Source: an uncultured Planctomycetia bacterium | GTDB lineage: Bacteria; Omnitrophota; Gorgyraeia; Tantalellales; Tantalellaceae | Length of the DNA: 52,909 nucleotides | Assembly: GCA_964421015.1 (NCBI GenBank) | Contig: CAYQUS010000006.1 | Location: forward strand, 47,096-100,004 | Reading direction: 5' to 3' | Shown here: positions 1-52,909 of the stretch, in pieces | How positions within the stretch are numbered: the stretch's first letter is position 1 | How the letters are laid out: each line of letters opens with the position of its first letter | Notes under the pieces: generated by a model | Told to the model about the DNA's origin: nothing | What the model saw: the letters and a program-made list of their open reading frames with translations, nothing else | The model's database searches: none | Program-made: the position numbers and the translations under genes

Positions 1-1
1 G

Positions 2-229
2 GGGATAACCGACAATGATATCGAGCAGAGGCTGTACACGGCCGGTCTTCCCGATCCTGATCTTGTTATAAGGACCAGCGGTGAGATAAGAATAAGCAAC
101 TTTCTGCTGTGGCAGTCGGCGTACTCGGAGTTTTATTTTACCGGGACGCTGTGGCCGGATTTCGGCGCTGAAGAACTCGGAGCGGCCCTGGAGGAGTATG
201 GCAGGCGGCAGAGAAGATATGGCGGTTAA
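2..229 (+). CDS. uppS: Undecaprenyl/isoprenyl diphosphate synthase, 3' end (partial, begins before window)
   Basis: Frame from nt 2 reads ...[44 protein letters not shown]...RRQRRYGG* (TAA 227-229). Contains the hallmark RTSGE/SNFLLWQ motifs and sits upstream of cdsA-dxr-rseP. Confidence 0.95.
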
Positions 230-1034
230 GTTTTTTACGCGTTCCGCGGTCAGTATAGCCCTTATGGCCGCTGTCCTTGGGATAATATACCTCCTTCCTG
301 AATGGATGTTCTGTGTTGTTATAGCGGCTTTTATAGGGGTCGGGCAGAACGAGTTTTTCGCGATGGTGGAAAAACGGGGCATTTTTGTGTACAAGTATTT
401 CGGCGTTATAGCCGGAGTGCTTTTGCCCGTGGTTATCTTCCTGGGATCGGGTGTGCCGGAACTTAAGAATCTCGAGCCCCTTTTGATAGTGGTGGCCAGC
501 CTTTTCGCTTTCACAATGCAGTTCGCGAGGAAGGATCCGGCCCGAGACCATCTTGTGAGCATGGCTCTGACCCTTTTTTCTCTCCTGTATATATGCTGGT
601 TTTTCTCTTTTATACTTAAGATAAAGCTGCTCCCGGGCGGGGCGGATCTTGTGGCTTTTCTGGTTATTGTGACAAAAAGCGCCGATATAGGCGCATACCT
701 GGCAGGGAACTTTTTGGGAAGAACAGAACTAATTCCGCGTATAAGCCCTAAAAAAACAAAAGAAGGGACAATAGGCGGTATACTCTTCAGCGTTATAGTG
801 GCGGTTATTCTGGGCGCGTATCTGACGGATTTTAAACCCTTTCATCTTGCCATGCTGGGAGTTTTGCTGGCAACAATAGGCCAGGTAGGGGATCTTGCCG
901 AGAGCCTCATTAAAAGGGATTGTTCAGTTAAGGATTCAGGAGCTTATTTCCCCGGTATAGGGGGTGTGCTCGATCTCATAGACAGCCTTCTTTTTACCGC
1001 TCCGGTCTTCTTTTTTTACGTTAAGACGTTTTAG
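219..1034 (+). CDS. cdsA: Phosphatidate cytidylyltransferase
   Basis: Hydrophobic ORF with motifs [29 protein letters not shown] and VKDSG...GGVLDLIDS. The ATG at 219 overlaps the uppS end (the ORF track starts at 198). Confidence 0.95.
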
Positions 1035-1044
1035 CCGGCAAAAT

Positions 1045-2187
1045 ATGAAAGACATAATACTTCTTGGGTCTACGGGATCTGTGGGAAAGAACGTTCTGGA
1101 CGTTGTTTCCCGGTATCCCGGGCGTTTCAGGGTAAAAGCCTTATCCACGTACAGGAACATTAACGGCATACTGGAACAGGCAGTGAGGTTTCACCCTCAA
1201 GTAATAGCGTGCGCCGATGAGGAGCTTCTCCCTGAACTTAAGAAGAGGGCTCCGCAAGGGGTGAGGGTTCTGGCCGGTCCGAGAGCGGTGGAAAAACTTG
1301 CTTCGGAAGAGAAAGCCGATATAGTTTTTATGGCCATATCTGGAACGGCATCGCTGGTTCCGTTGATGGGGGCCGTTAAAAACGGAAGGACCGTTGCTCT
1401 TGCCAGCAAAGAACCCATCGTTTCCGCCGGGAACCTTATTTCCGAGACAGCTTCTAAAACTTCAGCCAGGATACTTCCTGTTGACAGTGAACATAGCGCT
1501 GTGGCTCAATGTATCGAGGGAAGGCCAAAAGGTGATATCGGGACCATATACATCACCGGAAGCGGGGGGTCTCTTCTTGGTCGCAGAGCTGAGGATTTCG
1601 ACAAGCTGTCCGTCAGGGAAGTGCTCTCTCATCCCAAGTGGGACATGGGGCCGAAAATAACCGTTGATTCGGCGACACTTATGAACAAGGGGCTTGAAGT
1701 GATCGAGGCAAGATGGCTTTTTGACGTCGCCCCGGAGAAGATTAAAGTAGTCATACACCCCGAAGCTGTGGTGCACTCCATGGTGGAGTTCGTCGACGGC
1801 ACCGTTACGGCTGTCATGTTCTCCCCGGATATGCGTTTTCCCATACTGAGGGCGCTGACATACCCGGAAACCGTGGAAAGCGCTTTTCCAAGGCTTGATT
1901 TCGGCGCCTTGGGAAAGCTTACTTTTTCCGAGCCTGACCACGCGAGGTTCCCGGCTCTTTCAATGGCCTACGAGGCCTTGAGATCCGGAGGCACTTGCCC
2001 CGCGGTACTGAACGGTTCGAACGAGAGCGCTGTCGGGCTTTTTCTTAAAGGGAAAATACTTTTTACGGATATAACCAGGTTGACCAGAGAGGTCCTATCC
2101 AGGCATAGTGTAAAAACAAACCCCACGCTTGATGATATAATGTGGGCGGAAGAGTGGGCGAAAGAGGAGGTGTTTAAGCTTTGTTGA
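1045..2187 (+). CDS. dxr: 1-deoxy-D-xylulose 5-phosphate reductoisomerase
   Basis: LGSTGSVG NADPH motif, LASKE, PVDSEH, HPKWDMGPKITVDSATLMNKGLEVIEA. Confidence 0.97.
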   Translation: MKDIILLGSTGSVGKNVLDVVSRYPGRFRVKALSTYRNINGILEQAVRFHPQVIACADEELLPELKKRAPQGVRVLAGPRAVEKLASEEKADIVFMAISGTASLVPLMGAVKNGRTVALASKEPIVSAGNLISETASKTSARILPVDSEHSAVAQCIEGRPKGDIGTIYITGSGGSLLGRRAEDFDKLSVREVLSHPKWDMGPKITVDSATLMNKGLEVIEARWLFDVAPEKIKVVIHPEAVVHSMVEFVDGTVTAVMFSPDMRFPILRALTYPETVESAFPRLDFGALGKLTFSEPDHARFPALSMAYEALRSGGTCPAVLNGSNESAVGLFLKGKILFTDITRLTREVLSRHSVKTNPTLDDIMWAEEWAKEEVFKLC

Positions 2188-3251
2188 CAATATTGGTTGT
2201 TCTTTTCGTGTTCAGCGCGCTTATACTTGTTCATGAGGCGGGTCATCTCGCGGCCGCTAAAAAGGCGGGTGTAAAGGTCGAGGTGTTTTCTTTGGGTTTC
2301 GGCAAAAGGCTGTTCGGTAAAGAGATAGGCGGTACTGATTACAGAGTTTCAATGGTTCCGCTGGGCGGGTACGTTAAGATGGAGGGAGAAGACCCATCCG
2401 AGATCTCAAGCTCGGAAACCGGCCTTTATTCCAAGCCCGTAGGGGCAAGGTTCTGGATAATGGCGTCAGGGGCTCTTACAAACTATGTTTTCGCTTTTCT
2501 GCTCTTCTGGGTAATATTCATGATAGGTGTGCCAACGGTCTCTAACGAGGTCGGAGAAGTCCTTAAGGGGTATCCGGCCGAAAGGTCAGGGATAAAAGAG
2601 GGCGACGTTATAGTAAAGGTCGGGGATAAGGAAGTAAGTTACTGGGACGATATCGTAGATGCCATAAAGAAAAACTCGGTTTCAGGCGAGGCGGTTGCTT
2701 TTTCGGTAATACGGTCCGGCAAGGAACTGACCATTCCTATAACCCCCGACATATCCACGGTAACCAATGTTTTCGGCCAGAAAATATCCCGGCCCATGGT
2801 CGGGATAGGTCCGAGAGATAAGATACTTTCGGTATCTTACGGTCCCGCGGGCGCGTTCTATCATGGAGGGAAAAAACTGCTTTCTCTGACCGCCCTTACG
2901 TACAAGGGTATATGGCTCATGATAACAGGGGGAATGCCGCTTAAACAGTCGGTTTCAGGGCCAATAGGGATAATGTATTTTATGAACCAGGCGGCCAGGC
3001 TCGGGATAGTGCCGCTTCTCATAATAACCGCTAATGTCAGTATGGCGCTTGCGATATTTAATCTGCTGCCTTTTCCGGTACTGGATGGGGGGCATATAAT
3101 GTTCTTGCTCGCTGAAAAAATTACAGGAAAACCCGTAAGCGCGAAGGTGCAGGAATATCTTACTAACGCGGCGCTCGTGGTCCTTATAGCTTTCGCGGTC
3201 TTTGTCAGTTGGCAGGATGTTCTTAAGTTCACGCCTCTGGGTGGCCGGTAG
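2181..3251 (+). CDS. rseP: RIP/site-2 zinc metalloprotease with PDZ domain
   Basis: HEAGH, PLGGYVKM, central PDZ-like region, NLLPFPVLDGGH. TTG start overlaps the dxr end. Confidence 0.95.
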   Translation: MLTILVVLFVFSALILVHEAGHLAAAKKAGVKVEVFSLGFGKRLFGKEIGGTDYRVSMVPLGGYVKMEGEDPSEISSSETGLYSKPVGARFWIMASGALTNYVFAFLLFWVIFMIGVPTVSNEVGEVLKGYPAERSGIKEGDVIVKVGDKEVSYWDDIVDAIKKNSVSGEAVAFSVIRSGKELTIPITPDISTVTNVFGQKISRPMVGIGPRDKILSVSYGPAGAFYHGGKKLLSLTALTYKGIWLMITGGMPLKQSVSGPIGIMYFMNQAARLGIVPLLIITANVSMALAIFNLLPFPVLDGGHIMFLLAEKITGKPVSAKVQEYLTNAALVVLIAFAVFVSWQDVLKFTPLGGR

Positions 3252-3275
3252 GGCATTACAAGGAGAAAGTAGAAA

Positions 3276-3336
3276 GAAGAGTCTGCTCCTGAAATATAAA
3301 AGTAACAGGCCGATCGTGAGGAGCACAGTATACATT
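3276..3336 (+). repeat. Dispersed ~60 nt repeat, inverted homolog of 7512-7572
   Basis: Manual ungapped alignment to the reverse complement of 7512-7572 gives 48/61 identical nt. Confidence 0.7.
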
Positions 3337-3370
3337 CTCCACTCGGTTTCGGTGATCAGGATTTAAAACT

Positions 3371-4450
3371 ATGGTAAAAAGACGAAAAACACGTACAGTC
3401 AATATCGGAAAAGTAGCTGTGGGTTCTGGTTCTCCTGTAAGCATTCAATCCATGGCAAAGACCGACACCAGAGATGTCGATGTCACGGTAAAGCAGATAA
3501 ACCGTCTGGGAGAGGCGGGCTGCGAGATAGTTCGTGTCGCTGTGAAGGATATGGACGCGGCCAAGGCGATCTCGTCCATAAAAAGCGAGATCAAGCTGCC
3601 GCTTGTAGCAGACATACATTACGATCACACACTTGCTCTTGAAGCCGTAAAACGCGGGGCCGATAAGATAAGGATAAATCCGGGTAACATCACTAAGCCT
3701 GAAGACGTTGAAAAAGTGATAGATGTCTGCGCTTCCAAAGGGATCCCGATCCGGATAGGGGCCAATTCCGGTTCGCTTCCCGAAAAGTTCTCCGGGTCAG
3801 TGACTCCTTCGGAAATAATGGCGCGGGGTGTCCTTAAATATCTTGAGATGTTCAGGAAAAAGAACTTTAACGACATAATCATATCGCTCAAAGCGTCGGA
3901 TGTTCCCGAGACAGTAGGGGCTTACAGAGCTCTGGCGGGAGAATGCGACTATCCTTTTCACGTCGGCGTTACAGCCGCGGGATCGAAAGAGACGGGTACT
4001 GTAAAGAGCGCTGTAGGCATAGGAGCGCTTCTTTTGGACGGTATCGGCGACACCATAAGAGTTTCGCTTACGGGCGATCCGGTAGAGGAGGTCGTAGCCG
4101 CAAGGAAGATACTTTCGTCTTCCGGCGCGCGGTCTTTCGGCCCGGAAGTCATCTCATGTCCGACCTGCGGAAGATGCCAGGTAGATCTTCTGTCCATTGC
4201 GGGAGAAGTTGAAAAAGCAGTTGAAGAACTTTGCTGTACGGGTAGTATAAAGCCTCGTAAATTCACCGTCGCTGTCATGGGATGCGAGGTCAACGGCCCC
4301 GGGGAATCCGAAGCCGCGGATATAGGCGTAGCTTTTGGCAAGGGGTCGGGAGCTATATTCAGGCGCGGCAAGATCGTAAGAACGGTCAAGGTTTCCGAAG
4401 CGGTCGGCGTTCTAATGGAGATGATTAGGGAGGAGTTGGGGGAGAATTAG
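3371..4450 (+). CDS. ispG: HMBPP synthase (4-hydroxy-3-methylbut-2-enyl diphosphate synthase)
   Basis: VSIQSM, PLVADIHYD, IRINPGNI, IGDTIRVSLT, SCPTCGRC and MGCEVNGPGE. Confidence 0.97.
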   Translation: MVKRRKTRTVNIGKVAVGSGSPVSIQSMAKTDTRDVDVTVKQINRLGEAGCEIVRVAVKDMDAAKAISSIKSEIKLPLVADIHYDHTLALEAVKRGADKIRINPGNITKPEDVEKVIDVCASKGIPIRIGANSGSLPEKFSGSVTPSEIMARGVLKYLEMFRKKNFNDIIISLKASDVPETVGAYRALAGECDYPFHVGVTAAGSKETGTVKSAVGIGALLLDGIGDTIRVSLTGDPVEEVVAARKILSSSGARSFGPEVISCPTCGRCQVDLLSIAGEVEKAVEELCCTGSIKPRKFTVAVMGCEVNGPGESEAADIGVAFGKGSGAIFRRGKIVRTVKVSEAVGVLMEMIREELGEN

Positions 4451-4584
4451 GAAGAGGGAAGTGGGAAGTAGTAAATGATAGGTTGAGGTGCCTGGCAGTG
4501 AGACTGCAGTTTCCTGAGCGAAGAGAAGAGACGAAGAGAGGTGCCTGGCACAGAGCGGCTATTCCGGTTTGTAGTGCCTGGCAC
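4448..4584. repeat. Intergenic repeat module with GTGCCWGGCAC palindromes
   Basis: GTGCCTGGCA at 4488 and GTGCCTGGCAC at 4541 and 4574. The 30-mer at 4494-4523 matches the reverse complement of 31784-31813 at 28/30. Confidence 0.8.
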
Positions 4585-4602
4585 CAAAGTGGCCGAAAAT
4601 AC

Positions 4603-4676
4603 TGTCATTCTGAGCGAAGCGAAGAATCTATAATTTTATGTGATCCTTCGTCGGCCTTCGGCCTCCTAGGATGACA
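4603..4676. repeat. REP-like palindromic hairpin (GTCATTCTGAGCGAAGCGAAGAATCT type)
   Basis: TGTCATTCTGAGCGAAGCGAAGAATCT...GATCCTTCGTCGGCCTTCGGCCTCCTAGGATGACA. The ends are complementary and there is an internal GGCCTTCGGCC hairpin. It resembles a widespread bacterial intergenic repeat family (recognised from memory). Confidence 0.75.
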
Positions 4677-4686
4677 ATCACGCGAA

Positions 4687-4734
4687 AACGCAATAACGCC
4701 ATAACGCAACAACGCAATAACGCCATAACGATAA
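4687..4734. repeat. Tandem 8-mer microsatellite, AACGC(A/C)AT-like x6
   Basis: Units: aacgcaat aacgccat aacgcaac aacgcaat aacgccat aacgataa, directly upstream of the proS RBS. Confidence 0.9.
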
Positions 4735-4749
4735 ATAAGGAGACTTGAA

Positions 4750-6462
4750 ATGAGATGGAAAGAAACTTTTATTCCTACCGTTAAAGAGGACCCGCAGGAC
4801 GCCGAGGCTGTAAGCCACAAGCTGATGGTTAGAGCGGGGCTTATAAGAAGGCTTACCTCGGGAGCGTATATTTATCTCCCAATGGGCAAAAAAATACTGG
4901 AGAAGGCCTCGGCCATAGTGCGGGAAGAGATGAATAAGGCGGGGGCGGTGGAGCTTCTGATGCCGGCTTTGCATCCCGTGGAACTTTGGAAAAAGACAGG
5001 AAGATACGATGATATGGGCGAAGTTATGATCAGGTTCGAGGACCGGCACGGCAGGGAAGTGGCGCTCGGGCCCACGCATGAGGAAATAGTTACAGATCTT
5101 GTTTCCAGGGAAATAAGGTCCTACAAGGATCTTCCCATAACGCTTTATCAGGTGCAGACAAAGTTCAGGGACGAGGTTAGGCCCAGGTTCGGGATAGTCA
5201 GAAGCTGCGAATTTATAATGAAAGACGCGTACAGTTTTGACGCCGACCAGGAAAAGATGGAAGCAAGCTACAAAAAAATGTACGACGCTTATTGCCGTAT
5301 TTTTACGCGATGCGGCCTTCCGTATGTGGCGGTTGAAGCCGACCCCGGGCTTATGGGCGGTACGGTCTCGCATGAATTTATGATACCTTGCGCCATAGGC
5401 GAGGACAGGATAGTGCTTTGTCCCTCGTGCGGTTACGCCGCCAGCACGGAAGTCGCGAAGGTCGTTTTTAAGCAAGACGCGGTGGATCCCGGCTCGTCTA
5501 AAGAAGAAATGAAAGAAATAGCCACTCCCGGGAAGAGTACGGTGGAAGACGTATGCGCTTTCCTGAAAAAATCGCCGGAAGATCTTGTAAAAACGCTGAT
5601 ATACACGGCCGACGGAGAGACCCTGGCTATTCTTATACGCGGAGATCATCAGGCTAACGAGGCTAAAATAAAACGGGCCCTGGGTGTGCGCACGCTTGAG
5701 CTTGCCGGAGAGAACAGGATAAAACAGCTTACAGGCGGAGATATGGGCTTTTCCGGTCCGGTCGGGCTTTCCATCAGGATAGTAGGCGATAATTCTGTCC
5801 GGTCAATGTCCTCGGCGGTTGTCGGGGCTAACAAAAAGGACGCTCATATCCTTAATGCCGTATGCGGGAGGGACTTTAAGGTAGAAAAATGGATAGACGC
5901 GAGGGTTATAACCGAAAAAGACCCATGTCCTAAGTGCGGAGCTAAACTTGAAATGAAAAGCGCCGTTGAAATAGGGCATACGTTCAAACTTGGCACGAAA
6001 TATTCCATACCGCTCGGGGCGTCATACACCGATGAGAAAGGTGAGCTCAAGCCGCTTGTAATGGGCTGTTACGGTATAGGGGTCAATAGAATACTGGCTT
6101 CGCTTATCGAGACAAGCTACGATAAAGACGGCATAATATGGCCCGCTTCTTTGAGCCCGGCAGAAGTCGTTGTTATTCCGGTAAAAATGAACGATGAAGA
6201 AGTTACTCAAGCCGCCGAAGAAATTTACGGGAAGCTTATTGATGCGGGAATAGACGTTATTATAGATGACCGTGACAAGTCCCCCGGAATAAAATTCAAA
6301 GATGCTGACTTGGTAGGTTTTCCTGTGCAGGTGGTAATAGGCAAAAAGAGCCTTGCTGAGGGTAAGGTCGAGGTGGTCGAGCGCCGCGGGAAAAAGTCGG
6401 AGCTCATCGAGCGCGAAAAGTTTGTGGAGAAGGTTAGGGAGATCCTGGGCAAGAAAAAGTAG
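4750..6462 (+). CDS. proS: Proline--tRNA ligase (bacterial type with YbaK-like editing insertion)
   Basis: SHKLMVRAG, LGPTHEE, FRDEVRPRFG, IEIGHTFKLG, MGCYGIGV and C-terminal anticodon-binding domain. Confidence 0.97.
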   Translation: MRWKETFIPTVKEDPQDAEAVSHKLMVRAGLIRRLTSGAYIYLPMGKKILEKASAIVREEMNKAGAVELLMPALHPVELWKKTGRYDDMGEVMIRFEDRHGREVALGPTHEEIVTDLVSREIRSYKDLPITLYQVQTKFRDEVRPRFGIVRSCEFIMKDAYSFDADQEKMEASYKKMYDAYCRIFTRCGLPYVAVEADPGLMGGTVSHEFMIPCAIGEDRIVLCPSCGYAASTEVAKVVFKQDAVDPGSSKEEMKEIATPGKSTVEDVCAFLKKSPEDLVKTLIYTADGETLAILIRGDHQANEAKIKRALGVRTLELAGENRIKQLTGGDMGFSGPVGLSIRIVGDNSVRSMSSAVVGANKKDAHILNAVCGRDFKVEKWIDARVITEKDPCPKCGAKLEMKSAVEIGHTFKLGTKYSIPLGASYTDEKGELKPLVMGCYGIGVNRILASLIETSYDKDGIIWPASLSPAEVVVIPVKMNDEEVTQAAEEIYGKLIDAGIDVIIDDRDKSPGIKFKDADLVGFPVQVVIGKKSLAEGKVEVVERRGKKSELIEREKFVEKVREILGKKK

Positions 6463-6646
6463 GAAGAGGGAAGTAGGAAGAGGTCAAGGTTAAGGTTGGT
6501 GTTATAGGTGCCTGGCACGATCTTGTGCCTGGCACCCCCTGCTGTTTTCTTCGAAAACACCCGCTGGGGGTCATGGACCACGATGGCATGGGCCATCGTG
6601 GAAGCGAGGGAGAGCACCGAGCGAAGATTTTCTCGCCGGGAAAATC
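6460..6646. repeat. Cluster of short palindromes and hairpins after proS
   Basis: GTGCCTGGCAC at 6508 and 6525; stems TGTTTTC/GAAAACA (6543-6559), CCACGATGGC/GCCATCGTGG (6578-6601) and GATTTTC/GAAAATC (6626-6646). Confidence 0.8.
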
Positions 6647-6735
6647 GAGCGCCCCTGGAGAGAATATCGGAAATATTTCGGCGTTACGGATTAAGGTTCA
6701 GGGCGAGTCTCAGTTTTTAAGAAAGGATTAGCGGG

Positions 6736-7455
6736 ATGTCTCAAGAATATACTCTCAAAATAATCAATATTATCACCCGGGTAACCGGGGTTAAAAGTTT
6801 CAGGCTCGAGAGGCCGGAAGGTTTTTCTTTTAAGCCGGGCCAGTGGATGTTTGTTCATCTTGATGTGAACGGAAAAGAAGAGAAAAAACCCCTTTCTTTC
6901 TCAAGTTCTCCCACTGAAACAGGGTACATTGAATTTACAAAACGTCTGACGGGAAGCGATTTTTCAAAGAAACTGGACTCTCTTAAGGAGGGAGACAGTA
7001 TAAAAATTAAAATGCCTTACGGTAATTTCACTTTTGAGGGAGAGCTTCCCAAAATAGCTCTTTTATCCGGTGGTATAGGCATAACTCCTTTTAGGAGTGT
7101 ATGTAAGAACGCGACCGATAAAAAGCTCGATACAGATATTATGCTTCTTTACAGTAACAGTGTCCCGGAGGGGATAATATTTAAAGACGAGTTTGATGAA
7201 ATGCTGACGCTTAATCCTAAACTTAAAGTGGTTCATACGATAACCTCACCGGACGCTCATAAGCTAGGGTGGAAGGGTTGTTCCGGAACCATAACCGGCG
7301 CAATGGTAAAGAAAGAGATACCCGATTACATGGAAAGAGTGTTTTTTCTGTGCGGTCCTCCCGGCATGGTAGAATGCCTTATCGAAATGCTCAAACTTGA
7401 GCTCAAAGTTCCAGATTCTAATATCCGCAAAGAGAACTTCATGGGATACGCCTGA
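6736..7455 (+). CDS. FAD/NAD(P)-binding oxidoreductase, ferredoxin reductase (FNR)-like family
   Basis: FKPGQW, PLSFSSSP, PYGNF, LLSGGIGITPF, FLCGPPGMV, ENF near the C-terminus. Confidence 0.9.
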   Translation: MSQEYTLKIINIITRVTGVKSFRLERPEGFSFKPGQWMFVHLDVNGKEEKKPLSFSSSPTETGYIEFTKRLTGSDFSKKLDSLKEGDSIKIKMPYGNFTFEGELPKIALLSGGIGITPFRSVCKNATDKKLDTDIMLLYSNSVPEGIIFKDEFDEMLTLNPKLKVVHTITSPDAHKLGWKGCSGTITGAMVKKEIPDYMERVFFLCGPPGMVECLIEMLKLELKVPDSNIRKENFMGYA

Positions 7456-7511
7456 GCTGTAGCCAATATTCAGCTTTAGATGTCCGTGGTGACACCTGAT
7501 CGCCATTGAGA

Positions 7512-7572
7512 AATGTATTCTGCGCTCTTCACAATTCGCCTGTCACTTCAGTACTTCAGGAGTAGATTCTTC
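7512..7572 (-). repeat. Dispersed ~60 nt repeat, inverted homolog of 3276-3336
   Basis: 48/61 identity by manual alignment. Confidence 0.7.
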
Positions 7573-7692
7573 AGGGGAGTGTCCTTATTTATATCCTTTT
7601 CAGGCGGCGAATTATTCCAGTGCTCGAATACACTTCTCAATGGTCTTCTGGCACTGATCCCTCATCTTTACTTCCCTAAACTCAACGGAAAC

Positions 7693-7937
7693 AGGTTAAT
7701 CCGCTCTCCGGGATGCTTCTGAGCCATTTTTAACGGAGAAAAAGTATGCCCGTTCCCTCTTTTCTCTGAAGTTCAAGGGAAAATTTTCAACTGTTTGAGC
7801 CGGAACAATAAACCACAAAACAAACCGGCGAGTTTTGAAAATTTAGGGCTGACTTTTTCGGACCCGTTACGTACTTATTACGAGGATAAGGGGCCGTTAA
7901 AACCGGCGAAGAAGCAGCCTGGAGAGCGGATTAACCT
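7693..7937. repeat. Structured non-coding element, copy 1 (core 7725-7902), enclosed by a 28 bp inverted repeat
   Basis: Core 7725-7865 aligns without gaps to 31945-32085 at 127/141 identity. Outer arms 7693-7720 and 7910-7937 are reverse-complementary at 26/28. Confidence 0.85.
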
Positions 7938-8152
7938 AATATTTCTAGCTTTTCAAAGGGTAACAATGAAGATTTGTTAAATATAAAAAAGTAAGCTTTC
8001 TAAACTGGTCTGCGGTAAAACCGTAACGTATACTCTATTTAACAGTTATTAAAATAAAACGTTTGTTATCTAGGCTTATTAGAGGGTAGCTTAGAAATTT
8101 TTTTGCCCGGTTACTTAATAGATTTTTAATTCATTTAAAACAGGGTGTAGAT

Positions 8153-11100
8153 GTGAAGATGCTGAGCACAAAAATAGCTGCTACGGATAAAGGGACCATA
8201 GGGAACAAAGCCAAAAGGCGTTTTAAGGCTTTGGTTAGCATGGTTACCGCCGTAGCTTTTCTTTCGAACACCCTAATGTACGATTCCGCTTTGGCCTCGC
8301 AAGTAAGCGCCCGGTATGCCCAGGATCATTCGGGGACGGGAGCCAAAAACGGATACGACGAGCTTGGGGCCGACAACTTTTCCATCCCGGATTTTCTAGG
8401 AGAAATAAAGTCCAGGCACGACTCGGCAGGATCAGGCACCATGGTCGTCCATATACAGGATGCGCACTGCAATTACGACTGTCAAAAGGCCATATCGGGA
8501 ATAATAAGCTACATACAGGAAAATTACGGAATAAACACAGTTAACCTTGAAGGTGGGGATGGCCTGTACGACCTTTCGGTCTTTACGGATATTCAGGACG
8601 CTCCGGTCCGTGAAAAGGTAGCCGACTATTTCGTGAACGAGGGGATACTGAGCGGCGCCGAATATTTTTCGGCGGTTTTCCCGGAAAAAACCGAACTTTG
8701 GGGCATAGAAGACCCGGGGCTTTACGCGGCTAACCGCGACGTTTACCGCAGTTCTCTTAAGAACATAGCCGCGGTAAATAGCGCTCTTTCAGTGATACAT
8801 ACTCAACTCAATGCGCTTAAAGACAGTACGTACAGCGACGATCTTAAGGATCTGGACAAAAAATACGGCGAGTACAAGTCGGGAGAGATGGATCTGAAAG
8901 ACTATCTTTCGTTCCTCTTTCTGAGAGGCGATGAGAGGGGTGTGGATAGGGGCGCTTACCCGAACATAAGTTCACTCTACGAAACAGCCGAGCAAGAGAA
9001 AAATATAGATTTCCGAGCCGCCAATTCCCAGAGGCACCTCCTTATTGACCGCATGGGGAGAAACCTTCCTCCTAAGATCGTGGGAGAATTAGGGGTAAAA
9101 ACTCTTAAGTTCCGTTCCGGCGAGATCTCTCAGACGGAATTTTACGAATTTCTCTCGAAAATGTCCCTAAGAGCAGGCATAAGCCTTTCAGAGTTCCCGG
9201 AACTTGAAAAGTATATAAAGTATGTTTCTCTTTATGACTCCATAGACAAGTCAGCGGTCATATCCGAGATGTCCTCTTTGGAGGAAGATCTTTGCCGCAG
9301 GTTTTCTTCCGGCGAAAAAGACAGGGAGCTCTGGGAGATATCACGGAACCTCACGTTCCTTGAGAACATGTTCGCCACGAGACTCACGCGCGAGGAATAT
9401 TCGCGGTATAAGTCCGGTCCTGAGGATTTTTCGGCGGCGAGGATAACAGCCTTCATAGAGAAAGAAAACCCTGCCGGAAAGCTTGAAATACGCCTTGCTT
9501 CGGCGGCGGCGGAAATCGACAGGCAAAAAGACGAGATCTCGGGTTTTTATGAATATTCCTTCAAAAGAGACGACGTATTCCTGGAAAAGATGAAATTTTC
9601 TTCCCGCGGGGAAGGCGGAAAAAGACGATACGCCATGCTTGTCACCGGCGGGTTCCATTCCGAGAACCTCGGTGAAATATTCCGGAAAAAGGGTTTTTCG
9701 TATGTCGCCGTAATGCCTAAGTTCCGCAATTGCGAAGGGTATGAAAGCCCCTATTACAGGCTTCTCGGGGGAGAGGAGAGCCCCGTGATAGCGGCCATTA
9801 AACAAAACGCTTCCGCGTCGGCATCGGCTCTTGCTCTTTACGGTTTTTTCTGCGCGACGTCAGGCGAGGTGAACGGTGACGCCGATGTGAACGCGGTGAA
9901 AACATGGGTCAAGCTTGTTACGGCTGTTTTCTCGCAAGATCTTTCAGACGGGCCTGTCGATGTGGACGGGGCATATAGAGTGAGCGAAGCGTCTTCCGAT
10001 GAAAGTGATGACGCTGCCGGTATAGTCCTTGATGTCGATGGCAGGAAGGTGATAGTTACTTACCTGTCTTCGGCGCAAGAGAGCGCCGCCGACGGACGTT
10101 TATCGAGAAGAAATTTCCTTAAGATGCTTGGGATAGGAGCGGCCACGGCCATAATTCCGGTTCGTTCAGAAGCCGAGGAAGAGCCCACAAGGGAAGAAAA
10201 GGAATCTCAAATAAGTGAATACCTCATGAGCGGATCGCTTGATGGAATAAAGATATCTGAACAGTACCTTTCTAAGGTCAAGGAGTTTATAAGTGACAGG
10301 GTTTTTTCAGATATCCCTACCATATACAGTGAAAGCCAACTTCCGCCCTGGTTCCTTTTCAGGCATTACTGCGCTCTTGAATTCGGGGAAACCGGTACTT
10401 CCGCGCCCGGGAAATCCGGACTGCATGTATCAAAAGCGAACGCGCACGGTCCTATACAGATGTGGACGGATCAGGCTGTCCAGCTTAATAAAAATCTGAC
10501 GACATGGAGAACCAGCAAGAGATCTAAAGATTCACCAAGGGACAGGGAAAAGCTGAAAGCTCTCGAAGAGTCATTCGCGAAATTCGGATTTAATATCGAT
10601 AAAGGAATAGAAGTAGCGAGGATAAAAAAAGACGCTAAGTACAGCGTTGCCATGGCCGTGGCCAACCTTAGGCTTATTTTTATGGACTGGGAGAGGTTTT
10701 TTGAGAAAGGCGCCGACCCGGTCGAGAGAAATGTCATGGAAAGACAGAAAAGGTTTTACACCCTTTCTCTGGTGGCGCTTCACAATTCGTCTCCTATAAC
10801 CGTCAAGCTGGCTATTCAGAACGGGGGGGAAGCTTGGGTAGAAAAATTAAGAGATGAGACCATAGGTCTTATGTGGCGGTTCTGCGTATTTTTAAAAGCG
10901 GTGAATACCGATCCCGACGTGGCGGCTCTTTTCGCCGAAATAGACCCCCAGATAAACATTCCCGAAGACGCTTTTCTCTCCGGGGAGGAAAGCCCGGTTC
11001 CTCTTATGGCTACGCGGGAGCTCGAGCCTGTAAACTTTGACGAGATAATGTCCAGGGTGGATGAAGCCGCTTACGCAAAGGAGAAACAATCCTCAAACAA

Positions 11101-14100
11101 AGTGAATGAACTGACAATGAAGTCTTTTGGGATATTCGATCTTGTGATTTACGCTCTGGCGGGAGCTGGAGCCGCTGTTATATCGCGTCGGATGTTGTTT
11201 CCTCTAAAAAACAATACCCACGCAACGAAAGAAAGGACAATGCAGGACAAAAGTATAGACATGGTGGCGAGGGTGTTCGCTGAATACGGTAAAGAAATTT
11301 CATATGAAGAAGCTAAATTTGTATGGCTTGCCATGCAGGAAGATCTGAGGATAGGCGGGATGGATGATTCTCCTCTTGCGGTTCAGAGGGGTCTTGTCAG
11401 GCTTATATCCGAGATGTCCCCCGACGGATTTCTAGATGCTTTCACGGAGGAGTATGGCACCCCTGAAAGCCCGGCGGAGAGGCTGCTTAACAGTCTGCGA
11501 AATATCTTTTCACCGGGGCGAGAAGGTTCCGACAGTGATGACGTGAACATAGCCGCTGGGGGTTCTATTAAAGTTACGCACACCGATGTTAATAAGTTTG
11601 TTGGTGACAATCTTCCCCGTGGGCTTTGGGGTGAAAGCCTTGAGGAAAGAGCCGAGAATCTCGATAACCTTGTAGAGGAAGGGACTGCCAAAGTACGCGT
11701 GACGGACGATGGCACGGAAGTGGTTTTAATTCCTATTAAAGGCCTTTTTAGGGCTTGCGGTCAGTTCGGGCATATAGGGCTTGGAAGAGCTTACGGAAGG
11801 CCTGTAGCATGGATAGACTCTGACTATATGGATAACGACATTGTTATCGGCCATGAGCTTTATGAGATAGACAGATGGGAACAGCACAGGAAGACTTTGG
11901 GGTATGACCCGGATATGATGAGAGGGTGGATAAGGGCGAATTTCGATCAAGCCCGTAAGCTTGCCGTAACGTGGCACAATGATAACAAATACAGCGTAGA
12001 GGATCTTTTCCTTGAGAATAAGACAGGGGTGCAGGTCGAAAGGCTTGACAGCATATTGACACGGATGAAGGTGTTTTATTCGGGAGAAAAGTTCAAAGAG
12101 TATATGAGGTCTCTTGCCGTAAAATACGCCGAGAACGGGCTTGAACTGGTTAATATAGACGGATTAGAAGGGGAACTTTTGAGCAGAATAGAGGAGATCA
12201 TTTCCGGTGTCGACTTAAAAGTATTGTCTGAAAGCCGTAGTCCCATCGGCATAAGGGGAAGCACAATAGAAGTGCTTTTAGCTTACGCTGAGTACATGAG
12301 CGACGAAGAACTGGCTATCGTGCTGGGGCACGAAGTGGGGCACGAGCTTGCCGACATTTTTCTTCCGGAACTTAGTCCTGACGCGAAATTTCTCCGTCAG
12401 GCGGCGGCTCTTCCCACGGATCTTGCGATCATAGGCGAAGACGGGGAATTCTTGTCGATTATCCACCAGGTGTACCGTCATGGAGGCAAGAAAAGAGAAT
12501 CGGCCGAAAATGAAATTCAGCAGCGCGAACTTTTCTCTGACGAAATAGGGATATTCCTGGCAGGGGCTATACTACCGGCGGAATTAAGAATAAGAGCCGG
12601 GGAAATAGCCGGGGATGTTCTTAATAAAACCTCCGAGTTCATCGACAATAATCTTAAAGACGACTCCGGAAGCGGATTTTTAAGCGTTCGAACGCATCCT
12701 TCGATAGAGGCCAGGGCGGCGAATCTTGGTTTTGGGCTAGGGATAAAAACTGCCGTCATGCTCACTGGGGTGGATCCGCTTAAAGAAGTAGCGGGGGAAG
12801 ATAAAGCAGATGAAATTTCGGGGTCGTATCCCTTAAGGGATCTTCTGTCCATTTTTGTGGAGACTTACGGCACAGATTTTGATCCCCAGGAGATAGATAG
12901 AGACGTAAACCTTGCCGCTGGGCCCGGAACAGGGGTTTCTCCGTTACGTAAAAAACCGCTTTTAGGTGTTATCCTGGATCATGTTAAGACTCTGGGGCAT
13001 AAACCGGGCGATGAAATAATAGTAGGGTTTACTTCTGATGGGATCCCCATAAAAGGCATTTTTAGAGGAATGGACGAGTACGGGGAGGAGATAATTTTCA
13101 GTCCCACCGGCTTTAATTTCGGAGCGATCCTCGGTAAAAACAAGGTTCTTTCCAGTGAAAGATATCTCCTATTTAACAGGTACGCTGAAAATGGATCTCT
13201 TATTATCGGCGGGAAAAAACACAGCCTTAGCGGTTTGGATTTTGGTCACGAAAAATTCCCGGAAATAGAAGGTATGTCTCTCAGGGAAGTTTTGAGGTAT
13301 ATGGCCATCGCGGAGGAGGGAGGTTGGTATGCCTGGGATTACCCTCTTGTTTCCGGCTATGATCTTGCGACAAAAAATGAGACCGAAGAAGATAAAAGAA
13401 GCCTTGCCGGAAGACCCAGGGGGGGGATGGCGTTCTATTCTCTGAAAGAAGGACGGCTGGTAACTTATATGTACACTTCTGTAGAGGTGCCTAACGGAAA
13501 GGGCGTTGAGTGGAGGATAGCGCGTATCGAGAGCGGGAAACCCCTGCCTCAGAACGAGACGGCCGCGCCTTCTTATCTGGTCAATGGGATAAGAGATGTC
13601 GAGGATATGGGGCAGGAGAATTTTGAGAACTTCTTTGATATGTATTGTCTTACCGATTCCTGGGACAGGAGCCTGATACGAGCCATGGCTGCGGTTTTAC
13701 GCGGCGAAAAAGACGCGGAGAAACTTAAAAACCTTTTGAGACCGTTCGACAAGTGGGGGGACGAAGTGAGGGTTAGCCCTGAAGACGTGAGAGCGTATAT
13801 GGAGGCCAGGGCGGAATATACCGCTTTAAGAGGGGATGATGATAAAAGAAGAACCGGGTTTTATAGCGCGAGGTCTTTTTTAATGGGGCTCTACGATGAA
13901 ACCGAAAAAAGCGAAAATTACTTCAGGTATTTCGGCGCGGTAAAAGATTCGGCGATGAACAAGCTCGCCTCTCTCGACGATGTTTTAAGAAGGTATTCAA
14001 GCGTAAGGTTCCCATCGGAGAAAGAGGTATCGCCTGAGGTTCAGAAAACAGCGGGAGAAGTGAAATCGGGAGACAGCATTTCATTCGGGTCGGAAACGTT

Positions 14101-17100
14101 TGTTCTGGAATTTAAAGGAGGCAAATATCTTATTGCCGGCAAGGTTTTAGAGGACGGAGGAACTTACAGTGTCGGTCGCGGCTCTGAAAATTACATACGC
14201 GTCCTGAACGGGTCGGTTTCGAGGGAGCATGCGGTTATAAAAGTATATGATGGCAAAGTTTTCATCGAAGACAAGTCTTCGATGAACGGGACATTTGTGA
14301 ACGGAAAGAAAATAGCTTCCCCCACGGAGTCTAAGCCCGGACAGCGGAAGGAGGCAGCATCTTCATCTAGAGTGTACGCCGTTTTTAATAACTGGCAGAA
14401 GGGTCTTGTAAATATCGCGGGAAGCATGGACGAAGTCAAAGCGCACAATTATGATGACACCTCCATGTTCCATATCGTTCCGGTGGATGTGCCGCAGGAT
14501 GTCTACGTTGGGGCGCATCAATCCAGTATTATTAGCGCAAGGGCCGCCGCTGATATTGATAACGTTAAACCCGGGAGCCGAGTTCTTGTAATAGGTACAG
14601 GTATGGGACTTGAAGCGTATATAGCCATGGGAAGAGGGGCGCATGTCGACGCTGTCGATATAAATCCGTCGGCCTTAAAGTCCACGGAAAACCTGTGCGG
14701 CAAACTGCCACCGGAAGGCAGGGGAAGCCTTAGGACATTCCTGTACGATGTTATGCCCGGCGGGATAAGGGAGAACGCGCTCGCTGACGAATATGACCTT
14801 ATAATCTTCAATATGCCCCATTACGCGGCGCCGACAAGCGGAGATGATAAGGAAATTACCGCTACCAGGGATCCCGGCGGCCAGCTTATAGGTCCGACAT
14901 CTGAAATCGTAAAAACGCGTCTTGCCTCGGGAGGAAGGGCTGTTCTTGTTAATACCGAAGGGGAAAATGTTCGCAAGACCCTTGAAAGCCAGATCGGTCT
15001 TACGGTTTTTCCGGACCCGATCTACGGGATGGATCCGTCAATGGCCTATGTTGTGGAGAATGGCAATAACGCCATACTTAACGATCTTATCGATCTCCTT
15101 GGGATAGATGTATCTCGGAATTTTGGCGTCAGGAAACAGCTTGTAGCGCTCGCCGAACTTATCAGGCGTAAACAGCTCGCCGCGGGCGGCGTGAGCGTCC
15201 CAGAAGTAACAGAAGGGGATTTGGCCGGAATAAATATCCCCGACATAATAGTCAAAGTAAACCGCTTGAACGGAAAGACTCTCGGCATGCTGGGTATGGG
15301 CGGTATGATGCCAGGCGCGGCAAAAGCCCAGTCGCTCATGGTGAACCTCTTGAGCGGACGAGCGCCTGTTACAAATATGTTTTTGAGGGCATGGGGGGTA
15401 GTATCAACGCCTTTCCATGAGTTCGCGCATTATCTGGCCGCGCTTATGTTCGGCGCCAATCCGAAACTTTCAGTAAGCGGACTCTTTACAGGCGAGATAA
15501 CGATAGACCGGGCGCCTCCTTCGAAGGCGGCGACATACCTCATCTATTCCGCTGGCCTTTTAGCTAACCTTGCCCTTGCCGGAGCTTCAGCTTATTACCT
15601 TTTAAATTACGGACAGACAGTTTCAGTTTTTGCTTGGGTTCTTCTCACGTGGGTCGCGGCTGCGAATGCCGCCTCGGCGATAATTGAGCTTGTTGGCGCC
15701 CCATTCGGCAAGGGAGACCTGGCGAAGGCTAGGGCCAGGAGAGTCGACGACAGTGAAGTTTTTAAGGGGGACGTTAAAGAGCTTGTTTTAGATACCCGGG
15801 TATTGGGACTGATTAAATTTATGAACGAGTCTTCCGGGTTTTTGAAGTTGGATCATCCCATCGTTTCGAAACTGCAGGAGTATGTTGACAGAATGACAGG
15901 GCAAGGGATGAGAGCGCCCCGGCTTCTAATAGCTATCGACGGAGAATCTCCCGATGCCTTCAGAGTGCCGGGGAATATAGTGATAAATCTCGCGCTTATA
16001 AGAGCCCTGGACACCTTAGGCGAAGTGGTTTCGGTAATAGCTCATGAACTGGGACATGAGGAGGCGCCCGAAAAGGTCTTTAATAACATAGGTTCAGGCA
16101 GGATGCATGAACTTTCGGCTGATCATGATGCAGTGGAAAAAGTGACGGCTATGGATTTCCCGTCAAATTCCATGGAGAATGCTCTTAGAAAAATAATAAA
16201 ACCGCGGTCTTTTCAGGACGCTGTCCATGGTTCTTTGTCCCACAGGATCGTACCGATACTTGCCGGTTGGGCGTTGAACGACCTCGAGGCGAGGTACGGG
16301 GCTCTTTCCCGCGATGAGCAGTCTATCCCGGATACATGGAAATTCGGTATACAGAAAAGTGTTTACGAGAAGCTTATTTACGGTAACCCTAACAGGGAAT
16401 TTTACAGAGCTCTCGAAGGGGCTTCCTTCGATCTTGTTAAAGACACATTGGAGAAGATCATGAAGGATTCTCCCTTGGGTGAATATTCAGATACGCCTAA
16501 GAGGGGGGAACACGTACTTTCAGAGAAGGTGCTGGCTATGCTGAACAGGATGAATGCGATCCTGGAGGATACAGCCATAAAGGAGGGCTTGGGCGACGAT
16601 GAGAGAAATGCCATTTTTCTCGGGGCTACAAAGGTCATGAATGAGCCGGTCTTCAGGCCTCCGTATTCTGATAAAGGAATAGCTTATTTTGAGGACAGCG
16701 CGAAATGGAAGTATACGTTGATAGCCAGGGGTGACCACAAAAAAGCCACAAAAAGCGAAAGAGCTATTACGGCTATCATGAGGTCACGAATAGAGCAGTA
16801 TTTAAAGACCCTGGATCCTCTCAATCTAAGGGGCGAAATAACAGCGAAGCATTTTGCGTCCCCGGTCTATTTTTCTCCGTCCGCTCATTCCATAGAATTA
16901 ATGATCCACGACAAAGAAATAGCCAAGAATATTTTTGGAGTAGGGTACATTTCGGAAGAGTCGCCGATTTTTATCTCGAACATGATTTCTTTCCTTGAAA
17001 AATTCAATGGTGAAATGTCGGGTTATGAAAGGCAGAGTATCGTGGGCGGGATTTTTATTCGCTTTATAGAGCTTTACTGGGAGCGCAAGGCCTGGACTTT

Positions 17101-20100
17101 TAGCAGAGATAATGTGCTGGAGCTTATTTCCCAGCTTAGAGAATCTTTTAAGCTGGTTGAAGGCAATAGCCTTTTTGGGAAATTTTACAGCGAGATATCT
17201 ACCGAAGGGTGGGACTACAACAGGTTCTTTAAGTATATTGCCCCTGAATCGGGAGTTGTAGGGAAAGAGGAGTATGAAAGGCTGTTGTTCGGCAGAAAGG
17301 ATGAAAATTACGAGAGGCTGATGGATTGTTTCCGAAACCGCGATGAAGACGCTTTTATGGAGGTGCTGCGCATCTCGGGGGTCTATAAAACCCTGAAATA
17401 TCTTTCTAAAGAAGATTATCCCGGGACAGCCGAGATTTTCGCCGCCGATGGAAATCTGCCGGCCTGGGTAGTTTCGGTCTTGGAAAAAAGATGGGAAGAT
17501 ATAGATGAGTACAGTTTTGGGGAAATTAAAGCGCTTTTAAGCTCATCGCACGTTCCAATGATAAACGATTTAGTTGAATTGTACAAGGCGGTGGAGCCGC
17601 CTATTGCCAAGATCATCTCGGCGAGCCAGATAATCGCGGGCTTGCCGGTGGATGACCATGTAGAAAATTACCTGAGTATGTCAAAAGAATTTCTGGATTC
17701 GGCCTCTGTTTCGGCGGCGATCAGCTCTATGAGCGTCGAAAATCAGGGGCTCCTCTTCGCGGGATTGGCAGCGATATTCCGCGGAAAGTTCGATTTTTTC
17801 TATGAACTTGAGGTGGAGAGGTACGGGGCTGTAGATGACTACCTGAAAATGCAAGCCTGGACCGACTATATAAAATTGACCCAGGAAAAACTTAAACTTG
17901 AACCCTCTCTGGAAGGCCTGGTAAACACTTACGATCTGTTTGTCAGGTTAACATACGCAAATTTTTACGGATATCACAGGTATGACGATATGCTTTATGC
18001 GGGATTAAGCGAATACAGCTCCGGGTGGATGTCCGAGATCAATCAGGTCTTTTATGAATCGCTTCTGAGACTTTCCGACGAAGCGTTGGATGTGACAAAA
18101 GACCAGGACCTGGCCGTTAAATATTACCTGGATATCATGGATAGATTTCCGGCTTCCGAGACAAAGAGGGGCATCCTTGATATTTTGGCGAGGCGCCTTG
18201 TCGACAAACTGGACGAAGCGCATCTTTCAATGTTTTTTGAAAGACTTTCCAGCAAAGGACACCTCAGTAAAAACGTGTACAGTTACTTTGTGTCAAAACG
18301 GATAAACACTTTTGAAGACAGCGAAAAGATGTCAAAATTCATAAGGGACCGTTATGCCAGGATGCTTTCGGGAGAAGATATTATCCCGGCTTTTATCGCC
18401 GGCATGGATACCGGGGGGGACCAGGCTCTATCCCCCGAAACAGCCAGTGATATTTTTTCAGCCGCCATGCTTTCGGGGAAAGATGAAAAAGTCCTATGGG
18501 AAGCCCTGGAGACACACTGGTATCAGATTTACGTGGGCGGAGCCAAAAGGCTGCTCTATTCCTTCGAGGTTAGAGACGGAAGGATAGAGGTGGTGGGTCT
18601 GGGAAGGGACAATTTTGTTCCACTGAAAACTTTCGTCGATAGTGTCCTTGATATGAGTGAAAACAGCAAGCTGGCATTAATGGAAAGACTTCTTGTTTCT
18701 CCCAACGGTCTTTTGCACCATGAATCCGGCAGGAAGCGTTTTGTAGAGCTCATTAGAGAGAATATTCCGGGGTCCGACAGCCTTTCAGCGATATTGAAGG
18801 AAGCGGTTGGTTCGGTCGTGGACAATGTGGACGCCGAGAGGGTATTTATGATGTTCCGTGATGTGATCAGGCCGTTTTTTCTCAGAAGACAGGAAGGGTT
18901 TACCGTGGAAGGAGAGTTTCTGAAAATGCTGGCACTCAGAAATATATCCAGAGTTGACGAGGATAACTATATTAATGAGGATAGCGTTACGCGCAATCTT
19001 AATGGGTTAAGTCCTGAAGTCTTCATGTCCCTGATCCGCGGAGATATCGAGAGAGCTCCCCTTGCCGCGCGGATAAACTATAGCAAGACCAGAAACGACT
19101 TTCTCTCAAGGTTTGGAGAAAAATTAGGTGTCGGATCTCTCCCCGAGAGCGAGGTTCCGCCTTCGGATGCGGGTGCTTTGGACATATTGATACTCGCCGC
19201 GGAAAGCCTTGGGCCTATGGGGGTGAGATCCCTGCAGGTCATGGGGCAGTATATGGATATACCGGCGGAATATGAAACCAGGTTCCGGGAGGTTTATGAC
19301 AGTAATGAAGGCATAGATAAGTTCATAGCGTTTGATATTCTTAAGAAATCGGCTGAGAGGGACCCGGGTGTTAAATATTTTCTCGAAAACGAGCTTGTAA
19401 GTATAGGCGATAAACTGGGAGGGGGCTCCATCATGACGGCGTTCCTTATCAAGGTCAAGGACCCAGCCACGGGAAAGATAAGGGACGAGGTACTCAAGGT
19501 GCGAGCGCCCAATGCGGAGGTAAGGGTAGACGATACTTATGAAAAACTTATACGAGTGGTAAGAGACATGAAGACCAGGGCGACCGCTTCTAAAAAAGCC
19601 AACTACGAGATAGCCGAGCGGCTCCTTTCAGATATCAGGGATTGGATCAGGGACGATATAAACGATGAAACGTTCCTTGAGCTTGACCAGAAGTACGCTG
19701 AATTCCACAAGAATTACAGGGACAGCAGGGGTACCAGGGTAAGGATACCGGGAGCCTTTTCTCCAAACAATAGGGATGTCAAGAGGGAAGAGCTGGTTAG
19801 GGGAGAGACCCTGAACAGTCTTCTTCGCGAAGGGAGAGGTGAAATTTTAAAACCGGCCGTGCAGGCTGTGGTTGAGGATTTTGCCCGCACCCTGGTAAAT
19901 CCTGTTTTTAACGATTCCGACGGCGAAGAGGTATTTCTTCTCCATTCGGATATCCATTTTGGTAATGCCATGGTGGAACAAAAAGACCCCGCGTCTACCG
20001 AAGATCTTACAGTAGCCCTTATAGATCGTAATCTGTACCTCAGGCTTACGCGAAAAGAAGTTGATTTTATGCGCTCCTTACTGCTGGCGGAAAATACGTC

Positions 20101-23100
20101 TGACATTGCGCATTTATCGAATGTGATAAAGTACTTTGCCGGTGACCTGAGCGGTGCCCGCCAGCTGGCTATTACGGCTTCCATCGCGAGAAAGATCAAA
20201 ATGGGAGGTGTTAAAAGCGGTATAGGGGCCCTGGCAATTATCCTTAAGGAGTTTGAGTTTAACTCCATTCACGTGCCGATAAGGATGCGGATACTCTTCA
20301 AGAACCTTTCGGCCATAGAAACGATGTTGAGAACGGTGGATGGAGGGGAGTTCAGGGATTATCTAAAGACGGTTATTGATCTAGAGCGAGAAGTTTCCGC
20401 GGAAAAGGAGACAGCGTCAAAAAGTTTTCATATGAGCGATGAAGCGCTTGCCGCTTTCAGAATTGAGATGCTTGAGCGGATCAAGGCAGGTAACAAGATG
20501 ACCATAGATGACGCGATAGGATATTTGGAAAGTGAAAAGGTTCCTGACTATTCTCCAATAATGATAGCTCTTGGAAACGCCAAAACCAAAGACCTCACAC
20601 GCGAAGATGATATAAACAGTCTTATGGAGGGTTTGAGTGAGGAAGAAGAGGTAGCATTAGCTATTCTTATCCAGCCCCGTCAGGGCGGGGGTGAGACCGG
20701 AGACACCGGCATCGTCGGAGAGATGCAGGAGGCGTCGCCTGTGCCCGAGGATGTTCATGTCGAAAAAGAAATCGAGGCTATGTCATCTGAAGCCGCACGT
20801 GAAAACAACGCCTATAATTACACGGTCTGTCTTGAACTGATAGCCGGGGATTACCATGCGAACATACCACTCACAGCTATCAATACGAATTTGGATGGCT
20901 CTGTAAGGGATGCCGAACTGTCAACAAAAACGCTAGTTGGCGTTCTAAACATACAAGATGACCGTTCCAAATACCTCTCCCTCCAGGAGATCACAAGAGC
21001 ATGTCCATTGTTAAGAGATACCTCCCAAGCAGGTAATGTATTAACCGAAGCACTAAGCATCGCCCGGAACATACAAGACGACTACTATAAATCACTCTCT
21101 CTCCAGGAGATCGCAAAGGCATATGTTTTGTTAAAAGACTATTCCCGGGCAGGTGAGATATTGCCCGAAGCGCTGAGTGTCGCCCTGAATATACTGAGTG
21201 ATCGTTCCAGATCCGTCTCTTTGCGGGAGATTGCAAGGGTATATATGACGATAGGCGTAGATGCCGGCCGTTTATCTGTGCTCCGGGGCCAATTTGAGAA
21301 CGTAAGGCGATTGGCGGAAGAGACATTCATGGATCCCAATATCGCGGGTCAAATCATAGCGACCCTGTTTAAAGAAAAAATATCTCCCGCTTCGATAAAT
21401 AACGAGAGCGACATAGTGGATCTCTTCTGGAAGATAAACGATCCGGCGGAGAAGAAGATCTTTTTAGAAAAGGTCATACAGCCCGCCTTTTTTAAAAATA
21501 GGTCGCTTTTTACGCAAGATGTGCTCGAAAAACTGCAAACGCTCTATCTCCGGGATGTCCCCGGGACGAAGCACATTCTCTTCTGGGCGAACATGAAAAG
21601 AGACGCGCCTTCTTTGTACCTTGATGAGGTTTTTAGCTTACATGGCTCCGTAGAAAGTATTCTTAAGAAAGGAAAGAAACGGGTATTGGTGGGCCATAAC
21701 GTGTATGACGGCCAGGGGGATGAGCTTATAATAAACGCCCCGCTTATCCAGGCGTTATTAGACTATAACCCTGAACTCGAAGTGACTATCATTACCCTTC
21801 GTCCATATCTTTACAGCCATCCCAGAATACATGTTCACGATATCGGGAAGGAAGATGTCGTTACGGATAGATTCTTTGATATGGTTGCGGATAGGCCCTT
21901 TGATATGGTTATTGAAGAATTCGATAGCTTGCCCGGATCCATAAAAACCGGCGCTTCGTTATTCCTTGACATAGAAATAGGTTCCATGTGGGGGTATAGG
22001 CCGCATCATGTTGAAAGAGGCGTCCAGAAGTATCATGTTGAGATAGAAGCTCAGAAGTATGTTATACAGATCGATGCCGATAACGTATATACCCCGGGGA
22101 TGGAGCTTATGGCCGAATTCGGACTTACTTTCAGGGCGGGTATTGAAAAAACGCAGAGTGGATGCATCTTCACATCTACTCCATATCAGATAGCCGAAGA
22201 TTATTGGGAAAACAAAGTATTACCCGCCGCCAAAGGCGCGAAAGAGATAGTTGTATTCAACGGTTTTGGGGGCATGCTTGAAGAGAAAGGATTCGCCCGC
22301 ACGTCTGAAGGCAGGGAGCAATTCCGAGAGGCGCTTACAGCCCTTATAGGTAGCGGGCGCTTTGTTGTTATTTTGCCAAACGATCAGGACTGGGGAACAG
22401 TCGAGGTGGCAAACACAATGATAAATTCGCTTTCTCCTGAGGCAAAGAAGTTCTGCATGATAGCCCCATCCCCTATCGAGGATCCTCTATTGCACAAATA
22501 CCTTGTCTCAAAGGCGGATCGGGTAGTGACAGTTGAAGGAGGCCTGATGCATCTCGCTTATAACATGGGCAAACCCTATGTTGTTCTTTTTGCGCAAGAC
22601 CCCGATACCATTAGAAGATGGGCTCCGGTGAGCGCGTCAAATGAGCAGAAGGCATATGTTTCCAACCTTTCCCCTGCAGCGATCATTGATAGTTATTTAA
22701 AGAACGTACCGCACCTTGCTCCAGCCATCGGGACGGCCGAACCCGAGACCGGCATCGTCGTCGCGATGAGCGGGGAGAAGGTGCCTGTGGTGGCGGAAGA
22801 AGCCCCCGAAGAGCGCGAGGCGCGCGAATTTATAGAAGCTAATGCTGACTTTGCCGCGGCGATAGCGCCGTATCGGTATCTTACAGACCGTTACGGTTAT
22901 CGCCCGTGGAAGGAACTGTACGACGCTGCCGGCCCCATTAAGTACGGCCATTTCGTTCAGGTTATCCCGGAACTTGCAAAGATCTTTACCAAAGAAAAGC
23001 TTATAGAATACTGGCCCGATATTGTCGAGATCGGTAAGACTGCTAGTTTCAATGTTCCATTACTTTTTTCTTCCATCCTGCCGGGACTAAAAAGTGCCTT

Positions 23101-26100
23101 CGGCACCGAATACTTGTCGGATATTCTCCGGTTGGGTAAAGAAGGTGGAAGTAACGGCTATCATGTTTTGGATGCTATCCTGAAACTCGAAGAAATTATT
23201 ACAACTAGAGATGAACTGAATAAGGTCGGAAGTGACCTCCTCGAACTCAGCAAGACGTCCGGAAAGAAAGGATGGCATCTTTTGGGTACGGGTATTTCGG
23301 CGGTCACAAAAACCTTCGCCGTCAAAGAGCTTAAAAACCGTTGGCCTGATCTCGTCAATATGGGTAAAGCGGCCGGAGTTGATGCAGGAAATCTTTTTGA
23401 ATACGGTATTCCGATGGTTGCGAAGGTTTTCACCGCAAAAGAGATGGATAGGGGTTGGCATTACCTTTCTAAGATAGCTATCGACGCCGGTCCGGCATCA
23501 TTATATCTTTTCGCGAAAGTGGTGCCGGCGCTCAGGGAATATCTTGTGGCCAAATGGGAGGATGAGGGATCGTTCGAAATGCCGCTACATGAGGTCGCAG
23601 CTGTTTTGTACGCGGAGGAAAAAGGACAAGACTTCGAGTTTGAGTTAAGTGCCAGGTCTGATGAAGAAAGTCTTGCCCGGATCGCGAGTCTGGCCTTGAA
23701 GTTTCTGGACGATAAAAAAGATCTCCACCTCCGGTATCTTGTCTATACCGGGAAATATGATGAAGTGAAAAAGTTGTTTGACGCTGGAGAATCTTCTCCA
23801 TCGGAGATCGCGGACATGGCTCTGGCAGTGAGGCAGGCCGATATAGCATCATATGCTACGGAGCTTGCTTTTTCAGGGAAGGACAGAGTCAAAACGGACA
23901 ATTACGGCAATATGATGCCGCTTCCTTACCTGGTACCGTTGAGTGACAGGATCGAAGTGCGGGCTGTTAGAAAAGAGGAGCTTATAAATGACCTTTCCAG
24001 CTTCGGGGTAAAAAAACCTTCAGAGGCGCTTGATGAAGCTTTAGCGAGGGGAGGTATGACAGTAAAGAACACCGCTGATGGTGATGTCATAGTCCCGGTT
24101 GTGCTCGATACCGTGTTGAGCGGTTACCGAGGGAGCCGCTCAGTTGATCATGTCAAGTCCACTTATCTTACATATGCTATCACTACCGTACTTTTTAAAT
24201 ACGCTAAGGATGGAGGTGCGCAGGCGAGTAGTGGCGAAAAAGGGGAAAGAGCCTCCGGGTTTACCGCCGTGCATGAGTTCGACGTCAATTTAATGAATCT
24301 TGCGGGGATGACCGAACGTTCGACAGATGACTATGTAGCGCGTGCTTTTTACTACGGTGAAGGTATGAGTCTGCCCGAATACGCCAGAAAAAGGAATATG
24401 GAAAACTATCCATTTACGCCCAGAGAGCAACTAGCCGAGCTTATGCGTTACCAGCGGAACGAACGCCGGGCAAAGCAGAACATCCGGCAGATATTCGAGT
24501 GGCTGTCGTCAGGCAGTCTAAGCGATGTCGAGGTCGCCTCCGCAATAGACGCCATGAGGAGAGAGCTCGCCGTGCTGGACCCGTGGTCCGGGACTTGCGG
24601 TCTGAATGAGGATTATTTCGACGCGGTGTACGGTTATCTTGACGGCAGATTCTTCGAAGATCTAACAACCGAATATAAGCCCGGCTCGGACAACAAGGTT
24701 ATTATCAACGGCCGGCTTAAAGATGCGATGTCGCGGCATAAGGTCCTGGTGACTCGGGCTGTCGGAGAGGCTCCGGAAGTGCGGTCCGATCATCCCTGGC
24801 TTGCTACAGGAATAACCCTGATCGACTATCTTGAAAACGAGGAGGTTATCCTTAAGGGAACGCCGAGTTACGCCGATCTTCGCACCATGAGAACGCCGGC
24901 GGATCTCGCGCCTGCCCCTGCGACCGGGGCGGCTGATCCGGAGACCCACGTCATCGGCGCGATGGACGAGGAGGAACCCGAGCCAGCTGCGCTCGCGGAA
25001 AAGAGCGGCAGTCATATGCCGGCTGGAACGGATAAGCTTTGGGTAGACGGTAGATTAAACAGCAGCGGCATTTTGCTTATGCACGCGTTAAACCATTTCC
25101 CTGAAGACGGGAGGCTTTATCCGAACAGTTATTTCGGGGACGAGCCCGTATTGATGAGAAATCCCCGCAACATCGTGGAGTTCTCATTCAATAATATCAT
25201 TCATTATTGGATGGAAGCCACATACATTGTCATCATACCGATGACTGCGATGCTGGATAGGCAATGGGTAAATATCTGGTATACAGCCACGTCTCATATG
25301 GGTCCGGTCTCTCTCCCTAAGGGTACGACAATAATGGTTCGAAGAGGCCGGGAGATATCAGAACAACAGATAGAGGCGTTAAAGGCAAAAGGTATAAGTA
25401 TTGTTTATTTCGATGAGAAAGGCTGGGCAGATTATGAAGCGGTCAATGTCGTTAAAGGCATGGGTTATGAACCTGTGACTATCTTTGGCGGTCCGTTTGG
25501 AGGGACAGATACAAGTTGGAAAAGTGAAAAGACGGATATGGATTACGGGAGCAAAGAAAACATGCCGCAGCTTAAGCAAGCCATAGGCCAACTGGCCGAA
25601 GAATTACATATTGCTTCAGCCGAGCCTACTTCCGAATATGACATAGGATACCTAACGATCTCTATGGAACTTCTGCATTCCGCATTTTTCGGAGGGGATC
25701 CGAACAGGCCTTCTGTCGATTGGGATGAATTCAACAGTTGTCACGAACGGGTTTTGAGAGACGGGAGATTTTCAGGGACCGAAGCTTGGACCAGGTTTAT
25801 GATGTTTGTTAAATTCTACAGGGACATATATCGTATTTACACTCTTGGGAACATGAAGTACCAGCACGCGTTGTTTTGGGTAAACCCAGATTATATAGAA
25901 TTTGCCATAGAAAATGACCCTGAGGAAGTTGAAGAGGCGTTGGTCTTGAGGGGCAGGATGCTGCAGGAATTCAATAAACTTTTTGATATCAATATCAGCG
26001 AAAGCGATCTTGCTTCAGAGGAAGATTTCAAGAAAGTTGCTGCTTTGGCGGCAGAAAAACGTTCTCAAGACGAAGCCGGCCTTCTTGCTTCCGCACCCAC

Positions 26101-29100
26101 CGCGAGCGGTGATCGAGTTGAAACTGCGGCCGCTGCTGACGGAGCGACCGATATCATCGGTGCGATGCTCGGGGATGCTGAACCCTCCGCACTGCCGGAT
26201 ACATACAGCTATTTCGCGAACGATCCTATAGGTAAAGATATTCCGAGAGAAGTAATTGAAGCCGGTATTACTGCGACAGGGAGAGGCGGTCTTTCATTCG
26301 GGTTTGCTAATTCCTCGGGCGAGATCCAGCTAAAGGCGCTCTCTAACAGTTTTAAGGAGCTTATTGCCCGGAAGAGATCTACCGGGGAGAGAACTCTAGT
26401 TATCCGCCAAATCGGACCGGGAGACGGCAGCGAAGCGGTTTCTATCTTGAGACGGCTTGACGATCTAATAGGATATGACCCGCAAGGAAAATGGGAGGTC
26501 ATAATAGATGTGGTTGATAATAACGAAAGTATTTTAGCGGAAGCCGAAGAGACCCTGGGAGCGGAGATGGCAGGGTTTGAGAATATAACGTGTAATGTCA
26601 GATATTCAAAAGCGGATGTTTTTGACGCGGCCGGTTTAAATGCGCTTAGAACAACCGGAGCGGCAGGCAGTACTGATTATATTATTTTCAGGAACGTGCT
26701 GAATATCAAACAGCATATCGACAGGGGGGATTTTGAATTAAAAGACATGGCGGCCTCGTTCATAGCTCTGCGGAATCTTATAGAGAACTTTGCCGGCGAG
26801 GATACAAAGCTTGTAATGGAGCCTTATCCGATACAGCCGCAGGACGGGCTTTTGGCCAACGGTATTTTGGATGCGGGCGATATAAAGAGTTTTCAAGAGG
26901 ACAACGGGTTCAGTAATTTTCTCAACTTGTTCGGAGCATCGGATATGATGCATATCGGCATATCAACGGCGTCGCCGGCAGAAGAGTTCCCGGCTGAGAT
27001 AAAGAACGAAGCGAAAAATATCCTGGAGGCAAGGATAGAAGCGTTAAAGGCCGATCCGGCACAGATATCAATGCTTATGGAAAATATCAGGGCGGCTTCC
27101 GTTCGGGGAAGAATGGATTTTGGAACGATCGCCGATATGGTAAAAGATTTTTATTTGATAACTTCCAGGGTGCCGCTCCCTGAAATTGAAGGCGGCAGGG
27201 AACCGGGCATACTTGAGTATGAGAGCGCCGGAGGTACTGTAAGATTTTTTGACGTCAATATCGGGACGATGGAGCCTGATGGCAAGGTTCTTTTGGCGCC
27301 AGAACTGTCTTCCGGTGATATCGGAATGGTTGTAAGGAATTCTGAAGATTATTTCAGGAACAATAAAGGACGTATAGCCGATATGGCCGCTGCCCGTTCT
27401 CTTGAAGCGGCGCGTAGTTTTATGTCGTTAGGGGAAGACAGAGAAGAGGAGAGAAAGAGCGCTCTTGAGGGCATGTGGAGGGATATCGTCGAGGAATCAA
27501 ACAGCTCCGACGAAATATGGTGTTTGGGCGCGGTATCCAGATTGAGCGCGTTACTGGCCATACACAAATATCTCGAGAGTGAAATGGGAGTCATCTTGCC
27601 GAGTTATTACAGATTTGTCACCGATACCGGTTCTTTTGAGGGTCAGGTAAAAGATAAAGGCCAAAGTTCTCCGATAGGGATTCTGGGGGAAAAGGTCGGG
27701 TTTGCCGTCGGGGTCTCAAAAGGCGATATTGAGAACATGCTGAAGAGCGGGACATTGGCCCATCCCGAGACGGGCGATTTAATAGAGCTTACAGAACGCG
27801 ATAAAGACAGGCTCAGCCGGCTTATTTCCGGTGCGGAGAAAGATGTATATGTTATTTCTTACGCTGATCTTTCCAGGGAAAAGTTAGAGGATATGCTTCC
27901 TAACCTTGGGAAATATATAGTCTCTTCCTTTGAGCCTCGCGCTGCGGAGATAGCTGAGGAGGTAATACAAGAGGATCCGGCCGACCGGACGGATGGCGAA
28001 GGCATGAGCCGCAGGGGTTTTCTAAAAGGAGTGGGGGCGATAGCTCTTACCGCGGCTATGGACACGGCGGCCTTGGACGTTGAAAGTTTCCTGGCCGAGG
28101 CTACCCCCGAAGAATTGGCGGAAAAATTGTTGACCCGGGATAATATCGACGAAACAAGCTTTGAAAAGATGACGAACGAATATGAGTATCTGACCCAGGC
28201 TTTCAGTAATACGAATTTCAGGGAATTTTCCAGGCACAAACCATCTGAAAAAGAGATAAGTTTTCTTGCCGGGTTAATAAGACACTGCCAGAAAGTGGAT
28301 ACTGAGAAACTAAACAAGCTGCTCGGGGCCGTTGAGAATGTGATTATCATAGAGAACGGTCCTCATGACGGAGGGGCGGGTTTTGGTGTGTTTTCCAATA
28401 ACAGCGTTGTGCTTGAATTTGACAGCGATCTGCCCACACTGAGCGAGGTGAGTACGCCGATATACGCGGGCCTTTTAATACATGAGGCGGCGCATGTGGA
28501 AGGGGCAAGAAAGGAAGTGCCTATAGAAGGCATATTGTCAGAAATATATGCCCGGCTCGAAGTTCTTGATTGGAAAGGTGTAGGCGCTAATTCCCAGTCC
28601 TGGATAGACGAAGAGCAGTATATGGTAGACATGATCACTTTGGGTATAGAGAAAGTTAAGGCGGAAAAGTCTATTGCCGGCACAAAGGTAACGCGGCACG
28701 ATATGGAAAAATCTGAAGCCGGCAAGGTATGGGACTACTACTGGGCTAATGGCGTTACAAGAATGGAAGCGGTCAGATTTATGGGCGCCGCGCGAGGTCT
28801 TTTGATGATGGAGGGCTACGCCGATTCCGAGGTAAAGTATATTTCCGGCACTGACAAACTTCGCCCTGACACGAAAGAGAGGGAAAAGGGACAGCCGGTG
28901 AAGGGGTATTGGATAGCATTTGATCTGGGAGGCGGGAAAACAGCTGAAATATTCTCAGGTGTAGATGAGAAAGGCGTTCTGTACGTCTTTTATGAAGGCG
29001 AGTGGACAAAGCTTTCGTTTAAACTTGAAGAGGCCAAGGCGAAGATGGGCCGGGGATTTGACGGCATAGGGGAATTGACCGTAGCCGCGTCGGCAAAATG

Positions 29101-31654
29101 GTACAAGGGTATGAAGGATGATAAAGAGGAACAGGAGGAGAGGGAAGCGCTTTCGCCGTCTCTGGATCTGGAAGAATTAACAGCGGCTCTCGATACTAAT
29201 CCGGCTATGGACGTCCGGGAATTTCATAAAGCCACAGACAGTTTTATTAGCACAAGATCCAACGGTTTGTATGATCTTTTTAATAACGCCGATCAGGATA
29301 TTCGCCGTGCTGAGCTGGAAAGGATAGTGAGGAGAAAATATGCCGGGAAATATATGGGTGAAATACCTGCGCACATACTCAAGGATAAAAATGGAAAGGA
29401 TGTTGTTAGCCGCGAAGGTGATAGAATACTTGTTGTAGCCCGCGGAATGCTTAAACCTTTTTCGCTTTTCGCTAGAGTGGAAAATGAAAAACCCCTGCCG
29501 GGGCTGTCTGTTATATGGGTCGATACTGCTTTTTACGGCAACGAGGAACTGGAAAATCTTATTTTGTCGGGAAACCCGGCTGAAAGATCGGAGGATGTTT
29601 TAGGGGGTCTTTACCGGACTCTCCCTGATAGTCTGAAAAATGAGATCGGTCAAGCGAGGATCAACAGGATATTCGACCGGATCCATACGGCAGCGCAGAC
29701 CCATCTGAATGAGTACTATTCGATGAGAGCTCACCCCGACGTGGCCGCGCCTAAAAAAGAGAAGGAGAGAGAGCTGCCCATACTTACGGTAAAAGTGAAT
29801 TCTGACGGAAAGCTGGCTTTTGCTCAGGGATGGATGAATACGATACAGTTCCGAATTGATATGCACGAATGGTCGAGCGAGGATGAATTGGCTTTTGTGG
29901 TGGCACATGAATGTGACCACATATGGCGCGACAAAGATTTTGATCATGATAATTTCGGACTTATGGTAGCGGCGCAGATAATGGCGGATGAAGGCGGAGT
30001 TCATCTTATGAAGTGGGCCGGGTTCGATCCGGATGGGGCCATAGAGGCTTTCGACAAATGGGTGGATACGGAGGCTAACAGGACGAGAGCTCCCGAAAAA
30101 AGTCTAGGGGAAATATCTGCCAGAAAGGCTGCTCTAAGATCGGCCGTTGAGACTTTTAAGGACATTTCTTCCGATAGTGAAATGAAAGATAGTTCCGGCG
30201 ACGAGGTAGAAATTCTGTCTAGATCCGGGAGCCTTATCGGCAAGGTTGAGGTCGAGGTTGATGGTAAACTGAAAGTTTTGACCGATGGTTTCGCGGCCAG
30301 GGAAGTAACAAGGGATGGCAAGAAAATGTTATCTGTTTCTCATGCCGAACTCGCGGAAGACATAGCGGTAGGCCTCGGTGAAGAAGTTGAGGACGCGGGC
30401 GCGGTGAATAGCGCCGTAAGCTCGCTTTTGAGCGGCGCGAAGTTCCTCAATGCCGGATATGACGCTGAGCTAAAACAACTTATGGAAGAGAAACTGTTAA
30501 ATATAACGCGCATAGTCGCGCTTGAGCCTAACGAAAATATTGTGGGATTTTTCTCGGACAATACACTCTATGTAAATGAAAGTCTTCTTGCCGACAATAT
30601 GGCGCTTATACATGAACTTGGCGAAAGCCTGGCCGAAGGGTTTATAGCCTCTATTACTGCTGAATACCCGGGCATAAATATGCATACTTACATGCGCGGC
30701 GCCGGGAAGGATGTTCACAGGGCCTATAGCGCGCTTAAAGATCCGGCTTCGATCTTGAAAGAAAGCGGCGCAAGGGGACTGATCGACGCCATAAATGTTA
30801 AGATGAAAGAGCTTACCGGGAGGCCGGAAATGTCCCCGGCAGAAGAAGCTCTTATACTGCTGAACGCTTCTCAAAGAGGGACAGCGGTTTCTCCGGACAA
30901 GGATCCGACCCGGGGTCTTCTTTTCGGGTTCCAGGACAGGCTTGACCCCTCGGGCAACGTAAGGCTTTCTAAACATATCGGTCAGGTGCTTAACGACATG
31001 AATAGAGGAGCGCTTAACATAATGGTACTTCCTGCTGGTGATATAATGTCAGAGGCGGCCAAGAAGTCGGCCGGCCGGCAGGCCTCGAGAACCTTGGAAC
31101 GGAAGTTTGGCACAAACACCCGGGTATACAGTTTTACCTCTGATATTGTTTCTTCTATAAAAACAGCCATGGCCGAGGCAGAGAAGGCCATGGAGAACAC
31201 ACAGGAAAAAGTTTATCCGAAAATATTCGTTAACTGTGTGAGCCTTGAGCAGAAGAATAACGAGGTTATGCCTTACCTGGAAACTCTATCTCCTGACGCG
31301 AGAAATATGATAGTGGTAAATTATGAAAATATACCTGATGCCGAAAGGTCCACGATAGACGAAGTGGCCATGATAATGGTGGGTAGCGCGATATTGAACG
31401 ATCATAGGCTCAGTGTAGACTTTAAACTGCCGAAAGAAGCGTTATCCGAGGGCAGAAAGAACATGATAACCGCTTTTAGCGAGGCGGGAATAATAGAGAT
31501 AGAGGAAAACGATGACCTTGCTACGGCCGAGGGGCTAGACAGCATAATGCAGAAGTTCTACACCGGACAGAGGCCTCTTACCATAAACAAGATAAACTGG
31601 CAGGAACTCCGAGATTACCAGGACTCCATGGATCTTATACTTAAGTCGGCGTAA
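8153..31654 (+). CDS. Giant (7833 aa) exported multi-domain protein
   Basis: Uninterrupted 23.5 kb ORF with an N-terminal signal-peptide-like segment. Motifs read by eye: IQDAH..EGG..GGFH (8453-9658), SLT-like (10300-10900), HExxH at 12329, 15416, 16043, 28481 and 29906, FHA (14150-14320), SAM-MTases (14480-15060; 26250-26900), ABC1-like kinase (19180-20360), TPR-like repeats (20930-21260), GT9-like (21670-22700). Confidence 0.93.
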   Translation: MKMLSTKIAATDKGTIGNKAKRRFKALVSMVTAVAFLSNTLMYDSALASQVSARYAQDHSGTGAKNGYDELGADNFSIPDFLGEIKSRHDSAGSGTMVVHIQDAHCNYDCQKAISGIISYIQENYGINTVNLEGGDGLYDLSVFTDIQDAPVREKVADYFVNEGILSGAEYFSAVFPEKTELWGIEDPGLYAANRDVYRSSLKNIAAVNSALSVIHTQLNALKDSTYSDDLKDLDKKYGEYKSGEMDLKDYLSFLFLRGDERGVDRGAYPNISSLYETAEQEKNIDFRAANSQRHLLIDRMGRNLPPKIVGELGVKTLKFRSGEISQTEFYEFLSKMSLRAGISLSEFPELEKYIKYVSLYDSIDKSAVISEMSSLEEDLCRRFSSGEKDRELWEISRNLTFLENMFATRLTREEYSRYKSGPEDFSAARITAFIEKENPAGKLEIRLASAAAEIDRQKDEISGFYEYSFKRDDVFLEKMKFSSRGEGGKRRYAMLVTGGFHSENLGEIFRKKGFSYVAVMPKFRNCEGYESPYYRLLGGEESPVIAAIKQNASASASALALYGFFCATSGEVNGDADVNAVKTWVKLVTAVFSQDLSDGPVDVDGAYRVSEASSDESDDAAGIVLDVDGRKVIVTYLSSAQESAADGRLSRRNFLKMLGIGAATAIIPVRSEAEEEPTREEKESQISEYLMSGSLDGIKISEQYLSKVKEFISDRVFSDIPTIYSESQLPPWFLFRHYCALEFGETGTSAPGKSGLHVSKANAHGPIQMWTDQAVQLNKNLTTWRTSKRSKDSPRDREKLKALEESFAKFGFNIDKGIEVARIKKDAKYSVAMAVANLRLIFMDWERFFEKGADPVERNVMERQKRFYTLSLVALHNSSPITVKLAIQNGGEAWVEKLRDETIGLMWRFCVFLKAVNTDPDVAALFAEIDPQINIPEDAFLSGEESPVPLMATRELEPVNFDEIMSRVDEAAYAKEKQSSNKVNELTMKSFGIFDLVIYALAGAGAAVISRRMLFPLKNNTHATKERTMQDKSIDMVARVFAEYGKEISYEEAKFVWLAMQEDLRIGGMDDSPLAVQRGLVRLISEMSPDGFLDAFTEEYGTPESPAERLLNSLRNIFSPGREGSDSDDVNIAAGGSIKVTHTDVNKFVGDNLPRGLWGESLEERAENLDNLVEEGTAKVRVTDDGTEVVLIPIKGLFRACGQFGHIGLGRAYGRPVAWIDSDYMDNDIVIGHELYEIDRWEQHRKTLGYDPDMMRGWIRANFDQARKLAVTWHNDNKYSVEDLFLENKTGVQVERLDSILTRMKVFYSGEKFKEYMRSLAVKYAENGLELVNIDGLEGELLSRIEEIISGVDLKVLSESRSPIGIRGSTIEVLLAYAEYMSDEELAIVLGHEVGHELADIFLPELSPDAKFLRQAAALPTDLAIIGEDGEFLSIIHQVYRHGGKKRESAENEIQQRELFSDEIGIFLAGAILPAELRIRAGEIAGDVLNKTSEFIDNNLKDDSGSGFLSVRTHPSIEARAANLGFGLGIKTAVMLTGVDPLKEVAGEDKADEISGSYPLRDLLSIFVETYGTDFDPQEIDRDVNLAAGPGTGVSPLRKKPLLGVILDHVKTLGHKPGDEIIVGFTSDGIPIKGIFRGMDEYGEEIIFSPTGFNFGAILGKNKVLSSERYLLFNRYAENGSLIIGGKKHSLSGLDFGHEKFPEIEGMSLREVLRYMAIAEEGGWYAWDYPLVSGYDLATKNETEEDKRSLAGRPRGGMAFYSLKEGRLVTYMYTSVEVPNGKGVEWRIARIESGKPLPQNETAAPSYLVNGIRDVEDMGQENFENFFDMYCLTDSWDRSLIRAMAAVLRGEKDAEKLKNLLRPFDKWGDEVRVSPEDVRAYMEARAEYTALRGDDDKRRTGFYSARSFLMGLYDETEKSENYFRYFGAVKDSAMNKLASLDDVLRRYSSVRFPSEKEVSPEVQKTAGEVKSGDSISFGSETFVLEFKGGKYLIAGKVLEDGGTYSVGRGSENYIRVLNGSVSREHAVIKVYDGKVFIEDKSSMNGTFVNGKKIASPTESKPGQRKEAASSSRVYAVFNNWQKGLVNIAGSMDEVKAHNYDDTSMFHIVPVDVPQDVYVGAHQSSIISARAAADIDNVKPGSRVLVIGTGMGLEAYIAMGRGAHVDAVDINPSALKSTENLCGKLPPEGRGSLRTFLYDVMPGGIRENALADEYDLIIFNMPHYAAPTSGDDKEITATRDPGGQLIGPTSEIVKTRLASGGRAVLVNTEGENVRKTLESQIGLTVFPDPIYGMDPSMAYVVENGNNAILNDLIDLLGIDVSRNFGVRKQLVALAELIRRKQLAAGGVSVPEVTEGDLAGINIPDIIVKVNRLNGKTLGMLGMGGMMPGAAKAQSLMVNLLSGRAPVTNMFLRAWGVVSTPFHEFAHYLAALMFGANPKLSVSGLFTGEITIDRAPPSKAATYLIYSAGLLANLALAGASAYYLLNYGQTVSVFAWVLLTWVAAANAASAIIELVGAPFGKGDLAKARARRVDDSEVFKGDVKELVLDTRVLGLIKFMNESSGFLKLDHPIVSKLQEYVDRMTGQGMRAPRLLIAIDGESPDAFRVPGNIVINLALIRALDTLGEVVSVIAHELGHEEAPEKVFNNIGSGRMHELSADHDAVEKVTAMDFPSNSMENALRKIIKPRSFQDAVHGSLSHRIVPILAGWALNDLEARYGALSRDEQSIPDTWKFGIQKSVYEKLIYGNPNREFYRALEGASFDLVKDTLEKIMKDSPLGEYSDTPKRGEHVLSEKVLAMLNRMNAILEDTAIKEGLGDDERNAIFLGATKVMNEPVFRPPYSDKGIAYFEDSAKWKYTLIARGDHKKATKSERAITAIMRSRIEQYLKTLDPLNLRGEITAKHFASPVYFSPSAHSIELMIHDKEIAKNIFGVGYISEESPIFISNMISFLEKFNGEMSGYERQSIVGGIFIRFIELYWERKAWTFSRDNVLELISQLRESFKLVEGNSLFGKFYSEISTEGWDYNRFFKYIAPESGVVGKEEYERLLFGRKDENYERLMDCFRNRDEDAFMEVLRISGVYKTLKYLSKEDYPGTAEIFAADGNLPAWVVSVLEKRWEDIDEYSFGEIKALLSSSHVPMINDLVELYKAVEPPIAKIISASQIIAGLPVDDHVENYLSMSKEFLDSASVSAAISSMSVENQGLLFAGLAAIFRGKFDFFYELEVERYGAVDDYLKMQAWTDYIKLTQEKLKLEPSLEGLVNTYDLFVRLTYANFYGYHRYDDMLYAGLSEYSSGWMSEINQVFYESLLRLSDEALDVTKDQDLAVKYYLDIMDRFPASETKRGILDILARRLVDKLDEAHLSMFFERLSSKGHLSKNVYSYFVSKRINTFEDSEKMSKFIRDRYARMLSGEDIIPAFIAGMDTGGDQALSPETASDIFSAAMLSGKDEKVLWEALETHWYQIYVGGAKRLLYSFEVRDGRIEVVGLGRDNFVPLKTFVDSVLDMSENSKLALMERLLVSPNGLLHHESGRKRFVELIRENIPGSDSLSAILKEAVGSVVDNVDAERVFMMFRDVIRPFFLRRQEGFTVEGEFLKMLALRNISRVDEDNYINEDSVTRNLNGLSPEVFMSLIRGDIERAPLAARINYSKTRNDFLSRFGEKLGVGSLPESEVPPSDAGALDILILAAESLGPMGVRSLQVMGQYMDIPAEYETRFREVYDSNEGIDKFIAFDILKKSAERDPGVKYFLENELVSIGDKLGGGSIMTAFLIKVKDPATGKIRDEVLKVRAPNAEVRVDDTYEKLIRVVRDMKTRATASKKANYEIAERLLSDIRDWIRDDINDETFLELDQKYAEFHKNYRDSRGTRVRIPGAFSPNNRDVKREELVRGETLNSLLREGRGEILKPAVQAVVEDFARTLVNPVFNDSDGEEVFLLHSDIHFGNAMVEQKDPASTEDLTVALIDRNLYLRLTRKEVDFMRSLLLAENTSDIAHLSNVIKYFAGDLSGARQLAITASIARKIKMGGVKSGIGALAIILKEFEFNSIHVPIRMRILFKNLSAIETMLRTVDGGEFRDYLKTVIDLEREVSAEKETASKSFHMSDEALAAFRIEMLERIKAGNKMTIDDAIGYLESEKVPDYSPIMIALGNAKTKDLTREDDINSLMEGLSEEEEVALAILIQPRQGGGETGDTGIVGEMQEASPVPEDVHVEKEIEAMSSEAARENNAYNYTVCLELIAGDYHANIPLTAINTNLDGSVRDAELSTKTLVGVLNIQDDRSKYLSLQEITRACPLLRDTSQAGNVLTEALSIARNIQDDYYKSLSLQEIAKAYVLLKDYSRAGEILPEALSVALNILSDRSRSVSLREIARVYMTIGVDAGRLSVLRGQFENVRRLAEETFMDPNIAGQIIATLFKEKISPASINNESDIVDLFWKINDPAEKKIFLEKVIQPAFFKNRSLFTQDVLEKLQTLYLRDVPGTKHILFWANMKRDAPSLYLDEVFSLHGSVESILKKGKKRVLVGHNVYDGQGDELIINAPLIQALLDYNPELEVTIITLRPYLYSHPRIHVHDIGKEDVVTDRFFDMVADRPFDMVIEEFDSLPGSIKTGASLFLDIEIGSMWGYRPHHVERGVQKYHVEIEAQKYVIQIDADNVYTPGMELMAEFGLTFRAGIEKTQSGCIFTSTPYQIAEDYWENKVLPAAKGAKEIVVFNGFGGMLEEKGFARTSEGREQFREALTALIGSGRFVVILPNDQDWGTVEVANTMINSLSPEAKKFCMIAPSPIEDPLLHKYLVSKADRVVTVEGGLMHLAYNMGKPYVVLFAQDPDTIRRWAPVSASNEQKAYVSNLSPAAIIDSYLKNVPHLAPAIGTAEPETGIVVAMSGEKVPVVAEEAPEEREAREFIEANADFAAAIAPYRYLTDRYGYRPWKELYDAAGPIKYGHFVQVIPELAKIFTKEKLIEYWPDIVEIGKTASFNVPLLFSSILPGLKSAFGTEYLSDILRLGKEGGSNGYHVLDAILKLEEIITTRDELNKVGSDLLELSKTSGKKGWHLLGTGISAVTKTFAVKELKNRWPDLVNMGKAAGVDAGNLFEYGIPMVAKVFTAKEMDRGWHYLSKIAIDAGPASLYLFAKVVPALREYLVAKWEDEGSFEMPLHEVAAVLYAEEKGQDFEFELSARSDEESLARIASLALKFLDDKKDLHLRYLVYTGKYDEVKKLFDAGESSPSEIADMALAVRQADIASYATELAFSGKDRVKTDNYGNMMPLPYLVPLSDRIEVRAVRKEELINDLSSFGVKKPSEALDEALARGGMTVKNTADGDVIVPVVLDTVLSGYRGSRSVDHVKSTYLTYAITTVLFKYAKDGGAQASSGEKGERASGFTAVHEFDVNLMNLAGMTERSTDDYVARAFYYGEGMSLPEYARKRNMENYPFTPREQLAELMRYQRNERRAKQNIRQIFEWLSSGSLSDVEVASAIDAMRRELAVLDPWSGTCGLNEDYFDAVYGYLDGRFFEDLTTEYKPGSDNKVIINGRLKDAMSRHKVLVTRAVGEAPEVRSDHPWLATGITLIDYLENEEVILKGTPSYADLRTMRTPADLAPAPATGAADPETHVIGAMDEEEPEPAALAEKSGSHMPAGTDKLWVDGRLNSSGILLMHALNHFPEDGRLYPNSYFGDEPVLMRNPRNIVEFSFNNIIHYWMEATYIVIIPMTAMLDRQWVNIWYTATSHMGPVSLPKGTTIMVRRGREISEQQIEALKAKGISIVYFDEKGWADYEAVNVVKGMGYEPVTIFGGPFGGTDTSWKSEKTDMDYGSKENMPQLKQAIGQLAEELHIASAEPTSEYDIGYLTISMELLHSAFFGGDPNRPSVDWDEFNSCHERVLRDGRFSGTEAWTRFMMFVKFYRDIYRIYTLGNMKYQHALFWVNPDYIEFAIENDPEEVEEALVLRGRMLQEFNKLFDINISESDLASEEDFKKVAALAAEKRSQDEAGLLASAPTASGDRVETAAAADGATDIIGAMLGDAEPSALPDTYSYFANDPIGKDIPREVIEAGITATGRGGLSFGFANSSGEIQLKALSNSFKELIARKRSTGERTLVIRQIGPGDGSEAVSILRRLDDLIGYDPQGKWEVIIDVVDNNESILAEAEETLGAEMAGFENITCNVRYSKADVFDAAGLNALRTTGAAGSTDYIIFRNVLNIKQHIDRGDFELKDMAASFIALRNLIENFAGEDTKLVMEPYPIQPQDGLLANGILDAGDIKSFQEDNGFSNFLNLFGASDMMHIGISTASPAEEFPAEIKNEAKNILEARIEALKADPAQISMLMENIRAASVRGRMDFGTIADMVKDFYLITSRVPLPEIEGGREPGILEYESAGGTVRFFDVNIGTMEPDGKVLLAPELSSGDIGMVVRNSEDYFRNNKGRIADMAAARSLEAARSFMSLGEDREEERKSALEGMWRDIVEESNSSDEIWCLGAVSRLSALLAIHKYLESEMGVILPSYYRFVTDTGSFEGQVKDKGQSSPIGILGEKVGFAVGVSKGDIENMLKSGTLAHPETGDLIELTERDKDRLSRLISGAEKDVYVISYADLSREKLEDMLPNLGKYIVSSFEPRAAEIAEEVIQEDPADRTDGEGMSRRGFLKGVGAIALTAAMDTAALDVESFLAEATPEELAEKLLTRDNIDETSFEKMTNEYEYLTQAFSNTNFREFSRHKPSEKEISFLAGLIRHCQKVDTEKLNKLLGAVENVIIIENGPHDGGAGFGVFSNNSVVLEFDSDLPTLSEVSTPIYAGLLIHEAAHVEGARKEVPIEGILSEIYARLEVLDWKGVGANSQSWIDEEQYMVDMITLGIEKVKAEKSIAGTKVTRHDMEKSEAGKVWDYYWANGVTRMEAVRFMGAARGLLMMEGYADSEVKYISGTDKLRPDTKEREKGQPVKGYWIAFDLGGGKTAEIFSGVDEKGVLYVFYEGEWTKLSFKLEEAKAKMGRGFDGIGELTVAASAKWYKGMKDDKEEQEEREALSPSLDLEELTAALDTNPAMDVREFHKATDSFISTRSNGLYDLFNNADQDIRRAELERIVRRKYAGKYMGEIPAHILKDKNGKDVVSREGDRILVVARGMLKPFSLFARVENEKPLPGLSVIWVDTAFYGNEELENLILSGNPAERSEDVLGGLYRTLPDSLKNEIGQARINRIFDRIHTAAQTHLNEYYSMRAHPDVAAPKKEKERELPILTVKVNSDGKLAFAQGWMNTIQFRIDMHEWSSEDELAFVVAHECDHIWRDKDFDHDNFGLMVAAQIMADEGGVHLMKWAGFDPDGAIEAFDKWVDTEANRTRAPEKSLGEISARKAALRSAVETFKDISSDSEMKDSSGDEVEILSRSGSLIGKVEVEVDGKLKVLTDGFAAREVTRDGKKMLSVSHAELAEDIAVGLGEEVEDAGAVNSAVSSLLSGAKFLNAGYDAELKQLMEEKLLNITRIVALEPNENIVGFFSDNTLYVNESLLADNMALIHELGESLAEGFIASITAEYPGINMHTYMRGAGKDVHRAYSALKDPASILKESGARGLIDAINVKMKELTGRPEMSPAEEALILLNASQRGTAVSPDKDPTRGLLFGFQDRLDPSGNVRLSKHIGQVLNDMNRGALNIMVLPAGDIMSEAAKKSAGRQASRTLERKFGTNTRVYSFTSDIVSSIKTAMAEAEKAMENTQEKVYPKIFVNCVSLEQKNNEVMPYLETLSPDARNMIVVNYENIPDAERSTIDEVAMIMVGSAILNDHRLSVDFKLPKEALSEGRKNMITAFSEAGIIEIEENDDLATAEGLDSIMQKFYTGQRPLTINKINWQELRDYQDSMDLILKSA

Positions 31655-31677
31655 AGTTGGGAAGTATGGGGTAACAC

Positions 31678-31756
31678 GAAAGAGCCCGGCATATTCCTGC
31701 CAGGGCCCCTCCGCCCGGTGTGGATCCTCCCTGTACGGAATATGCCGGGCTCTTTC
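31678..31756. other. Perfect 20 bp inverted repeat downstream of the giant gene
   Basis: GAAAGAGCCCGGCATATTCC (31678-31697) and GGAATATGCCGGGCTCTTTC (31737-31756), with a 39 nt GC-rich interior, followed by TTCT. Possibly a terminator or RNA-stabilising stem. Confidence 0.8.
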
Positions 31757-31944
31757 TTCTCCGCTATGACACTTACCCCCTCCCTTCGCTCAGGAAACTG
31801 CAGCCTCATTGCCCTCGGGGACCATGCCCGCTCGGTCGACCAACGCCCTTCCGGGAACATCGGGCATCTGCCGGCAATACCCAATACATTGAAAGACACC
31901 TCCCCCGGGTGTTAAGGCAAGACTGGACCCAAGACATTTCGAAG

Positions 31945-32105
31945 CATTTTTAACAGAGAAAAAGTATGCCCGTTCCCTCATTATAGTGACGCTGTAGGGA
32001 AAATTTTCAACTGTTTGAGCCGGAACTATACACCACAATACAACCCGGCGAGTTTTGAAAATTTAGGGCTGACTTTTTCGGACCCTCCGAAGGAGGGGCT
32101 GTTAA
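31945..32105. repeat. Structured non-coding element, copy 2
   Basis: Direct repeat of 7725-7902 with the same nested complementary segments. It closes with CTGTTAA against TTAACAG. Confidence 0.85.
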
Positions 32106-32114
32106 GGACACCTT

Positions 32115-32172
32115 GGTGCCAGGCACTAAGATCGTGCCAGGCACCAAACTACCTGAAACAGCGGTCTCACTG
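32115..32172. repeat. GTGCCAGGCAC doublet plus CAGTGAGAC module (reverse orientation)
   Basis: 32115-32145 is the reverse complement of 6507-6536 with a 1 nt insertion. 32155-32172 matches 4496-4513 (reverse complement) at 16/18. Confidence 0.8.
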
Positions 32173-32181
32173 ACTTCCCCC

Positions 32182-32210
32182 TTGACATCCCAGGCTCATT
32201 ATTATACAAT
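32182..32210 (+). promoter_or_regulatory. Sigma70-type promoter for the rimP-nusA-infB operon
   Basis: TTGACA (32182-87), 17 nt spacer, TACAAT (32205-10). Confidence 0.75.
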
Positions 32211-32236
32211 CACCATAGACCCTTCCTTCTAAACCG

Positions 32237-32269
32237 ATAAGTGGGCCACACCAGCCCGCTTATTTTTTT
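32237..32269 (+). promoter_or_regulatory. rimP leader hairpin followed by U-tract
   Basis: ATAAGTGGGC-cacacca-GCCCGCTTAT then TTTTTT, between the promoter and rimP. Consistent with the conserved terminator-like leader known upstream of rimP. Confidence 0.6.
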
Positions 32270-32305
32270 GAATGGGCCTTGAGGTATAAAAAACAGGAAC
32301 TACAC

Positions 32306-32752
32306 ATGAATAAAGAACTTATTGATTTTATTGAGTCCGAGGCAAAAAAGCTTGGGTATACGGTGCTCGAGGTATCCCTTAAGGGTAAAGGCGGCCTTTC
32401 GGCGGACATAGTGCTGGACAAGGAAGGCGGCATAACCCTTGAAGAGTGTTCCGCGTTTAACCGCATGGTGTCGTTATGGCTGGATAAAAGCGCTTTTTCC
32501 GCCAAAGGATACACGGTTGATGTGGCCTCTCCCGGGCTTGACAGGGTATTGAAAAGCGACAAGGACTTTATCTGGGCCTCAGGTAAAAATGTGAGGGTAG
32601 CTGCCTCGGCGCCGGAAGGCGGTACGGCATCTTATGAGGGGGAGCTTAAGCTCTCGGGCGATAGGACCCTTACTATAGCCATGAAGAACGGTAACATAGT
32701 GGAACTAGACAGAAAAAACATAATAAAGGCACAGCTTTCGCCGGAGATCTGA
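32306..32752 (+). CDS. rimP: Ribosome maturation factor
   Basis: GGITLEECSAFNR and YTVDVASPGLDRVL; immediately upstream of nusA. ATG at 32306 preferred over the track start at 32279. Confidence 0.92.
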   Translation: MNKELIDFIESEAKKLGYTVLEVSLKGKGGLSADIVLDKEGGITLEECSAFNRMVSLWLDKSAFSAKGYTVDVASPGLDRVLKSDKDFIWASGKNVRVAASAPEGGTASYEGELKLSGDRTLTIAMKNGNIVELDRKNIIKAQLSPEI

Positions 32753-32784
32753 AGCGGAAGCGTAAAATAAAACGGAGAGATACC

Positions 32785-34077
32785 ATGAACGGAGAATTAT
32801 TGTCGGCTCTTGAAAGAATAGAGAGAGAAAAGGGTATAAGCAAGGAGATACTTTTCGAGGCCATAGAAAGCGCGCTTGTAAGCGCCGCCAGAAAGGTCAT
32901 TGACGACCCTTCAATATCCAAAGAGGATATTGCCGTTACCATGAACAAGGAAACCGGCGAGATAACAGTATACGCCGAAGGCGAGGAAGTCGAGAACGAA
33001 AGGTTCGGCCGTATAGCCGCCCAGACCGCTAAACAGGTCATAATACAGAAGATACGCGAAGCTGAAAGGGACGTGATATACGAGAAATACATATCCAAGG
33101 TCGGCTCTATCATAAACGGAGCCGTGCACCGTTTTGAGAAAGGCAATGTCATTATCGAGCTTGATGACGCCGAAGCGGTCCTGCCTAAGAACGGACAGAT
33201 ACCCGGAGAAAGGTTCCGCCAGGGAGAACAGATAAGGGCGTACATACTTGAAGTTTCAAGGTCCGGTTCCGGGCCGGAGATAGTTCTTTCCCGAACCGAC
33301 GAAGGGTTCGTAAAAAGGCTCTTTGGTCTTGAAGTCCCGGAAATCTCACAGGGGATAGTTGAGATAAGGGCTATAGCCAGGGAAGCCGGCGAGAGAACCA
33401 AAATAGCCGTTTATTCCAAGGATGAAAAGGTCGATCCTGTGGGTTCCTGCGTGGGGATGAGAGGGTCCAGGGTGCGCGATATAGTAAAGGAACTTCACGG
33501 GGAAAGGATAGACATAGTCAGATGGTACGACGATATAAGGGATTTTCTGCCTTCGGTAGTGAGCCCAGCCGAAGTATCGCGAATGGTCATAGACCGCGAC
33601 AATAAACGCATAACCATGACCATTCCGAGAGACCAGCTGTCGCTCCTTATAGGGAAGCGCGGCCGTAATATAAGACTCGCGTCGAAACTAATGGGCTGGG
33701 ACCTCCAGGCTGAGGCCGAGAGAGAAAGACTGGGAACGCCCATAGCCGAAGTCGAGGGCGTTACGGCAAAAGCCGCCGAGGCGCTTGTGGAGGCCGGGTA
33801 CATAGATATCGACAAAGTACTGGAGGCCGGGGTTGAGGCTCTTACAGGCATAAAGGGAATAGGAGAAAAAACCGCGGAGAAGATATTCGCTTCCTGCGAG
33901 AAGTTTTATGCCGAGGCGATAGCCGAGATGGACAGGATAAAGAAAGAACTTACGTCGAAACAGGTATCAGAAGAAAATAAAGAGGATATTCTGCCCGTGC
34001 CGGCCGAAAAAGATGAAAAGGAAGAAGCCGGAAGCGACAGTGTTCCGGAAGACGGAACAGGTGAAACCGGGCAATAA
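32785..34077 (+). CDS. nusA: Transcription termination/antitermination factor
   Basis: FGRIAAQTAKQVIIQKIREAER, AREAGERTKIAV, CVGMRGSRV, IGKRGRNIRLASKL, and a C-terminal HhH-like extension (IKGIGEKTAEKI). Confidence 0.97.
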   Translation: MNGELLSALERIEREKGISKEILFEAIESALVSAARKVIDDPSISKEDIAVTMNKETGEITVYAEGEEVENERFGRIAAQTAKQVIIQKIREAERDVIYEKYISKVGSIINGAVHRFEKGNVIIELDDAEAVLPKNGQIPGERFRQGEQIRAYILEVSRSGSGPEIVLSRTDEGFVKRLFGLEVPEISQGIVEIRAIAREAGERTKIAVYSKDEKVDPVGSCVGMRGSRVRDIVKELHGERIDIVRWYDDIRDFLPSVVSPAEVSRMVIDRDNKRITMTIPRDQLSLLIGKRGRNIRLASKLMGWDLQAEAERERLGTPIAEVEGVTAKAAEALVEAGYIDIDKVLEAGVEALTGIKGIGEKTAEKIFASCEKFYAEAIAEMDRIKKELTSKQVSEENKEDILPVPAEKDEKEEAGSDSVPEDGTGETGQ

Positions 34078-34098
34078 CAACAAAAGAGCGGGTGTTGC

Positions 34099-36585
34099 AT
34101 GTCTGTAACGATCAAAAAACTGGCTGAGGACCTTGGTGTAAGTCCGGATGCCATACTTGAGCAGCTTCAGAAAATGTATGTGGAAGCCGAGGACGAGACA
34201 AGCCTTGTGGACGAAAAAATAGTGGGGCTTGTGAGGATAAAACTCGGCATACCGGAGAAAGTGAAGAAAAAACCGGTAAAGAAGAAAAAGAAGCTTGCCG
34301 ACGCTAAACCCGCCGAAAAAAAACTCCCCAAAAAGAAAGAAAAAGAAGAAGAAAGATCCGAAGAAGACAAGACGGCCCACGAGGCTCCGGAAGACGAGAG
34401 ATCGCCAGAGGAAACCAGGGGAGTCAGGAAGTCGGGTCTTACGGTGGTCGGAAAAGTAGAAGCTTTTGCCGAAAAGCAGAAGACAGAAGAAAAACATGGC
34501 GCGGCCGGTAAGGTCACGGCCGAGTCTGCCGGCTCGGCTGCTCAGGCGCCGAAAACCGGAGAAGAAGAGGAAGAAAACGAGGCCAAAAGGAAGAAAAAGG
34601 AGATGATCTCGGCCGATCTTGAAATAGTTGAGAAAGGCGAGAGGAAAAAAGTTTTCATAAAAAAACCCCGTAAAGAGACCAAACGGCCGATCATAGAGAT
34701 AATAGAGAAAGAGACGGCCGAGGTCATGGTCTTCAGGAAGAAGCCTTCCAAGGGCCACAAAAATAAATTTCATTCCGCCGCCGAGCTTACGGCTCAGCCG
34801 GCGCGCAAGGCCAGCCAGAAACTGAAAGTGCAGCTTCCCATAAGCGTAAGGAACCTGGCCCTAAGGATGAACATTAAGCCTACAGATATAGTCAGGTATT
34901 TCGTGGGGAAAGGGGTTTTTGCCAACATAAATCAGGATCTCGAAGAGGAAATGGCCAGGGAGGTAATGGCCAATTTCGGGTACATACTGGAGCTCCACGA
35001 CACCATAGAGTCAATAGAGAAGGATCTCGAGAGGGAATACCAGGAAGACGGTAAAGGTGTCCTTGAGACCAGGGCTCCTGTGGTTACGTTCATGGGGCAT
35101 GTCGATCACGGAAAAACCTCGCTTCTGGATTATATACGCAAGACAATGGTGACAAAAAGCGAGAAGGGCGGGATAACGCAGCATATAGGGGCTTACAAGG
35201 TAAAAACTCCCAAAGGCTCCGTCACTTTTCTGGATACTCCCGGCCACGCGGCTTTTACGGCGATGCGCGCACGCGGAGCTAACGCTACCGACGTCGTAGT
35301 TCTTGTAGTGGCCGCCGACGACGGAGTTATGCCGCAGACCAAAGAGGCAATAGACCACGCCAAGGCTGCGAAAGTGCCGATAGTGGTCGCTATAAATAAG
35401 TGCGATCTTCCCACGGCCAATCCCGACAGGGTCCGTAAGGAGCTTCAGGCCGAGGGCCTGAGTCCTGAGGCCTGGGGAGGCACCACGGTTATGGTCGAGG
35501 TATCGGCTCATACAGGGGAAGGCGTGGACGAACTTGTTGAAATGCTGTCCCTTGAGTCGGAAATGCTGGAACTTAAGGCTAATCCCGGAATAAGGGCGCG
35601 CGGGGTTGTGATAGAAAGTAAAAAAACGGCTGGCCAGGGTGTTGTGGCCACGCTTCTTGTCCAGAACGGCACTTTGAGGCCCGGGGACGTTGTTCTCTGC
35701 GGAGCCTGTTACGGAAGGATCAAGGCCATGATAGATGACAGGGGCGACAAACTTACCGAGGCCTTACCTTCTACCCCGGTCGGGGTTCTGGGGCTTATGG
35801 AGGTCCCGAACGCCGGAGAGGAATTTTTTGTGGTGAAAGACGAGAAAAAGGCCAAGACTTTATCTCTTCTTAAATCAGACGAGACAAGAAAGAAAAGGAT
35901 GTCGGCCGGGCACAGGGTGACGCTCGACGACCTGCATGCCAGGATCATGGAAGGCAGCATAAAGGACCTTAAACTGCTTATAAAGGCTGACGTGCAGGGG
36001 TCCGTAGAGGCCCTTAAGGCCGCCCTTGAGGAGCTTTCCACCGACGAGGTCAAGCTTGATATTATCCACGCCACGGTAGGCAAGATAAACGACTCCGACA
36101 TAATGCTGGCGGTAGTTACCGGCGCGATCATAATCGGTTTTCACGTTAAGGTCGAAAGCGGCGCCGAGGAACTGGCCAAGGAAGAAGGAGTCGATATAAG
36201 GCTATATGACATAATATACGAGGCCGTTGCGGACGTGAAAGCGGCCATGGAAGGGCTTCTTGAGCCTGAAGAAAAAGAGGTGGTCCAGGGTTTCGCCCAG
36301 GTGAGGCAGATATTCGTGGCCAGCAAGATAGGTAAGGTAGCCGGGTGCGCTGTCACAAAAGGAACCATACACCGAAAGGACCGTGTCAGGATTAAACGCG
36401 GCCAGGAAGTGGTCTTTGACGGAGAGATAAACGCCCTTAAAAGGTTCAAGGACGACGTTAAGGACGTTAAAGAGGGTTTTGAGTGCGGAATAACGATAAA
36501 GAATTTCAACGATGTACGTACGGGCGATATTATCGAGGCTTATTCCATAACAAAGATAGCCCGCAGGCTGGAAAGCAGAAAATGA
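34099..36585 (+). CDS. infB: Translation initiation factor IF-2
   Basis: [49 protein letters not shown]. Confidence 0.98.
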
Positions 36586-37577
36586 CGAAAAAAGGCAATA
36601 TACTCAGCGGCATGAGGCCCACCGGGAAGCTCCACCTGGGGCATTTGGTGGGGGCTATCTCCAGCTGGTCTAAACTGCAGGATGAATACAACTGTTATTT
36701 CATGGTGGCCGACTGGCATGCCCTGATGAGCGAGTACGAGAAACCTTCGGATATAAAAACGAACGGCATAGAAATAGTCAAGGACTGGATATCCTCCGGC
36801 ATAGATCCCGACAAATGCGCCATATTCATACAAAGCATGGTCCCTGAGCACCTGGAACTTGCGATGGTGTTCTCTCTGCTTACTCCTCTGGGGTGGCTTG
36901 AGAGATGCACTACCTACAAGGAACAGCTCAGGGAACTTGAAGGCAGAATGCTCGCTACCTACGGGTTTCTCGGGTATCCTGTTCTTCAGGCCGCGGACAT
37001 AGCTCTTTACACCGCCAATAAGGTTCCTGTCGGCGTGGACCAGCTGCCGCATCTTGAGCTTACAAGGGAAATAGTAAGAAGGTTCAACTCCCTGTACAAA
37101 AAAGATATTTTCCCGGAGCCGGAGCCTGTTCTTACGGAGGTGCCGAAACTTGTGGGACTCGACAATCGGAAGATGTCCAAGAGTTACGGGAACTTTATAT
37201 CGATATCCGATACGGAAGATGTTCTCCGCAAAAAAGTGTTCAGTATGTTCACCGACCCTAACAGGATAAGCCCTGATGTTCCGGGGAATGTCGAAGGCAA
37301 CCCGGTTTTCGTGTATCACGACATATTTAACCCCGACAGGGATGAGGTAGAGGATCTTAAAGAAAGGTACCGCGCGGGTAAGGTGGGAGATGTCGAGGTA
37401 AAACAGAAGCTTTTCTCGGCGCTTAACGCCAGGCTCGAACCTATACGAAAGAAAAGAGCCGCTCTTTCCGATGAGCAGGTTTTTGATATCTTGAAGAAAG
37501 GCCGGGAAAGAGCAAGGGAAAAGGCTTCTAAAACAATGGCCAAGGTGAAAAAATGCCTTCACCAGATGGCTGAATAG
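36582..37577 (+). CDS. trpS: Tryptophan--tRNA ligase
   Basis: SGMRPTGKLHLGH, GYPVLQAADI, VPVGVDQLPH, KMSKS. ATG at 36582 overlaps the infB TGA (ATGA). Confidence 0.97.
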   Translation: MTKKGNILSGMRPTGKLHLGHLVGAISSWSKLQDEYNCYFMVADWHALMSEYEKPSDIKTNGIEIVKDWISSGIDPDKCAIFIQSMVPEHLELAMVFSLLTPLGWLERCTTYKEQLRELEGRMLATYGFLGYPVLQAADIALYTANKVPVGVDQLPHLELTREIVRRFNSLYKKDIFPEPEPVLTEVPKLVGLDNRKMSKSYGNFISISDTEDVLRKKVFSMFTDPNRISPDVPGNVEGNPVFVYHDIFNPDRDEVEDLKERYRAGKVGDVEVKQKLFSALNARLEPIRKKRAALSDEQVFDILKKGRERAREKASKTMAKVKKCLHQMAE

Positions 37578-37606
37578 CCCAAAGACAGTTTCTGGCGCGA
37601 CAAAAA

Positions 37607-38368
37607 ATGACTTACAAAATAAAACTTGATTTTTTCCAAGGGCCGCTGGACCTTCTTCTTTTCCTTATAAAAAGGGACAAGATAGACATATACGATATTC
37701 CCATAGCCGATATAACCAGGCAGTACATAGAGTATATAGAGCTCATGAAACTTCTTGATCTTGAGGTGGCAGGGGAGTTTCTCGTGATGGCTGCTACCCT
37801 TATGCACATAAAGAGCAAGATGATGCTGCCTGAGGATCCTGAGGCCGATCCCGAGGAAGCAGAGGCCGACCCCAGGGAAGAACTTGTAAAAAGGCTTCTT
37901 GAATATAAGAAGTTCAAGGATGCCGCCGAACAGCTCAGCCTGATGCACGAGAGGCATCGCGGAATGTTCATGAGGGAAGGCGAGGGCGGAAAAGCGCTTG
38001 TCATGTCGCAGGACGGAGAGAATTTTTTCGAGGCCAGCCTTTTCGATCTTATCAACGCTTTCCGGAAAGTGCTTAAAGACGCTCCCCGCGAGACTTTTCA
38101 CAAGGTCATAAGGAACCAGTTCACCGTAAGCGACAAGATACACGAGATATATCACCTATTGGCCGAAAAGCCGAGGATGCTTTTTTCGGATCTTTTCAGG
38201 AAAGCCTCGGGCAAGGACGAGATAATAGCCACTTTTCTGGCTGTTCTGGAGCTTATGAAAATGAGGGAGATACTGGCCGTGCAGAGCGACCTGTTCGGTG
38301 AGATAGAGGTAATCAGGAACCCTGATGTCGCAAGGGAGAACACTGTGGAAACGCGGGAAAAAGAATAA
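37607..38368 (+). CDS. scpA: Segregation and condensation protein A
   Basis: FQGPLDLLLFLIKR, GEFLVMAATLMHIKSKMMLP, TFLAVLELMK. Confidence 0.95.
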   Translation: MTYKIKLDFFQGPLDLLLFLIKRDKIDIYDIPIADITRQYIEYIELMKLLDLEVAGEFLVMAATLMHIKSKMMLPEDPEADPEEAEADPREELVKRLLEYKKFKDAAEQLSLMHERHRGMFMREGEGGKALVMSQDGENFFEASLFDLINAFRKVLKDAPRETFHKVIRNQFTVSDKIHEIYHLLAEKPRMLFSDLFRKASGKDEIIATFLAVLELMKMREILAVQSDLFGEIEVIRNPDVARENTVETREKE

Positions 38369-38369
38369 T

Positions 38370-39044
38370 ATGGAAAAAGTGAAGAGAATAGTGGAGGCGC
38401 TTCTTGTAATATCCGAAGCGGGCCTTACCAGACAGCAGCTTTACGGGGCAATAGAGGATTTTTCTCCTAATGAAGTAGACGGGGCCATAAAGAGCCTTAA
38501 GGAAGAATATGATCTTCCGGAAAGGTCATTCAGCATGGCAGAGATAGCGGGAAGATACAGGATAGTAAGCAAGCCCGAATACCTGCCCTGGATAAACAAC
38601 CTTTACCGCAAGGATGTAGACAGGCTTACGGGACCGTCTCTGGAGACACTGGCCATAATAGCTTACAAGCAGCCGGCTACAAGGGCGGAAATAGAGGCTA
38701 TAAGAGGTGTTAACGTGGGAGGGGTCATAAAAACGCTGGTTGAAAAGGAGCTTATAGCCATAAAAGGCAGAAAAGACGTTGTGGGCCGGCCTCTCATGTA
38801 CGCCACAACGCAGAAGTTCCTTGAGATCTTCGGGCTTAATTCTTTAGAGGATCTTCCTCTTCTTAAGGATTTCACGGAAGAAGACCTTGAGTACGGGAAG
38901 AGCCGGCTTGTTACCGAGAATACCGAGGCTCAAGGAGAAGCTCCGTCCGCTGATCCAGAAGAGGCTCCTGCTGCTGATCCAGAAGAGGCTATAAAAACTA
39001 CCGGAGGGGAAACCCATGACAGTCAGGAAGATAAACAATCTTAG
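38370..39044 (+). CDS. scpB: Segregation and condensation protein B
   Basis: SLETLAIIAYKQPATRAEIEAIRGV, GRPLMYATTQKFLEIFGLNSLEDLP. ATG at 38370 follows the scpA stop. Confidence 0.95.
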   Translation: MEKVKRIVEALLVISEAGLTRQQLYGAIEDFSPNEVDGAIKSLKEEYDLPERSFSMAEIAGRYRIVSKPEYLPWINNLYRKDVDRLTGPSLETLAIIAYKQPATRAEIEAIRGVNVGGVIKTLVEKELIAIKGRKDVVGRPLMYATTQKFLEIFGLNSLEDLPLLKDFTEEDLEYGKSRLVTENTEAQGEAPSADPEEAPAADPEEAIKTTGGETHDSQEDKQS

Positions 39045-40089
39045 AAAAGAGATCGACAAGATAGATTCCGATCTGGTAAGGCTCATAAATAAACGGGGCG
39101 AACTGACCGGACGAATAGGCCACATAAAGAACACTAATTCCCAGCACGTATACAGGCCGGACAGGGAAAGCCAGGTATATTCCAGGGTTTCCCGAGAGAA
39201 TAGGGGGCCCATCAAGGACGAGAGCATTAAGGCCATTTACAGGGAGATAATGTCGGGATGCCTGTCCCTGGAAAGGCCTTTTAAAGTGGCGTATCTCGGG
39301 CCTGAACTTACTTTTACGCATCAGGCCGCTCTGAAAAAGTTCGGCTCCAGTCTTGAATACATGCCCTGTGACAGTATTTCGGGGGTTTTTGCCGAAGTTG
39401 AGAAAGGCAACGCGGATTACGGCGTTGTGCCTATAGAGAATTCCACGGAAGGGGCGGTCAATCATACTCTTGATATGTTCACCGATTCGCCGCTGATGAT
39501 ATGTTCGGAAATATATCTGGATATACACCAGAACCTTTTGGCCGTTTCACGCAAGGCCGGGAATATAAAAAGAGTTTATTCACACCCCAGTGTTTTCGGG
39601 CAGTGCAGGATATGGCTCGAAAAAAATCTGCCCGATGCCAGGCTCGAGGAAACGGCTTCTACGGCCAAGGCCGCGGAAGAAGCCTCAAAGAAGGCCAATT
39701 CGGCATGTATAGCCAGCGAGCTTGCCGCCGGGAGATATGGGCTTGAGATAGTGGCCAGGTCCATACAGGACTCGTCGGTCAATATAACAAGATTTCTTGT
39801 TATCGGCAGGCACACTTCAGGCGTTTCAGGAGAGGACAAGACATCTATCCTTTTTTCGGTGCCTGATAAACCCGGCATACTTCACGAAATGCTCGGCGCG
39901 TTCCGGAAAAGGAACATAAACCTCACAAAGATAGAGTCGAGGCCCTCTAAAAAAGGACTGTGGAAATACTATTTTTTTGTGGATATGGAAGGCCACAGCA
40001 AAACGCCTAAAGTTAGAGAGGCCCTGAAAGAAATAGAAAAAAAAGCTTCTTTTGTTAAGATACTTGGTTCGTATCCTTCTGGTCTTTAA
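39016..40089 (+). CDS. pheA: Bifunctional chorismate mutase / prephenate dehydratase
   Basis: N-terminal LRKEIDKID (CM), VAYLGPELTFT, GVVPIENSTEG, NITRF, LTKIESRP (ACT). Confidence 0.96.
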   Translation: MTVRKINNLRKEIDKIDSDLVRLINKRGELTGRIGHIKNTNSQHVYRPDRESQVYSRVSRENRGPIKDESIKAIYREIMSGCLSLERPFKVAYLGPELTFTHQAALKKFGSSLEYMPCDSISGVFAEVEKGNADYGVVPIENSTEGAVNHTLDMFTDSPLMICSEIYLDIHQNLLAVSRKAGNIKRVYSHPSVFGQCRIWLEKNLPDARLEETASTAKAAEEASKKANSACIASELAAGRYGLEIVARSIQDSSVNITRFLVIGRHTSGVSGEDKTSILFSVPDKPGILHEMLGAFRKRNINLTKIESRPSKKGLWKYYFFVDMEGHSKTPKVREALKEIEKKASFVKILGSYPSGL

Positions 40090-40125
40090 GCAGATCTTAA
40101 CAGCGCCACAGGAAGAGAGGAACAC

Positions 40126-41235
40126 ATGAGCGCTTTATGGAAGAAAGTTCTGGATAAGATAACCCCCTATCAGCCCGGAAAACCCATAGACGAAGTTAAG
40201 CGAGAGCTTGGTCTTAAGCGGGTTTACAAGCTCGCTTCCAATGAGAATCCGTACGGCCCTTCCGATAAGGTCCTGAAGGCAATGGCGGAAGCCGCGCGCG
40301 AAGTGAATAGATACCCTGACGGCGGATGTTTCGGTCTCAGAAAAGCTCTCGGCGAGAAGCTTGGAGTGTCGGGAGACAGAATAGTACTGGGGAATGGATC
40401 CGATGAACTTATAGTTCTCGCCCTCAAGGCTTTTGTGGAGCCTGGCGACAGGGTTATACTGTCGCATCCCACTTTTCTCGTGTACAGGATAGCTTCCGAG
40501 ATAGCCGAAGCCGAGGTGGTAACGGTTCCCACTAAAAGGGATTTTAAGTATGATCTCGAGGGGATGCTTTCCCGGATAAACGATAGGACCAGGATGATAT
40601 TCATAGCTAATCCTGAGAACCCCACAGGCCGATACATAACCGACAGCGAACTTAATGATTTTATAGCCAGGGTGCCTTCCAGCGTGGTGGTGTTCATAGA
40701 CGAGGCCTATTACGAGTTCGCTATGGGAGATGATTTTCCGGAGAGCCTTGCCATGACGGAAAGACAGGACAGGAACGTGATAGTTTCCAGGACCTTCTCT
40801 AAGGTATATGGTCTTGCGGGGCTTAGGCTCGGGTACACGGTGGCGAGAAAAGATATTTCGGAGGCACTCAACAAAGTGCGAGAACCTTTTAACGTTAATT
40901 CCATAGCCCAGGCGGCCGCCGTGGCCGCGCTCAGCGACACCGAAGCTTTCACGCGGGCGGTGGAGCTTGTCAGAAAGGAAAGAGAGAAAATACGAGCGGC
41001 CCTTGAAAAGATGGATGTTGAACTTGTGCCTTCCCGTACGAATTTCATACTCATAAACACAAAAAGGTCGTCGAGTAAAATTTTCAGGTTTCTCCTGGAG
41101 AGAGGGATAATCGTGAGGGACATGACATCGTGGTCTCTTGACGGTTTTATAAGGGTCAGCGTGGGCCTTCCCGAGGAGAACGACGCTTTTATAAAGGAAT
41201 TCGAAAATGCTTTGGAATCCACAGGCCGGTCTTGA
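40126..41235 (+). CDS. hisC: Histidinol-phosphate aminotransferase family (PLP)
   Basis: KLASNENPYGP, GNGSDELI, ANPENPTG, DEAYYEF, RTFSKVYGLAGLRLGY. Confidence 0.93.
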   Translation: MSALWKKVLDKITPYQPGKPIDEVKRELGLKRVYKLASNENPYGPSDKVLKAMAEAAREVNRYPDGGCFGLRKALGEKLGVSGDRIVLGNGSDELIVLALKAFVEPGDRVILSHPTFLVYRIASEIAEAEVVTVPTKRDFKYDLEGMLSRINDRTRMIFIANPENPTGRYITDSELNDFIARVPSSVVVFIDEAYYEFAMGDDFPESLAMTERQDRNVIVSRTFSKVYGLAGLRLGYTVARKDISEALNKVREPFNVNSIAQAAAVAALSDTEAFTRAVELVRKEREKIRAALEKMDVELVPSRTNFILINTKRSSSKIFRFLLERGIIVRDMTSWSLDGFIRVSVGLPEENDAFIKEFENALESTGRS

Positions 41236-41250
41236 CCGGCAAGGGAGAGT

Positions 41251-42273
41251 GTGGAAATGATAATAGTCCTTAAACCTGGCGCTTCAAACTCCGAAATAAG
41301 CCATATAACCGGCAAGATAGAGGAACTTGGTCTTAAACCCTGGGTTTCAGCGGGAGTTGAACGGACGATAATAGGTGTTATAGGCGAGGAGGATGTTCTC
41401 AGGGCGGTTCCTCTGGAAGGTTTCCCCGGGGTGGAAAGGGTGTTGCACATCCTTAAACCATACAAACTTGCTTCGCTGGACTACAAAAAAGAGCCGAGCG
41501 TATTCGATGTCGGAATGGGGATATCGGTGGGCGGGAAAAAGATAGCGGTAATGGCAGGTCCATGCTCCGTGGAATCCAGGGAGATGATACTTTCAATAGC
41601 CGACGATGTAAAAAAAGCCGGTTCGTCAATACTAAGGGGCGGAGCCTTTAAGCCGAGGACCTCGCCTTACAGTTTTCAGGGGCTGGGTGAAGACGGGCTT
41701 AAGTTCCTTGCCGAAGCCCGTGATAAGACGGGTATGCCGGTTGTAACCGAGCTAATGGACTTAAGGAATATAGACATGTTCCTCAAGTACGTTGATATTA
41801 TACAGATAGGCGCGCGTAACATGCAGAATTATGACCTTTTGAAAGAAGTAGGCAGGACCCGTAAGCCTGTTCTATTAAAGAGGGGTATGGCCAATACCAT
41901 AAAAGAGTTTCTAATGAGCGCCGAATACATACTTTCCGGCGGTAACGAGAAAGTGATATTGTGCGAAAGGGGAATAAGGACTTTCGAGGATTTTACCCGG
42001 TTCACTCTGGACTTAAACGCCGTGCCGGCCCTTAAGAGCCTTAGTCATCTGCCCGTTATAGTCGATCCTTCTCACGGCACAGGTAAAAGGGAGCTTGTAA
42101 AGGCAATGTCGCTTGCGGCTGTAGCTTCCGGGGCCGACGGTCTTATGATAGAAGTGCACAACGATCCTGAATCGGCTTTGTCGGACGGAGATCAGTCGCT
42201 TGTACCATCCGGGTTCAGGGAACTTATGGGCGCCGTGGCGCTTGTAGCCTCATCGGTAGGTAGAGAGGTCTAG
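41251..42273 (+). CDS. aroF: DAHP synthase, type I-beta with N-terminal regulatory domain
   Basis: [54 protein letters not shown]. Confidence 0.95.
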
Positions 42274-42304
42274 TTTAAAAGCTTATCTTTATGCGAGGAC
42301 AGCA

Positions 42305-43150
42305 ATGAAGTACCGTAAAGTTGTCATAATAGGCACGGGCCTTATAGGCGGGTCCGCCGGCAAGGCCCTTATCGCGCGCGGACTGGCGAAGGAAGTTGTG
42401 GGAATCTGCCGGAGGGAATCCTCGGCTGAAAGGGCTCTTAAAGAGAAAGCTGTAACTTCGGCGGTTGTCGGCGGGTATGATTCAAACTGCCGTGAGGCTG
42501 ATATAGTTCTTGTGGCTACCCCGGTTAACGCCATAATACCGGCTCTTGAGAAACTGGCGGACTGCGATATGGGGGCCGATACGGCCGTAACCGACGCCGG
42601 CAGCACTAAAGGGGATATAGTCTTACACGCCTCCAAGCTGGAAGGTAAACTGAGGTTCGTGGGGTCGCATCCCATGGCGGGTTCTGAAAAGTCGGGAGTT
42701 GAAAATTCGTCAGCCAGTTTGTTCGAAGGGTCCGTGTGTCTTTTAACGCCTGACGCTTCGACAAAACCGGAAGTAAAAAAGAAAATATCCGATTTCTGGA
42801 TAGCATTGGGCGCCGAGGTCAGGGAGATGTCCCCCGGGGACCATGACAGGGGCGTAGCTTTTTCAAGTCATCTTCCGCATGCCGCGGCGTACGCTCTTGC
42901 CGGCACGCTTGAGGAAAAACTTCCCAGGTACCTTTTTGCCGGAGGGTTCAGGGATACCACGCGCGTGGCGTCTTCGGACGCGGCCTTGTGGTCCGAGATA
43001 TTTGACAGTAACCGGGGAAACGTGCTTAAGGCTATCGAAAAATACCGGGAAAAGCTTGGCGTGATAGAGGAAGAAATAAGATCCGGCAGGAAAAAGGACC
43101 TTTTAGAGAGGCTCGAACGGTGGAGAAAACTGCGCGATGAGATTGTTTAA
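42305..43150 (+). CDS. tyrA: Prephenate/arogenate dehydrogenase
   Basis: IGTGLIGGS, TDAGSTKG, GSHPMAGSE, SHLPH, GGFRDTTRVA. Confidence 0.94.
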   Translation: MKYRKVVIIGTGLIGGSAGKALIARGLAKEVVGICRRESSAERALKEKAVTSAVVGGYDSNCREADIVLVATPVNAIIPALEKLADCDMGADTAVTDAGSTKGDIVLHASKLEGKLRFVGSHPMAGSEKSGVENSSASLFEGSVCLLTPDASTKPEVKKKISDFWIALGAEVREMSPGDHDRGVAFSSHLPHAAAYALAGTLEEKLPRYLFAGGFRDTTRVASSDAALWSEIFDSNRGNVLKAIEKYREKLGVIEEEIRSGRKKDLLERLERWRKLRDEIV

Positions 43151-43835
43151 CAGGAAAATAAACGCTGTCGCGATAGACGGTCCGGCGGGAAGCGGTAAGA
43201 GCACCGTGGCAAGGCTTGTTGCCGCCAAGCTGGGTTACAGGCACATAGACACGGGTGCCATGTACAGGGCGCTTACGCTAAAAATGATGAAGCTTGGGGT
43301 GGATCTTTCCAGGGAAGAAGACATAGTGGCCGCCATGGACGGGGTCAATATCGACATATTCCCATCGGCCGGGAAAGATGGGGGTCTTACCGTGACGCTT
43401 GATGGTGAGGACGTAAGTGCTGCCATAAGGGCCATGGATGTTACCGCGAACGTTAAGCATGTATGCAAGATACCGGCTGTGAGGGAAAAACTTGTGGCGA
43501 TGCAGCGAAAAATGGCGGTTTCCTCAGGCGGCTCGGTAATGGAAGGCAGGGATATAGGTACCGTGGTGCTTAGGGACGCGCGGTACAAGTTCTACCTTGA
43601 CGCGGCTTTTGAAAAAAGAGTTGAACGCAGGTTCATGGAGCTTAAGGCCAAAGGCGACAATGTAACCCGTGAGTGCGTAGCGGAGGACCTGCGGCAGAGA
43701 GATCATACCGATAAGACCAGAAAAGTCGGCCCCCTTAAAATGGCGGACGACGCAGTTCTTGTAGATACTACGGACCTGGGGGTAGACGAGGTTGTGGAGA
43801 TAATAAGCAAGGCCGTGAGGCGGGGTTTAAAATGA
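43137..43835 (+). CDS. cmk: Cytidylate kinase
   Basis: AIDGPAGSGKST, DTGAMYRA, MEGRDIGTVV. Confidence 0.96.
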   Translation: MRLFNRKINAVAIDGPAGSGKSTVARLVAAKLGYRHIDTGAMYRALTLKMMKLGVDLSREEDIVAAMDGVNIDIFPSAGKDGGLTVTLDGEDVSAAIRAMDVTANVKHVCKIPAVREKLVAMQRKMAVSSGGSVMEGRDIGTVVLRDARYKFYLDAAFEKRVERRFMELKAKGDNVTRECVAEDLRQRDHTDKTRKVGPLKMADDAVLVDTTDLGVDEVVEIISKAVRRGLK

Positions 43836-44476
43836 GCGCTTTTATGTATCATTTTTCCAGGGGAACTCTTGAAACAGCTGTAAGGGTACTTTTTAAGCTC
43901 AGGATAACCGGACACAGTAATTTTCCAAAACCTCCTTTCATAGTAGTTTCCAACCACACAAGCCTGTTGGATCCGCCCATAGTGGGAGCAGCGTGTAAAA
44001 AGTACCTGGTCAATTTTATGGTGAAGCAGGAGCTCTGTGAAATGCCGGTAGTAAGGCATTGGTCCCGGAGCGTGGAGTGCATACCCGTGCGGCGTGGTGA
44101 AAACAGCATAAAAGGTATAAGGGAATCTCTCCGGAGGCTGAAACAGGGAAAGGTAGTGGGTATTTTCCCAGAAGGAACAAGGTCTCCTGACGGCAGCCTG
44201 AGGGAAGCCAAGACCGGAACAGGGTTCCTCGTAGCTTCGGCTAAAGTGCCTGTGGTGCCGATATACGTTTACGGGACGGCTGAAGCCCTGCCTAAAGGTA
44301 AATCGCCTAAATTCTGGTCAAAAGTGGGAGCTATAATAGGAAAACCTCTCTCTCCCGAGGACCTCAGGCTTGGTTCCGGGAGCGGAAAAGAGTACTTTGA
44401 ACGTGTCAGCGACGACATAATGGGCGCTATATCGGCTTTAAGGGACTCTTTTCTCTCAGGCGGCGAAAAACTTTAA
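43832..44476 (+). CDS. plsC: 1-acyl-sn-glycerol-3-phosphate acyltransferase
   Basis: NHTSLLDPP (HX4D) and IFPEGTRS. Confidence 0.92.
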   Translation: MSAFMYHFSRGTLETAVRVLFKLRITGHSNFPKPPFIVVSNHTSLLDPPIVGAACKKYLVNFMVKQELCEMPVVRHWSRSVECIPVRRGENSIKGIRESLRRLKQGKVVGIFPEGTRSPDGSLREAKTGTGFLVASAKVPVVPIYVYGTAEALPKGKSPKFWSKVGAIIGKPLSPEDLRLGSGSGKEYFERVSDDIMGAISALRDSFLSGGEKL

Positions 44477-44481
44477 AATGA

Positions 44482-44510
44482 TTGCAAGTTGGGGGCAAAA
44501 ACGGTAGAAT
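44482..44510 (+). promoter_or_regulatory. Putative sigma70 promoter for rpsA
   Basis: TTGCAA (44482-87), 17 nt spacer, TAGAAT (44505-10). Confidence 0.55.
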
Positions 44511-44601
44511 ACCCCCTCGTAACACAAGGCTTAACCCAGTTCGCGCCCTAAAGCGCGTTCAATCCAAAGGTTACAGCCGTAAATTAAGGAGTGATCGGGT
44601 A

Positions 44602-46206
44602 ATGATAATCAAAAGAGAAAGCGGTGTGGAAAATGACGAAATGGCGAAACTGTATGAGGACAGTGTCGCTGACGTCAAAGAGGGAGAGGTACTGAAAGGC
44701 AGAGTGGTCCAGGTCACAGACAAGGACGTGCTCGTGGATGTGGGGTACAAGTCGGAAGGGGTTATCCACAGGTCCGAACTTATGGATCCCGACGGGGTAA
44801 AAGTAGGGGACGAAATCGACGTTATTCTGGAAGCCAAAGAGAATGACCTTGGGATGGTGGTTCTGTCTCATGAAAAGGCCAAGAAGTTCAAGGGGTGGCA
44901 GAACATAACCGACAATTTCAAGGAAGGCGACAATATCGAAGGCAGAGTGTTCAAGCAGGTGCGCGGAGGGTTCATGGTAGATGTGGGCATGGAGGCGTTC
45001 CTCCCGGCAAGCCTGTCGATGATGCAGGAATTTCCCGGCGAGGGAATAATCGGGCAGAAGCTCACCTTCAAGATAGTCAAGATAAACATACCCCGTAAGA
45101 ACATAGTGCTTTCAAGAAAAGAGATAGTTGAGGAAAAACGCCGCGAGGAAAAGCAGCTTATACTCGGGGAACTCAATAAAGGCGATATAGTAAAAGGTAT
45201 AGTAAGGAACATAACCGACTTCGGCGCCTTCATAGATATAGGTGGGGGCATAACCGGGCTTCTTCACATAACCGACATGAGCTGGGGCAGAGTGTCTCAC
45301 CCCGGAGAGGTGGTCAAGGTAGGAGAAGAGGTAGAGGTTGTAGTTCTTGATTTCGATAAGACTAGCGTTAAGGTGTCTCTGGGGCTTAAACAGAAAACCA
45401 AGAACCCTTGGGAAGGAATAGGCGACAAGTACCCCGAAGGGGCGGTAGTTAAAGGTAAGGTAGTGAATATAATGCCTTACGGTGTTTTCGTAGAACTGGA
45501 AAAAGGCATCGAGGGGCTGATACACATATCCGAGTTCTCCTGGTCGAAACGCGTGGGCCACCCGAGCGAGAAATTCAAGGTAGGAGACAAGGTCGAAGCC
45601 GTTATACTCAAGGCCGACAAAGAGGCGCAGAAACTTTCCCTGGGTATAAAACAGCTGGAAAAAGATCCGTGGGAAGGCGTAGCCGCCAGGTTCTCCGTAG
45701 GGGACAGGGTAAAAGGCAGAATAAGCGCGGTTACGGATTACGGCGCTTTCATGGAAATAGAGAAGGGAGTGGAAGGTCTTATTCACGTTTCGGACCTTTC
45801 ATGGACCAAAAGGATAACGCATCCCAAGGATATGCTCAAAAAGGACGACGACATATCGGCTGTTGTTCTTAACGTTGACGAGCAGAACAGAAGAATAGCT
45901 CTCGGCATCAAGCAGCTCGAGAACGATCCCTGGGACGAGATAGTTAAAAAGTACACTCCGGATACCGAATGGGACGGCAAGGTCACGAATATAACTAATT
46001 TTGGAATATTCGTCGAGCTTGATAAGGATCTGGAAGGGCTTTTGCATGTTTCAGAAGCCGAGCTTCCCAAGGGCGGTAAAATGGAAGAGGTCTATAAGGA
46101 AGGAGACCCCATAAAGGTCAAGATACTTCATATAGACGGTGTTCAGAAAAAGATAGCCCTCAGCAATAAGGGGGTATCCGGAGCCAAAACCGAAGCGGCA
46201 GCTTAG
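44602..46206 (+). CDS. rpsA: 30S ribosomal protein S1
   Basis: Repeated S1 domains (ITDFGAFIDIG, GLLHITDMSW, GLIHISEFSW, GLIHVSDLSW). SD TAAGGAG at 44585-91 favours ATG 44602 over the track's TTG at 44482. Confidence 0.96.
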   Translation: MIIKRESGVENDEMAKLYEDSVADVKEGEVLKGRVVQVTDKDVLVDVGYKSEGVIHRSELMDPDGVKVGDEIDVILEAKENDLGMVVLSHEKAKKFKGWQNITDNFKEGDNIEGRVFKQVRGGFMVDVGMEAFLPASLSMMQEFPGEGIIGQKLTFKIVKINIPRKNIVLSRKEIVEEKRREEKQLILGELNKGDIVKGIVRNITDFGAFIDIGGGITGLLHITDMSWGRVSHPGEVVKVGEEVEVVVLDFDKTSVKVSLGLKQKTKNPWEGIGDKYPEGAVVKGKVVNIMPYGVFVELEKGIEGLIHISEFSWSKRVGHPSEKFKVGDKVEAVILKADKEAQKLSLGIKQLEKDPWEGVAARFSVGDRVKGRISAVTDYGAFMEIEKGVEGLIHVSDLSWTKRITHPKDMLKKDDDISAVVLNVDEQNRRIALGIKQLENDPWDEIVKKYTPDTEWDGKVTNITNFGIFVELDKDLEGLLHVSEAELPKGGKMEEVYKEGDPIKVKILHIDGVQKKIALSNKGVSGAKTEAAA

Positions 46207-46242
46207 GCCTGAAAAGCCGGTTCCATGGGCAGAATGAGCGAG

Positions 46243-46281
46243 AAAGAGACGCGTACCAGAGGTACGCGTCTCTTTTTTTTT
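46243..46281 (+). terminator. Intrinsic terminator after rpsA
   Basis: AAAGAGACGCGTACC-aga-GGTACGCGTCTCTTT followed by a T run. Confidence 0.9.
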
Positions 46282-46306
46282 ACTCCAGAGGAGACTTCCA
46301 TTTTGG

Positions 46307-46342
46307 ATATTACTTGTAAATACCCTTTACATGTGCTAAAAA
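46307..46342 (+). promoter_or_regulatory. Putative promoter/operator for the MerR-type gene
   Basis: TTGTAA (46314-19), 17 nt spacer, TAAAAA with upstream TG. Overlaps the inverted repeat TGTAAA-taccc-TTTACA. Confidence 0.45.
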
Positions 46343-46361
46343 CATGTTGGAGGAGTAAAAT

Positions 46362-46685
46362 ATGGAAAGTGACTACAGGGAACCTGTCTATACAATAGGG
46401 GTTGTTGCCAGAAAACTTAAGGTTTGCCAGGCTACTCTCAGGATATGGGAAAAAAAACAGCTTATAAAACCCGCCAGAATAGGAAAAGACAGGTTTTTTT
46501 CCCGTTGTGATCTAGACAGACTCGGAAAAATAAAAGAACTTATCCAGATAAAGAAGATAAACATAGAAGGGGTAAGGAGTATCCTGGGGGTCACGAACTG
46601 TTGGGACATAAAAAATTGCGGGGAGAAGGAACGCAACGCCTGTTCGGTGTACAAAAGGTTCAGGGCCACAAAAAACGGCATATAA
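46362..46685 (+). CDS. MerR-family HTH regulator (HspR-like) with Cys-rich C-terminal tail
   Basis: PVYTIGVVARKLKVCQATLRIWEKKQLIKPAR (MerR HTH), then NCWDIKNCGEKERNACSVY. RBS GGAGGAG. Confidence 0.85.
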   Translation: MESDYREPVYTIGVVARKLKVCQATLRIWEKKQLIKPARIGKDRFFSRCDLDRLGKIKELIQIKKINIEGVRSILGVTNCWDIKNCGEKERNACSVYKRFRATKNGI

Positions 46686-46696
46686 ATACTTATTGC

Positions 46697-46744
46697 ATAT
46701 CACTTGTAAACACTTTTGACAAATGTTTCTCCAGGTGGTATACT
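46697..46744 (+). promoter_or_regulatory. Sigma70 promoter and putative operator for the GMC gene
   Basis: TTGACA (46716-21), 17 nt spacer, TATACT (46739-44) with extended TG. Preceded by ATATCACTTGTAAACAC, nearly identical to ATATTACTTGTAAATAC upstream of the MerR gene. Confidence 0.7.
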
Positions 46745-46781
46745 TCGAGTTAGCGGTTTTTAAATAAAAAGGGGGAGATCA

Positions 46782-48059
46782 ATGAATATCAGGGCGGATG
46801 TTGTTGTAGTGGGATCCGGGGCCGGCGGAGCCAGCGTTGCCAAGGAACTAGCCGCCAAGGGAAGGGACGTAGTTCTCCTGGAGAAGGGTAGTCTGGTCAA
46901 GAGAGTCGGAACTCAGCTGGATGCCCTAAAATATTATGACCGCATGGCCCTGAGGTCGAGCATAGAGGGTCTTCTTGTTTACAGTGCAGTAATGGGAGGA
47001 GGAACCACTAACGTAAGCTGTGGTAACGGGATGCCTGTTCTCGGGGAAGAACTTAAAGAGTTGGGGATCGATCTTTCCCGGGAATTTGAAGAAACGGAAA
47101 AGGAGATAAATGTCAGGCCGATTTTGTCAAAGCTAATTGGTCCTGGATCCAGGCTTATTATGGACATAGGCAACGAAATGGGGCTTGAGATGAAGCCCAT
47201 GCCGAAATACGTTGATGCCCAGAAGTGTAATGCCTGCGGTTTCTGTCTTTTTGGATGTAAACGCGGAGCGAAATGGACGACCATGGACTTCGTGAAAAAG
47301 ATGCATAAGTCGGGGGGAAGGGTTTTTTATAATGTCGATGTAAGAAAAGTCGTCACAAGGAATGGGAAAGCGGTAGGTGTTGTGGGGGTAAAAGACGGCA
47401 AACCCGTAAGGGTGAAGGCCGACAAGGTGGTAGTAGCAGCCGGCGGGTTAGCGAGTCCGGTGATACTTCAGAATAGCGGCATAAAGAGCGCCGGTAAGAA
47501 TCTTTTTGTTGATCTTTTGAATGTTACTTTCGGCATACTGGAAAATAAGGATATAAATCTGTCCAAAGAGATAACTATGTCTGTTGTGAGCACGAAATAT
47601 CTTGAGGATAAGGGGTTCCTGTTGTCTCCATTTATGTTCCCGCCGCTGGTAATGACCACTATAACTCATCCTCTTAAGATGCATAAGCTGCTCAGGTATA
47701 ACAGGCTATTGGGTATAATGACCAAGTCGAAGGACGACAATGAGGGAAGTGTGCTTCCTGACGGCAGGTTCCACAAAAAACCCACCGAAATGGACAACAA
47801 AAGGCTGAATGAAGGGGCGGAAATAGCGACCAGCATACTGCTGAGAGCAGGTGTGAAGAAAAGAAATATTTTTGTTCCTAGGCCGTCCGGCGCGCACCCC
47901 GGGGGAAGCAATCCGATAGGCAAAGTCGTGGATAAAAACCTTGAAACCGAGATAAAGGGTCTTTTTGTTTGCGATGCCAGCGTGCTTCCGGTTTCAAGCG
48001 GAGCGCCCCCGATAGTGACTATAGTGTCCCTGGGAAAAAGGCTGGCTTCCTACATATAG
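46782..48059 (+). CDS. GMC family FAD-dependent oxidoreductase
   Basis: VVVVGSGAGG, LLEKG, MGGGTTNV, CNACGFCLFGC, HPGGSNPIG, LFVCDASVLP, PPIVTI. Confidence 0.9.
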   Translation: MNIRADVVVVGSGAGGASVAKELAAKGRDVVLLEKGSLVKRVGTQLDALKYYDRMALRSSIEGLLVYSAVMGGGTTNVSCGNGMPVLGEELKELGIDLSREFEETEKEINVRPILSKLIGPGSRLIMDIGNEMGLEMKPMPKYVDAQKCNACGFCLFGCKRGAKWTTMDFVKKMHKSGGRVFYNVDVRKVVTRNGKAVGVVGVKDGKPVRVKADKVVVAAGGLASPVILQNSGIKSAGKNLFVDLLNVTFGILENKDINLSKEITMSVVSTKYLEDKGFLLSPFMFPPLVMTTITHPLKMHKLLRYNRLLGIMTKSKDDNEGSVLPDGRFHKKPTEMDNKRLNEGAEIATSILLRAGVKKRNIFVPRPSGAHPGGSNPIGKVVDKNLETEIKGLFVCDASVLPVSSGAPPIVTIVSLGKRLASYI

Positions 48060-48083
48060 AGGGTGGGATCCAATATTGTTTGT

Positions 48084-48118
48084 AAAACAGGCGTACCGTG
48101 GGTACGCCTGTTTTTTTT
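48084..48118. terminator. Bidirectional intrinsic terminator between convergent genes
   Basis: AAAACAGGCGTACC-gtg-GGTACGCCTGTTTT followed by further Ts. Confidence 0.88.
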
Positions 48119-48641
48119 AAGTCCTGTCGAAGAAAGGGTTTTTGCCGGTGGCAGAAAGAGGTATACCTATTGCCATAACGCAGCCCTTAAGAAGGCCGCA
48201 GGCTATGGCGGCTTTTCCGGCCGAGTACATTACGCGGTTATCGGCGTGGAAAAGCGATGCCAGAGAAACGCTTGAACCTATAGCTATCCCGAGGTCCATG
48301 GAGTTGTAGGCGCAGACCCCTTTTTTGCGGGTAAGTGAAGCGCAGTCGGGTTCTCCGCAGAAACCACAGTTTAACCCTATCGGCGAACTTTTTGTCCCCA
48401 CCAGCACCACAACTTCCGCGGTTTTTATGTTAGCCGAGTCCCTGATAAAACCGGGACGTGAAAGTTTTTTCCCCATAGAGAGCATTTTCGAGGCGAGCAT
48501 GTCTTTGTCTTTCTTCTCGGCTATGGTTATTACGAGGTTGTCCATTCCTTTGGCTTTAGGAGCCGTCCTGGCGGCTACGCACATTTTTTCGGCGATGCCT
48601 TTGATCGCGGAAGCTTTTATCTTTTCAAAATCAGCGGCCAT
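48117..48641 (-). CDS. DUF2148-like ferredoxin-domain protein (nitroreductase-like fold with Cys cluster)
   Basis: MCVAARTAPKAKG, NCGFCGEPDC, DLGIAIGSSV, DNRVMYSAG, IGIPLSATGKNPFFDR. Confidence 0.85.
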   Translation of the reverse strand: MAADFEKIKASAIKGIAEKMCVAARTAPKAKGMDNLVITIAEKKDKDMLASKMLSMGKKLSRPGFIRDSANIKTAEVVVLVGTKSSPIGLNCGFCGEPDCASLTRKKGVCAYNSMDLGIAIGSSVSLASLFHADNRVMYSAGKAAIACGLLKGCVMAIGIPLSATGKNPFFDRT

Positions 48642-48830
48642 TTTATCTCCTTTTGGGGTATATCAGCTCTTAAAATTTTAACTTTACCGGTGAGAACGCG
48701 CCATGACGCTTCTAATTATGGGGCAAGAGGTGAAATTTTTCAACATCGTTTTTGCGGCCGGTCTAAAGGGGGCGTCCAAGAATTTTCCCGGCATGTTTTT
48801 TAAAACACATAACGGGCTAAAAAAACATTA

Positions 48831-48875
48831 TTGACAAAAACTTCAAAAAGTGATACTATCACGATAAGTGATACG
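48831..48875 (+). promoter_or_regulatory. Sigma70 promoter with an overlapping palindrome
   Basis: TTGACA (48831-36), 17 nt spacer, TACTAT (48854-59) with extended TG. Palindrome GTGATA-C-TATCAC at 48850-62; AAGTGATAC is repeated at 48848 and 48867. Confidence 0.7.
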
Positions 48876-48879
48876 AATC

Positions 48880-48894
48880 GGGGGGGGGGGGGGG
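48880..48894 (+). repeat. G15 homopolymer in the 5' UTR
   Basis: 15 consecutive G between the promoter and the RBS GAGGAGG (48904-10). Confidence 0.9.
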
Positions 48895-48915
48895 AATGTA
48901 TTTGAGGAGGATGAC

Positions 48916-51900
48916 ATGAGTCACGTATCCCATTTCCGCGTACCCCTTAAAATGATCTCGGCGGTTGTTGCCGGGATATTTTTATTTCAGGAAATAGTTT
49001 GGGCGGGCGATATTGTTTCGCTCATACAACCGGCTTCTGAGCCTGCTCCGAATTCATCTTCGGTGGAAGTCATCCAGTCCGGCCAGACCCAGGCAGAAAC
49101 TTTGATAGCGGCAAAAAACGCTATCGAGGACTTCTCCTTGCAGGTTTCTCCCGGAGCGGCGACGCTTAGTACCTCACATGGGATCGAATATGACAGAGAG
49201 GTTGTCGGGACTACGGGCTGGACTTTTTATTACCGGTCGGATGTTCTTGTCGAAAAAAGCCATGAAGACGGCAGGGCCTACGTTTACTCTTATGATGAAG
49301 CCGGGCGAATAAGCGCTTTCGACTACTATAAAGCCGGGGATGTTTTTTACTATACCCAGGAATATGACCGCGATGCGAATGGCAATGTTACGGCCGCAAG
49401 GCGCGTATTTTCGAACGGTAATACCTATCATTACACGCCTAATTGGAAGGTAACTCGGATAGACTATGCTGACGGGAGAGCCATTACCTATACATACGAC
49501 GCCGAATGGAAAGTAACGGGTCGCGTAATGTATTATGCGGCCGGCGGCGTGCAGTACTCTGAAACATATTCTTACGATGCTTCGGGCGCGCTTGAGGGAA
49601 TAACGAGAGCTTTCACCGGCGGCAATACTTACCATTATGCTGCCAACTGGAAAACCCTGCGCATAGACTATGCCGACGGGAGAGCCCTTACCTATACATA
49701 TGACGCCGAATGGAAAGTAACGGGCCGTGTAATGTATTATGCGCCCGGCGGCGTATATTACTCGGAAACCTATTTTTATGATGTTTCGGGCGAGTTAGAG
49801 GGTATAACGCGCCTGTTCGATAACGGCAATACCTACCATTACTCGCCGAACTGGAAGGTGATGAGAATAGATTACGCCGACGGCAGGGTACTCACTTATG
49901 TTTATGATGGGTCTTGGGGACTTTCTGAAAGGATAATGTACCGCGCCGACGGAACAAGGCAGTACAGATATACTTATGTTTCGGGAGTTCTCAGCGCTAA
50001 AGAGCTTTATTATATTTCAGGGAATCTTTCAAGTGTCACGTATACCGTTTCCGATGAGAAAGGGTTTGCGTATTACAGGTATGTAGATGAAGATCTTAAC
50101 GGCACCGGGATAGGACGGCTTAAGCTTGCGCGTCTCGCCGAACGGAACGATGCCGGGGAACTTGCGTTCGAGTATAGTTACAGCGGCAGCACGATGTATG
50201 TTAATTCATACAGCGAGGTGTCGGGAGGGGATCTTATTGCCGAATACCGGTACAATCAAGAAGGAGTTCTTGCCCGCAAGATCGATCACGTGAGCGGAAC
50301 GACTTTTATGTATTATGCCGTAAGCGGCAGGCTTTTTTCCATGGAGACGTCGGTTCCGGACGAGAGCGGGAACACTTTATACCTTTATATGGATGAGGAT
50401 TTTTACGCGGCAAGCGAACACCCGGCGGGGTATTACGGAAGGGTGTCGGCTTTTATGCGTACGGAGCCTGACAGCGATAGCGCAGTGACTTTCAATGTCG
50501 CGTATGACAACGAGTCCAGCGACATGGCCCGTACGGTAAGCGGAACGAGCGGTGAAACTATTCTTGTCTCCCGATATCTCTATGCCGATACCGGCAGTCT
50601 TGTGTCGAAAACAACGTTTTATGAAAGCGGTCTTACCGAAAGCGTGACTTTTTCGGTGCCGGACGCGGAAGGATTTGTTTACTATCATTATGCGGATACG
50701 GAATTTGCCGCCACCGGACAAGGTCTGGCCGACATTAAGATACTTTCGGTTCCAGATCCTGACGGATCTATCGCGTATTCGTACGAATACCACGAAACCG
50801 GTATAGTCCAGAGGAGAACCGGGTATGCCGAAGCCGACTATTCTCTGTCCCGCGAGCCCGTAATATCGGCAGTTACAGCTATATACGAATATGACGAGAC
50901 AGGCCGGCCTGTGGTCCATTTTGATGAGATCATCGGTTCTTATGGTATACGCCGGGAGCTCGACGGGTCTCTGTTGACATACATGCTCGATGGCTCCGGC
51001 GGGTCATATTTACACACTGTATCCAGCGCTGAAGGCGGTTTTCTGGATGTTTATGAAAGGGACGACGCGATGGCGCTTGTCTCGGTGCGGCGCACATATG
51101 ACGACGGTGTTATAGAACTTTATGAGCCTATGGACGGCGAAGGGAACTATCTTAGGCTTATTGAGAAAAAAATCCCCGAAAGGCCGTTCATAAAAGGTGT
51201 GAACCTGCCATGGATGAATTATGGTTACGATCTGGGAGAACTTCCTGGGAGCGACCTTCATTACGGGTTTTCTTCGCGGGAGGCCGATCTTTACAGTAAG
51301 TTCGATATGTGGAAAGGTTCCTATGTAAGGGTATTTCTTTTTACCGATCTCAGGTCCTCTATAGAGTTTGACACGGAAGGGTTTGCTGTCGGGTTTACCG
51401 ACAGGGTTTTTGAGGATATGCGCTCGCTCCTGGACGCGGCTAAGACATTTGGGGTAAAACTTGTTCCCGTGCTTTTTGATTACGGCATAGCCGACGGAGT
51501 TACGCATGAAGGCGAGTACGAAGTCGGCGAGAACCCGGGTGTTATCCTTGATGACGCGAAAAAAGCTGCTTTGATGGATGTCCTGTCCGGATTCTTCGAA
51601 GAGTTCGCCGCAAACGATGCCGTTTATGCCTGGGACATTATCAACGAGCCGGAGTGGTCGGTAGATTCCGGTACGGTAAATCTTGAAGCGATGCGCGTTT
51701 TTGTGTCAGGGATGTCTGGCCTCATAAGGTCGAAGGCACCCGAGGCGCTTGTAACACTGGGCAGCCGCAACAGGACGGATATGGCGCTTAATTGGCAGGG
51801 TCTTGGGCTTGATATTTATCAGTACCATTATTACGACCGTTTCGAGGATGAAGGTTATCCCCTGGACTATCCGGCCGGGGACCTGGCCTTAGACGGCCCG

Positions 51901-52909
51901 GTGATAGCGGGCGAGCTCGAACCCACATTTCCGTCCGATAAGCTCGATACTCTTTTTGACAATTCCTACGACGGCGGATTTTTGTGGCAGGACGATCGGT
52001 ACTCGATATCCGACTGGGAAAAGGAGGAGCTCTCGAGCTGGTTCAGGGGAGAGACTATCACGTACGAATACCATCCTTCGGGCGTTAAAAGTCTTGAAGT
52101 ATCGTCGGATGGTACCGAGAAGGAATTCGAGGATTCGGAACTTAACCTTCTTCTTAAGGTGACTTATACCTCTACGGGCGCTTACAAAGAGTATTCCTAT
52201 TATGATGGCACTTGTAATGTAAGCGAGATAGTTTTTTATCTCTCTGACGGGTCTATTTTTATGGGCGAGGAGTACGGATATGAAGGTGACCTTACGGCGA
52301 GGAGCATGTATTACGCATCGGGCATTCTTAAAAGTGTTACTCGTACAGACGGCACATGGGAAAACTACTCTGAAACCGGAGAGCTTACTGAAAGCGGCGA
52401 AACTATCGCCGATACGGAAGTTACTTATGACGGGACAGGCAGGATAATTAAAGTAAAAGTTTCCGGCAGGGAAGAAACAAGAAAATACGTCGAGCCTGAA
52501 GGTATGGATGTGCTTTACACTTACGCGTTAACGGGCGGAATCGTAACCGGAGTTTTTGAAGGATACTATGACGGCATAGAGCTTTTGTCGTCGAGTTACC
52601 CTGACACTGCCGGCGAGGTCACGGTTACGTATGACGGCGGCATAAAAGCCGGTTATTCGGGCGGGATGATAAAGTCGCTTTCGGTGGAAGATGGCTTTGT
52701 GAACTTTTATTCCGATACTTCTACGGTATGTCAGAACGGCGCGGACGGTACGCTTTATGTTTTTGAAGCAGGGTATCTTTCGCGTGTAGTGACCCCGCTT
52801 GGCAACGTTTACGATTTTACGGTGATCGAGGACGCCGCCACGGTAACCGTAACGCCCGAAAGCGCGGTTATAGGCGATGCGTTATTCGGTCTTTCCGGAG
52901 GCAAGTTCT
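48916..52909 (+). CDS. Large exported YD/RHS-like repeat protein with an embedded GH5-like domain (partial, >1330 aa, runs off window)
   Basis: Hand translation from ATG 48916 is open to the window end. Signal-like MSHVSHFRVPLKMISAVVAGIFLFQEIVWA; Tyr-rich beta repeats (YSYDEAGRI, YTYDAEWKV, YEYDETGRP); clan GH-A motifs at 51181-52040 (KGVNLPW, WDIINEPE, QYHYY, IAGE). Confidence 0.9.
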   Translation, partial: MSHVSHFRVPLKMISAVVAGIFLFQEIVWAGDIVSLIQPASEPAPNSSSVEVIQSGQTQAETLIAAKNAIEDFSLQVSPGAATLSTSHGIEYDREVVGTTGWTFYYRSDVLVEKSHEDGRAYVYSYDEAGRISAFDYYKAGDVFYYTQEYDRDANGNVTAARRVFSNGNTYHYTPNWKVTRIDYADGRAITYTYDAEWKVTGRVMYYAAGGVQYSETYSYDASGALEGITRAFTGGNTYHYAANWKTLRIDYADGRALTYTYDAEWKVTGRVMYYAPGGVYYSETYFYDVSGELEGITRLFDNGNTYHYSPNWKVMRIDYADGRVLTYVYDGSWGLSERIMYRADGTRQYRYTYVSGVLSAKELYYISGNLSSVTYTVSDEKGFAYYRYVDEDLNGTGIGRLKLARLAERNDAGELAFEYSYSGSTMYVNSYSEVSGGDLIAEYRYNQEGVLARKIDHVSGTTFMYYAVSGRLFSMETSVPDESGNTLYLYMDEDFYAASEHPAGYYGRVSAFMRTEPDSDSAVTFNVAYDNESSDMARTVSGTSGETILVSRYLYADTGSLVSKTTFYESGLTESVTFSVPDAEGFVYYHYADTEFAATGQGLADIKILSVPDPDGSIAYSYEYHETGIVQRRTGYAEADYSLSREPVISAVTAIYEYDETGRPVVHFDEIIGSYGIRRELDGSLLTYMLDGSGGSYLHTVSSAEGGFLDVYERDDAMALVSVRRTYDDGVIELYEPMDGEGNYLRLIEKKIPERPFIKGVNLPWMNYGYDLGELPGSDLHYGFSSREADLYSKFDMWKGSYVRVFLFTDLRSSIEFDTEGFAVGFTDRVFEDMRSLLDAAKTFGVKLVPVLFDYGIADGVTHEGEYEVGENPGVILDDAKKAALMDVLSGFFEEFAANDAVYAWDIINEPEWSVDSGTVNLEAMRVFVSGMSGLIRSKAPEALVTLGSRNRTDMALNWQGLGLDIYQYHYYDRFEDEGYPLDYPAGDLALDGPVIAGELEPTFPSDKLDTLFDNSYDGGFLWQDDRYSISDWEKEELSSWFRGETITYEYHPSGVKSLEVSSDGTEKEFEDSELNLLLKVTYTSTGAYKEYSYYDGTCNVSEIVFYLSDGSIFMGEEYGYEGDLTARSMYYASGILKSVTRTDGTWENYSETGELTESGETIADTEVTYDGTGRIIKVKVSGREETRKYVEPEGMDVLYTYALTGGIVTGVFEGYYDGIELLSSSYPDTAGEVTVTYDGGIKAGYSGGMIKSLSVEDGFVNFYSDTSTVCQNGADGTLYVFEAGYLSRVVTPLGNVYDFTVIEDAATVTVTPESAVIGDALFGLSGGKF

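Follow-up and report, generated by a model that had tools for sequence, protein, structure and literature searches.

The 52,909-nt stretch of DNA analysed here (the window) carries, on either side of a giant gene, two directly oriented copies of a rod-like element that belongs to a small lineage-specific family of palindromic elements found in one Candidatus Omnitrophota species. The element is dispersed, low-copy as far as visible, and not specific to giant genes. We describe its sequence, structure, dispersal, covariation, conservation and position, and we consider with moderate confidence that the rod is a co-transcribed RNA hairpin acting in cis as a 3'-end or insulator module, its transcription being predicted from its position.

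Two copies of a structured element in the window

We realigned positions 7725-7865 with positions 31945-32085 and obtained 127 identities over 141 positions without gaps, exactly as given in the preliminary description, which had also noted, correctly, that two direct repeats bracket a 7,833-aa ORF. The two copies share an identical run of 41 nt, and 13 of their 14 substitutions lie in two hairpin loops, the remaining one falling in the closing stem. A core 30-mer occurs only twice in the window, in these copies (0 expected). A covariance-model search of the window, as had been proposed, returned with filters off the same two copies as sole matches (scores in Table 1), the next best hit scoring 9.6 bits.

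The size of ~160-180 nt initially assigned to the element fits its core (163-178 nt), whereas the complete unit, in which the core is followed outward by an inner stem and then by an outer stem of 20-30 bp, measures ~245 nt. Copy 1 thus reaches past the ends first proposed, since its 27-bp outer stem delimits a rod from 7693 to 7937, the 44-nt arms of which form the strongest inverted repeat in the window. Reading the 27 positions of this outer stem by hand gave 25 Watson-Crick pairs, one G-U pair and one mismatch; the inner 24 positions were checked by computation and used in the covariation count below. The core of copy 1 comprises the closing stem, stems of 8 bp and 4 bp, a three-way junction that bears two side hairpins and, at the tip, a hairpin containing a 15-nt insertion.

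Copy 2 (31912-32107) is truncated: similarity stops at 32107, directly past CTGTTAAGG, and the 3' inner and outer arms are missing. We looked for the complement of its 5' arm across the whole window, where it is not present. Similarity breaks off precisely at the end of the closing-stem GTTAA, and TGTTAAGG is found twice, at 31910 and at 32100. An independent assembly (L014, the ortholog of copy 1) confirmed copy 1 together with its transition to the giant gene, and two others (L001 and L002) confirmed that copy 2 is linked at its 3' end to rimP. The join between the 3' end of the giant gene and copy 2 is present in the window assembly only. Contigs of other assemblies end 32 nt within copy 2, as expected for a repeat. 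Two neighbouring hairpins (7503-7643 and 31678-31756) were considered as degenerate copies and rejected, with alignment scores within the shuffle range; the first has no similarity to the element and differs at 2 positions in 237 nt from L014.

Table 1. Features of the giant-gene locus, in window coordinates.
Feature	Position	Strand	Evidence or remark
FNR-like oxidoreductase gene	6736..7455	+	Pfam; in relative L016 directly before the rimP promoter
Long hairpin unrelated to the element, between FNR-like stop codon and copy 1	7503..7643	+	18-nt arms, 94% complementary
Copy 1, complete 245-nt rod (outer stem, inner stem and core)	7693..7937	+	44-nt inverted-repeat arms
Copy 1 outer stem, 5' arm, variable between copies	7693..7719	+	Pairs with 7911-7937
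Copy 1 core	7725..7902	+	Covariance model 184.9 bits, E 3.5e-44; consensus structure
Copy 1 outer stem, 3' arm	7911..7937	+	Partner of 7693..7719
Giant ORF, 7,833 aa, between the two copies	8153..31654	+	FHA, M48-like and GT9-like matches
Unrelated 28-bp hairpin, 24 nt past the giant-gene stop codon, upstream of copy 2	31678..31756	+	No similarity to the element
Copy 2, 5' arm without partner	31912..31944	+	Alignment; proximal ~11 nt homologous to arms of other copies
Copy 2 core	31945..32107	+	Covariance model 196.9 bits; alignments
Hairpin (GTGCCAGGCAC repeats) abutting the truncated end of copy 2	32108..32150	+	Fold, inverted-repeat scan
rimP promoter-like site and conserved leader hairpin with T-run	32182..32270	+	TTGACA-17-TACAAT, 11/12

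Fold, conservation and covariation

Each of the stems listed in the preliminary description was found once and in the correct order in both copies, and also in the minimum free energy folds. Folding the 256-nt region around copy 1 as RNA gave -110.8 kcal/mol (z = -9.4, equalled by 0 of 200 shuffles), and copy 2 gave z = -4.6. The proposal that the element could act as a single-stranded DNA hairpin also holds up, the copy 1 rod reaching z = -10.2 when folded as ssDNA and the listed stems being all Watson-Crick; a DNA hairpin or cruciform would fit these stems equally well. Searching the whole window against Rfam 15 yielded no match at the gathering threshold, and at E<=10 the two spacers matched only generic miRNA-precursor hairpin models, far below threshold, in agreement with the earlier remark that the element was not recognised as a known RNA family. 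A hammerhead or other ribozyme at the three-way junction was ruled out, with only ~4 nt left unpaired at the junction and no Rfam match; a Y-RNA, an idea that came from the rtcB neighbour of another copy (L009), was discarded with no Rfam match and no Ro-binding motif.

The concentration of differences in loops extends to the core as a whole, in which 84 of the 94 paired columns are invariant against 46 of the 69 unpaired ones (10/94 and 23/69 variable, p = 6e-4), and core stems are identical in four paralogues with loops ~50% diverged. Of the compensatory change reported for the closing stem, the A-U to G-C replacement is solid, but it is the only solid pair within the range first described; the tip hairpin, where the alignment of copy 1 is poor, may contain a second one. 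Over the 24 pairs of the outer stem, compared across the three complete rods, 95.8% of cells are paired, with 0 of 500 shuffles as good, and pairing falls to 41-49% when the partner is slid. Both sides have changed in 15 of these 24 pairs, and conservation of the outer arms decays towards the termini.

Between the window and L014 we counted 612 differences in 9.5 kb (93.6% identity) and 0 in the 245 nt of the rod, the flanking housekeeping genes being 97% identical. The rod lies in the longest difference-free tract of this alignment (7591-7938), and its lack of differences has a probability of ~0.01 given the local non-coding rate of ~1.9%. The tract could be a recent recombination tract.

A coding function for the element, in the form of a small protein, has an almost negligible probability. 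One plus-strand frame is open across the core in 4 of 4 copies, and the 15-nt insertion of copy 1 keeps it; against this, the copies share no start other than a TTG, which lacks a Shine-Dalgarno sequence, a stop codon of copy 1 lies in the open frame immediately ahead of the core, a six-frame chimeric query matched no called ORF among 5.8 billion proteins, and substitutions in the frame are nearly all non-synonymous, tracking stems and loops rather than codons.

Dispersal of the element and its relation to the giant gene

By an exact 20-mer scan of metagenomes, we found the core at two further loci, L008 (the same as L011) and L009, yielding at least four distinct loci together with the two in the window, with covariance-model scores of 185-199 bits across all copies. 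The L008 copy begins right after the stop codon of a 247-aa SIMPL-family gene, in the spacer between convergent SIMPL and PTS EIIA genes, and the L009 copy is located 80 nt upstream of rtcB. From their common assembly, similar coverage and near-identical core, we infer a single genome of origin for L008 and L009. An exact 20-mer search of 185,579 reference genomes gave only 3 chance matches (Campylobacter, Acutalibacteraceae and Albibacterium), with no flanking similarity; two scans of viral contigs gave one chance match and none, respectively; a distant blastn search of plasmid and phage collections gave no match; and nhmmer and the covariance model detected no element in the relatives L016-L025. 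The preliminary description had weighed the case of a high-copy repeat with no tie to giant genes and no significant covariation, and half of this applies: the element is dispersed and not tied to giant genes, but it is low-copy as far as can be judged and its outer stem covaries strongly.

We think it possible, though rather unlikely, that the rod acts or spreads as DNA, either as a selfish or neutral repeat or as a protein-binding or cruciform site, with arms kept by template switching. The arms would then grow outward into unique flanking DNA by intramolecular template switching, and not under RNA selection. Besides the ssDNA fold, the Watson-Crick stems and the dispersal of the copies, the core has A/T-tract stems and an IHF-like motif, TTTCAACTGTTTG, which is one mismatch away from the IHF consensus (WATCAANNNNTTR). 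Furthermore, the distal outer arms have little in common from one copy to another, although within each copy they pair almost perfectly, as if copied arm-to-arm, and template switching between arms can maintain complementarity without any RNA function (PMC7202029, PMC8604942, PMC13100816). However, such switching predicts covarying stems, whereas the four paralogues share identical core stems and diverge in the loops; the wobble pairs of the outer stems (3 of 3) are G-T on the plus strand; and no transposase or RAYT gene lies nearby. The plus strand also folds 2-9 kcal/mol better than the minus strand in all three complete rods. As for miniature inverted-repeat transposable elements (MITEs), the rods do occur in multiple dispersed copies (four loci, probably of a single genome), but terminal inverted repeats are not conserved, as 15 of 24 positions of the outer arms vary among the three copies. 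No target-site duplication was found at the ends of the three complete rods, which are uncertain by a few nt, and no parent IS or transposase was found in the window or in the fetched loci. A transposase-driven MITE is unlikely given these unconserved termini and the lack of a target duplication.

The repeats had also been proposed to permit excision, exchange or amplification of the giant gene, or to mark how it arrived. In the relative L016, the FNR-like gene adjoins the rimP promoter and gene order is otherwise conserved; the 24.7-kb block from the FNR-like gene to the rimP promoter is absent there and is therefore lineage-specific. This much of the earlier reading is supported; a crossover origin and mobility are not. 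A crossover hybrid was rejected as the origin of the two copies, because the 5' and 3' arms of copy 1 match each other and the copy is intact and self-complementary. We detected no recombinase, integrase, transposase or reverse transcriptase in the window. The giant gene has a GC content like that of its neighbours, and base composition gave no signal of horizontal transfer. The N-terminal ~600 aa of its product are common to more than 7,000 clusters, mostly of very long proteins. We searched for homologues of the C-terminal 1,200 aa in order to gain more 3' junctions, which returned one near-identical match only, a 94%-identical internal fragment.

We regard it as improbable that the direct repeats served, or were left as traces, when the giant gene arrived or was excised, exchanged or amplified. 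Two routes can be drawn for such mobility, namely integration of a circle, bearing the gene and a single element, into an element already in place, or the action of an attC-like structure-specific recombinase. The absence of the block from a relative would suit either, and both copies found in the ~63 kb examined (window plus L025) flank the giant gene; two random copies would, however, flank one gene about 1 time in 4, as there are ~8 spacers of at least 100 nt in the window, so that the bracketing placement is not significant. The other copies sit beside ordinary small genes, which lends no support to a special link with the giant gene and suggests a conserved intergenic element at gene 3' ends rather than a giant-gene vehicle. 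The 41-nt shared run would be enough for RecA-mediated deletion, and direct repeats of 163 nt with such a run could occasionally allow loss of the giant gene by homologous recombination; exact-protein look-ups with the FNR-like gene, proS and a distal gene, a search of low power, found no deletion-form contig and no record of other strains.

The abrupt end of copy 2 and a resemblance to integron attC sites also speak for the mobility reading. These sites, including highly similar chromosomal ones such as VCRs, are direct-orientation, structure-conserved palindromes that separate genes and function as folded single strands; the rods likewise are palindromes of conserved structure lying in direct orientation between genes. 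The closing stem (TTTTAAC / GTTAAA(A/G)) agrees at 6 of 7 positions each with the attC boxes R'' (RYYYAAC) and R' (GTTRRRY). The helix extends a further 27-31 bp outside these putative boxes, however, and an attC-type exchange would destroy this outer pairing. Rods are also longer (178-245 nt against 57-141 nt), have a whole hairpin between the putative L' and R' boxes (the 3' halves of two inner stems), come with no integrase, and lie 24.2 kb apart or solitary instead of in an array beside intI or in clusters within 4 kb, which would make the cassette more than 20 times the usual size. We consider it very improbable that the rod is a functional module in which a dedicated protein reads the invariant three-way-junction core above a clamp stem of free sequence, with direct rod pairs delimiting an exchangeable giant-gene cassette for attC-like recombination or processing of 24-kb genes in Omnitrophota.

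Position at gene ends and comparison with known elements

Copy 1 follows the FNR-like gene, the last of its unit in a relative, copy 2 the giant gene and the L008 copy the SIMPL gene, in all three cases in the sense of the upstream gene; this placement concerns three loci, with L009 outside the count. The rimP promoter starts the next transcription unit, which places copy 2 at the 3' side of the giant gene, and the rimP leader sequence is also found upstream of rimP in relatives. The rods are not intrinsic terminators of the usual form (a short G+C-rich hairpin, then a U-tract): no U-tract follows them, no intrinsic terminator is predicted in 7400-8250, and the sole plus-strand terminator-like site near copy 2 is the rimP leader hairpin at 32236-32264.

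In the mechanism that we favour, the rod would be transcribed as the tail of the upstream mRNA, as its position suggests, and the tail would fold into a long hairpin acting in cis, which could set or shield the 3' end and keep the unit insulated against the promoter that follows. RNase III would find a natural substrate in the outer helix of 20 bp or more, while a role as a protein-binding platform is probable for the invariant core. One rod would close the FNR-like unit and the second, now 3'-truncated, would close the giant-gene unit before the rimP promoter, the giant gene being bracketed because it is its own transcription unit. The location at gene ends may also be merely where insertions are tolerated.

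That the copies are paralogous genes for a trans-acting small RNA, with the outer stem as a processing stalk releasing a stable core of ~200 nt, seems distinctly improbable. The core is constrained in sequence while the flanking stem drifts yet stays complementary, the orthologous copy is perfectly conserved, and a 21-nt A/C-rich apical loop, ~80% conserved, could be a binding site. But the sequence ahead of the rods yielded no promoter, the L008 rod begins right at the stop codon of the gene before it, the loop of hairpin 1, which is the most exposed one, differs between copies, Rfam holds no related RNA, and the distribution is confined to one lineage.

For the 3'-end hairpin that we prefer, the Correia elements of Neisseria (CREE/NEMIS) would be the best functional analogy. 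These palindromic intergenic repeats have a conserved core, bind RNase III and IHF and alter the expression of adjacent genes; they are co-transcribed with their neighbours, and their long hairpins, which carry an IHF site, can be cut or bound by RNase III (PMC2649163). CREEs and rods alike measure 100-250 nt, are scattered among intergenic regions and have a conserved core enclosed by inverted-repeat arms. CREE terminal repeats are conserved and CREE insertion duplicates TA, whereas rod termini are the least conserved part and show no duplication; the rod copy number also appears low, and there is no sequence similarity. Like elements of the Correia or ERIC type, rods are intergenic, form one long hairpin and have the same sense as the neighbouring genes.

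The ERIC/IRU and REP/BIME elements of enterobacteria are imperfect palindromes confined to transcribed intergenic regions, often at operon 3' ends, which fold in mRNA and affect its stability, and the rods resemble them in being imperfect palindromes, in intergenic location and in frequent placement at operon 3' ends. ERIC elements are simple rods of ~127 nt without a three-way junction, unusually conserved between species, and REP units measure 20-40 nt and are tied to RAYT transposases; the rod unit differs from REP/BIME in its 245-nt length and branched core, with no Y1 transposase in the window. To our knowledge, neither ERIC nor REP combines an invariant core with a freely covarying outer stem. 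The latter recalls the RNase III stems around rRNAs, in which the 5' and 3' flanks form a long helix whose sequence is free as long as it pairs, enclosing, as in the rods, a conserved structured RNA; the rods differ in having a core of 163-178 nt, in multiple copies and in mRNA tails, and their processing is putative.

Omnitrophota are uncultured and known for giant genes. At this locus, a conserved order of housekeeping genes has received a giant gene, or has had one grow within it, and this gene is bounded by members of an undescribed family of structured repeats with the marks usual for function: invariant core stems, a freely covarying outer helix and perfect conservation between strains despite ~3% divergence of the flanking housekeeping genes. 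The narrow known distribution (four loci in one species-level lineage) limits its general importance for now. As RNA 3'-end or insulator modules, the rods would give a handle on transcript architecture in a phylum without genetics; as recombination sites, they would account for the turnover of giant genes. Either way, the covariance model is a concrete probe for complete Omnitrophota genomes.

Structure and extent of the repeat

The two copies of the repeat flanking the giant gene (8153-31654, + strand; 7,833 aa) were compared by alignment and folding, confirming a gap-free match of 127 out of 141 positions between 7725-7865 and 31945-32085. Both copies contain each stem of the preliminary description once, in unchanged order, and the stems also appear in minimum-free-energy folds. 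The differences do sit in loops: 13 of the 14 fall in those of two side hairpins and the remaining one in the closing stem. The element is larger than described, copy 1 being a 245-nt rod. The copy 1 region folds at -110.8 kcal/mol (shuffles: -62.9 +/- 5.1; z = -9.4) and the rod folded as DNA gave z = -10.2. A core 30-mer occurs at two sites only in the window, copies 1 and 2. Using a covariance model of the core (R1) made from four copies and run on the window with filters off, we obtained scores of 196.9 and 184.9 bits for the two copies and 9.6 bits for the next match (R1 E-values are rough, the scores unambiguous). Rfam 15 returned no match at gathering thresholds, in agreement with the view that this is no known RNA family, and only generic hairpin models at E<=10.

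Features of the repeat, its flanking spacers, the rimP leader and the giant protein
Feature	Position	Description
Copy 1 rod	7693-7937	245 nt; 44-nt arms; strongest inverted repeat of the 53-kb window
Copy 1 outer stem	7693-7719 with 7911-7937	27 positions, pairing read by eye from the sequence (inner 24 separately checked): 25 Watson-Crick, 1 G-U, 1 mismatch
Short stem GCC/GGC		inside outer stem
Closing stem TTTTTAACRG/CYGTTAAAA		inside GCC/GGC stem
Stem GAAAAAGT/ACTTTTTC		inside closing stem
Stem GCCC/GGGC		inside GAAAAAGT/ACTTTTTC stem
Three-way junction		carries hairpin TTCCCT/AGGGAA and composite hairpin
Composite hairpin		AAATTTTCAA/TTGAAAATTT plus GCCGG/CCGGC; 21-nt A/C-rich loop
Tip hairpin		GGACCCTCC...GGAGGGGC; 3' side of rod
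Other spacer hairpins	7503-7643, 31678-31756, 32108-32150	sequence unrelated to the element
rimP leader sites	window 32182-32270; L016 ~900-990; L019 ~165-250; L023 ~600-690	L016, L019, L023: related Omnitrophota
FHA domain	giant protein ~aa 2005-2063	
M48-like match	giant protein ~aa 2574-2646	
GT9-like match	giant protein ~aa 4782-4830	

Copy 2 is incomplete: its 5' arm is present (~31912-31944) and has no pairing partner anywhere in the window, and likeness to all other copies ends after CTGTTAAGG at 32107, where an unrelated hairpin abuts the break. The octamer TGTTAAGG stands both at the distal end of the 5' arm (31910-31917) and at the break point (32100-32107), and GACACCT on both sides of the copy (31895 and 32108); these recurrences could be a scar left when the 3' arm was lost, or chance. 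In each of the four copies (window 7725-7980 and 31945-32173; metagenomic loci L008 and L009) one + strand frame runs without a stop across the entire element, and a 15-nt insertion in copy 1 preserves it. Substitutions in this frame are nearly all non-synonymous, no Shine-Dalgarno sequence precedes it and a set of 5.8 billion proteins contains no ORF called for it. The open frame is probably a side effect of sequence composition.

Other copies and conservation

Searching 185,579 reference genomes for an exact 20-mer gave chance matches only, and the same search of metagenomes yielded four real loci: L014 (assembly ERZ795059), the ortholog of copy 1; L008 (Ga0116156) and L011 (ERZ795059), the same locus with identical sequence; and L009 (ERZ795059), a further, separate locus. 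R1 scored them at 185-199 bits, except for the truncated L011 copy (168 bits). Viral contigs, plasmids and phages yielded no copy, nor did ~110 kb of related-Omnitrophota loci. We infer that L008 and L009 lie in the same genome as the window because the assembly is shared, coverage is alike (3.7-4.5x, from contig names) and the cores are nearly identical. The element is thus a dispersed family of at least four loci, apparently low-copy and confined to one species-level lineage. Contigs L001 and L002, from two other read sets, begin exactly 32 nt inside copy 2, which is k=31 assembly-graph behaviour at a repeat; the join of the giant gene's 3' end to copy 2 is seen in the window's assembly alone and runs through the repeat. 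The proposed tie to giant genes is not supported, as the other copies adjoin ordinary genes, and the element is probably a dispersed structured intergenic repeat that is not specific to giant genes.

Across the four paralogous cores, the only four distinct copies known, nearly all of the 47 predicted pairs are invariant, and variation concentrates in unpaired columns (23/69 of these are variable, against 10/94 of the paired ones; Fisher p = 6e-4). The compensatory G-C/A-U pair reported earlier is real but the sole solid one in the core. For the outer stem, three complete copies were aligned in register from the core: 15 of 24 pairs differ on both sides and still 95.8% of cells are paired, none of 500 shuffles reached any of five measures, and a shift of the partner by 1-3 nt lowered pairing to 41-49%. 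Since 9 of 24 columns do not vary and likeness fades away from the core, the arms are homologous near it, and farther out they may be unrelated between copies. L014 and the window are 93.6% identical over 9.5 kb (612 differences), with 2 differences in the 237 nt of 7456-7692 and none in the 245-nt rod, an outcome with P ~0.01 if the local non-coding rate applies and a much smaller P under the overall rate; the longest difference-free tract (7591-7938) ends one base past the rod.

The main rival reading is a palindrome acting at the DNA level, its arms homogenised and extended by template switching, a process described at inverted repeats (PMC7202029, PMC8604942, PMC13100816). This explains the outer stem well but leaves unexplained the invariant-sequence core stems beside ~50% diverged loops. 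All three outer-stem wobbles are G-T on the + strand, and the RNA fold of that strand is better by 2-9 kcal/mol in all three rods, an asymmetry that is no more than suggestive.

The giant gene and its lineage-specific block

Annotation assigns the RimP homologues, together with a giant-protein fragment of 94% identity, to Candidatus Omnitrophota, a group known for giant genes (bioRxiv 10.1101/2023.11.21.568195; 10.64898/2026.06.07.730766); neither work mentions such repeats. Housekeeping genes run cdsA-dxr-rseP-ispG-proS-FNR-like, then rimP-nusA-infB-trpS onward. In the relative L016 (RimP 60% identical) the rimP promoter lies 22 nt after the FNR-like gene, and this promoter, with its leader hairpin and T-run, is kept in the window; by this comparison, 7456 to ~32181 is therefore a lineage-specific block, holding two unrelated long hairpins, both rods and the giant gene. 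A promoter-like TTGACA-17-TACAAT is followed by the leader GACCCTTCC...GATAAGTGGGCC...GGCCCGCTTATTTTTTT (hairpin and T-run), conserved ahead of rimP-nusA-infB in Omnitrophota relatives whose RimP is only 57-62% identical; it matches no Rfam family and resembles a conserved nusA-operon attenuator or leader. Four independent assemblies of one relative (L019 at 100-160, L020, L021, L022) break 240-500 nt upstream of rimP, at a tandem duplication AAACCGGGGATAGC(TT/CC)TTGACAA containing a -35-like hexamer. Elsewhere, a perfect 15-bp hairpin with a 3-nt loop (46243-46275), 37 nt past a six-S1-domain (rpsA-like) gene, is probably its terminator.

The earlier observation was confirmed and extended, and its interpretation is partly supported. 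The suggestion that the rods are tools or marks of giant-gene mobilisation is possible, though it lacks support. The lineage specificity of the block between the FNR-like gene and the rimP promoter, the copy 2 break exactly after GTTAA of the closing stem, the repetition of TGTTAAGG at 31910 and 32100, and a 41-nt identical run common to both copies, which could mediate RecA deletion, are in its favour; however, no recombinase, transposase or RT was found, target duplication is absent, copy 1 is no crossover hybrid, other copies neighbour ordinary genes, and with ~8 spacers of at least 100 nt in the window chance alone would put two copies on either side of a single gene in about 1 case in 4. 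An attC site was ruled out by length, by the hairpin that separates the inner stems, by pairing that extends past the R-like boxes and by context, and a MITE by unconserved termini and absent target duplication.

The giant gene has native-like GC. The first ~600 aa of its product have no Pfam match and belong, at ~40% identity, to a very large family (7,677 clusters) of mostly long proteins, chiefly of 2,000-7,700 aa; the C-terminal 1,200 aa are essentially orphan. Five HExxH motifs occur (aa 1393, 2422, 2631, 6777 and 7252; 0.16 expected in aa 1-7833), as do two internal Tat-signal-like SRR[NG]FLK motifs (aa 651 and 6619) followed by hydrophobic stretches, the conserved N-terminal part stopping just before the first. 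Aligned with L014 (window 8153-15733 vs L014 2300-11256), the gene is 88-96% identical, against 97.0% for proS and 97.6% for the FNR-like gene, and by this measure diverges faster between the two strains than these neighbours. In place of the window's 20 nt at 15303-15323, L014 has ~1.39 kb of additional sequence, so the gene's length varies within the species.

Genomic setting and possible role

The three strongest inverted repeats of the 53-kb window all lie within the two spacers flanking the giant gene. In both spacers, a unique long hairpin comes 24-48 nt past the stop codon and is followed by the rod and the next unit. The L008 rod has the orientation of a 247-aa SIMPL/DUF541 gene, starts directly behind that gene's stop codon and occupies the spacer as far as a convergent PTS EIIA gene; the L009 rod ends ~60 nt short of rtcB (80 nt when counted from the inner stem), its contig stopping just upstream. 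The three copies with readable context all stand at a transcription-unit end, sense to the upstream gene, and precede the next promoter or a convergent gene. Because of this position and the shared spacer architecture we favour, at even chances, a co-transcribed RNA module acting in cis as a 3'-end or insulator element, whose long outer helix would serve as an RNase III element or as one that blocks exonucleases, with the invariant core offering a platform for proteins. ERIC and REP elements are analogous to this proposed role. As a functional analogue of such a module we favour Correia elements (PMC2649163). The element is a new sequence family, of narrow known distribution, on the palindromic-intergenic-repeat theme, with an invariant branched core and a covarying clamp stem.

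Follow-up and report, generated by a model that had tools for sequence, protein, structure and literature searches.

Two internal Tat-type signal motifs in a giant Omnitrophota protein may derive from export cassettes fused in frame

The giant ORF of the window (the whole stretch of 52,909 nt that was analysed) contains two internal motifs that, judged from their sequence, are genuine Tat-type signal peptides with a twin-arginine n-region, a short Gly/Ala-rich h-region and a small-x-small c-region. It is conceivable, with a probability of about one half, that these motifs are the signal peptides of export cassettes that became in-frame parts of a giant Omnitrophota protein, secreted or membrane-bound. 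Motif 2 would then probably still direct the C-terminal 1,200 aa from the inside to the outside, and motif 1 may be what is left of a captured cassette, without effect on the topology.

As originally predicted, two S-R-R-x-F-L-K motifs followed by a hydrophobic stretch are present inside the ORF, LSRRNFLKMLGIGAATAIIP at aa 650 and MSRRGFLKGVGAIALTAAM at aa 6618 (within the translations ADGRLSRRNFLKMLGIGAATAIIPVRSEAEEE, with L650 at nt 10100, and DGEGMSRRGFLKGVGAIALTAAMDTAALDVE, with M6618 at nt 28004). They are the only matches to [ST]RRxF[LIVM] in the whole 7,833-aa protein, and the full seven-residue consensus, for which composition predicts 0.0018 occurrences per protein, is observed twice (Poisson P(≥2) = 1.6e-6). 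A hydrophobic run follows 3 of the 20 RR dipeptides, i.e., those of the two motifs and of the N-terminal signal. With 22.2 bits for motif 1 and 18.5 bits for motif 2, both exceed the cutoff of 16.7 bits of the NCBIfam profile TIGR01409 (TAT_signal_seq), and both stay below the cutoff of 22.7 bits of Pfam PF10518 (18.0 and 16.6 bits, respectively). The h-regions of the Tat-like signals found here and in related proteins (see below) comprise 11–17 residues and fall far short of the hydrophobicity of the genuine TM helices in these proteins; on a crude scale the Tat-like segments sum to 9.1 (motif 1), 6.4, 5.5, 4.4, 3.1, and 2.8 and TM-type segments to -2.3 to 3.6, which marks the former as being of low hydrophobicity. 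By direct reading, a basic c-region residue is found in four of six independent Tat-like instances and a helix-breaking G or P close to the end of the h-region, both of which are listed features of Tat signals (PMC7317946). Motif 2 lacks a basic c-region residue as well as the C-terminal positive charges by which dual-targeted helices are freed from Sec (PMC5449189), and might just as well be an internal signal of the Sec type instead of a Tat signal.

The ORF is a single stop-free reading frame in the translation of the window, and the gene is chromosomal with a base composition like that of its housekeeping neighbours (Table 1). Homologs of its N-domain number 59, and those for which the source names an organism are mostly Omnitrophota; GTDB genomes contain at least 528 relatives. 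The N-terminal Sec signal, which gave no TIGR01409 match in a profile search, is the only hydrophobic segment conserved family-wide, the family versions ending in AWA-type cleavage motifs, and of the ~20 other family ORFs with a C-domain, most have it at their C-terminus. As judged by these comparisons, the basic design of the family is an N-terminal Sec signal, the N-domain and the C-domain, with modules gained or lost between both ends; gain and loss is seen even between 93%-identical strains. Of the modules between TM helix H3 and motif 2 the FHA domain, a cytoplasm-type module, is securely identified, and a methyltransferase-like stretch and a glycosyltransferase-9 match are borderline. 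The HEFAH region, with hydrophobic segments at aa 2459–2477 and aa 2493–2511, matches Peptidase_M50B at E = 3.8e-4 (20.7 bits, under the cutoff of 26).

Table 1. Features of the giant ORF and their positions in the window.
Feature	Position	Strand	Description
Giant ORF	8153..31654	+	7,833 aa, GTG start; Omnitrophota family member: Sec signal, N-domain, variable modules, C-domain
N-terminal Sec-type signal peptide	8210..8293	+	aa 20-47, KRRFKALVSMVTAVAFLSNTLMYDSALA, putative cleavage before SQ
Conserved N-domain	8294..10072	+	aa ~48-640; HIQDAH...GGFH motifs invariant in family alignment
Tat-like signal 1	10100..10171	+	aa 650-673; LSRRNFLK, h-region MLGIGAATAIIPV, c-region RSEA
Orphan domain	10172..11122	+	~317 aa, all-helical; "SLT-like" in the original prediction; without Pfam or PDB match
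TM helix H3	11126..11185	+	aa 992-1011, FGIFDLVIYALAGAGAAVIS, strong; then RRMLFPLK; closes cassette 1
HExxH module	11540..12922	+	flanked by two D-V-N-[IL]-A-A-G motifs, aa 1130 and aa 1584
FHA domain	14165..14341	+	aa 2005-2063; Pfam E = 4.5e-14; between H3 and motif 2
HEFAH and two hydrophobic helices	15380..15697	+	aa ~2410-2515; resembles M50B/S2P intramembrane protease
Tat-like signal 2	28004..28072	+	aa 6618-6640; MSRRGFLK, h-region GVGAIALTAAM, then DTAA
HEAAH (HExxH and SExY) module	28070..29077	+	aa 6640-6975; gluzincin-like motif
Conserved family C-domain	30200..31651	+	aa 7350-7833; 52.6% identity to P0008 C-terminus

Both motifs lie at most ~13 residues from module junctions, as defined by comparison of homologs. 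Homology to P0008, a family member of 2,577 aa, ends at aa 639 and resumes at aa 1116, and the stretch that is absent from P0008 (aa 640–1115) contains motif 1, the orphan domain and H3. The 93% block common to the giant and P0001 begins at aa 6605, 13 aa before motif 2, and a different upstream module is joined at this junction in P0001. In a ~93%-identical strain, motif 1 (L006) and motif 2 (L002) likewise lie in frame, on two independent metagenome contigs; the arrangement is not an assembly artefact. Related giant genes contain four further internal Tat-like signals. One heads an extra in-frame cassette in L006 (TRRGFLGK..., ~350 aa, then a TM helix and RLRGAGFKK) of the same design as aa 650–1011; the others are PSRRGFLT... 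following a TM helix in P0005, ISRRGFIK... in L010 and QRRQFIK... in L023. Three of the seven scored instances pass the TIGR01409 cutoff and four fall below it. Within 1.22 Mb of Omnitrophota loci all strict matches but one were inside genes of the giant's family, the sole exception being an apparently non-coding 170-aa ORF on the minus strand. About 1.2 Mb of Omnitrophota DNA showed no ordinary N-terminal Tat signal, no stand-alone homolog of the cassettes with an N-terminal Tat signal was found, and neither the window nor 1.27 Mb of related loci yielded tatA or tatC, a sample too small to decide. The junction positions, the cassette layout and the extra L006 cassette lend good support to the suggestion in the original prediction that Tat-exported genes were captured; that motif 2 is a mere relic, as was also suggested, is doubtful (see below).

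Motif 1 opens a cassette (aa 650–1011) that matches a C-tail-anchored Tat substrate in its entire layout, i.e., signal, domain, TM helix and positive charges. In L006 the motif is identical except for L650F, and its conservation is limited to this one 93%-identical strain, with no evidence for deep conservation. The domain behind motif 1 did not prove to be SLT-like, the resemblance extending over 13 residues only and a mini SLT profile scoring no better than shuffled sequences. It had no match in Pfam and PDB searches, its AF2 model has a pLDDT of 36, and it was found solely here and in L006.

For the HEAAH module behind motif 2 the predicted zincin nature stands at the motif level, as H138, E139, H142, S157, E158, and Y160 (alignment numbering) are invariant across seven homologous HExxH modules. 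The AF2 model has a pLDDT of 76.5; no PDB match was found at E ≤ 0.001, and the fold has no solved relative. Both downstream domains are thus putative hydrolases only, the zincin assignment being one of motif. The same HExxH module follows N-terminal signal-like hydrophobic leaders in P0004, P0006, P0007, and P0010, and a TM region with a lipobox-like leader in P0002, and because of this the module appears to be extracytoplasmic in nature. In L010, a relative of 3,560 aa, SRRGFIK (24.1 bits with TIGR01409) precedes the same module at 33% module identity, so that SRRGF[LI]K has been retained at the same place and the h-region sequence has diverged, which makes a mere relic doubtful. In the close relative P0001 motif 2 carries K to E and G to R changes and scores 15.5 bits.

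We infer the topology, the translocase used and any cleavage from these features, and the topology calls rest on crude hydrophobicity scales. The Sec signal would export the N-domain, and the strong helix at aa 992–1011 would act as a stop-transfer sequence. About 5,600 aa of cytoplasm-type modules would then remain inside, broken by a two-helix hairpin (aa 2459–2511). The twin arginines of motif 2 are expected on the cytoplasmic side because the Sec signal, H3 and the two hairpin helices make four crossings, and from here the signal would restart export and place the HExxH module and the C-domain outside, either via Tat or, as known from dual Sec-Tat membrane proteins, by a hand-over from Sec to Tat. 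Motif 1 would stem from a captured cassette of Tat signal, domain and C-tail anchor, the anchor of which now serves as stop-transfer, and it may be silent because it is located in a part that is already exported. A passenger of 1,200 aa is very large for Tat. In L010 a GHKL ATPase lies between a weak TM segment at aa 991 and the Tat-like motif; the topology model needs this TM segment. In the TM-free P0008, modules that the topology model places in the cytoplasm would be exported.

It is possible, if rather doubtful, that both motifs are decaying leftovers of captured Tat-exported genes with no targeting role left, the whole protein being threaded by the N-terminal Sec signal or its topology being set by the strong TM helices alone. 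Capture is indicated by the cassette layout and the junction positions, many family members of 1,700–2,900 aa that have an N-terminal signal only and are otherwise TM-free appear to be exported whole, no TM helix separates motif 1 from the domain that Sec should already export, and both the P0001 changes and the four instances under the TIGR01409 cutoff would fit decay. Against this, the motif kept next to a divergent hydrophobic stretch at 33% module identity is what a working signal would show, RR-x-F-[LI] and an h-region are retained in no fewer than five independent internal instances, and without an in-to-out signal after helix 992–1011 the C-domain would be trapped opposite to the side it has in the core family. 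Ordinary Sec-inserted TM helices with a chance RR in the positive-inside flank, unrelated to Tat, are quite improbable: Arg-rich cytoplasmic flanks are common and the acidic downstream flank of motif 2 is Sec-friendly, but independent instances repeat the full S-R-R-x-F-[LI]-K consensus, the h-regions are short and far more weakly hydrophobic than real TM helices, and a curated Tat profile is passed three times.

Processing as a polyprotein, in which the protein's own HExxH proteases cut in the cytoplasm just upstream of the motifs and the freed Tat signals export the fragments singly, seems improbable. HExxH motifs are abundant (5 observed vs 0.16 expected), two D-V-N-[IL]-A-A-G motifs, as candidate self-processing sites, bracket an HExxH module in both the giant and P0008, the motifs are preceded by flexible linkers that are acidic or Pro/Ser-rich, Met is retained one or two residues before SRR in three versions of motif 2, and cleavage of Omnitrophota giants has been proposed (10.1101/2023.11.21.568195). 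However, the Tat-like signals share no candidate cleavage motif upstream, the positions of the DVNxAAG sites being aa 1130 and 1584 rather than 650 or 6618, and loop insertion of an internal Tat signal, for which dual Sec-Tat proteins are the precedent, needs no free N-terminus. That shorter proteins begin beside the motifs, which would then be ordinary N-terminal signals, had also been predicted and is hardly credible. Motif 2 does start with ATG, preceded by GGCGAAGGC as originally reported; P0001 has the Met as well, and L010 has one two residues further upstream. Yet Leu650 of motif 1 is TTA with no start codon ahead of RR, three of the four extra instances (the L006 cassette, P0005 and L023) have no Met adjoining RR, the sole purine run before Met6618 ends 1 nt from the ATG and leaves no properly spaced SD-like sequence, and none precedes the L010 Met, whereas several real genes in the window carry GGAG/GAGG at normal spacing.

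Among known systems, dual Sec-Tat membrane proteins and C-tail-anchored Tat substrates come closest. That Tat signals normally work only at the N-terminus was too strong a premise, as internal Tat motifs are established in dual Sec-Tat membrane proteins (PMC5449189, PMC3471235). Dual Sec-Tat polytopic proteins include the actinobacterial Rieske protein Sco2149/QcrA, Sco3746, polyferredoxins and YkuE-like proteins (PMC3471235, PMC5449189). As in these, an internal consensus twin-arginine motif directly precedes a weakly hydrophobic helix, which for motif 2 is the last hydrophobic segment of the giant, and Sec would handle the upstream part while a downstream globular, probably metal-binding domain would end up outside. 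Unlike them, the giant has ~5,600 aa of cytoplasm-type modules before motif 2 and 1,200 aa after it in a total of 7,833 aa, motif 2 lacks the C-terminal positive charges driving Sec release, the passenger is an HExxH module rather than a redox-cofactor protein, and several signals per giant gene lineage come and go with cassettes. C-tail-anchored Tat substrates were described in a 2003 study, as cited in PMC5449189. They share with cassette 1 and the extra L006 cassette, whose domains have ~320–350 aa, the order of a Tat signal, a domain, a single C-terminal TM helix and basic residues, but here the cassettes form in-frame parts of a giant protein rather than genes of their own, and their domains are orphans without recognisable cofactor sites. 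In flavivirus-type viral polyproteins internal signal sequences are cleaved by host signal peptidase, in a eukaryotic, co-translational system that uses the ER Sec61 channel and no twin-arginine motif. One long chain with internal signals and small-x-small sites heading lumenal or extracytoplasmic modules is common to both, although cleavage of the giant is only predicted.

Giants of the same phylum, the 'Archaeovorins' and Dockerin-type proteins of 30–147 kaa, for which proteolytic processing and cell-wall attack have been proposed (10.1101/2023.11.21.568195; 10.64898/2026.06.07.730766), likewise reach great length, combine multiple domains, among them protease-like ones, and are membrane-associated or secreted. 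The present protein differs in being smaller (7.8 kaa), in having no SecA_DEAD domain and few TM helices (Pfam, hydropathy) and in belonging to a different family (N-domain with HIQDAH...GGFH). Neither study mentions twin-arginine signals, and in the 2026 study internal signal-peptide calls were suppressed as chunking artefacts (10.64898/2026.06.07.730766).

The giant gene occupies a single stop-free ORF of 7,833 codons, and translation of its frame places two Tat-like signals far from the N-terminus: motif 1, beginning with L650 in the context ...AADGRLSRRNFLKMLGIGAATAIIPVRSEAEEEP..., and motif 2, beginning with M6618 in the context ...RTDGEGMSRRGFLKGVGAIALTAAMDTAALDVES... (see the table). 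SRRNFLK in motif 1 and SRRGFLK in motif 2 are exact fits to S/T-R-R-x-F-L-K, and the pattern [ST]RRxF[LIVM] has no other match in the protein. From amino acid composition 0.0018 occurrences of the seven-residue consensus are expected in the giant, and the probability of two or more is about 1.6e-6. A hydrophobic run follows only 3 of its 20 RR dipeptides, i.e., those of motif 1, motif 2, and the N-terminal signal. With the NCBIfam Tat-signal profile TIGR01409, motif 1 scores 22.2 bits and motif 2 18.5 bits, both above the curated cutoff of 16.7, while the giant's N-terminal signal has no match; with the Pfam profile PF10518 the scores are 18.0 and 16.6 bits, both below the cutoff of 22.7. In each motif all three parts of a Tat signal peptide are present, an RR n-region, an h-region, and a c-region (build and features as described in PMC7317946). 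The h-regions are short (13 residues in motif 1, 11 in motif 2) and rich in Gly, Ala, and Thr, with a helix breaker close to the end, and are followed by P-V-R-S-E-A and D-T-A-A, respectively, polar c-regions with a small-x-small site (S-E-A and T-A-A). The basic "Sec-avoidance" residue is present in motif 1, and the c-region of motif 2 has no basic residue. The location is not the N-terminal one of a Tat signal, as both motifs stand deep within an uninterrupted ORF. The original prediction of two such motifs is confirmed: both are present, in frame, and exact in consensus. An assembly or frame artefact is ruled out as their source by the agreement of independent contigs. Self-BLAST of the giant revealed no internal repeats, and the two motifs are therefore not copies of one duplicated segment. 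As a sequence feature they are computationally well grounded.

Features of the giant ORF and its surroundings (window positions in nucleotides, residues numbered along the giant protein)
Feature	Window	Residues	Remark
Stretch without genes	7456-8152		upstream of the giant gene, ~700 nt
Giant ORF (+)	8153-31654	1-7833
N-domain	8294-10072		invariant H100, Q102, D103, A104, H105, G499, G500, F501, H502 (HIQDAH...GGFH)
Motif 1	from 10100	650-673	L650
Orphan domain		676-990	~317 aa
TM helix		992-1011	followed by RRMLFPLK
D-V-N-[IL]-A-A-G, copy 1	11540-11560	1130-1136
HExxH module between the copies		~1137-1583
D-V-N-[IL]-A-A-G, copy 2	12902-12922	1584-1590
Strain difference	15281-15325	2376/2391
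Peptidase_M50B-like HEFAH and two hydrophobic helices	15380-15697	2410-2515	E = 3.8e-4, sub-threshold
Two-helix hairpin		2459-2511
Strain difference	24908-26185	5586-6011
Methyltransferase-like module		6012-6294	borderline
Strain difference	27035-27964	6295-6604
Motif 2	from 28004	from 6618	M6618
HExxH module after motif 2	28070-29077	6640-6975
FHA domain			Pfam E = 4.5e-14
M48-like HExxH stretches			n = 2
Glycosyltransferase-9 match			borderline
Second large ORF (+)	48868-52908		at least 1,347 aa, runs past the window end

The giant gene is flanked by housekeeping genes, with cdsA, dxr, rseP, ispG, and proS upstream and rimP, nusA, infB, a class-I Trp/Tyr tRNA synthetase gene, scpAB, aromatic amino-acid genes, cmk, and rpsA downstream. 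Because its base composition is that of its neighbours and its flanks are of this kind, it is a resident chromosomal gene; recent horizontal acquisition was rejected on the same composition. For the first ~640 residues the protein collection holds 59 homologs, most of the source-named ones being called Omnitrophota, and GTDB genomes contain more than 528 relatives, with several per genome. The organism belongs to the Omnitrophota, and a search of GTDB representatives with residues 1417-6416 found no close relative. Most family members have a Sec-type signal ending in an AWA-like cleavage motif, followed by the conserved N-domain, and a conserved C-domain ends most of the longer ones. The N-domain, which matched no Pfam family, defines a large multi-copy family of Omnitrophota (528+ loci). 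Many members of 900-2,900 aa have no TM beyond the N-terminal signal, which in the family hydropathy profile is the sole conserved hydrophobic segment. The giant consists of this family scaffold and ~6,700 aa of extra modules, of which just a few can be recognised (see the table), and contains five HExxH motifs where 0.16 are expected. From its sequence, the HEFAH and two-helix stretch may be an intramembrane protease within the giant itself, with the weakly hydrophobic signal-like helices as possible substrates. MAGs titled "uncultured Planctomycetia" (loci L022, L024, L030, L032, and others) carry this Omnitrophota-type gene family, and their taxonomic labels may be wrong.

Internal Tat-like signals recur among the relatives. 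The related locus L006, a 12.3-kb contig from the same sample as the homologous protein P0001, matches giant residues 1-2376 at 93% identity and retains motif 1 unchanged but for L650F. It has an extra cassette of ~470 aa between giant residues 2376 and 2391, which opens with ...EKITRRGFLGKIVVAAAVLNAAASGKAAAEE... and closes with a TM helix and RLRGAGFKK, and thereby has the same design as giant residues 650-1011, i.e., Tat-like signal, domain, and TM with basic tail. In P0005 (locus L003, Candidatus Tantalella remota) a strong TM and a 10-residue loop are followed by PSRRGFLTSAAAVTAGAGLVFAGR. The complete 3,560-aa family member of locus L010 contains ...RMISRRGFIKAIAGGVAVVATGPVIFKIYKALK... at residue 2601, and L023 has QRRQFIKSAAIAIGSVIAGGTIAYITGRKTQKK at residue 1749, ahead of another HExxH module. 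The extra instances score 24.1 (L010), 15.5, 14.3, 13.8, and 12.9 bits with TIGR01409. When all stop-to-stop ORFs of at least 80 aa in 1.22 Mb of Omnitrophota loci were scanned, every strict match fell inside genes of the giant's family except one, in an apparently non-coding ORF of 170 aa on the minus strand, and ordinary N-terminal Tat signals were not found in these loci. Protein searches with giant residues 560-1060, and with the L006 cassette together with the P0005 region, found no stand-alone homolog of such cassettes; the second missed even P0005 itself, and with this word pre-filter such negatives are uninformative.

Judged by comparison with homologs, both motifs are located at module junctions. 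P0008, a full-length homolog of 2,577 aa, aligns to giant residues 25-639 and then to 1116-1597, 2057-2376, and 7350-7832; the stretch missing at 640-1115 comprises exactly motif 1, the orphan domain, the TM helix that is strongest in the giant, and a short tail. P0001 (locus L002), a fragment from a closely related strain, has the methyltransferase-like module at 76% identity and directly abutting it a 93%-identical block that starts at giant residue 6605, 13 residues before motif 2, so that giant residues 6295-6604 are absent. Whole modules thus differ between strains this close, and the motifs stand at module heads. Relative to L006 and L002, which are ~93% identical to the giant in shared blocks, whole in-frame modules differ at the three sites given in the table; P0001 is without two modules and is a mosaic of shared blocks of 69%, 76%, and 93% identity. 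D-V-N-[IL]-A-A-G occurs in exactly two copies, which flank an HExxH module, and the homologous module of P0008 is likewise bracketed, by D-I-N-L-A-A-G; these motifs are possible sites of self-processing, or else joints left by recombination. In L023 (JAQUSB010000007.1) the cassette of Tat-like signal and HEWTH module lies between the two copies of a 23-residue direct repeat (residues ~1725-1748 and ~2083-2105), a Pro/Ala-rich linker, AAKPEQ[SP]STPAAGVAPQGPSPII, which hints at the mode of cassette insertion or duplication.

The HExxH module behind motif 2 has homologs in P0001 (93% identity), L010 (33%), P0002 (33%), and the 320-aa stand-alone protein P0003, and further ones in P0004, P0006, P0007, and P0010, which often have tandem copies, an N-terminal signal-like leader, and a repeat-rich look. 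In L010 it is directly preceded by SRRGFIK and a hydrophobic stretch of diverged sequence, and in P0002 by a multi-TM region and a lipobox-like leader (LLITLPAFTAC). Within the gene family the module is, as far as sequence tells, always found directly behind a leader of the in-to-out type. The original prediction had placed a zincin here. This is upheld at motif level: H138, E139, H142, and E158 with S-E-x-Y, numbered by the module alignment, are invariant in seven homologous modules and form a gluzincin-like pattern. The module matched no Pfam family, and Foldseek of its confident AF2 model (pLDDT 76.5) against the PDB gave no match at E <= 0.001, the best being the HExxH domain 8s5f (E = 0.22, TM 0.32). 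The HExxH motif suggests metal binding, and with SExY the module may represent an uncharacterised metallopeptidase family. The domain behind motif 1 had been called SLT-like, a label that found neither profile nor fold support. The likeness consists of VSKANAHGPIQMW, which resembles vSxxxAxGlMQ. Pfam searches gave nothing at E <= 5, the PDB had no match, and the single-sequence AF2 model (pLDDT 36) was unusable; a mini profile of E. coli Slt, MltC, MltD, and EmtA aligned just VSKANAHGPIQMW at 0.2 bits, no better than shuffles. Identity as an SLT or family 1 lytic transglycosylase, whose marks include the catalytic E-S and the GLMQ and AYNxG motifs, was accordingly not confirmed. This orphan domain was found just in the giant and L006. 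When the regions behind the two motifs were searched by sequence against the PDB, neither gave a match at E <= 5.

It is tempting to speculate that Omnitrophota giants share a modular grammar of export cassettes, each a complete Tat-type signal with a closing TM anchor or the C-terminus, which are shuffled in frame between strains, and that the polypeptide is woven through the membrane, or is cut at the signals by signal peptidase or by its own proteases and exported piecewise; we would put the probability of this at about 0.15. If true, bacteria would have, via Tat, an equivalent of the topogenesis of viral polyproteins. Apart from this wider reading, most of the data fit a topology in which the Sec signal would export the N-domain and helix 992-1011, positive inside, would act as stop-transfer, so that residues 1012-6617, with the FHA domain, the borderline methyltransferase-like and GT9 matches, and the two-helix hairpin, would stay cytoplasmic. 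Motif 2 would then restart export, of the last 1,200 residues, and the C-domain would end on the side of the N-domain, as must hold in TM-free family members. Motif 1, in the part already exported, would on this model be silent, left over from a captured cassette, with the anchor of that cassette now in use as the stop-transfer. By crude hydropathy four crossings precede motif 2 (the Sec signal, helix 992-1011, and the two helices of the hairpin), and its RR would therefore be on the cytoplasmic side. Only the Sec signal precedes motif 1, which is inconsistent with a cytoplasmic RR; a hidden conserved TM in the N-domain, which would make it cytoplasmic, was rejected by the family hydropathy profile. 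The extra cassette of L006 adds two crossings and keeps parity, the layout of P0005 (TM, RR loop, Tat-like helix) is self-consistent in parity, and parity holds in L010 and L023 provided that one weak helix each is counted, a GHKL ATPase domain lying between this helix and the Tat-like motif in L010. The gain and loss of signal, domain, and anchor from one strain to another further suggest a simple evolutionary rule, by which a pair of crossings can be added and the rest of the topology stays undisturbed.

The translocation route of motif 2 may be Tat, Sec, or a hand-over between them. On a crude biological-hydrophobicity scale, Tat-like segments give sums of 9.1, 6.4, 5.5, 4.4, 3.1, and 2.8, and TM-type segments of the same proteins -2.3 to 3.6; RR directly precedes a helix of low hydrophobicity in both motif 1 (9.1) and motif 2 (6.4). 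In dual Sec-Tat proteins low hydrophobicity lets the Tat-dependent helix escape Sec (PMC5449189). Motif 2 differs from these in having no positive charges C-terminal of the helix, where D and then an acidic stretch stand; motif 1 has a single R there, and the L010 and L023 instances have K/R clusters. Motif 2 is the last hydrophobic segment of the giant, with the HExxH module next, and as a Tat passenger what lies behind it is very large; behind motif 1 comes a further TM. In phmmer searches with TatA and TatC of E. coli, nothing matched among the ORFs of the window (52.9 kb) and of 85 related loci (1.27 Mb), which is a small sample.

Internal initiation at starts adjoining the motifs, one option of the original prediction, was rejected as a general explanation. 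It fails for motif 1, which has TTA (Leu) at this position and no usable start codon; Met adjoins RR in just one of the four extra instances, and a credible ribosome-binding site lies ahead of neither Met6618 nor the Met of L010. Proteolytic unmasking of the signals by the giant's own proteases is possible, as the protein is rich in HExxH motifs and D-V-N-[IL]-A-A-G brackets an HExxH module both here and in P0008, although no such motif adjoins the Tat-like signals. If the motifs were plain TM helices, the recurring full consensus would not be explained. That they are pure relics of captured genes, with no present role, fits motif 1, but not motif 2, whose SRRGFIK counterpart is kept with the module at 33% identity in L010. 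There the RR motif is retained while the hydrophobic stretch diverges, and this looks like selection on the signal rather than relic decay. Conservation of motif 1 was found at shorter range, in L006.

Compared with known systems, export cassettes as proposed here would widen the scope of Tat, whose internal action is so far known only at the final helix in small redox proteins; it is established there for the Rieske proteins of actinobacteria and for some further redox families (PMC3471235, PMC5449189). Work cited by PMC5449189 also knows Tat substrates that are held by one C-terminal anchor, and residues 650-1011 and the L006 cassette share this layout of signal, domain, and single TM, here embedded in frame. 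Tat export of wall hydrolases is ordinary, as for the cell-wall amidases AmiA and AmiC (PMC7317946). The Omnitrophota "Archaeovorin" giants exceed 30 kaa and have numerous TM helices and a divergent SecA_DEAD domain (10.1101/2023.11.21.568195), whereas in the present protein of 7,833 aa the hydrophobic segments number ~4-6 and Pfam shows no SecA domain. Two studies of Omnitrophota giant proteins do not mention twin-arginine signals (10.1101/2023.11.21.568195, 10.64898/2026.06.07.730766), and the latter suppressed internal signal-peptide calls as artefacts; our literature search found no paper that ties such proteins to these signals. What is new is the setting in a modular protein of several thousand residues, the presence of several signals, and the mobility of cassettes between close strains. 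This bears on the insertion and export of bacterial proteins that are many thousands of residues long, whose topology and processing the Omnitrophota studies do not settle. Specific, statistically robust, recurrent at module boundaries, and in one case conserved with the module across deep divergence, the internal signals offer testable landmarks for outside segments, possible cleavage sites, and the reach of Tat in giant-protein cassettes.

The stretch upstream of the giant gene becomes AT-richer toward the start, and Rfam and tRNA scans of the window, this stretch included, were empty. The second large ORF has an N-terminal signal-like segment, MISAVVAGIFLFQEIVWAGD.

What the first reader, a model, noticed from the sequence alone, without database searches (positions are those of the whole stretch)
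20690..26200. Recurring ET-x-I-(V/I)-G-A-M linker punctuates the giant protein like a cassette junction or cleavage signal
Four related linkers sit between unrelated domains: GETGDTGIVGEM (~20690-20727), AEPETGIVVAM (~22736-22768), ADPETHVIGAM (~24932-24964) and ADGATDIIGAM (~26135-26167). They are also similar in DNA: GACACCGGCATCGTCG, GAGACCGGCATCGTCG, GAGACCCACGTCATCGGCGCGATG, ACCGATATCATCGGTGCGATG. Each is followed by an acidic/Pro-rich spacer and a new module (TPR+GT9, helical repeats, unknown domain, CheR-like MTase). They may be recombination junctions for swapping effector modules, or repeated proteolytic processing sites of a polyprotein. I know of no description of this motif.
Basis: partly seen in the sequence, partly recalled or inferred. 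Interest (0 to 1): 0.75.

Follow-up and report, generated by a model that had tools for sequence, protein, structure and literature searches.

The report
In-frame junction repeats between enzyme modules
Four short, nearly identical stretches of DNA sit exactly at the borders of unrelated enzyme modules in a 7,833-residue bacterial protein and look like the seams at which whole modules are gained or lost; whether they are also protease cleavage sites is untested.

Summary
One ORF (8153-31654, 7,833 aa) carries T-x-[IV]-[IV]-[GV]-[AE]-M four times, with M at aa 4191, 4872, 5604 and 6005. The DNA core ACCNNNRTCRTCGKNGNGATG gives 4 matches against 0 expected.

Each copy lies in a GC-rich spacer; the two spacers I modelled are predicted disordered. 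For copies 2-4, homology to 125 relatives drops to a minimum at the linker, so they mark borders of independently occurring modules.

The conservation is at the nucleotide level. In the 8-codon core, same-residue codon pairs are identical 16 times out of 19, using non-preferred codons. In the flanks they are identical 12 times out of 46.

A close relative (contig L004) lacks exactly linker 3 + module C + linker 4. The motif is absent from all 125 relatives. However, two proteins sharing the same N-terminal domain carry their own recurring junction repeats with the same DNA signature (TPEFPRID x3, PVPSEPGTA x4).

Best reading: lineage-specific, in-frame DNA junction repeats at which modules are inserted or deleted. 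Proteolytic processing is neither supported nor excluded. This is a new variant of a known kind, comparable to junction motifs of polymorphic toxins, MARTX effector arrays and hsdS shufflons.

The parts
8153..31654 (+). Giant ORF of 7,833 aa: a multi-module 'multi-enzyme' protein with an N-terminal anchor. It sits among housekeeping genes (cdsA, dxr, rseP, ispG, proS upstream; rimP, nusA, infB, trpS downstream).
20702..20725 (+). Junction repeat 1, core GACACCGGCATCGTCGGAGAGATG (DTGIVGEM). Extended linker about 20672-20755.
22745..22768 (+). Junction repeat 2, core GAGACCGGCATCGTCGTCGCGATG (ETGIVVAM). Extended linker about 22700-22810.
24941..24964 (+). Junction repeat 3, core GAGACCCACGTCATCGGCGCGATG (ETHVIGAM). 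Extended linker about 24908-25015, predicted disordered.
26144..26167 (+). Junction repeat 4, core GCGACCGATATCATCGGTGCGATG (ATDIIGAM). Extended linker about 26081-26203, predicted disordered.
20765..22699 (+). Module A: TPR-like 120-nt repeats plus a GT9-like glycosyltransferase. Its only homolog is P0001, which has no such linker.
22811..24907 (+). Module B: helical YWPDLVRLG-type repeats (B1) followed by a conserved domain (B2) that ends ...GTFDxVDVSTVxLxDL. It occurs in dozens of other architectures.
25022..26080 (+). Module C: conserved domain of unknown function (AF2 pLDDT about 85-95, no PDB match). Absent from relative L004. In P0003 it is flanked by that protein's own junction repeat.
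26204..26995 (+). Module D: weak CheR-like methyltransferase region, 84% nucleotide identity to L004.
26994..27965 (+). A second in-frame segment (aa about 6282-6605) that is absent from L004. It is bounded by a weak direct repeat, GAAGAGTTCCCGGCTGAG at 26981-26998 and CAAGAGGATCCGGCCGAC at 27968-27985 (12/18 identical; shuffle p about 0.05).

Best explanation
The four 'linkers' are copies of one short, in-frame DNA junction repeat. The core is 21-24 nt, ACC-NNN-RTC-RTC-GKN-GNG-ATG. It sits in the middle of a disordered, GC-rich spacer at the borders of independently mobile enzyme modules.

All copies share orientation and reading frame. Recombination or replication slippage between two copies, or with a donor gene carrying the same sequence, would therefore delete, duplicate or insert a whole module without breaking the 23.5-kb ORF. 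On this reading the encoded peptide is mainly a tolerated passenger in a flexible spacer.

Shown: the repeat itself; its position at module borders; its nucleotide-level conservation; one module presence/absence polymorphism with breakpoints in the two linkers; and the same pattern, with different sequences, in other giant genes.

Inferred: that recombination at the repeat caused the gains and losses; the direction of each event (gain or loss); and the enzymology (short-homology recombination or slippage versus a dedicated recombinase).
For: 1. Nucleotide-level conservation confined to the core.
- Ile is ATC 5 of 5 times. Gene-wide ATC is 26% and in housekeeping genes 12-14%, where ATA is 78%.
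- Val is GTC 4/4, Thr ACC 4/4 and Ala GCG 3/3.
- Among the six pairs of copies, same-residue codons are identical 16/19 in the core and 12/46 in the flanks.
- Third-position identity is 74% in the core and 23% in the flanks.
- First and second codon positions vary (I/V, G/V, A/E) while third positions stay fixed. That is the reverse of what peptide-level purifying selection on old copies would give.

2. The copies sit at module borders defined independently by 125 homologs. BLAST coverage falls from 42 before linker 3 to about 5 at it, then rises to 16 after it. The same kind of minimum occurs at linkers 2 and 4.

3. Relative L004 (74-94% nucleotide identity) joins module B directly to module D. 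It lacks window 24907-26194, which is linker 3 + module C + linker 4. In its place it has 19 nt that include GAG ACC GTG GTT (E-T-V-V).

4. The same module C in P0003 is flanked on both sides by that protein's own repeat, CCC RAA TTT CCG CGG MTT GAY. That repeat again uses rare codons (CCC 17%, CGG 14%) and occurs 3 times. P0011 has CCT GTC CCC TCG GAA CCC GGT ACC GCA 4 times (GGT 14%, GAA 30%). Both proteins share the giant's N-terminal domain.

5. Repeat-delimited regions differ in composition from the rest of their genes.
- P0003 aa 3001-3750 has GC3 0.37-0.38, against 0.46-0.58 elsewhere.
- From about aa 4500 onward P0011 has GC3 0.60-0.76, against 0.74-0.87 in aa 3001-4500.
- The giant's central modules use ATA for 24-57% of Ile, against 70-78% at its ends and in the neighbouring genes.

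6. Both modelled linkers are predicted disordered and do not pack on module C.
Against: - Only one close relative could be compared. Its junction (MVETVV) is much shorter than a clean linker 3 x linker 4 recombinant would be, so extra indels or a different history are needed.
- 21-24 nt at 71-83% identity is too short and too diverged for efficient homologous recombination today.
- No recombinase gene lies near the giant gene in the window, nor in L005, L006 or L008.
- The direct repeat around the second missing segment is marginal (12/18, p about 0.05).
- The six pairwise comparisons are not independent, so its P values are overstated.
- The core changes are conservative (I/V), and P0002 keeps a related hydrophobic strand (AADPDGAVIQSI). 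Both fit a peptide-level function equally well.
- In P0084 the recurring motif EGKSLG is kept through synonymous codon changes (AGT TTG GGG versus TCG CTT GGT). In at least one such protein, therefore, the peptide itself is under selection.
Confidence: 0.5

Rival explanations
1. The motif is a repeated proteolytic processing site. The giant protein would be a polyprotein cut in the disordered linkers at T-x-[IV][IV]-G-A-M, by one of its own HExxH modules or by a trans protease, releasing modules A-D.
For: - The motif is exposed in disordered spacers.
- The protein carries five HExxH sites, including an M48-like module.
- The giant-gene literature proposes cleavage of such proteins and states that cleavage points are unknown (bioRxiv 10.1101/2023.11.21.568195).
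- Intact twin-arginine-like signals lie deep inside the ORF. One follows a Met (MSRRGFLK...) and is conserved in L004. They would make most sense with a free N-terminus.
- P0084's motif shows peptide-level conservation.
- Motifs specific to each protein are what coevolution of a protease with its sites would produce.
Against: - Synonymous sites are conserved in the core while non-synonymous positions vary. This points to DNA rather than the peptide as the conserved object.
- L004 does not keep the motif at the B-D junction, and P0002 replaces both invariant residues (T to G, M to I).
- Only 4 of the many module borders in the protein carry the motif.
- No recognised autoprocessing domain (C80, C39, S8, Hint, SEA) was found.
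- P0084 has 11 motif copies and no HExxH at all.
Confidence: 0.2
2. The repeats are target sites of a dedicated site-specific recombinase. This would be a programmed, in-frame 'domain cassette' system, analogous to an integron or shufflon but operating inside one ORF.
For: - Conservation has sharp edges, 21-27 nt, with flanks that cannot be aligned.
- The sequence is specific to each gene.
- Cassettes form arrays and have foreign composition.
- Each core contains a short palindrome. Here it is CATCG-N3-6-CGATG, which occurs in the window only at linkers 2-4 (expected 0.2). P0003 has TCCGCGGA and P0011 has CGGTACCG.
Against: - No recombinase gene lies next to any of the four giant genes examined.
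- The palindromes are short and were noticed after the fact.
- The copies differ at 4-7 of 24 positions.
- No excised or rearranged variant was observed.
Confidence: 0.1
3. The repeats are vestigial gene-fusion joints. Each invariant Met would be the former start codon of a once separate gene, and the conserved upstream codons would be what remains of a shared upstream or junction sequence.
For: - Every core ends in ATG.
- In L004, unit D also begins with Met although its upstream sequence differs.
- An internal segment that reads like a complete Tat-substrate N-terminus (MSRRGFLKGVGAIALTAAM) shows that at least one formerly N-terminal sequence has been absorbed into the ORF.
Against: - The linkers have no Shine-Dalgarno sequence at a usable distance, whereas 15 of 21 genes in the window have one.
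- Met is replaced by Ile in P0002.
- The junction repeats of P0003 and P0011 contain no Met.
- This reading does not explain why seven upstream codons are conserved at the DNA level.
Confidence: 0.08
4. The motif is a short docking peptide, a beta-strand that binds a partner such as a chaperone, secretion component or another module. Its recurrence would then reflect selection on the peptide.
For: It has a hydrophobic beta-branched core flanked by flexible acidic/Pro segments. The I/V exchanges are conservative. P0002 keeps a related strand.
Against: - No structure is predicted for it.
- The synonymous-site pattern points to DNA.
- It is absent from relatives that carry the same modules.
Confidence: 0.05

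Closest known systems
Junction motifs of polymorphic toxins (VENN in CdiA, PxxxxDPxGL in Rhs) - from my own knowledge of the family
   Same: A short conserved sequence marks the border between a constant region and exchangeable modules. It is thought to serve as the recombination point for module swapping. In Rhs it doubles as a cleavage site.
   Different: Those proteins have one junction, with a family-wide motif, followed by a toxin and an immunity gene. Here there are four junctions in series, the sequence is specific to this gene, the modules are enzyme-like rather than toxins, and no immunity gene is present.
MARTX toxin effector arrays
   Same: A very large protein with a central array of unrelated modules separated by unstructured linkers. 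Module content varies between strains through recombination, and the modules are released by processing in the linkers (PMC6315884, PMC5555677; mechanism from my own knowledge).
   Different: MARTX has a C80 cysteine protease domain and cuts after Leu. No C80 domain and no invariant Leu are present here, and MARTX linkers are not known as DNA-level repeats.
hsdS and pilV shufflons, and phage tail-fibre invertible segments (from my own knowledge)
   Same: Short repeats inside a coding sequence allow in-frame exchange of protein modules.
   Different: Those repeats are inverted and are used by an adjacent recombinase. Here the repeats are direct and no recombinase is nearby.
Giant multi-enzyme proteins of Omnitrophota
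   Same: A multi-thousand-residue, membrane-anchored protein that tiles methyltransferase, glycosyltransferase, kinase-like and peptidase-like modules. Cleavage into products has been proposed for such proteins.
   Different: Text searches of both papers on these proteins found no mention of linkers or polyproteins, and 'motif' and 'junction' do not occur in the one searched for them. The taxon of this window was not determined.

Membership tests
Autoprocessing polyprotein of the MARTX type | Cis-encoded C80 cysteine protease domain | tested here: not met
   Pfam and NCBIfam scans of the whole protein and of single modules show no C80, C39 or S8 domain. They show only M48-like and other HExxH sites.
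Autoprocessing polyprotein of the MARTX type | Cleavage after a conserved Leu in inter-effector linkers | tested here: not met
   The invariant residues are T and M. There is no invariant Leu.
Autoprocessing polyprotein of the MARTX type | Demonstrated cleavage products | not testable with these tools
   This needs proteomics or biochemistry.
Polymorphic toxin junction (VENN / DPxGL) | Family-wide junction motif followed by a variable C-terminal toxin and an immunity gene | tested here: not met
   The motif is absent from all 125 homologs. The downstream genes are rimP, nusA and infB.
Sortase (LPXTG) or PEP-CTERM sorting signal | C-terminal motif followed by a hydrophobic helix and a basic tail | tested here: not met
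   The motifs are internal and are followed by acidic/Pro-rich spacers. PETG occurs in only one copy.
Cis-autoproteolytic domains (Hint/intein, SEA, GPS, Nup98-type) | Scissile bond embedded in a folded domain of about 100 or more residues | tested here: not met
   The linkers have pLDDT 23-29 with no secondary structure, and no Pfam domain covers them.
Site-specific recombination cassette array (integron- or shufflon-like) | Recombinase gene adjacent to the array | tested here: not met
   The flanking genes examined, up to about 46 kb of the window and 3-10 kb either side of the giant genes in L005, L006 and L008, include no integrase or invertase.
Site-specific recombination cassette array (integron- or shufflon-like) | Conserved core sites with dyad symmetry bounding each cassette | tested here: inconclusive
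   Sharp-edged cores of 21-27 nt bound the modules and contain 8-13-nt palindromes. The symmetry is short and was noticed after the fact.
Internal translation start sites | Shine-Dalgarno sequence at a usable distance from the ATG | tested here: not met
   0 of 4 linkers have one, against 15 of 21 genes in the window.
Conserved RNA structure | A stable fold shared by the copies | tested here: not met
   z-scores are -1.2, -3.0, +0.4 and 0.0, with different folds.

The most novel reading that the evidence does not exclude
Giant multi-enzyme genes of this family may carry gene-specific, in-frame att-like sites at which protein-domain cassettes are integrated and excised. This would be a 'domain integron' that assembles polypeptides rather than operons. 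The ET-x-IVGAM peptide would then simply be the translation of the site.
Probability: 0.12. Interest if true: 0.9.

Novelty: new variant of a known kind. Interest (0 to 1): 0.6.

Why it matters
How bacterial genes of tens of kilobases are built, and whether their products act as one chain or as many, are open questions. The main paper on such genes says cleavage points are unknown.

The data here give a concrete, searchable signature: short, gene-specific, in-frame DNA repeats with conserved synonymous sites, sitting at the borders of modules whose composition looks foreign. The signature is seen in this gene and in two other giant genes that share its N-terminal domain.

If it is general, it would locate module boundaries without structure prediction. 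It would also show where these genes grow and shrink, and it would identify the peptides to examine first in proteomic tests for processing.

Tried and rejected
- Chance. Rejected: 4 matches against 0 expected.
- Part of a longer repeated domain. Rejected: self-BLAST aligns only linkers 2 and 3, over 21 aa.
- A motif common to giant proteins. Rejected: HMMs of the linker find nothing in 125 homologs beyond a weak relative in P0002. A profile search of the word-indexed collection found 5 candidates and no hit.
- Conserved RNA structure. No consistent fold.
- Internal translation starts. No usable Shine-Dalgarno sequence.
- Sortase or PEP-CTERM-like signal. Wrong context.
- Known protein family for the linker. 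Pfam and NCBIfam show nothing.
- The search for homologous proteins was of no use here. It returned one GT9-like protein and nothing for module C, although the exhaustive search found 125 relatives, including one 64% identical.
- The genome-contig scan gave only two spurious 32-residue matches.
As a result only one close relative (L004) could be compared, and the organism was not identified.
- P0002's contig is not on record.
- Fold searches of module C and of the N-terminal domain gave no significant PDB match.
- A wider 'D-x-A-M' linker motif in relatives looked suggestive, but it is not clearly enriched (9 observed against 3.6 expected).
- The palindromes in the cores are reported but not relied on.


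Full report
**Context**

The window holds one ORF of 7,833 codons (8153-31654, + strand). It lies between housekeeping genes: cdsA, dxr, rseP, ispG and proS upstream, and rimP, nusA, infB, trpS, scpAB and aromatic amino-acid genes downstream.

Domain searches recognise only a few modules:
- an FHA domain (aa 2005-2063);
- a HemK-like methyltransferase (aa 2111-2276);
- an M48-like peptidase (aa 2574-2645);
- a weak ABC1-kinase-like region just before linker 1;
- a GT9-like glycosyltransferase before linker 2;
- a very weak CheR-like region after linker 4.

I could not determine the organism. The genome scan found nothing related, and the window's nusA is on record only on short metagenomic contigs.

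**The observation**

- The peptide pattern T.[IV][IV][GV][AE]M occurs 4 times against 0.005 expected. The pattern was defined after the fact.
- The DNA pattern ACCNNNRTCRTCGKNGNGATG gives 4 matches against 0.00 expected, all on the + strand.
- The repeat finder reports them independently as one 24-nt family at 71-83% identity.
- An HMM of the four finds no weaker copies elsewhere in the protein.
- Self-comparison shows the flanking modules are unrelated. Only linkers 2 and 3 align with each other, over 21 residues.
- Three of the seven most linker-like, low-complexity segments of the protein are linkers 1, 3 and 4.

**The linkers mark real module borders**

An exhaustive HMMER search with aa 4840-6039 found 125 relatives, many of them proteins of 2,000-7,500 aa. 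Mapping these back onto the giant gives the following:
- Homology coverage is 42 proteins over the end of module B, 5 at linker 3, and 16 over module C.
- It is 4-5 at linker 2 against 20 or more just after it.
- It is 1-2 at linker 4.

Module B ends in a conserved ...GTFDxVDVSTVxLxDL. After that, every relative continues with a different spacer and a different module. About 14 relatives also share the giant's N-terminal 500-residue domain. The family therefore looks like a constant head with variable modules.

AlphaFold2 with a 12-sequence alignment folds module C confidently. It leaves both flanking linkers, motif included, at pLDDT 23-29 with no secondary structure.

**The conserved object is DNA**

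In the four cores, Ile is always ATC (5/5). Gene-wide that codon is 26%, and in the window's housekeeping genes it is 12-14%, where ATA takes 78%. Val is always GTC (4/4), Thr always ACC (4/4) and Ala always GCG (3/3).

I aligned the linkers codon by codon:
- Same-residue codon pairs are identical 16/19 in the 8-codon core and 12/46 in the flanks.
- Third-position identity is 74% in the core and 23% in the flanks, and 23% is about random.
- The six pairs are not independent, so the nominal P values (2e-5, 5e-9) overstate the case. The contrast is still large.

Within the core, the first and second codon positions vary (ATC/GTC, GGN/GTC, GCG/GAG) while the third positions stay fixed. Purifying selection on an old peptide motif would give the opposite pattern. 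Either the core is constrained as nucleotide sequence, or only the core has been copied recently.

No shared RNA fold explains this. The ATGs are not credible start sites, because none has a Shine-Dalgarno sequence at a usable distance whereas 15 of 21 genes here have one.

**Comparison with a close relative**

P0037 is a 974-residue gene fragment on contig L004. BLASTN against the window gives three blocks:

| L004 | Window | Identity |
|---|---|---|
| 1-249 | 24658-24906 | 74% |
| 269-1070 | 26195-26993 | 84% |
| 1056-2922 | 27966-29841 | 94% |

The relative therefore lacks window 24907-26194, which is exactly linker 3 + module C + linker 4. In its place are 19 nt, and the junction reads ATG GTT GAG ACC GTG GTT (M-V-E-T-V-V).

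It also lacks 26994-27965. In the window that segment is bounded by a weak direct repeat, EEFPAE and QEDPAD (12/18 nt, p about 0.05). The relative's junction, EELPEA, is colinear with a single hybrid copy.

Both whole-module differences thus have their breakpoints inside spacers, and one of them inside the motif-bearing linkers. The caveat is that the L004 junction is far shorter than a clean linker 3 x linker 4 recombinant would be.

**Not a universal motif, but a recurring principle**

None of the 125 relatives carries ET-x-IVGAM. P0002 (48% identical) has a related leader before the same helical module: AADPDGAVIQSIPETAEPVVAEESPEELEAREFIE, against ...AEPETGIVVAMSGEKVPVVAEEAPEEREAREFIE in the giant. 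Its upstream module is a GNAT-like acetyltransferase (judged from its sequence motif) rather than GT9, and both T and M are replaced.

Other giant proteins have their own recurring junction sequences:
- **P0003** shares the N-terminal domain, and its module C is 58-64% identical. It has [TS]P[EK]FPR[IL]D three times, including immediately before and after module C. The DNA is CCC RAA TTT CCG CGG MTT GAY, with codons that are rare in that gene (CCC 17%, CGG 14%).
- **P0011** also shares the N-terminal domain. It has PVPSEPGTA four times as CCT GTC CCC TCG GAA CCC GGT ACC GCA (GGT 14%, GAA 30%).
- **P0084** has about 11 copies of [GA][KA]SLG, several preceded by E-[DE]-E-I-F. In this case the peptide is kept through synonymous changes (AGT TTG GGG versus TCG CTT GGT), so the peptide itself is under selection there.

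The same module C therefore wears the host gene's own junction sequence in two different genes. That argues against the motif travelling with the module. It fits duplication or re-use of a host site at insertion.

**Composition**

The repeat-delimited regions are compositionally distinct:
- P0003 aa 3001-3750 has GC3 0.37-0.38, against 0.46-0.58 elsewhere.
- P0011 from about aa 4500 onward has GC3 0.60-0.76, against 0.74-0.87 in aa 3001-4500.
- In the giant, the N-terminal domain and the last 1,200 residues use ATA for 70-76% of Ile, like the neighbouring genes (78%). The central modules (aa 3001-6605) use it for 24-57%.

This suggests that the central modules are later arrivals.

**Interpretation**

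I conclude that the four linkers are copies of a lineage-specific, in-frame DNA junction repeat at which whole modules have been gained or lost (confidence 0.5).

The following are shown:
- the repeat;
- its borders;
- its nucleotide-level conservation;
- one presence/absence polymorphism mapping to it;
- parallel cases in related genes.

The following are inferred:
- the recombination itself;
- its direction;
- its enzymology.

A dedicated recombinase is possible. The cores have sharp edges and contain short palindromes: CATCG-N3-6-CGATG here, TCCGCGGA in P0003 and CGGTACCG in P0011. However, no recombinase gene is nearby in any of the four loci examined, and I noticed the palindromes only after the fact.

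The cleavage-site reading has no direct support, and the synonymous-site pattern does not favour it. It is not excluded for three reasons:
- the motif is exposed;
- the protein has five HExxH sites;
- intact Tat-type signals inside the ORF would be easiest to understand if the chain were cut.

**Known relatives of the idea**

The closest known analogues are the junction motifs of polymorphic toxins, MARTX effector arrays and in-frame shufflon repeats. The membership features of each were tested and are not met, so the resemblance is functional rather than familial. Text searches of the two papers on Omnitrophota giant genes found no mention of linkers or polyproteins, and 'motif' and 'junction' do not occur in the one searched for them.

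Noticed in passing
window 10103-10162 (aa 651-670) and 28007-28060 (aa 6619-6636): Two twin-arginine (Tat) signal-like segments lie deep inside the giant ORF: SRRNFLKMLGIGAATAIIPV (NCBIfam TIGR01409, 17.6 bits against a cut-off of 16.7) and MSRRGFLKGVGAIALTAAM. The second follows a Met, reads like a complete N-terminus of a Tat substrate, and is conserved in relative L004. Similar internal RRxF[LI]K segments occur in P0013 and P0029. They suggest absorbed gene starts, internal membrane anchors or processing.
   Followed up: partly
window 8330-9832 (aa 60-560): This N-terminal domain is shared by about 14 large relatives. Its invariant motifs are IQDxH...AQ...EG and GGFH. AF2 is confident (pLDDT 86). 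There is no Pfam hit and no credible PDB sequence match (only chance-level troponin C hits, E about 0.006), and no significant fold match. Among the weak fold hits are erythromycin esterase EreC, ChaN and HopBA1, which hints at the EreA/ChaN/Tiki-like hydrolase superfamily.
   Followed up: partly
L005 19180-19200, 19909-19929, 21058-21078 (P0003); L006 about 16648-21470 (P0011); L008 (P0084): Other giant genes carry their own recurring in-frame junction sequences: TPEFPRID x3, PVPSEPGTA x4 and [GA][KA]SLG about x11 (several preceded by E-[DE]-E-I-F). The first two are conserved at synonymous sites with rare codons. The third is also conserved as a peptide through codon changes.
   Followed up: partly
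window 26994-27965: A second in-frame segment of 972 nt (aa about 6282-6605) is present in the window and absent from relative L004. It is bounded by a weak direct repeat, EEFPAE / QEDPAD.
   Followed up: yes
whole window: Ile codon usage is extreme in the housekeeping genes (ATA 78%). The giant gene's ends match this, while its central third uses ATA for only 24-57% of Ile. This is a compositional mosaic within a single ORF.
   Followed up: partly
window 11540-11560 and 12902-12922: A second recurring short motif, DVN[IL]AAG, occurs twice. Both copies are preceded by F-x-E-x-YGT and followed within about 45-60 residues by IPIKG[LI]FR. It may mark a diverged duplicated module or another junction type.
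   Followed up: no
homologs P0004, P0013, P0024, P0043, P0046, P0093 and others (C-termini): GGID[LF] occurs 23 times against 0.4 expected, near the C-termini of 21 relatives. It opens a conserved C-terminal segment (GGIDLtPanmnLqtq..g.giKFhlDPAMLqqLqnapGFvPvI), possibly a sorting or anchoring domain. The giant in the window lacks it.
   Followed up: no
window 25022-26080 (module C): This is a conserved domain of about 350 residues, found in 15 or more proteins. The AF2 model is confident (mixed alpha/beta N-terminal half, helical C-terminal half), with no Pfam, NCBIfam or PDB fold match.
   Followed up: partly
window 20948-21187, 21854-21901, 22005-22058: There are small in-frame tandem duplications inside module A: 2 x 120 nt (TPR-like, 73% identical), 2 x 24 nt (DVVTDRFF / DMVADRPF) and 2 x 27 nt (HHVERGVQK / YHVEIEAQK). 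They point to slippage-type events in this gene.
   Followed up: no
tools: The word-indexed protein search returned none of the 125 relatives that the exhaustive HMMER search found, including a protein 64% identical over 355 residues. Its negative results for this window should therefore not be trusted.
   Followed up: yes

Follow-up and report, generated by a model that had tools for sequence, protein, structure and literature searches.

The window, by which the whole analysed stretch of 52,909 nucleotides is meant, ends within a very large open reading frame on the plus strand, to which all features described here belong. From the ATG at 48916 to 52909 the frame holds 1331 sense codons without a stop and runs past the window end, as an earlier note on this DNA had claimed. 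An in-frame TAA lies upstream at 48865, and the probability of 1331 stop-free codons at the given GC content is approximately 1e-29. The ORF list leaves out frames that extend past the window, which is the only reason why this one is missing from it. The window covers the 5' part of the gene, the 3' two-thirds lying outside, and colinearity with relatives such as the 3731-aa ORF of L003 suggests that the fragment is probably the N-terminal third of a protein of about 3,700 aa or more.

A consensus scan identified a promoter-like element, TTGACA-17-TACTAT with an upstream TG, at 48831..48859 (10 of 12 positions matched), and its closest relatives, L002, L003, and L004, are preceded by the same kind of layout, TTGACA-17-TG-TAAAAT. 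The ribosome-binding site GAGGAGG (48905..48911) can be read 4 nt 5' of the ATG. In the 5'UTR, the interval from the -10 box to the ribosome-binding site contains a G15 homopolymer (48880..48894). No other homopolymer in the window exceeds 9, and the corresponding run in relatives is G3-G5.

The earlier note placed a signal peptide at the start of the frame, and both a reading of the sequence and conservation in relatives bear out signal-peptide-like features in residues M1-A30 (48916..49005). R8 and K12 are followed by the hydrophobic stretch MISAVVAGIFLF and the predicted cleavage site VWA|GD, and the core FLFxQIVWA(G/S) is kept in L002, L003, L004, L006, L017, and L024. A Ser/Pro/Ala-rich linker with 0% Tyr follows (aa 31-98, 49006..49209); its motif ETLIAAKNAIEDF is also conserved in L003 and L002. 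Such an N-terminus suggests that the giant protein would be exported by the Sec pathway. In diderm cells a Sec signal by itself is insufficient for surface display, and the topology is complicated by TM-like segments close to the C-terminus of the L003 orthologue.

YD-type repeats on both sides of the barrel

Tyr-rich YD-like repeats had been described upstream of the barrel, and this description holds. The region of aa 91-755, about 660 aa of repeats, contains 12.2% Tyr, and residues 105-134 match the YD_repeat model TIGR01643 with 23.4 bits (cutoff 15.8); Pfam RHS_repeat (PF05593) scores slightly below threshold (20.4, cutoff 22). In a database-wide search the repeat region matched 80 RHS proteins, and it can be aligned in register to genuine RHS proteins at E 2e-16 database-wide and 2e-15 pairwise (P0004). 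These alignments establish the N-terminal repeats as true homologues of RHS/YD repeats.

Two classes of repeat are distinguished. Class A (aa 99-365, 49210..50010), which includes the TIGR01643 match and aligns to P0004, comprises approximately four 68-aa units in register with about three YD hairpins each, and a DNA tandem repeat with a period of 204, 2.3 copies, and 78% match lies inside this array (49414-49883). Class B (aa 365-670, 50008..50925) is family-specific and consists of Tyr-rich units of approximately 100 aa, likewise in register, with the consensus YYxSGxLxS...PDxxGxxYYxYxDExF...GxGR. Its repeats match units of P0001 repeatedly as well as many family members, the best stretches being query residues 425-537. 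A conserved beta-hairpin lead-in (aa ~670-755, 50923..51180) travels with the barrel, as the BLAST HSPs begin at query residues 615-700 even for low-Tyr relatives; AF2 predicts beta strands here with pLDDT 56-90.

Behind the barrel, beta-hairpin/YD-like repeats resume at aa 1047-1331 (52054..52908) and continue past the window, in agreement with the YEYHPSGVK motif singled out earlier, which lies at aa 1050. VTYDGTGRI and similar motifs follow, and the Tyr content is 8.9%. The first ~140 aa are beta hairpins in the AF2 prediction (pLDDT 65-90), and the repeats align with L004 and L005 as far as aa ~1303-1328 at 41-46% identity. On both flanks AF2 confidence is low farther than about 100-140 aa from the barrel.

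Fold, family and active site of the GH5 barrel

The domain between the two arrays (aa 756-1046, 51181..52053) had been proposed as a TIM barrel of approximately 285 aa at 51181-52040 (aa 756-1042), and the modelled barrel spans aa ~757-1046. A phmmer search of the PDB with the barrel retrieved exclusively GH5 mannanases, led by 2c0h and 3vup (E ~1e-13). The family profile matched 2c0h over its full length (E 5.6e-51) and its top 16 matches were all GH5 endo-mannanases. The four GH5_10 structures scored 1e-44 to 1e-51, and GH5_7 and others 1e-16 or weaker. The AF2 model (pLDDT 86, pTM 0.85) has eight beta/alpha units, and Foldseek compared it with 3vup, 4ooz, 5y6t, and 2c0h at probability 1.0 and TM 0.70-0.74; the best matches were GH5_10 mannanases in two independent models. 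Profiles and modelled structure alike thus place the domain in the GH5/clan GH-A glycoside hydrolase fold, with GH5_10 as the closest subfamily by profile and structure proximity. Pfam PF00150 (Cellulase) did not match the window's barrel even at E<=1. This miss points to divergence rather than non-membership because several relatives bear precomputed PF00150 matches and the profile finds solved GH5 enzymes at 5.6e-51.

The earlier note had read the catalytic motifs WDIINEPE, YHYY, and VIAGE, with glutamates at 51646 and 51913, and these assignments are exact. The NEPE motif (51643..51654) contains Glu911 (51646-51648), which is located at the end of beta4 and predicted to be the general acid/base. 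Its residues N171-E172-P173-E174 (module numbering) are invariant in 23 relatives, align to the NEPE of 2c0h and 3vup, and come after strand 166-171 in the model. Glu1000 (51913..51915), the predicted nucleophile at the end of beta7 and of model strand 257-262, is conserved in >=90% of relatives and aligns to the GE of the same two structures. Both residues thereby correspond to catalytic glutamates of GH5 mannanases. In GH5 and clan GH-A generally, the nucleophile lies ~5.5 A from the acid/base glutamate; AF2 confidently gives a TIM barrel with E911 and E1000 at the ends of beta4 and beta7. The note would have been refuted by a domain that does not form such a barrel with facing glutamates, and the modelled fold gives no such refutation. 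R805, N910-E911, H971 (within YHYY), Y973, E1000, and W1024 have been retained in 23-26 relatives; even at 26% identity this set (R, NE, H, Y, E, W) shows little or no variation. Outside the two glutamates, GH5 typically keeps Arg at beta2, His and Tyr at beta6, and Trp at beta8, to which R805, H971, Y973, and W1024 correspond. The beta3 position is Asp (D855), whereas His or Asn is usual in GH5. The module appears to be catalytically active, as judged from its residues and its model.

The characterised GH5_10 endo-beta-1,4-mannanases used for comparison were Mytilus edulis MeMan5A (2C0H), Aplysia kurodai AkMan (3VUP), and those of Eisenia fetida (5Y6T) and Cryptopygus antarcticus (4OOU). The barrel shares with them the (beta/alpha)8 fold, the N-terminal motif (N/G)xNxxWxNYGxDxG, NEP at beta4, H-x-Y after beta6, GE at beta7, and Trp at beta8. 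However, these mannanases are stand-alone animal digestive enzymes of ~350 aa, whereas the barrel described here sits inside a bacterial repeat protein of several thousand residues. A beta-mannan-like glycan would be the expected substrate; since the identity to characterised mannanases is only ~21-25%, the substrate could differ from mannan.

Relatives and gene neighbourhood

The giant protein is a member of a widespread, as yet unnamed family. At E<=1e-30 a total of 167 cluster representatives were matched, many of them proteins of 1.4-6.4 kaa in which the GH5 module is internal. L003 (3731 aa) is 36% identical over 1313 aa and colinear from the signal peptide through the barrel, and the combination of YD-type repeats and GH5 recurs in P0001 (1613 aa), L003, L002, L004, L005, and P0083. 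The architecture of YD repeats with an internal GH5 module is thus conserved in many relatives. The nearest relatives come nearly all from Omnitrophota MAGs, and the window shares its gene order with L024; judging from the relatives, Candidatus Omnitrophota is the probable host phylum.

The hallmarks of RHS toxins were searched for in the 1331-aa fragment and in eight complete relatives (P0001, L003, L027, L033, L036, L038, L044, and L024). The RHS core (PxxxxDPxGL; PF03527, TIGR03696), which the note had not seen in the fragment, is absent from these relatives as well, and neither the fragment nor the relatives contain an aspartyl-protease motif, DUF6531, or PAAR. The YD-shell model PF25023 (TEN_YD-shell) and the model PF20148 likewise gave no match in the fragment or the complete relatives, unlike in the RHS proteins retrieved, nearly all of which carry them. 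No VgrG, PAAR, or immunity gene adjoins the gene in the window, which covers its upstream side, or in nine relatives' loci; the neighbours are housekeeping genes in the window and housekeeping genes or regulators in the relatives. The window also lacks a secretion locus. RHS-toxin hallmarks are thus absent from the fragment and the complete relatives, which argues for a YD-repeat scaffold displaying an enzyme and not encapsulating a toxin.

Known RHS/YD proteins (TcB/TcC, T6SS Rhs effectors, WapA, and teneurins) share homologous YD hairpin repeats with the giant protein and are likewise large and, as predicted for it, extracytoplasmic. On the other hand, their core, aspartyl protease, YD-shell, plug, PAAR/VgrG, and toxin/immunity pair have no counterpart in the complete relatives. 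The array of the giant protein is moreover interrupted by an enzyme domain and includes a second, family-specific repeat class with a period of approximately 100 aa.

Proposed role and alternative readings

The reading that we favour, and regard as reasonably probable, is that of a Sec-exported giant modular protein with a competent GH5 module between YD-type arrays, which form a scaffold other than a shell, and with a beta-mannan-like glycan as the substrate to be cut. The repeats would remain open, unlike the shell that closes around the toxin in RHS/Tc proteins. They may be a long scaffold or spacer, or bind glycans as an array, and so hold the enzyme outside the cytoplasm. The cleavage of a beta-1,4-mannan-like (beta-linked) glycan would proceed by retaining double displacement, Glu911 being the acid/base and Glu1000 the nucleophile. 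The target may be glycans in the envelope of prey or host cells, or an environmental or matrix polysaccharide. Export, activity, substrate, open repeat geometry, and biological target are all proposed here in this conditional sense. The earlier note suggested an enzyme displayed against glycans of prey, host, or matrix. This is a reasonable idea and consistent with an origin in Omnitrophota, with surface display as a putative element.

An alternative in which the protein is a cell-associated or secreted mannanase or glucanase, foraging on plant, algal, or microbial beta-mannan with the repeats as tether or substrate-binding array like those of multimodular cellulases, is in our estimate rather unlikely. 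It would agree with the digestive role of the closest characterised endo-beta-1,4-mannanases, with the stand-alone GH5 proteins that belong to this clade in Acidobacteriota, Chloroflexota, and Nannocystis, all free-living, and that often carry a CBM-like insert, and with the two copies of this CBM-like module downstream in the L003 orthologue. However, no sugar transporter, PUL, or mannan-catabolic genes adjoin the gene in the window or the relatives, and the repeat-embedded giant architecture occurs mainly in Omnitrophota, a phylum portrayed in the literature as predatory or dependent on hosts. Multimodular surface-tethered glycanases of bacteria, such as the GH5-Fn3-CBM2 mannanase SACTE_2347 (PMC3978015), are likewise secreted and join GH5 to non-catalytic modules. 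Their usual partners are terminal CBM, Fn3, Ig, or SLH modules, whereas here the GH5 module has YD repeats on either side, in a protein an order of magnitude larger. A repeat-anchored hydrolase of the PslG, BcsZ, or PelA type, trimming the cell's own EPS or surface glycan, seems more doubtful still. The conserved active site and apparent export would suit it, as would the genes that precede P0001 and L036, which encode a GGDEF protein and two-component regulators, and a weak PMT_2-like glycosyltransferase match downstream in L027. Yet no exopolysaccharide-synthesis operon lies near the gene in the window, where all neighbours are housekeeping genes, and the several paralogues per genome (L003 and L004; L020 and L040; L018 and L038) and the two GH5 copies in L024 suit an offensive or diversified role better.

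Two further readings are given very little credence. One is a classical RHS/YD polymorphic toxin, in which a closed YD shell would deliver the GH5 module or a C-terminal domain beyond the window as cargo. The YD-repeat homology is genuine, and the 3' end of the gene, which may yet encode a C-terminal toxin or anchor, lies outside the window, but against this stand the lack of hallmarks in the fragment and eight complete relatives, the Sec-type N-terminus, the lack of VgrG, T6SS, or immunity neighbours, and the position of the barrel, which is flanked by repeats on both sides rather than placed after a core. The other takes the protein for a non-catalytic adhesin whose GH5-like barrel is a lectin-like pseudo-enzyme used for binding alone. 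Giant repeat proteins are often adhesins and the Pfam GH5 model misses the barrel, yet the near-invariance of the full catalytic set among distant relatives is as expected of an active enzyme, and this too is highly improbable.

Giant proteins of Omnitrophota have been predicted to form RHS-like open antiparallel beta-helix tubules with carbohydrate-active domains, for example a GH76-like fold (West-Roberts et al. 2023, 10.1101/2023.11.21.568195). These are Archaeovorin- or Dockerin-type proteins of >=30,000 aa, are usually encoded beside T2SS or pilus loci, and were proposed to attack the envelopes of other cells (10.1101/2023.11.21.568195). A GH5_10-like module and Tyr-rich YD repeats are unmentioned in that work and in a 2026 survey. 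The protein described here has in common with them the inferred phylum, signal peptide/TM features, beta-rich unannotated regions, an embedded carbohydrate-active domain, and a proposed role against the envelopes of other cells, whereas the GH5-bearing family measures ~1.6-6.4 kaa and is encoded among housekeeping genes. A bolder version of the favoured reading, which we consider possible though improbable, would make the YD repeats an open, rigid beta-helical stalk or tubule with a GH5_10-like glycanase in its shaft. It would act as a contact weapon of ultra-small predatory or epibiotic Omnitrophota against prey surface glycans, and the GH5 cassette (lead-in and barrel) would be shuffled among giant scaffolds.

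Omnitrophota are abundant, mostly uncultured nanobacteria suspected to prey on or parasitise other microbes, and to our knowledge their huge proteins are almost wholly unannotated. Within these large proteins the GH5_10-like module offers an assayable catalytic handle with identifiable active-site residues, and the GH5-bearing family places RHS/YD repeats outside the toxin-cocoon paradigm. If the enzyme does sit on a filament, RHS-type repeats would be put to a new function, and predation by Omnitrophota could be approached through a defined catalytic module. No bacterial member of GH5_10 had been characterised by 2017 (PMC5576741), and the large bacterial clade adjoining this small, mostly animal subfamily bears on the proposal that animal mannanases arose in bacteria (PMC5576741).

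The open frame and its GH5 barrel

Translation bore out the large ORF that the earlier note had placed at 48916-52909 (+): the interval holds 1331 sense codons and no stops, and the frame exits the window. It is bounded upstream by an in-frame TAA at 48865, and GAGGAGG precedes the ATG at 48916, from which residues are numbered here. At 48.9% GC, the probability of an open frame of this length arising by chance is ~1e-29. The ORF was missing from the ORF list because the ORF tool lists none that leave the window. Read from the sequence, the N-terminus resembles a Sec signal peptide, with R8, K12 and the hydrophobic stretch MISAVVAGIFLF followed by VWA-GD. A core '...(I/L)FLFxQI(V/A)WA(G/S)' within this signal peptide (window 48916-49005) is common to several large Omnitrophota proteins, encoded at the relatives' loci L002, L003, L004, L006, L017 and L024, and 'E(T/M)L(I/V)xxKNxIEDF' is conserved after it in the closest relatives. 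This lineage-specific core may be a dedicated sorting signal.

The barrel segment alone (aa 756-1046) gave no match in Pfam or NCBIfam. A phmmer search against PDB sequences matched only GH5 endo-beta-1,4-mannanases, among them 2C0H (8e-14) and 3VUP (1e-13), in alignments that span both the NEPE motif and the GE nucleophile. A profile built from 23 relatives of the domain matched 2C0H over its full length at 5.6e-51, ranking four solved GH5_10 enzymes best and other GH5 mannanases in the next twelve places. The same alignment was supplied to AlphaFold, which returned a model of eight strand/helix units (pLDDT 86, pTM 0.85). Its best Foldseek matches were 3VUP, 4OOZ, 5Y6T and 2C0H (TM 0.70-0.74, probability 1.0), and a second, longer model gave the same result, with an rmsd of 3.5-4.5 A.

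The TIM barrel with two putative catalytic glutamates that the earlier note had proposed is thus what the AlphaFold model depicts, N910-E911 lying directly after beta4 and E1000 at the end of beta7. All residues named in the earlier note were placed exactly: the Glu at nt 51646 is E911, the YHYY motif contains H971, and the Glu at nt 51913 is E1000. With R805, H971, Y973 and W1024 the GH5 set is full, and all its members are invariant or nearly so among relatives with identities down to 26%. Together with the sequence matches, the model identifies the middle domain as a GH5 barrel. Its assignment as a mannanase rests on closeness to characterised enzymes at ~21-25% identity, and the substrate is a predicted one; bacterial GH5_10 members were uncharacterised as of 2017 (PMC5576741). 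No second GH5 copy was found elsewhere in the window.

The repeats and their proposed role as a scaffold

Tyrosine makes up 12.2% of aa 91-755 and 8.9% of aa 1051-1331, compared with 5.8% of aa 756-1050. Residues 105-134 score above the cutoff of the YD-repeat model TIGR01643, and Pfam RHS_repeat scores slightly below its own. A database search matched 80 RHS/YD proteins, with E values down to 2e-16, and over hundreds of residues the array on the N-terminal side keeps the register of a genuine RHS protein. Self-BLAST for internal repeats gave nothing off the diagonal, and the repeat registers were therefore set by eye and with TRF. Three to four 68-aa units (class A, aa ~99-365) are followed by three units of ~100 aa (class B, aa ~365-670). 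Class A is also a tandem repeat in the DNA, with a period of 204 and 78% match, a pattern pointing to recent duplication of its units at the DNA level. The class B units are family-specific and recur in many other members, including the complete relative P0001. In the second AF2 model antiparallel beta hairpins occupy ~90 aa before and ~140 aa after the barrel at pLDDT 56-90, the model being unreliable farther out. When this flank-barrel-flank model was submitted to Foldseek, no solved structure aligned credibly past the barrel, the long alignments having an rmsd above 14 A.

Neither the fragment nor its complete relatives contain the PxxxxDPxGL motif or match an RHS core, YD-shell or DUF6531 model, which agrees with the earlier remark that no RHS core was seen. 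Judged by the fragment, by these relatives and by the housekeeping genes around it, the target protein is probably not an RHS toxin. P0001 (1613 aa, from an Omnitrophota MAG) likewise runs from repeats through GH5 to repeats, with no recognisable toxin. The reading of the gene as a YD-repeat protein with an inserted GH5-like enzyme is supported by both the GH5 fold and the YD homology, and the best-supported interpretation is that an exported scaffold of YD-type hairpins would present a retaining GH5_10-like endo-glycanase. That the enzyme would act on the envelope of prey is inferred from the literature on Omnitrophota (10.1101/2023.11.21.568195; 10.64898/2026.06.07.730766), in which the giant proteins of this phylum are predicted to form open, RHS-like beta-helix tubules and to carry carbohydrate-active domains. 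Neither work mentions GH5, mannanase or YD repeats, and in a literature text search the YD repeat was not found together with GH5 or mannanase among the ten best-ranked matches. Both foraging for mannan in the environment and remodelling the bacterium's own matrix are live alternatives to a prey envelope. The protein offers an assayable handle on the function of Omnitrophota giant proteins.

Relatives, shared cassette and probable 3' layout

A scan of the genome collection yielded 360 relatives, none above 58% identity to the target. The closest (40-58%) come almost entirely from Candidatus Omnitrophota MAGs or Planctomycetia-labelled bins, where the GH5 module lies inside ORFs of 1,000 to more than 6,000 aa. 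When 1.84 billion representatives were searched exhaustively with HMMER, 1675 matches reached E<=1e-3 and 167 reached E<=1e-30; proteins of 1.4-6.4 kaa with an internal GH5 are numerous among them, and all are at most ~52% identical apart from one 212-aa fragment. The target belongs to a sizeable, unnamed family whose combination of two known elements is unusual. HSP boundaries delimit a cassette of beta lead-in and barrel (aa ~670-1060) as the part common to differing scaffolds, and domain shuffling is therefore implied. Separately, a large bacterial clade including Omnitrophota, Vicinamibacterales, Chloroflexota, Elusimicrobiota and Nannocystis was seen to lie much nearer to GH5_10, a small and mostly metazoan subfamily, than to the other solved GH5 enzymes. 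This may be relevant to the proposal that the GH5_10 mannanases of animals came from bacteria (PMC5576741).

The 3' continuation of the gene was sought in metagenome contigs, where an exact 40-nt scan found no match and a protein-level scan gave only relatives at <=36% identity; looking up the exact proteins of two neighbouring genes led to no contig either. Colinearity between the target and its full-length orthologue L003 (3731 aa) extends from the signal peptide through aa 1181 at 36% identity, and the part after the barrel is matched by L004 and L005 at 41-46%. By analogy, the 3' layout of L003 is probably what lies past the window. After its barrel come further hairpin repeats, two beta-sandwich-like modules and a coiled coil. 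A Peptidase_C39-like domain then occupies aa 2769-2866, TM-like segments rich in Gly and hydrophobic residues follow at aa 2889-3070, and an unassigned C-terminal domain ends the protein; the C-terminal third covers ORF aa 2460-3731 (L003 nt ~14900-18724). In Pfam, NCBIfam and PDB these downstream parts gave only the weak Peptidase_C39 match (26 bits) and one RHS repeat, and the end domain of ~480 aa has no PDB relatives. L002 has the same C-terminal layout.

Stand-alone GH5 relatives contain an inserted beta-sandwich (KGEAFxDLRY...FDPxR..GVK) that the two modules of L003 resemble. This ~170-aa beta-sandwich-like module, with the motif KGEAFxDLRYHAP...NG(I/L)Q(I/L)FVKD...FDPT(R/K)(I/V)xxxG(V/L)K (columns ~230-430 of the 23-relative alignment), lies between beta1 and beta2 of many such relatives (P0089, P0090, P0093, P0099, P0100 and others), and in L003 it recurs twice after the barrel, as separate copies at ORF aa ~1950-2340. 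It had no match in Pfam or PDB sequence searches and is a probable novel CBM.

Genomic setting

The gene order cmk-plsC-rpsA-DUF2148(-)-large ORF is common to the window and locus L024 (CAYSJU010000005.1), whose positions 1-18847 are syntenic with it; rpsA is 67% identical there, and DUF2148 likewise reads from the minus strand. In L024 the large ORF encodes 5101 aa with low-Tyr flanks, a NUDIX domain near the C-terminus and GH5 in two copies, at aa 2153-2447 and aa 3767-4203. Comparison of the two sequences indicates a locus whose position is conserved and whose architecture is diverging rapidly. The window's housekeeping neighbours are cdsA, dxr, rseP, ispG, proS, rimP, nusA, infB, trpS, scpAB, pheA, aroF, tyrA, cmk, plsC and rpsA, along with MerR, a GMC oxidoreductase and DUF2148. 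Around nine relatives the neighbours are unrelated housekeeping or regulatory genes, and a conserved partner gene was rejected.

In the 5'UTR of the target gene, a G15 run (48880-48894) stands between the -10 box and the RBS; no other long homopolymer occurs in the 53-kb window. L002, L003 and L004 share this promoter/UTR layout but have G3-G5 at that position. The run could be a slippage-prone tract, a minimal-length three-tetrad G-quadruplex or an assembly artefact. A conserved RNA structure around it was rejected, as only one of four sequences folded better than its own shuffles.

A second, much larger ORF (8153-31654 (+), 7833 aa, GTG start) is flanked by an FAD/NAD oxidoreductase gene and by rimP-nusA. 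In its product, which is not similar to the target protein, Pfam recognised only FHA at aa 2005-2063, a Peptidase_M48 segment at aa 2574-2645 and, below threshold, GT9. Every 2-kb bin of 1-52909 has a positive GC skew, and the plus strand carries nearly all of the genes; the window as a whole appears to belong to the leading strand of one replichore.
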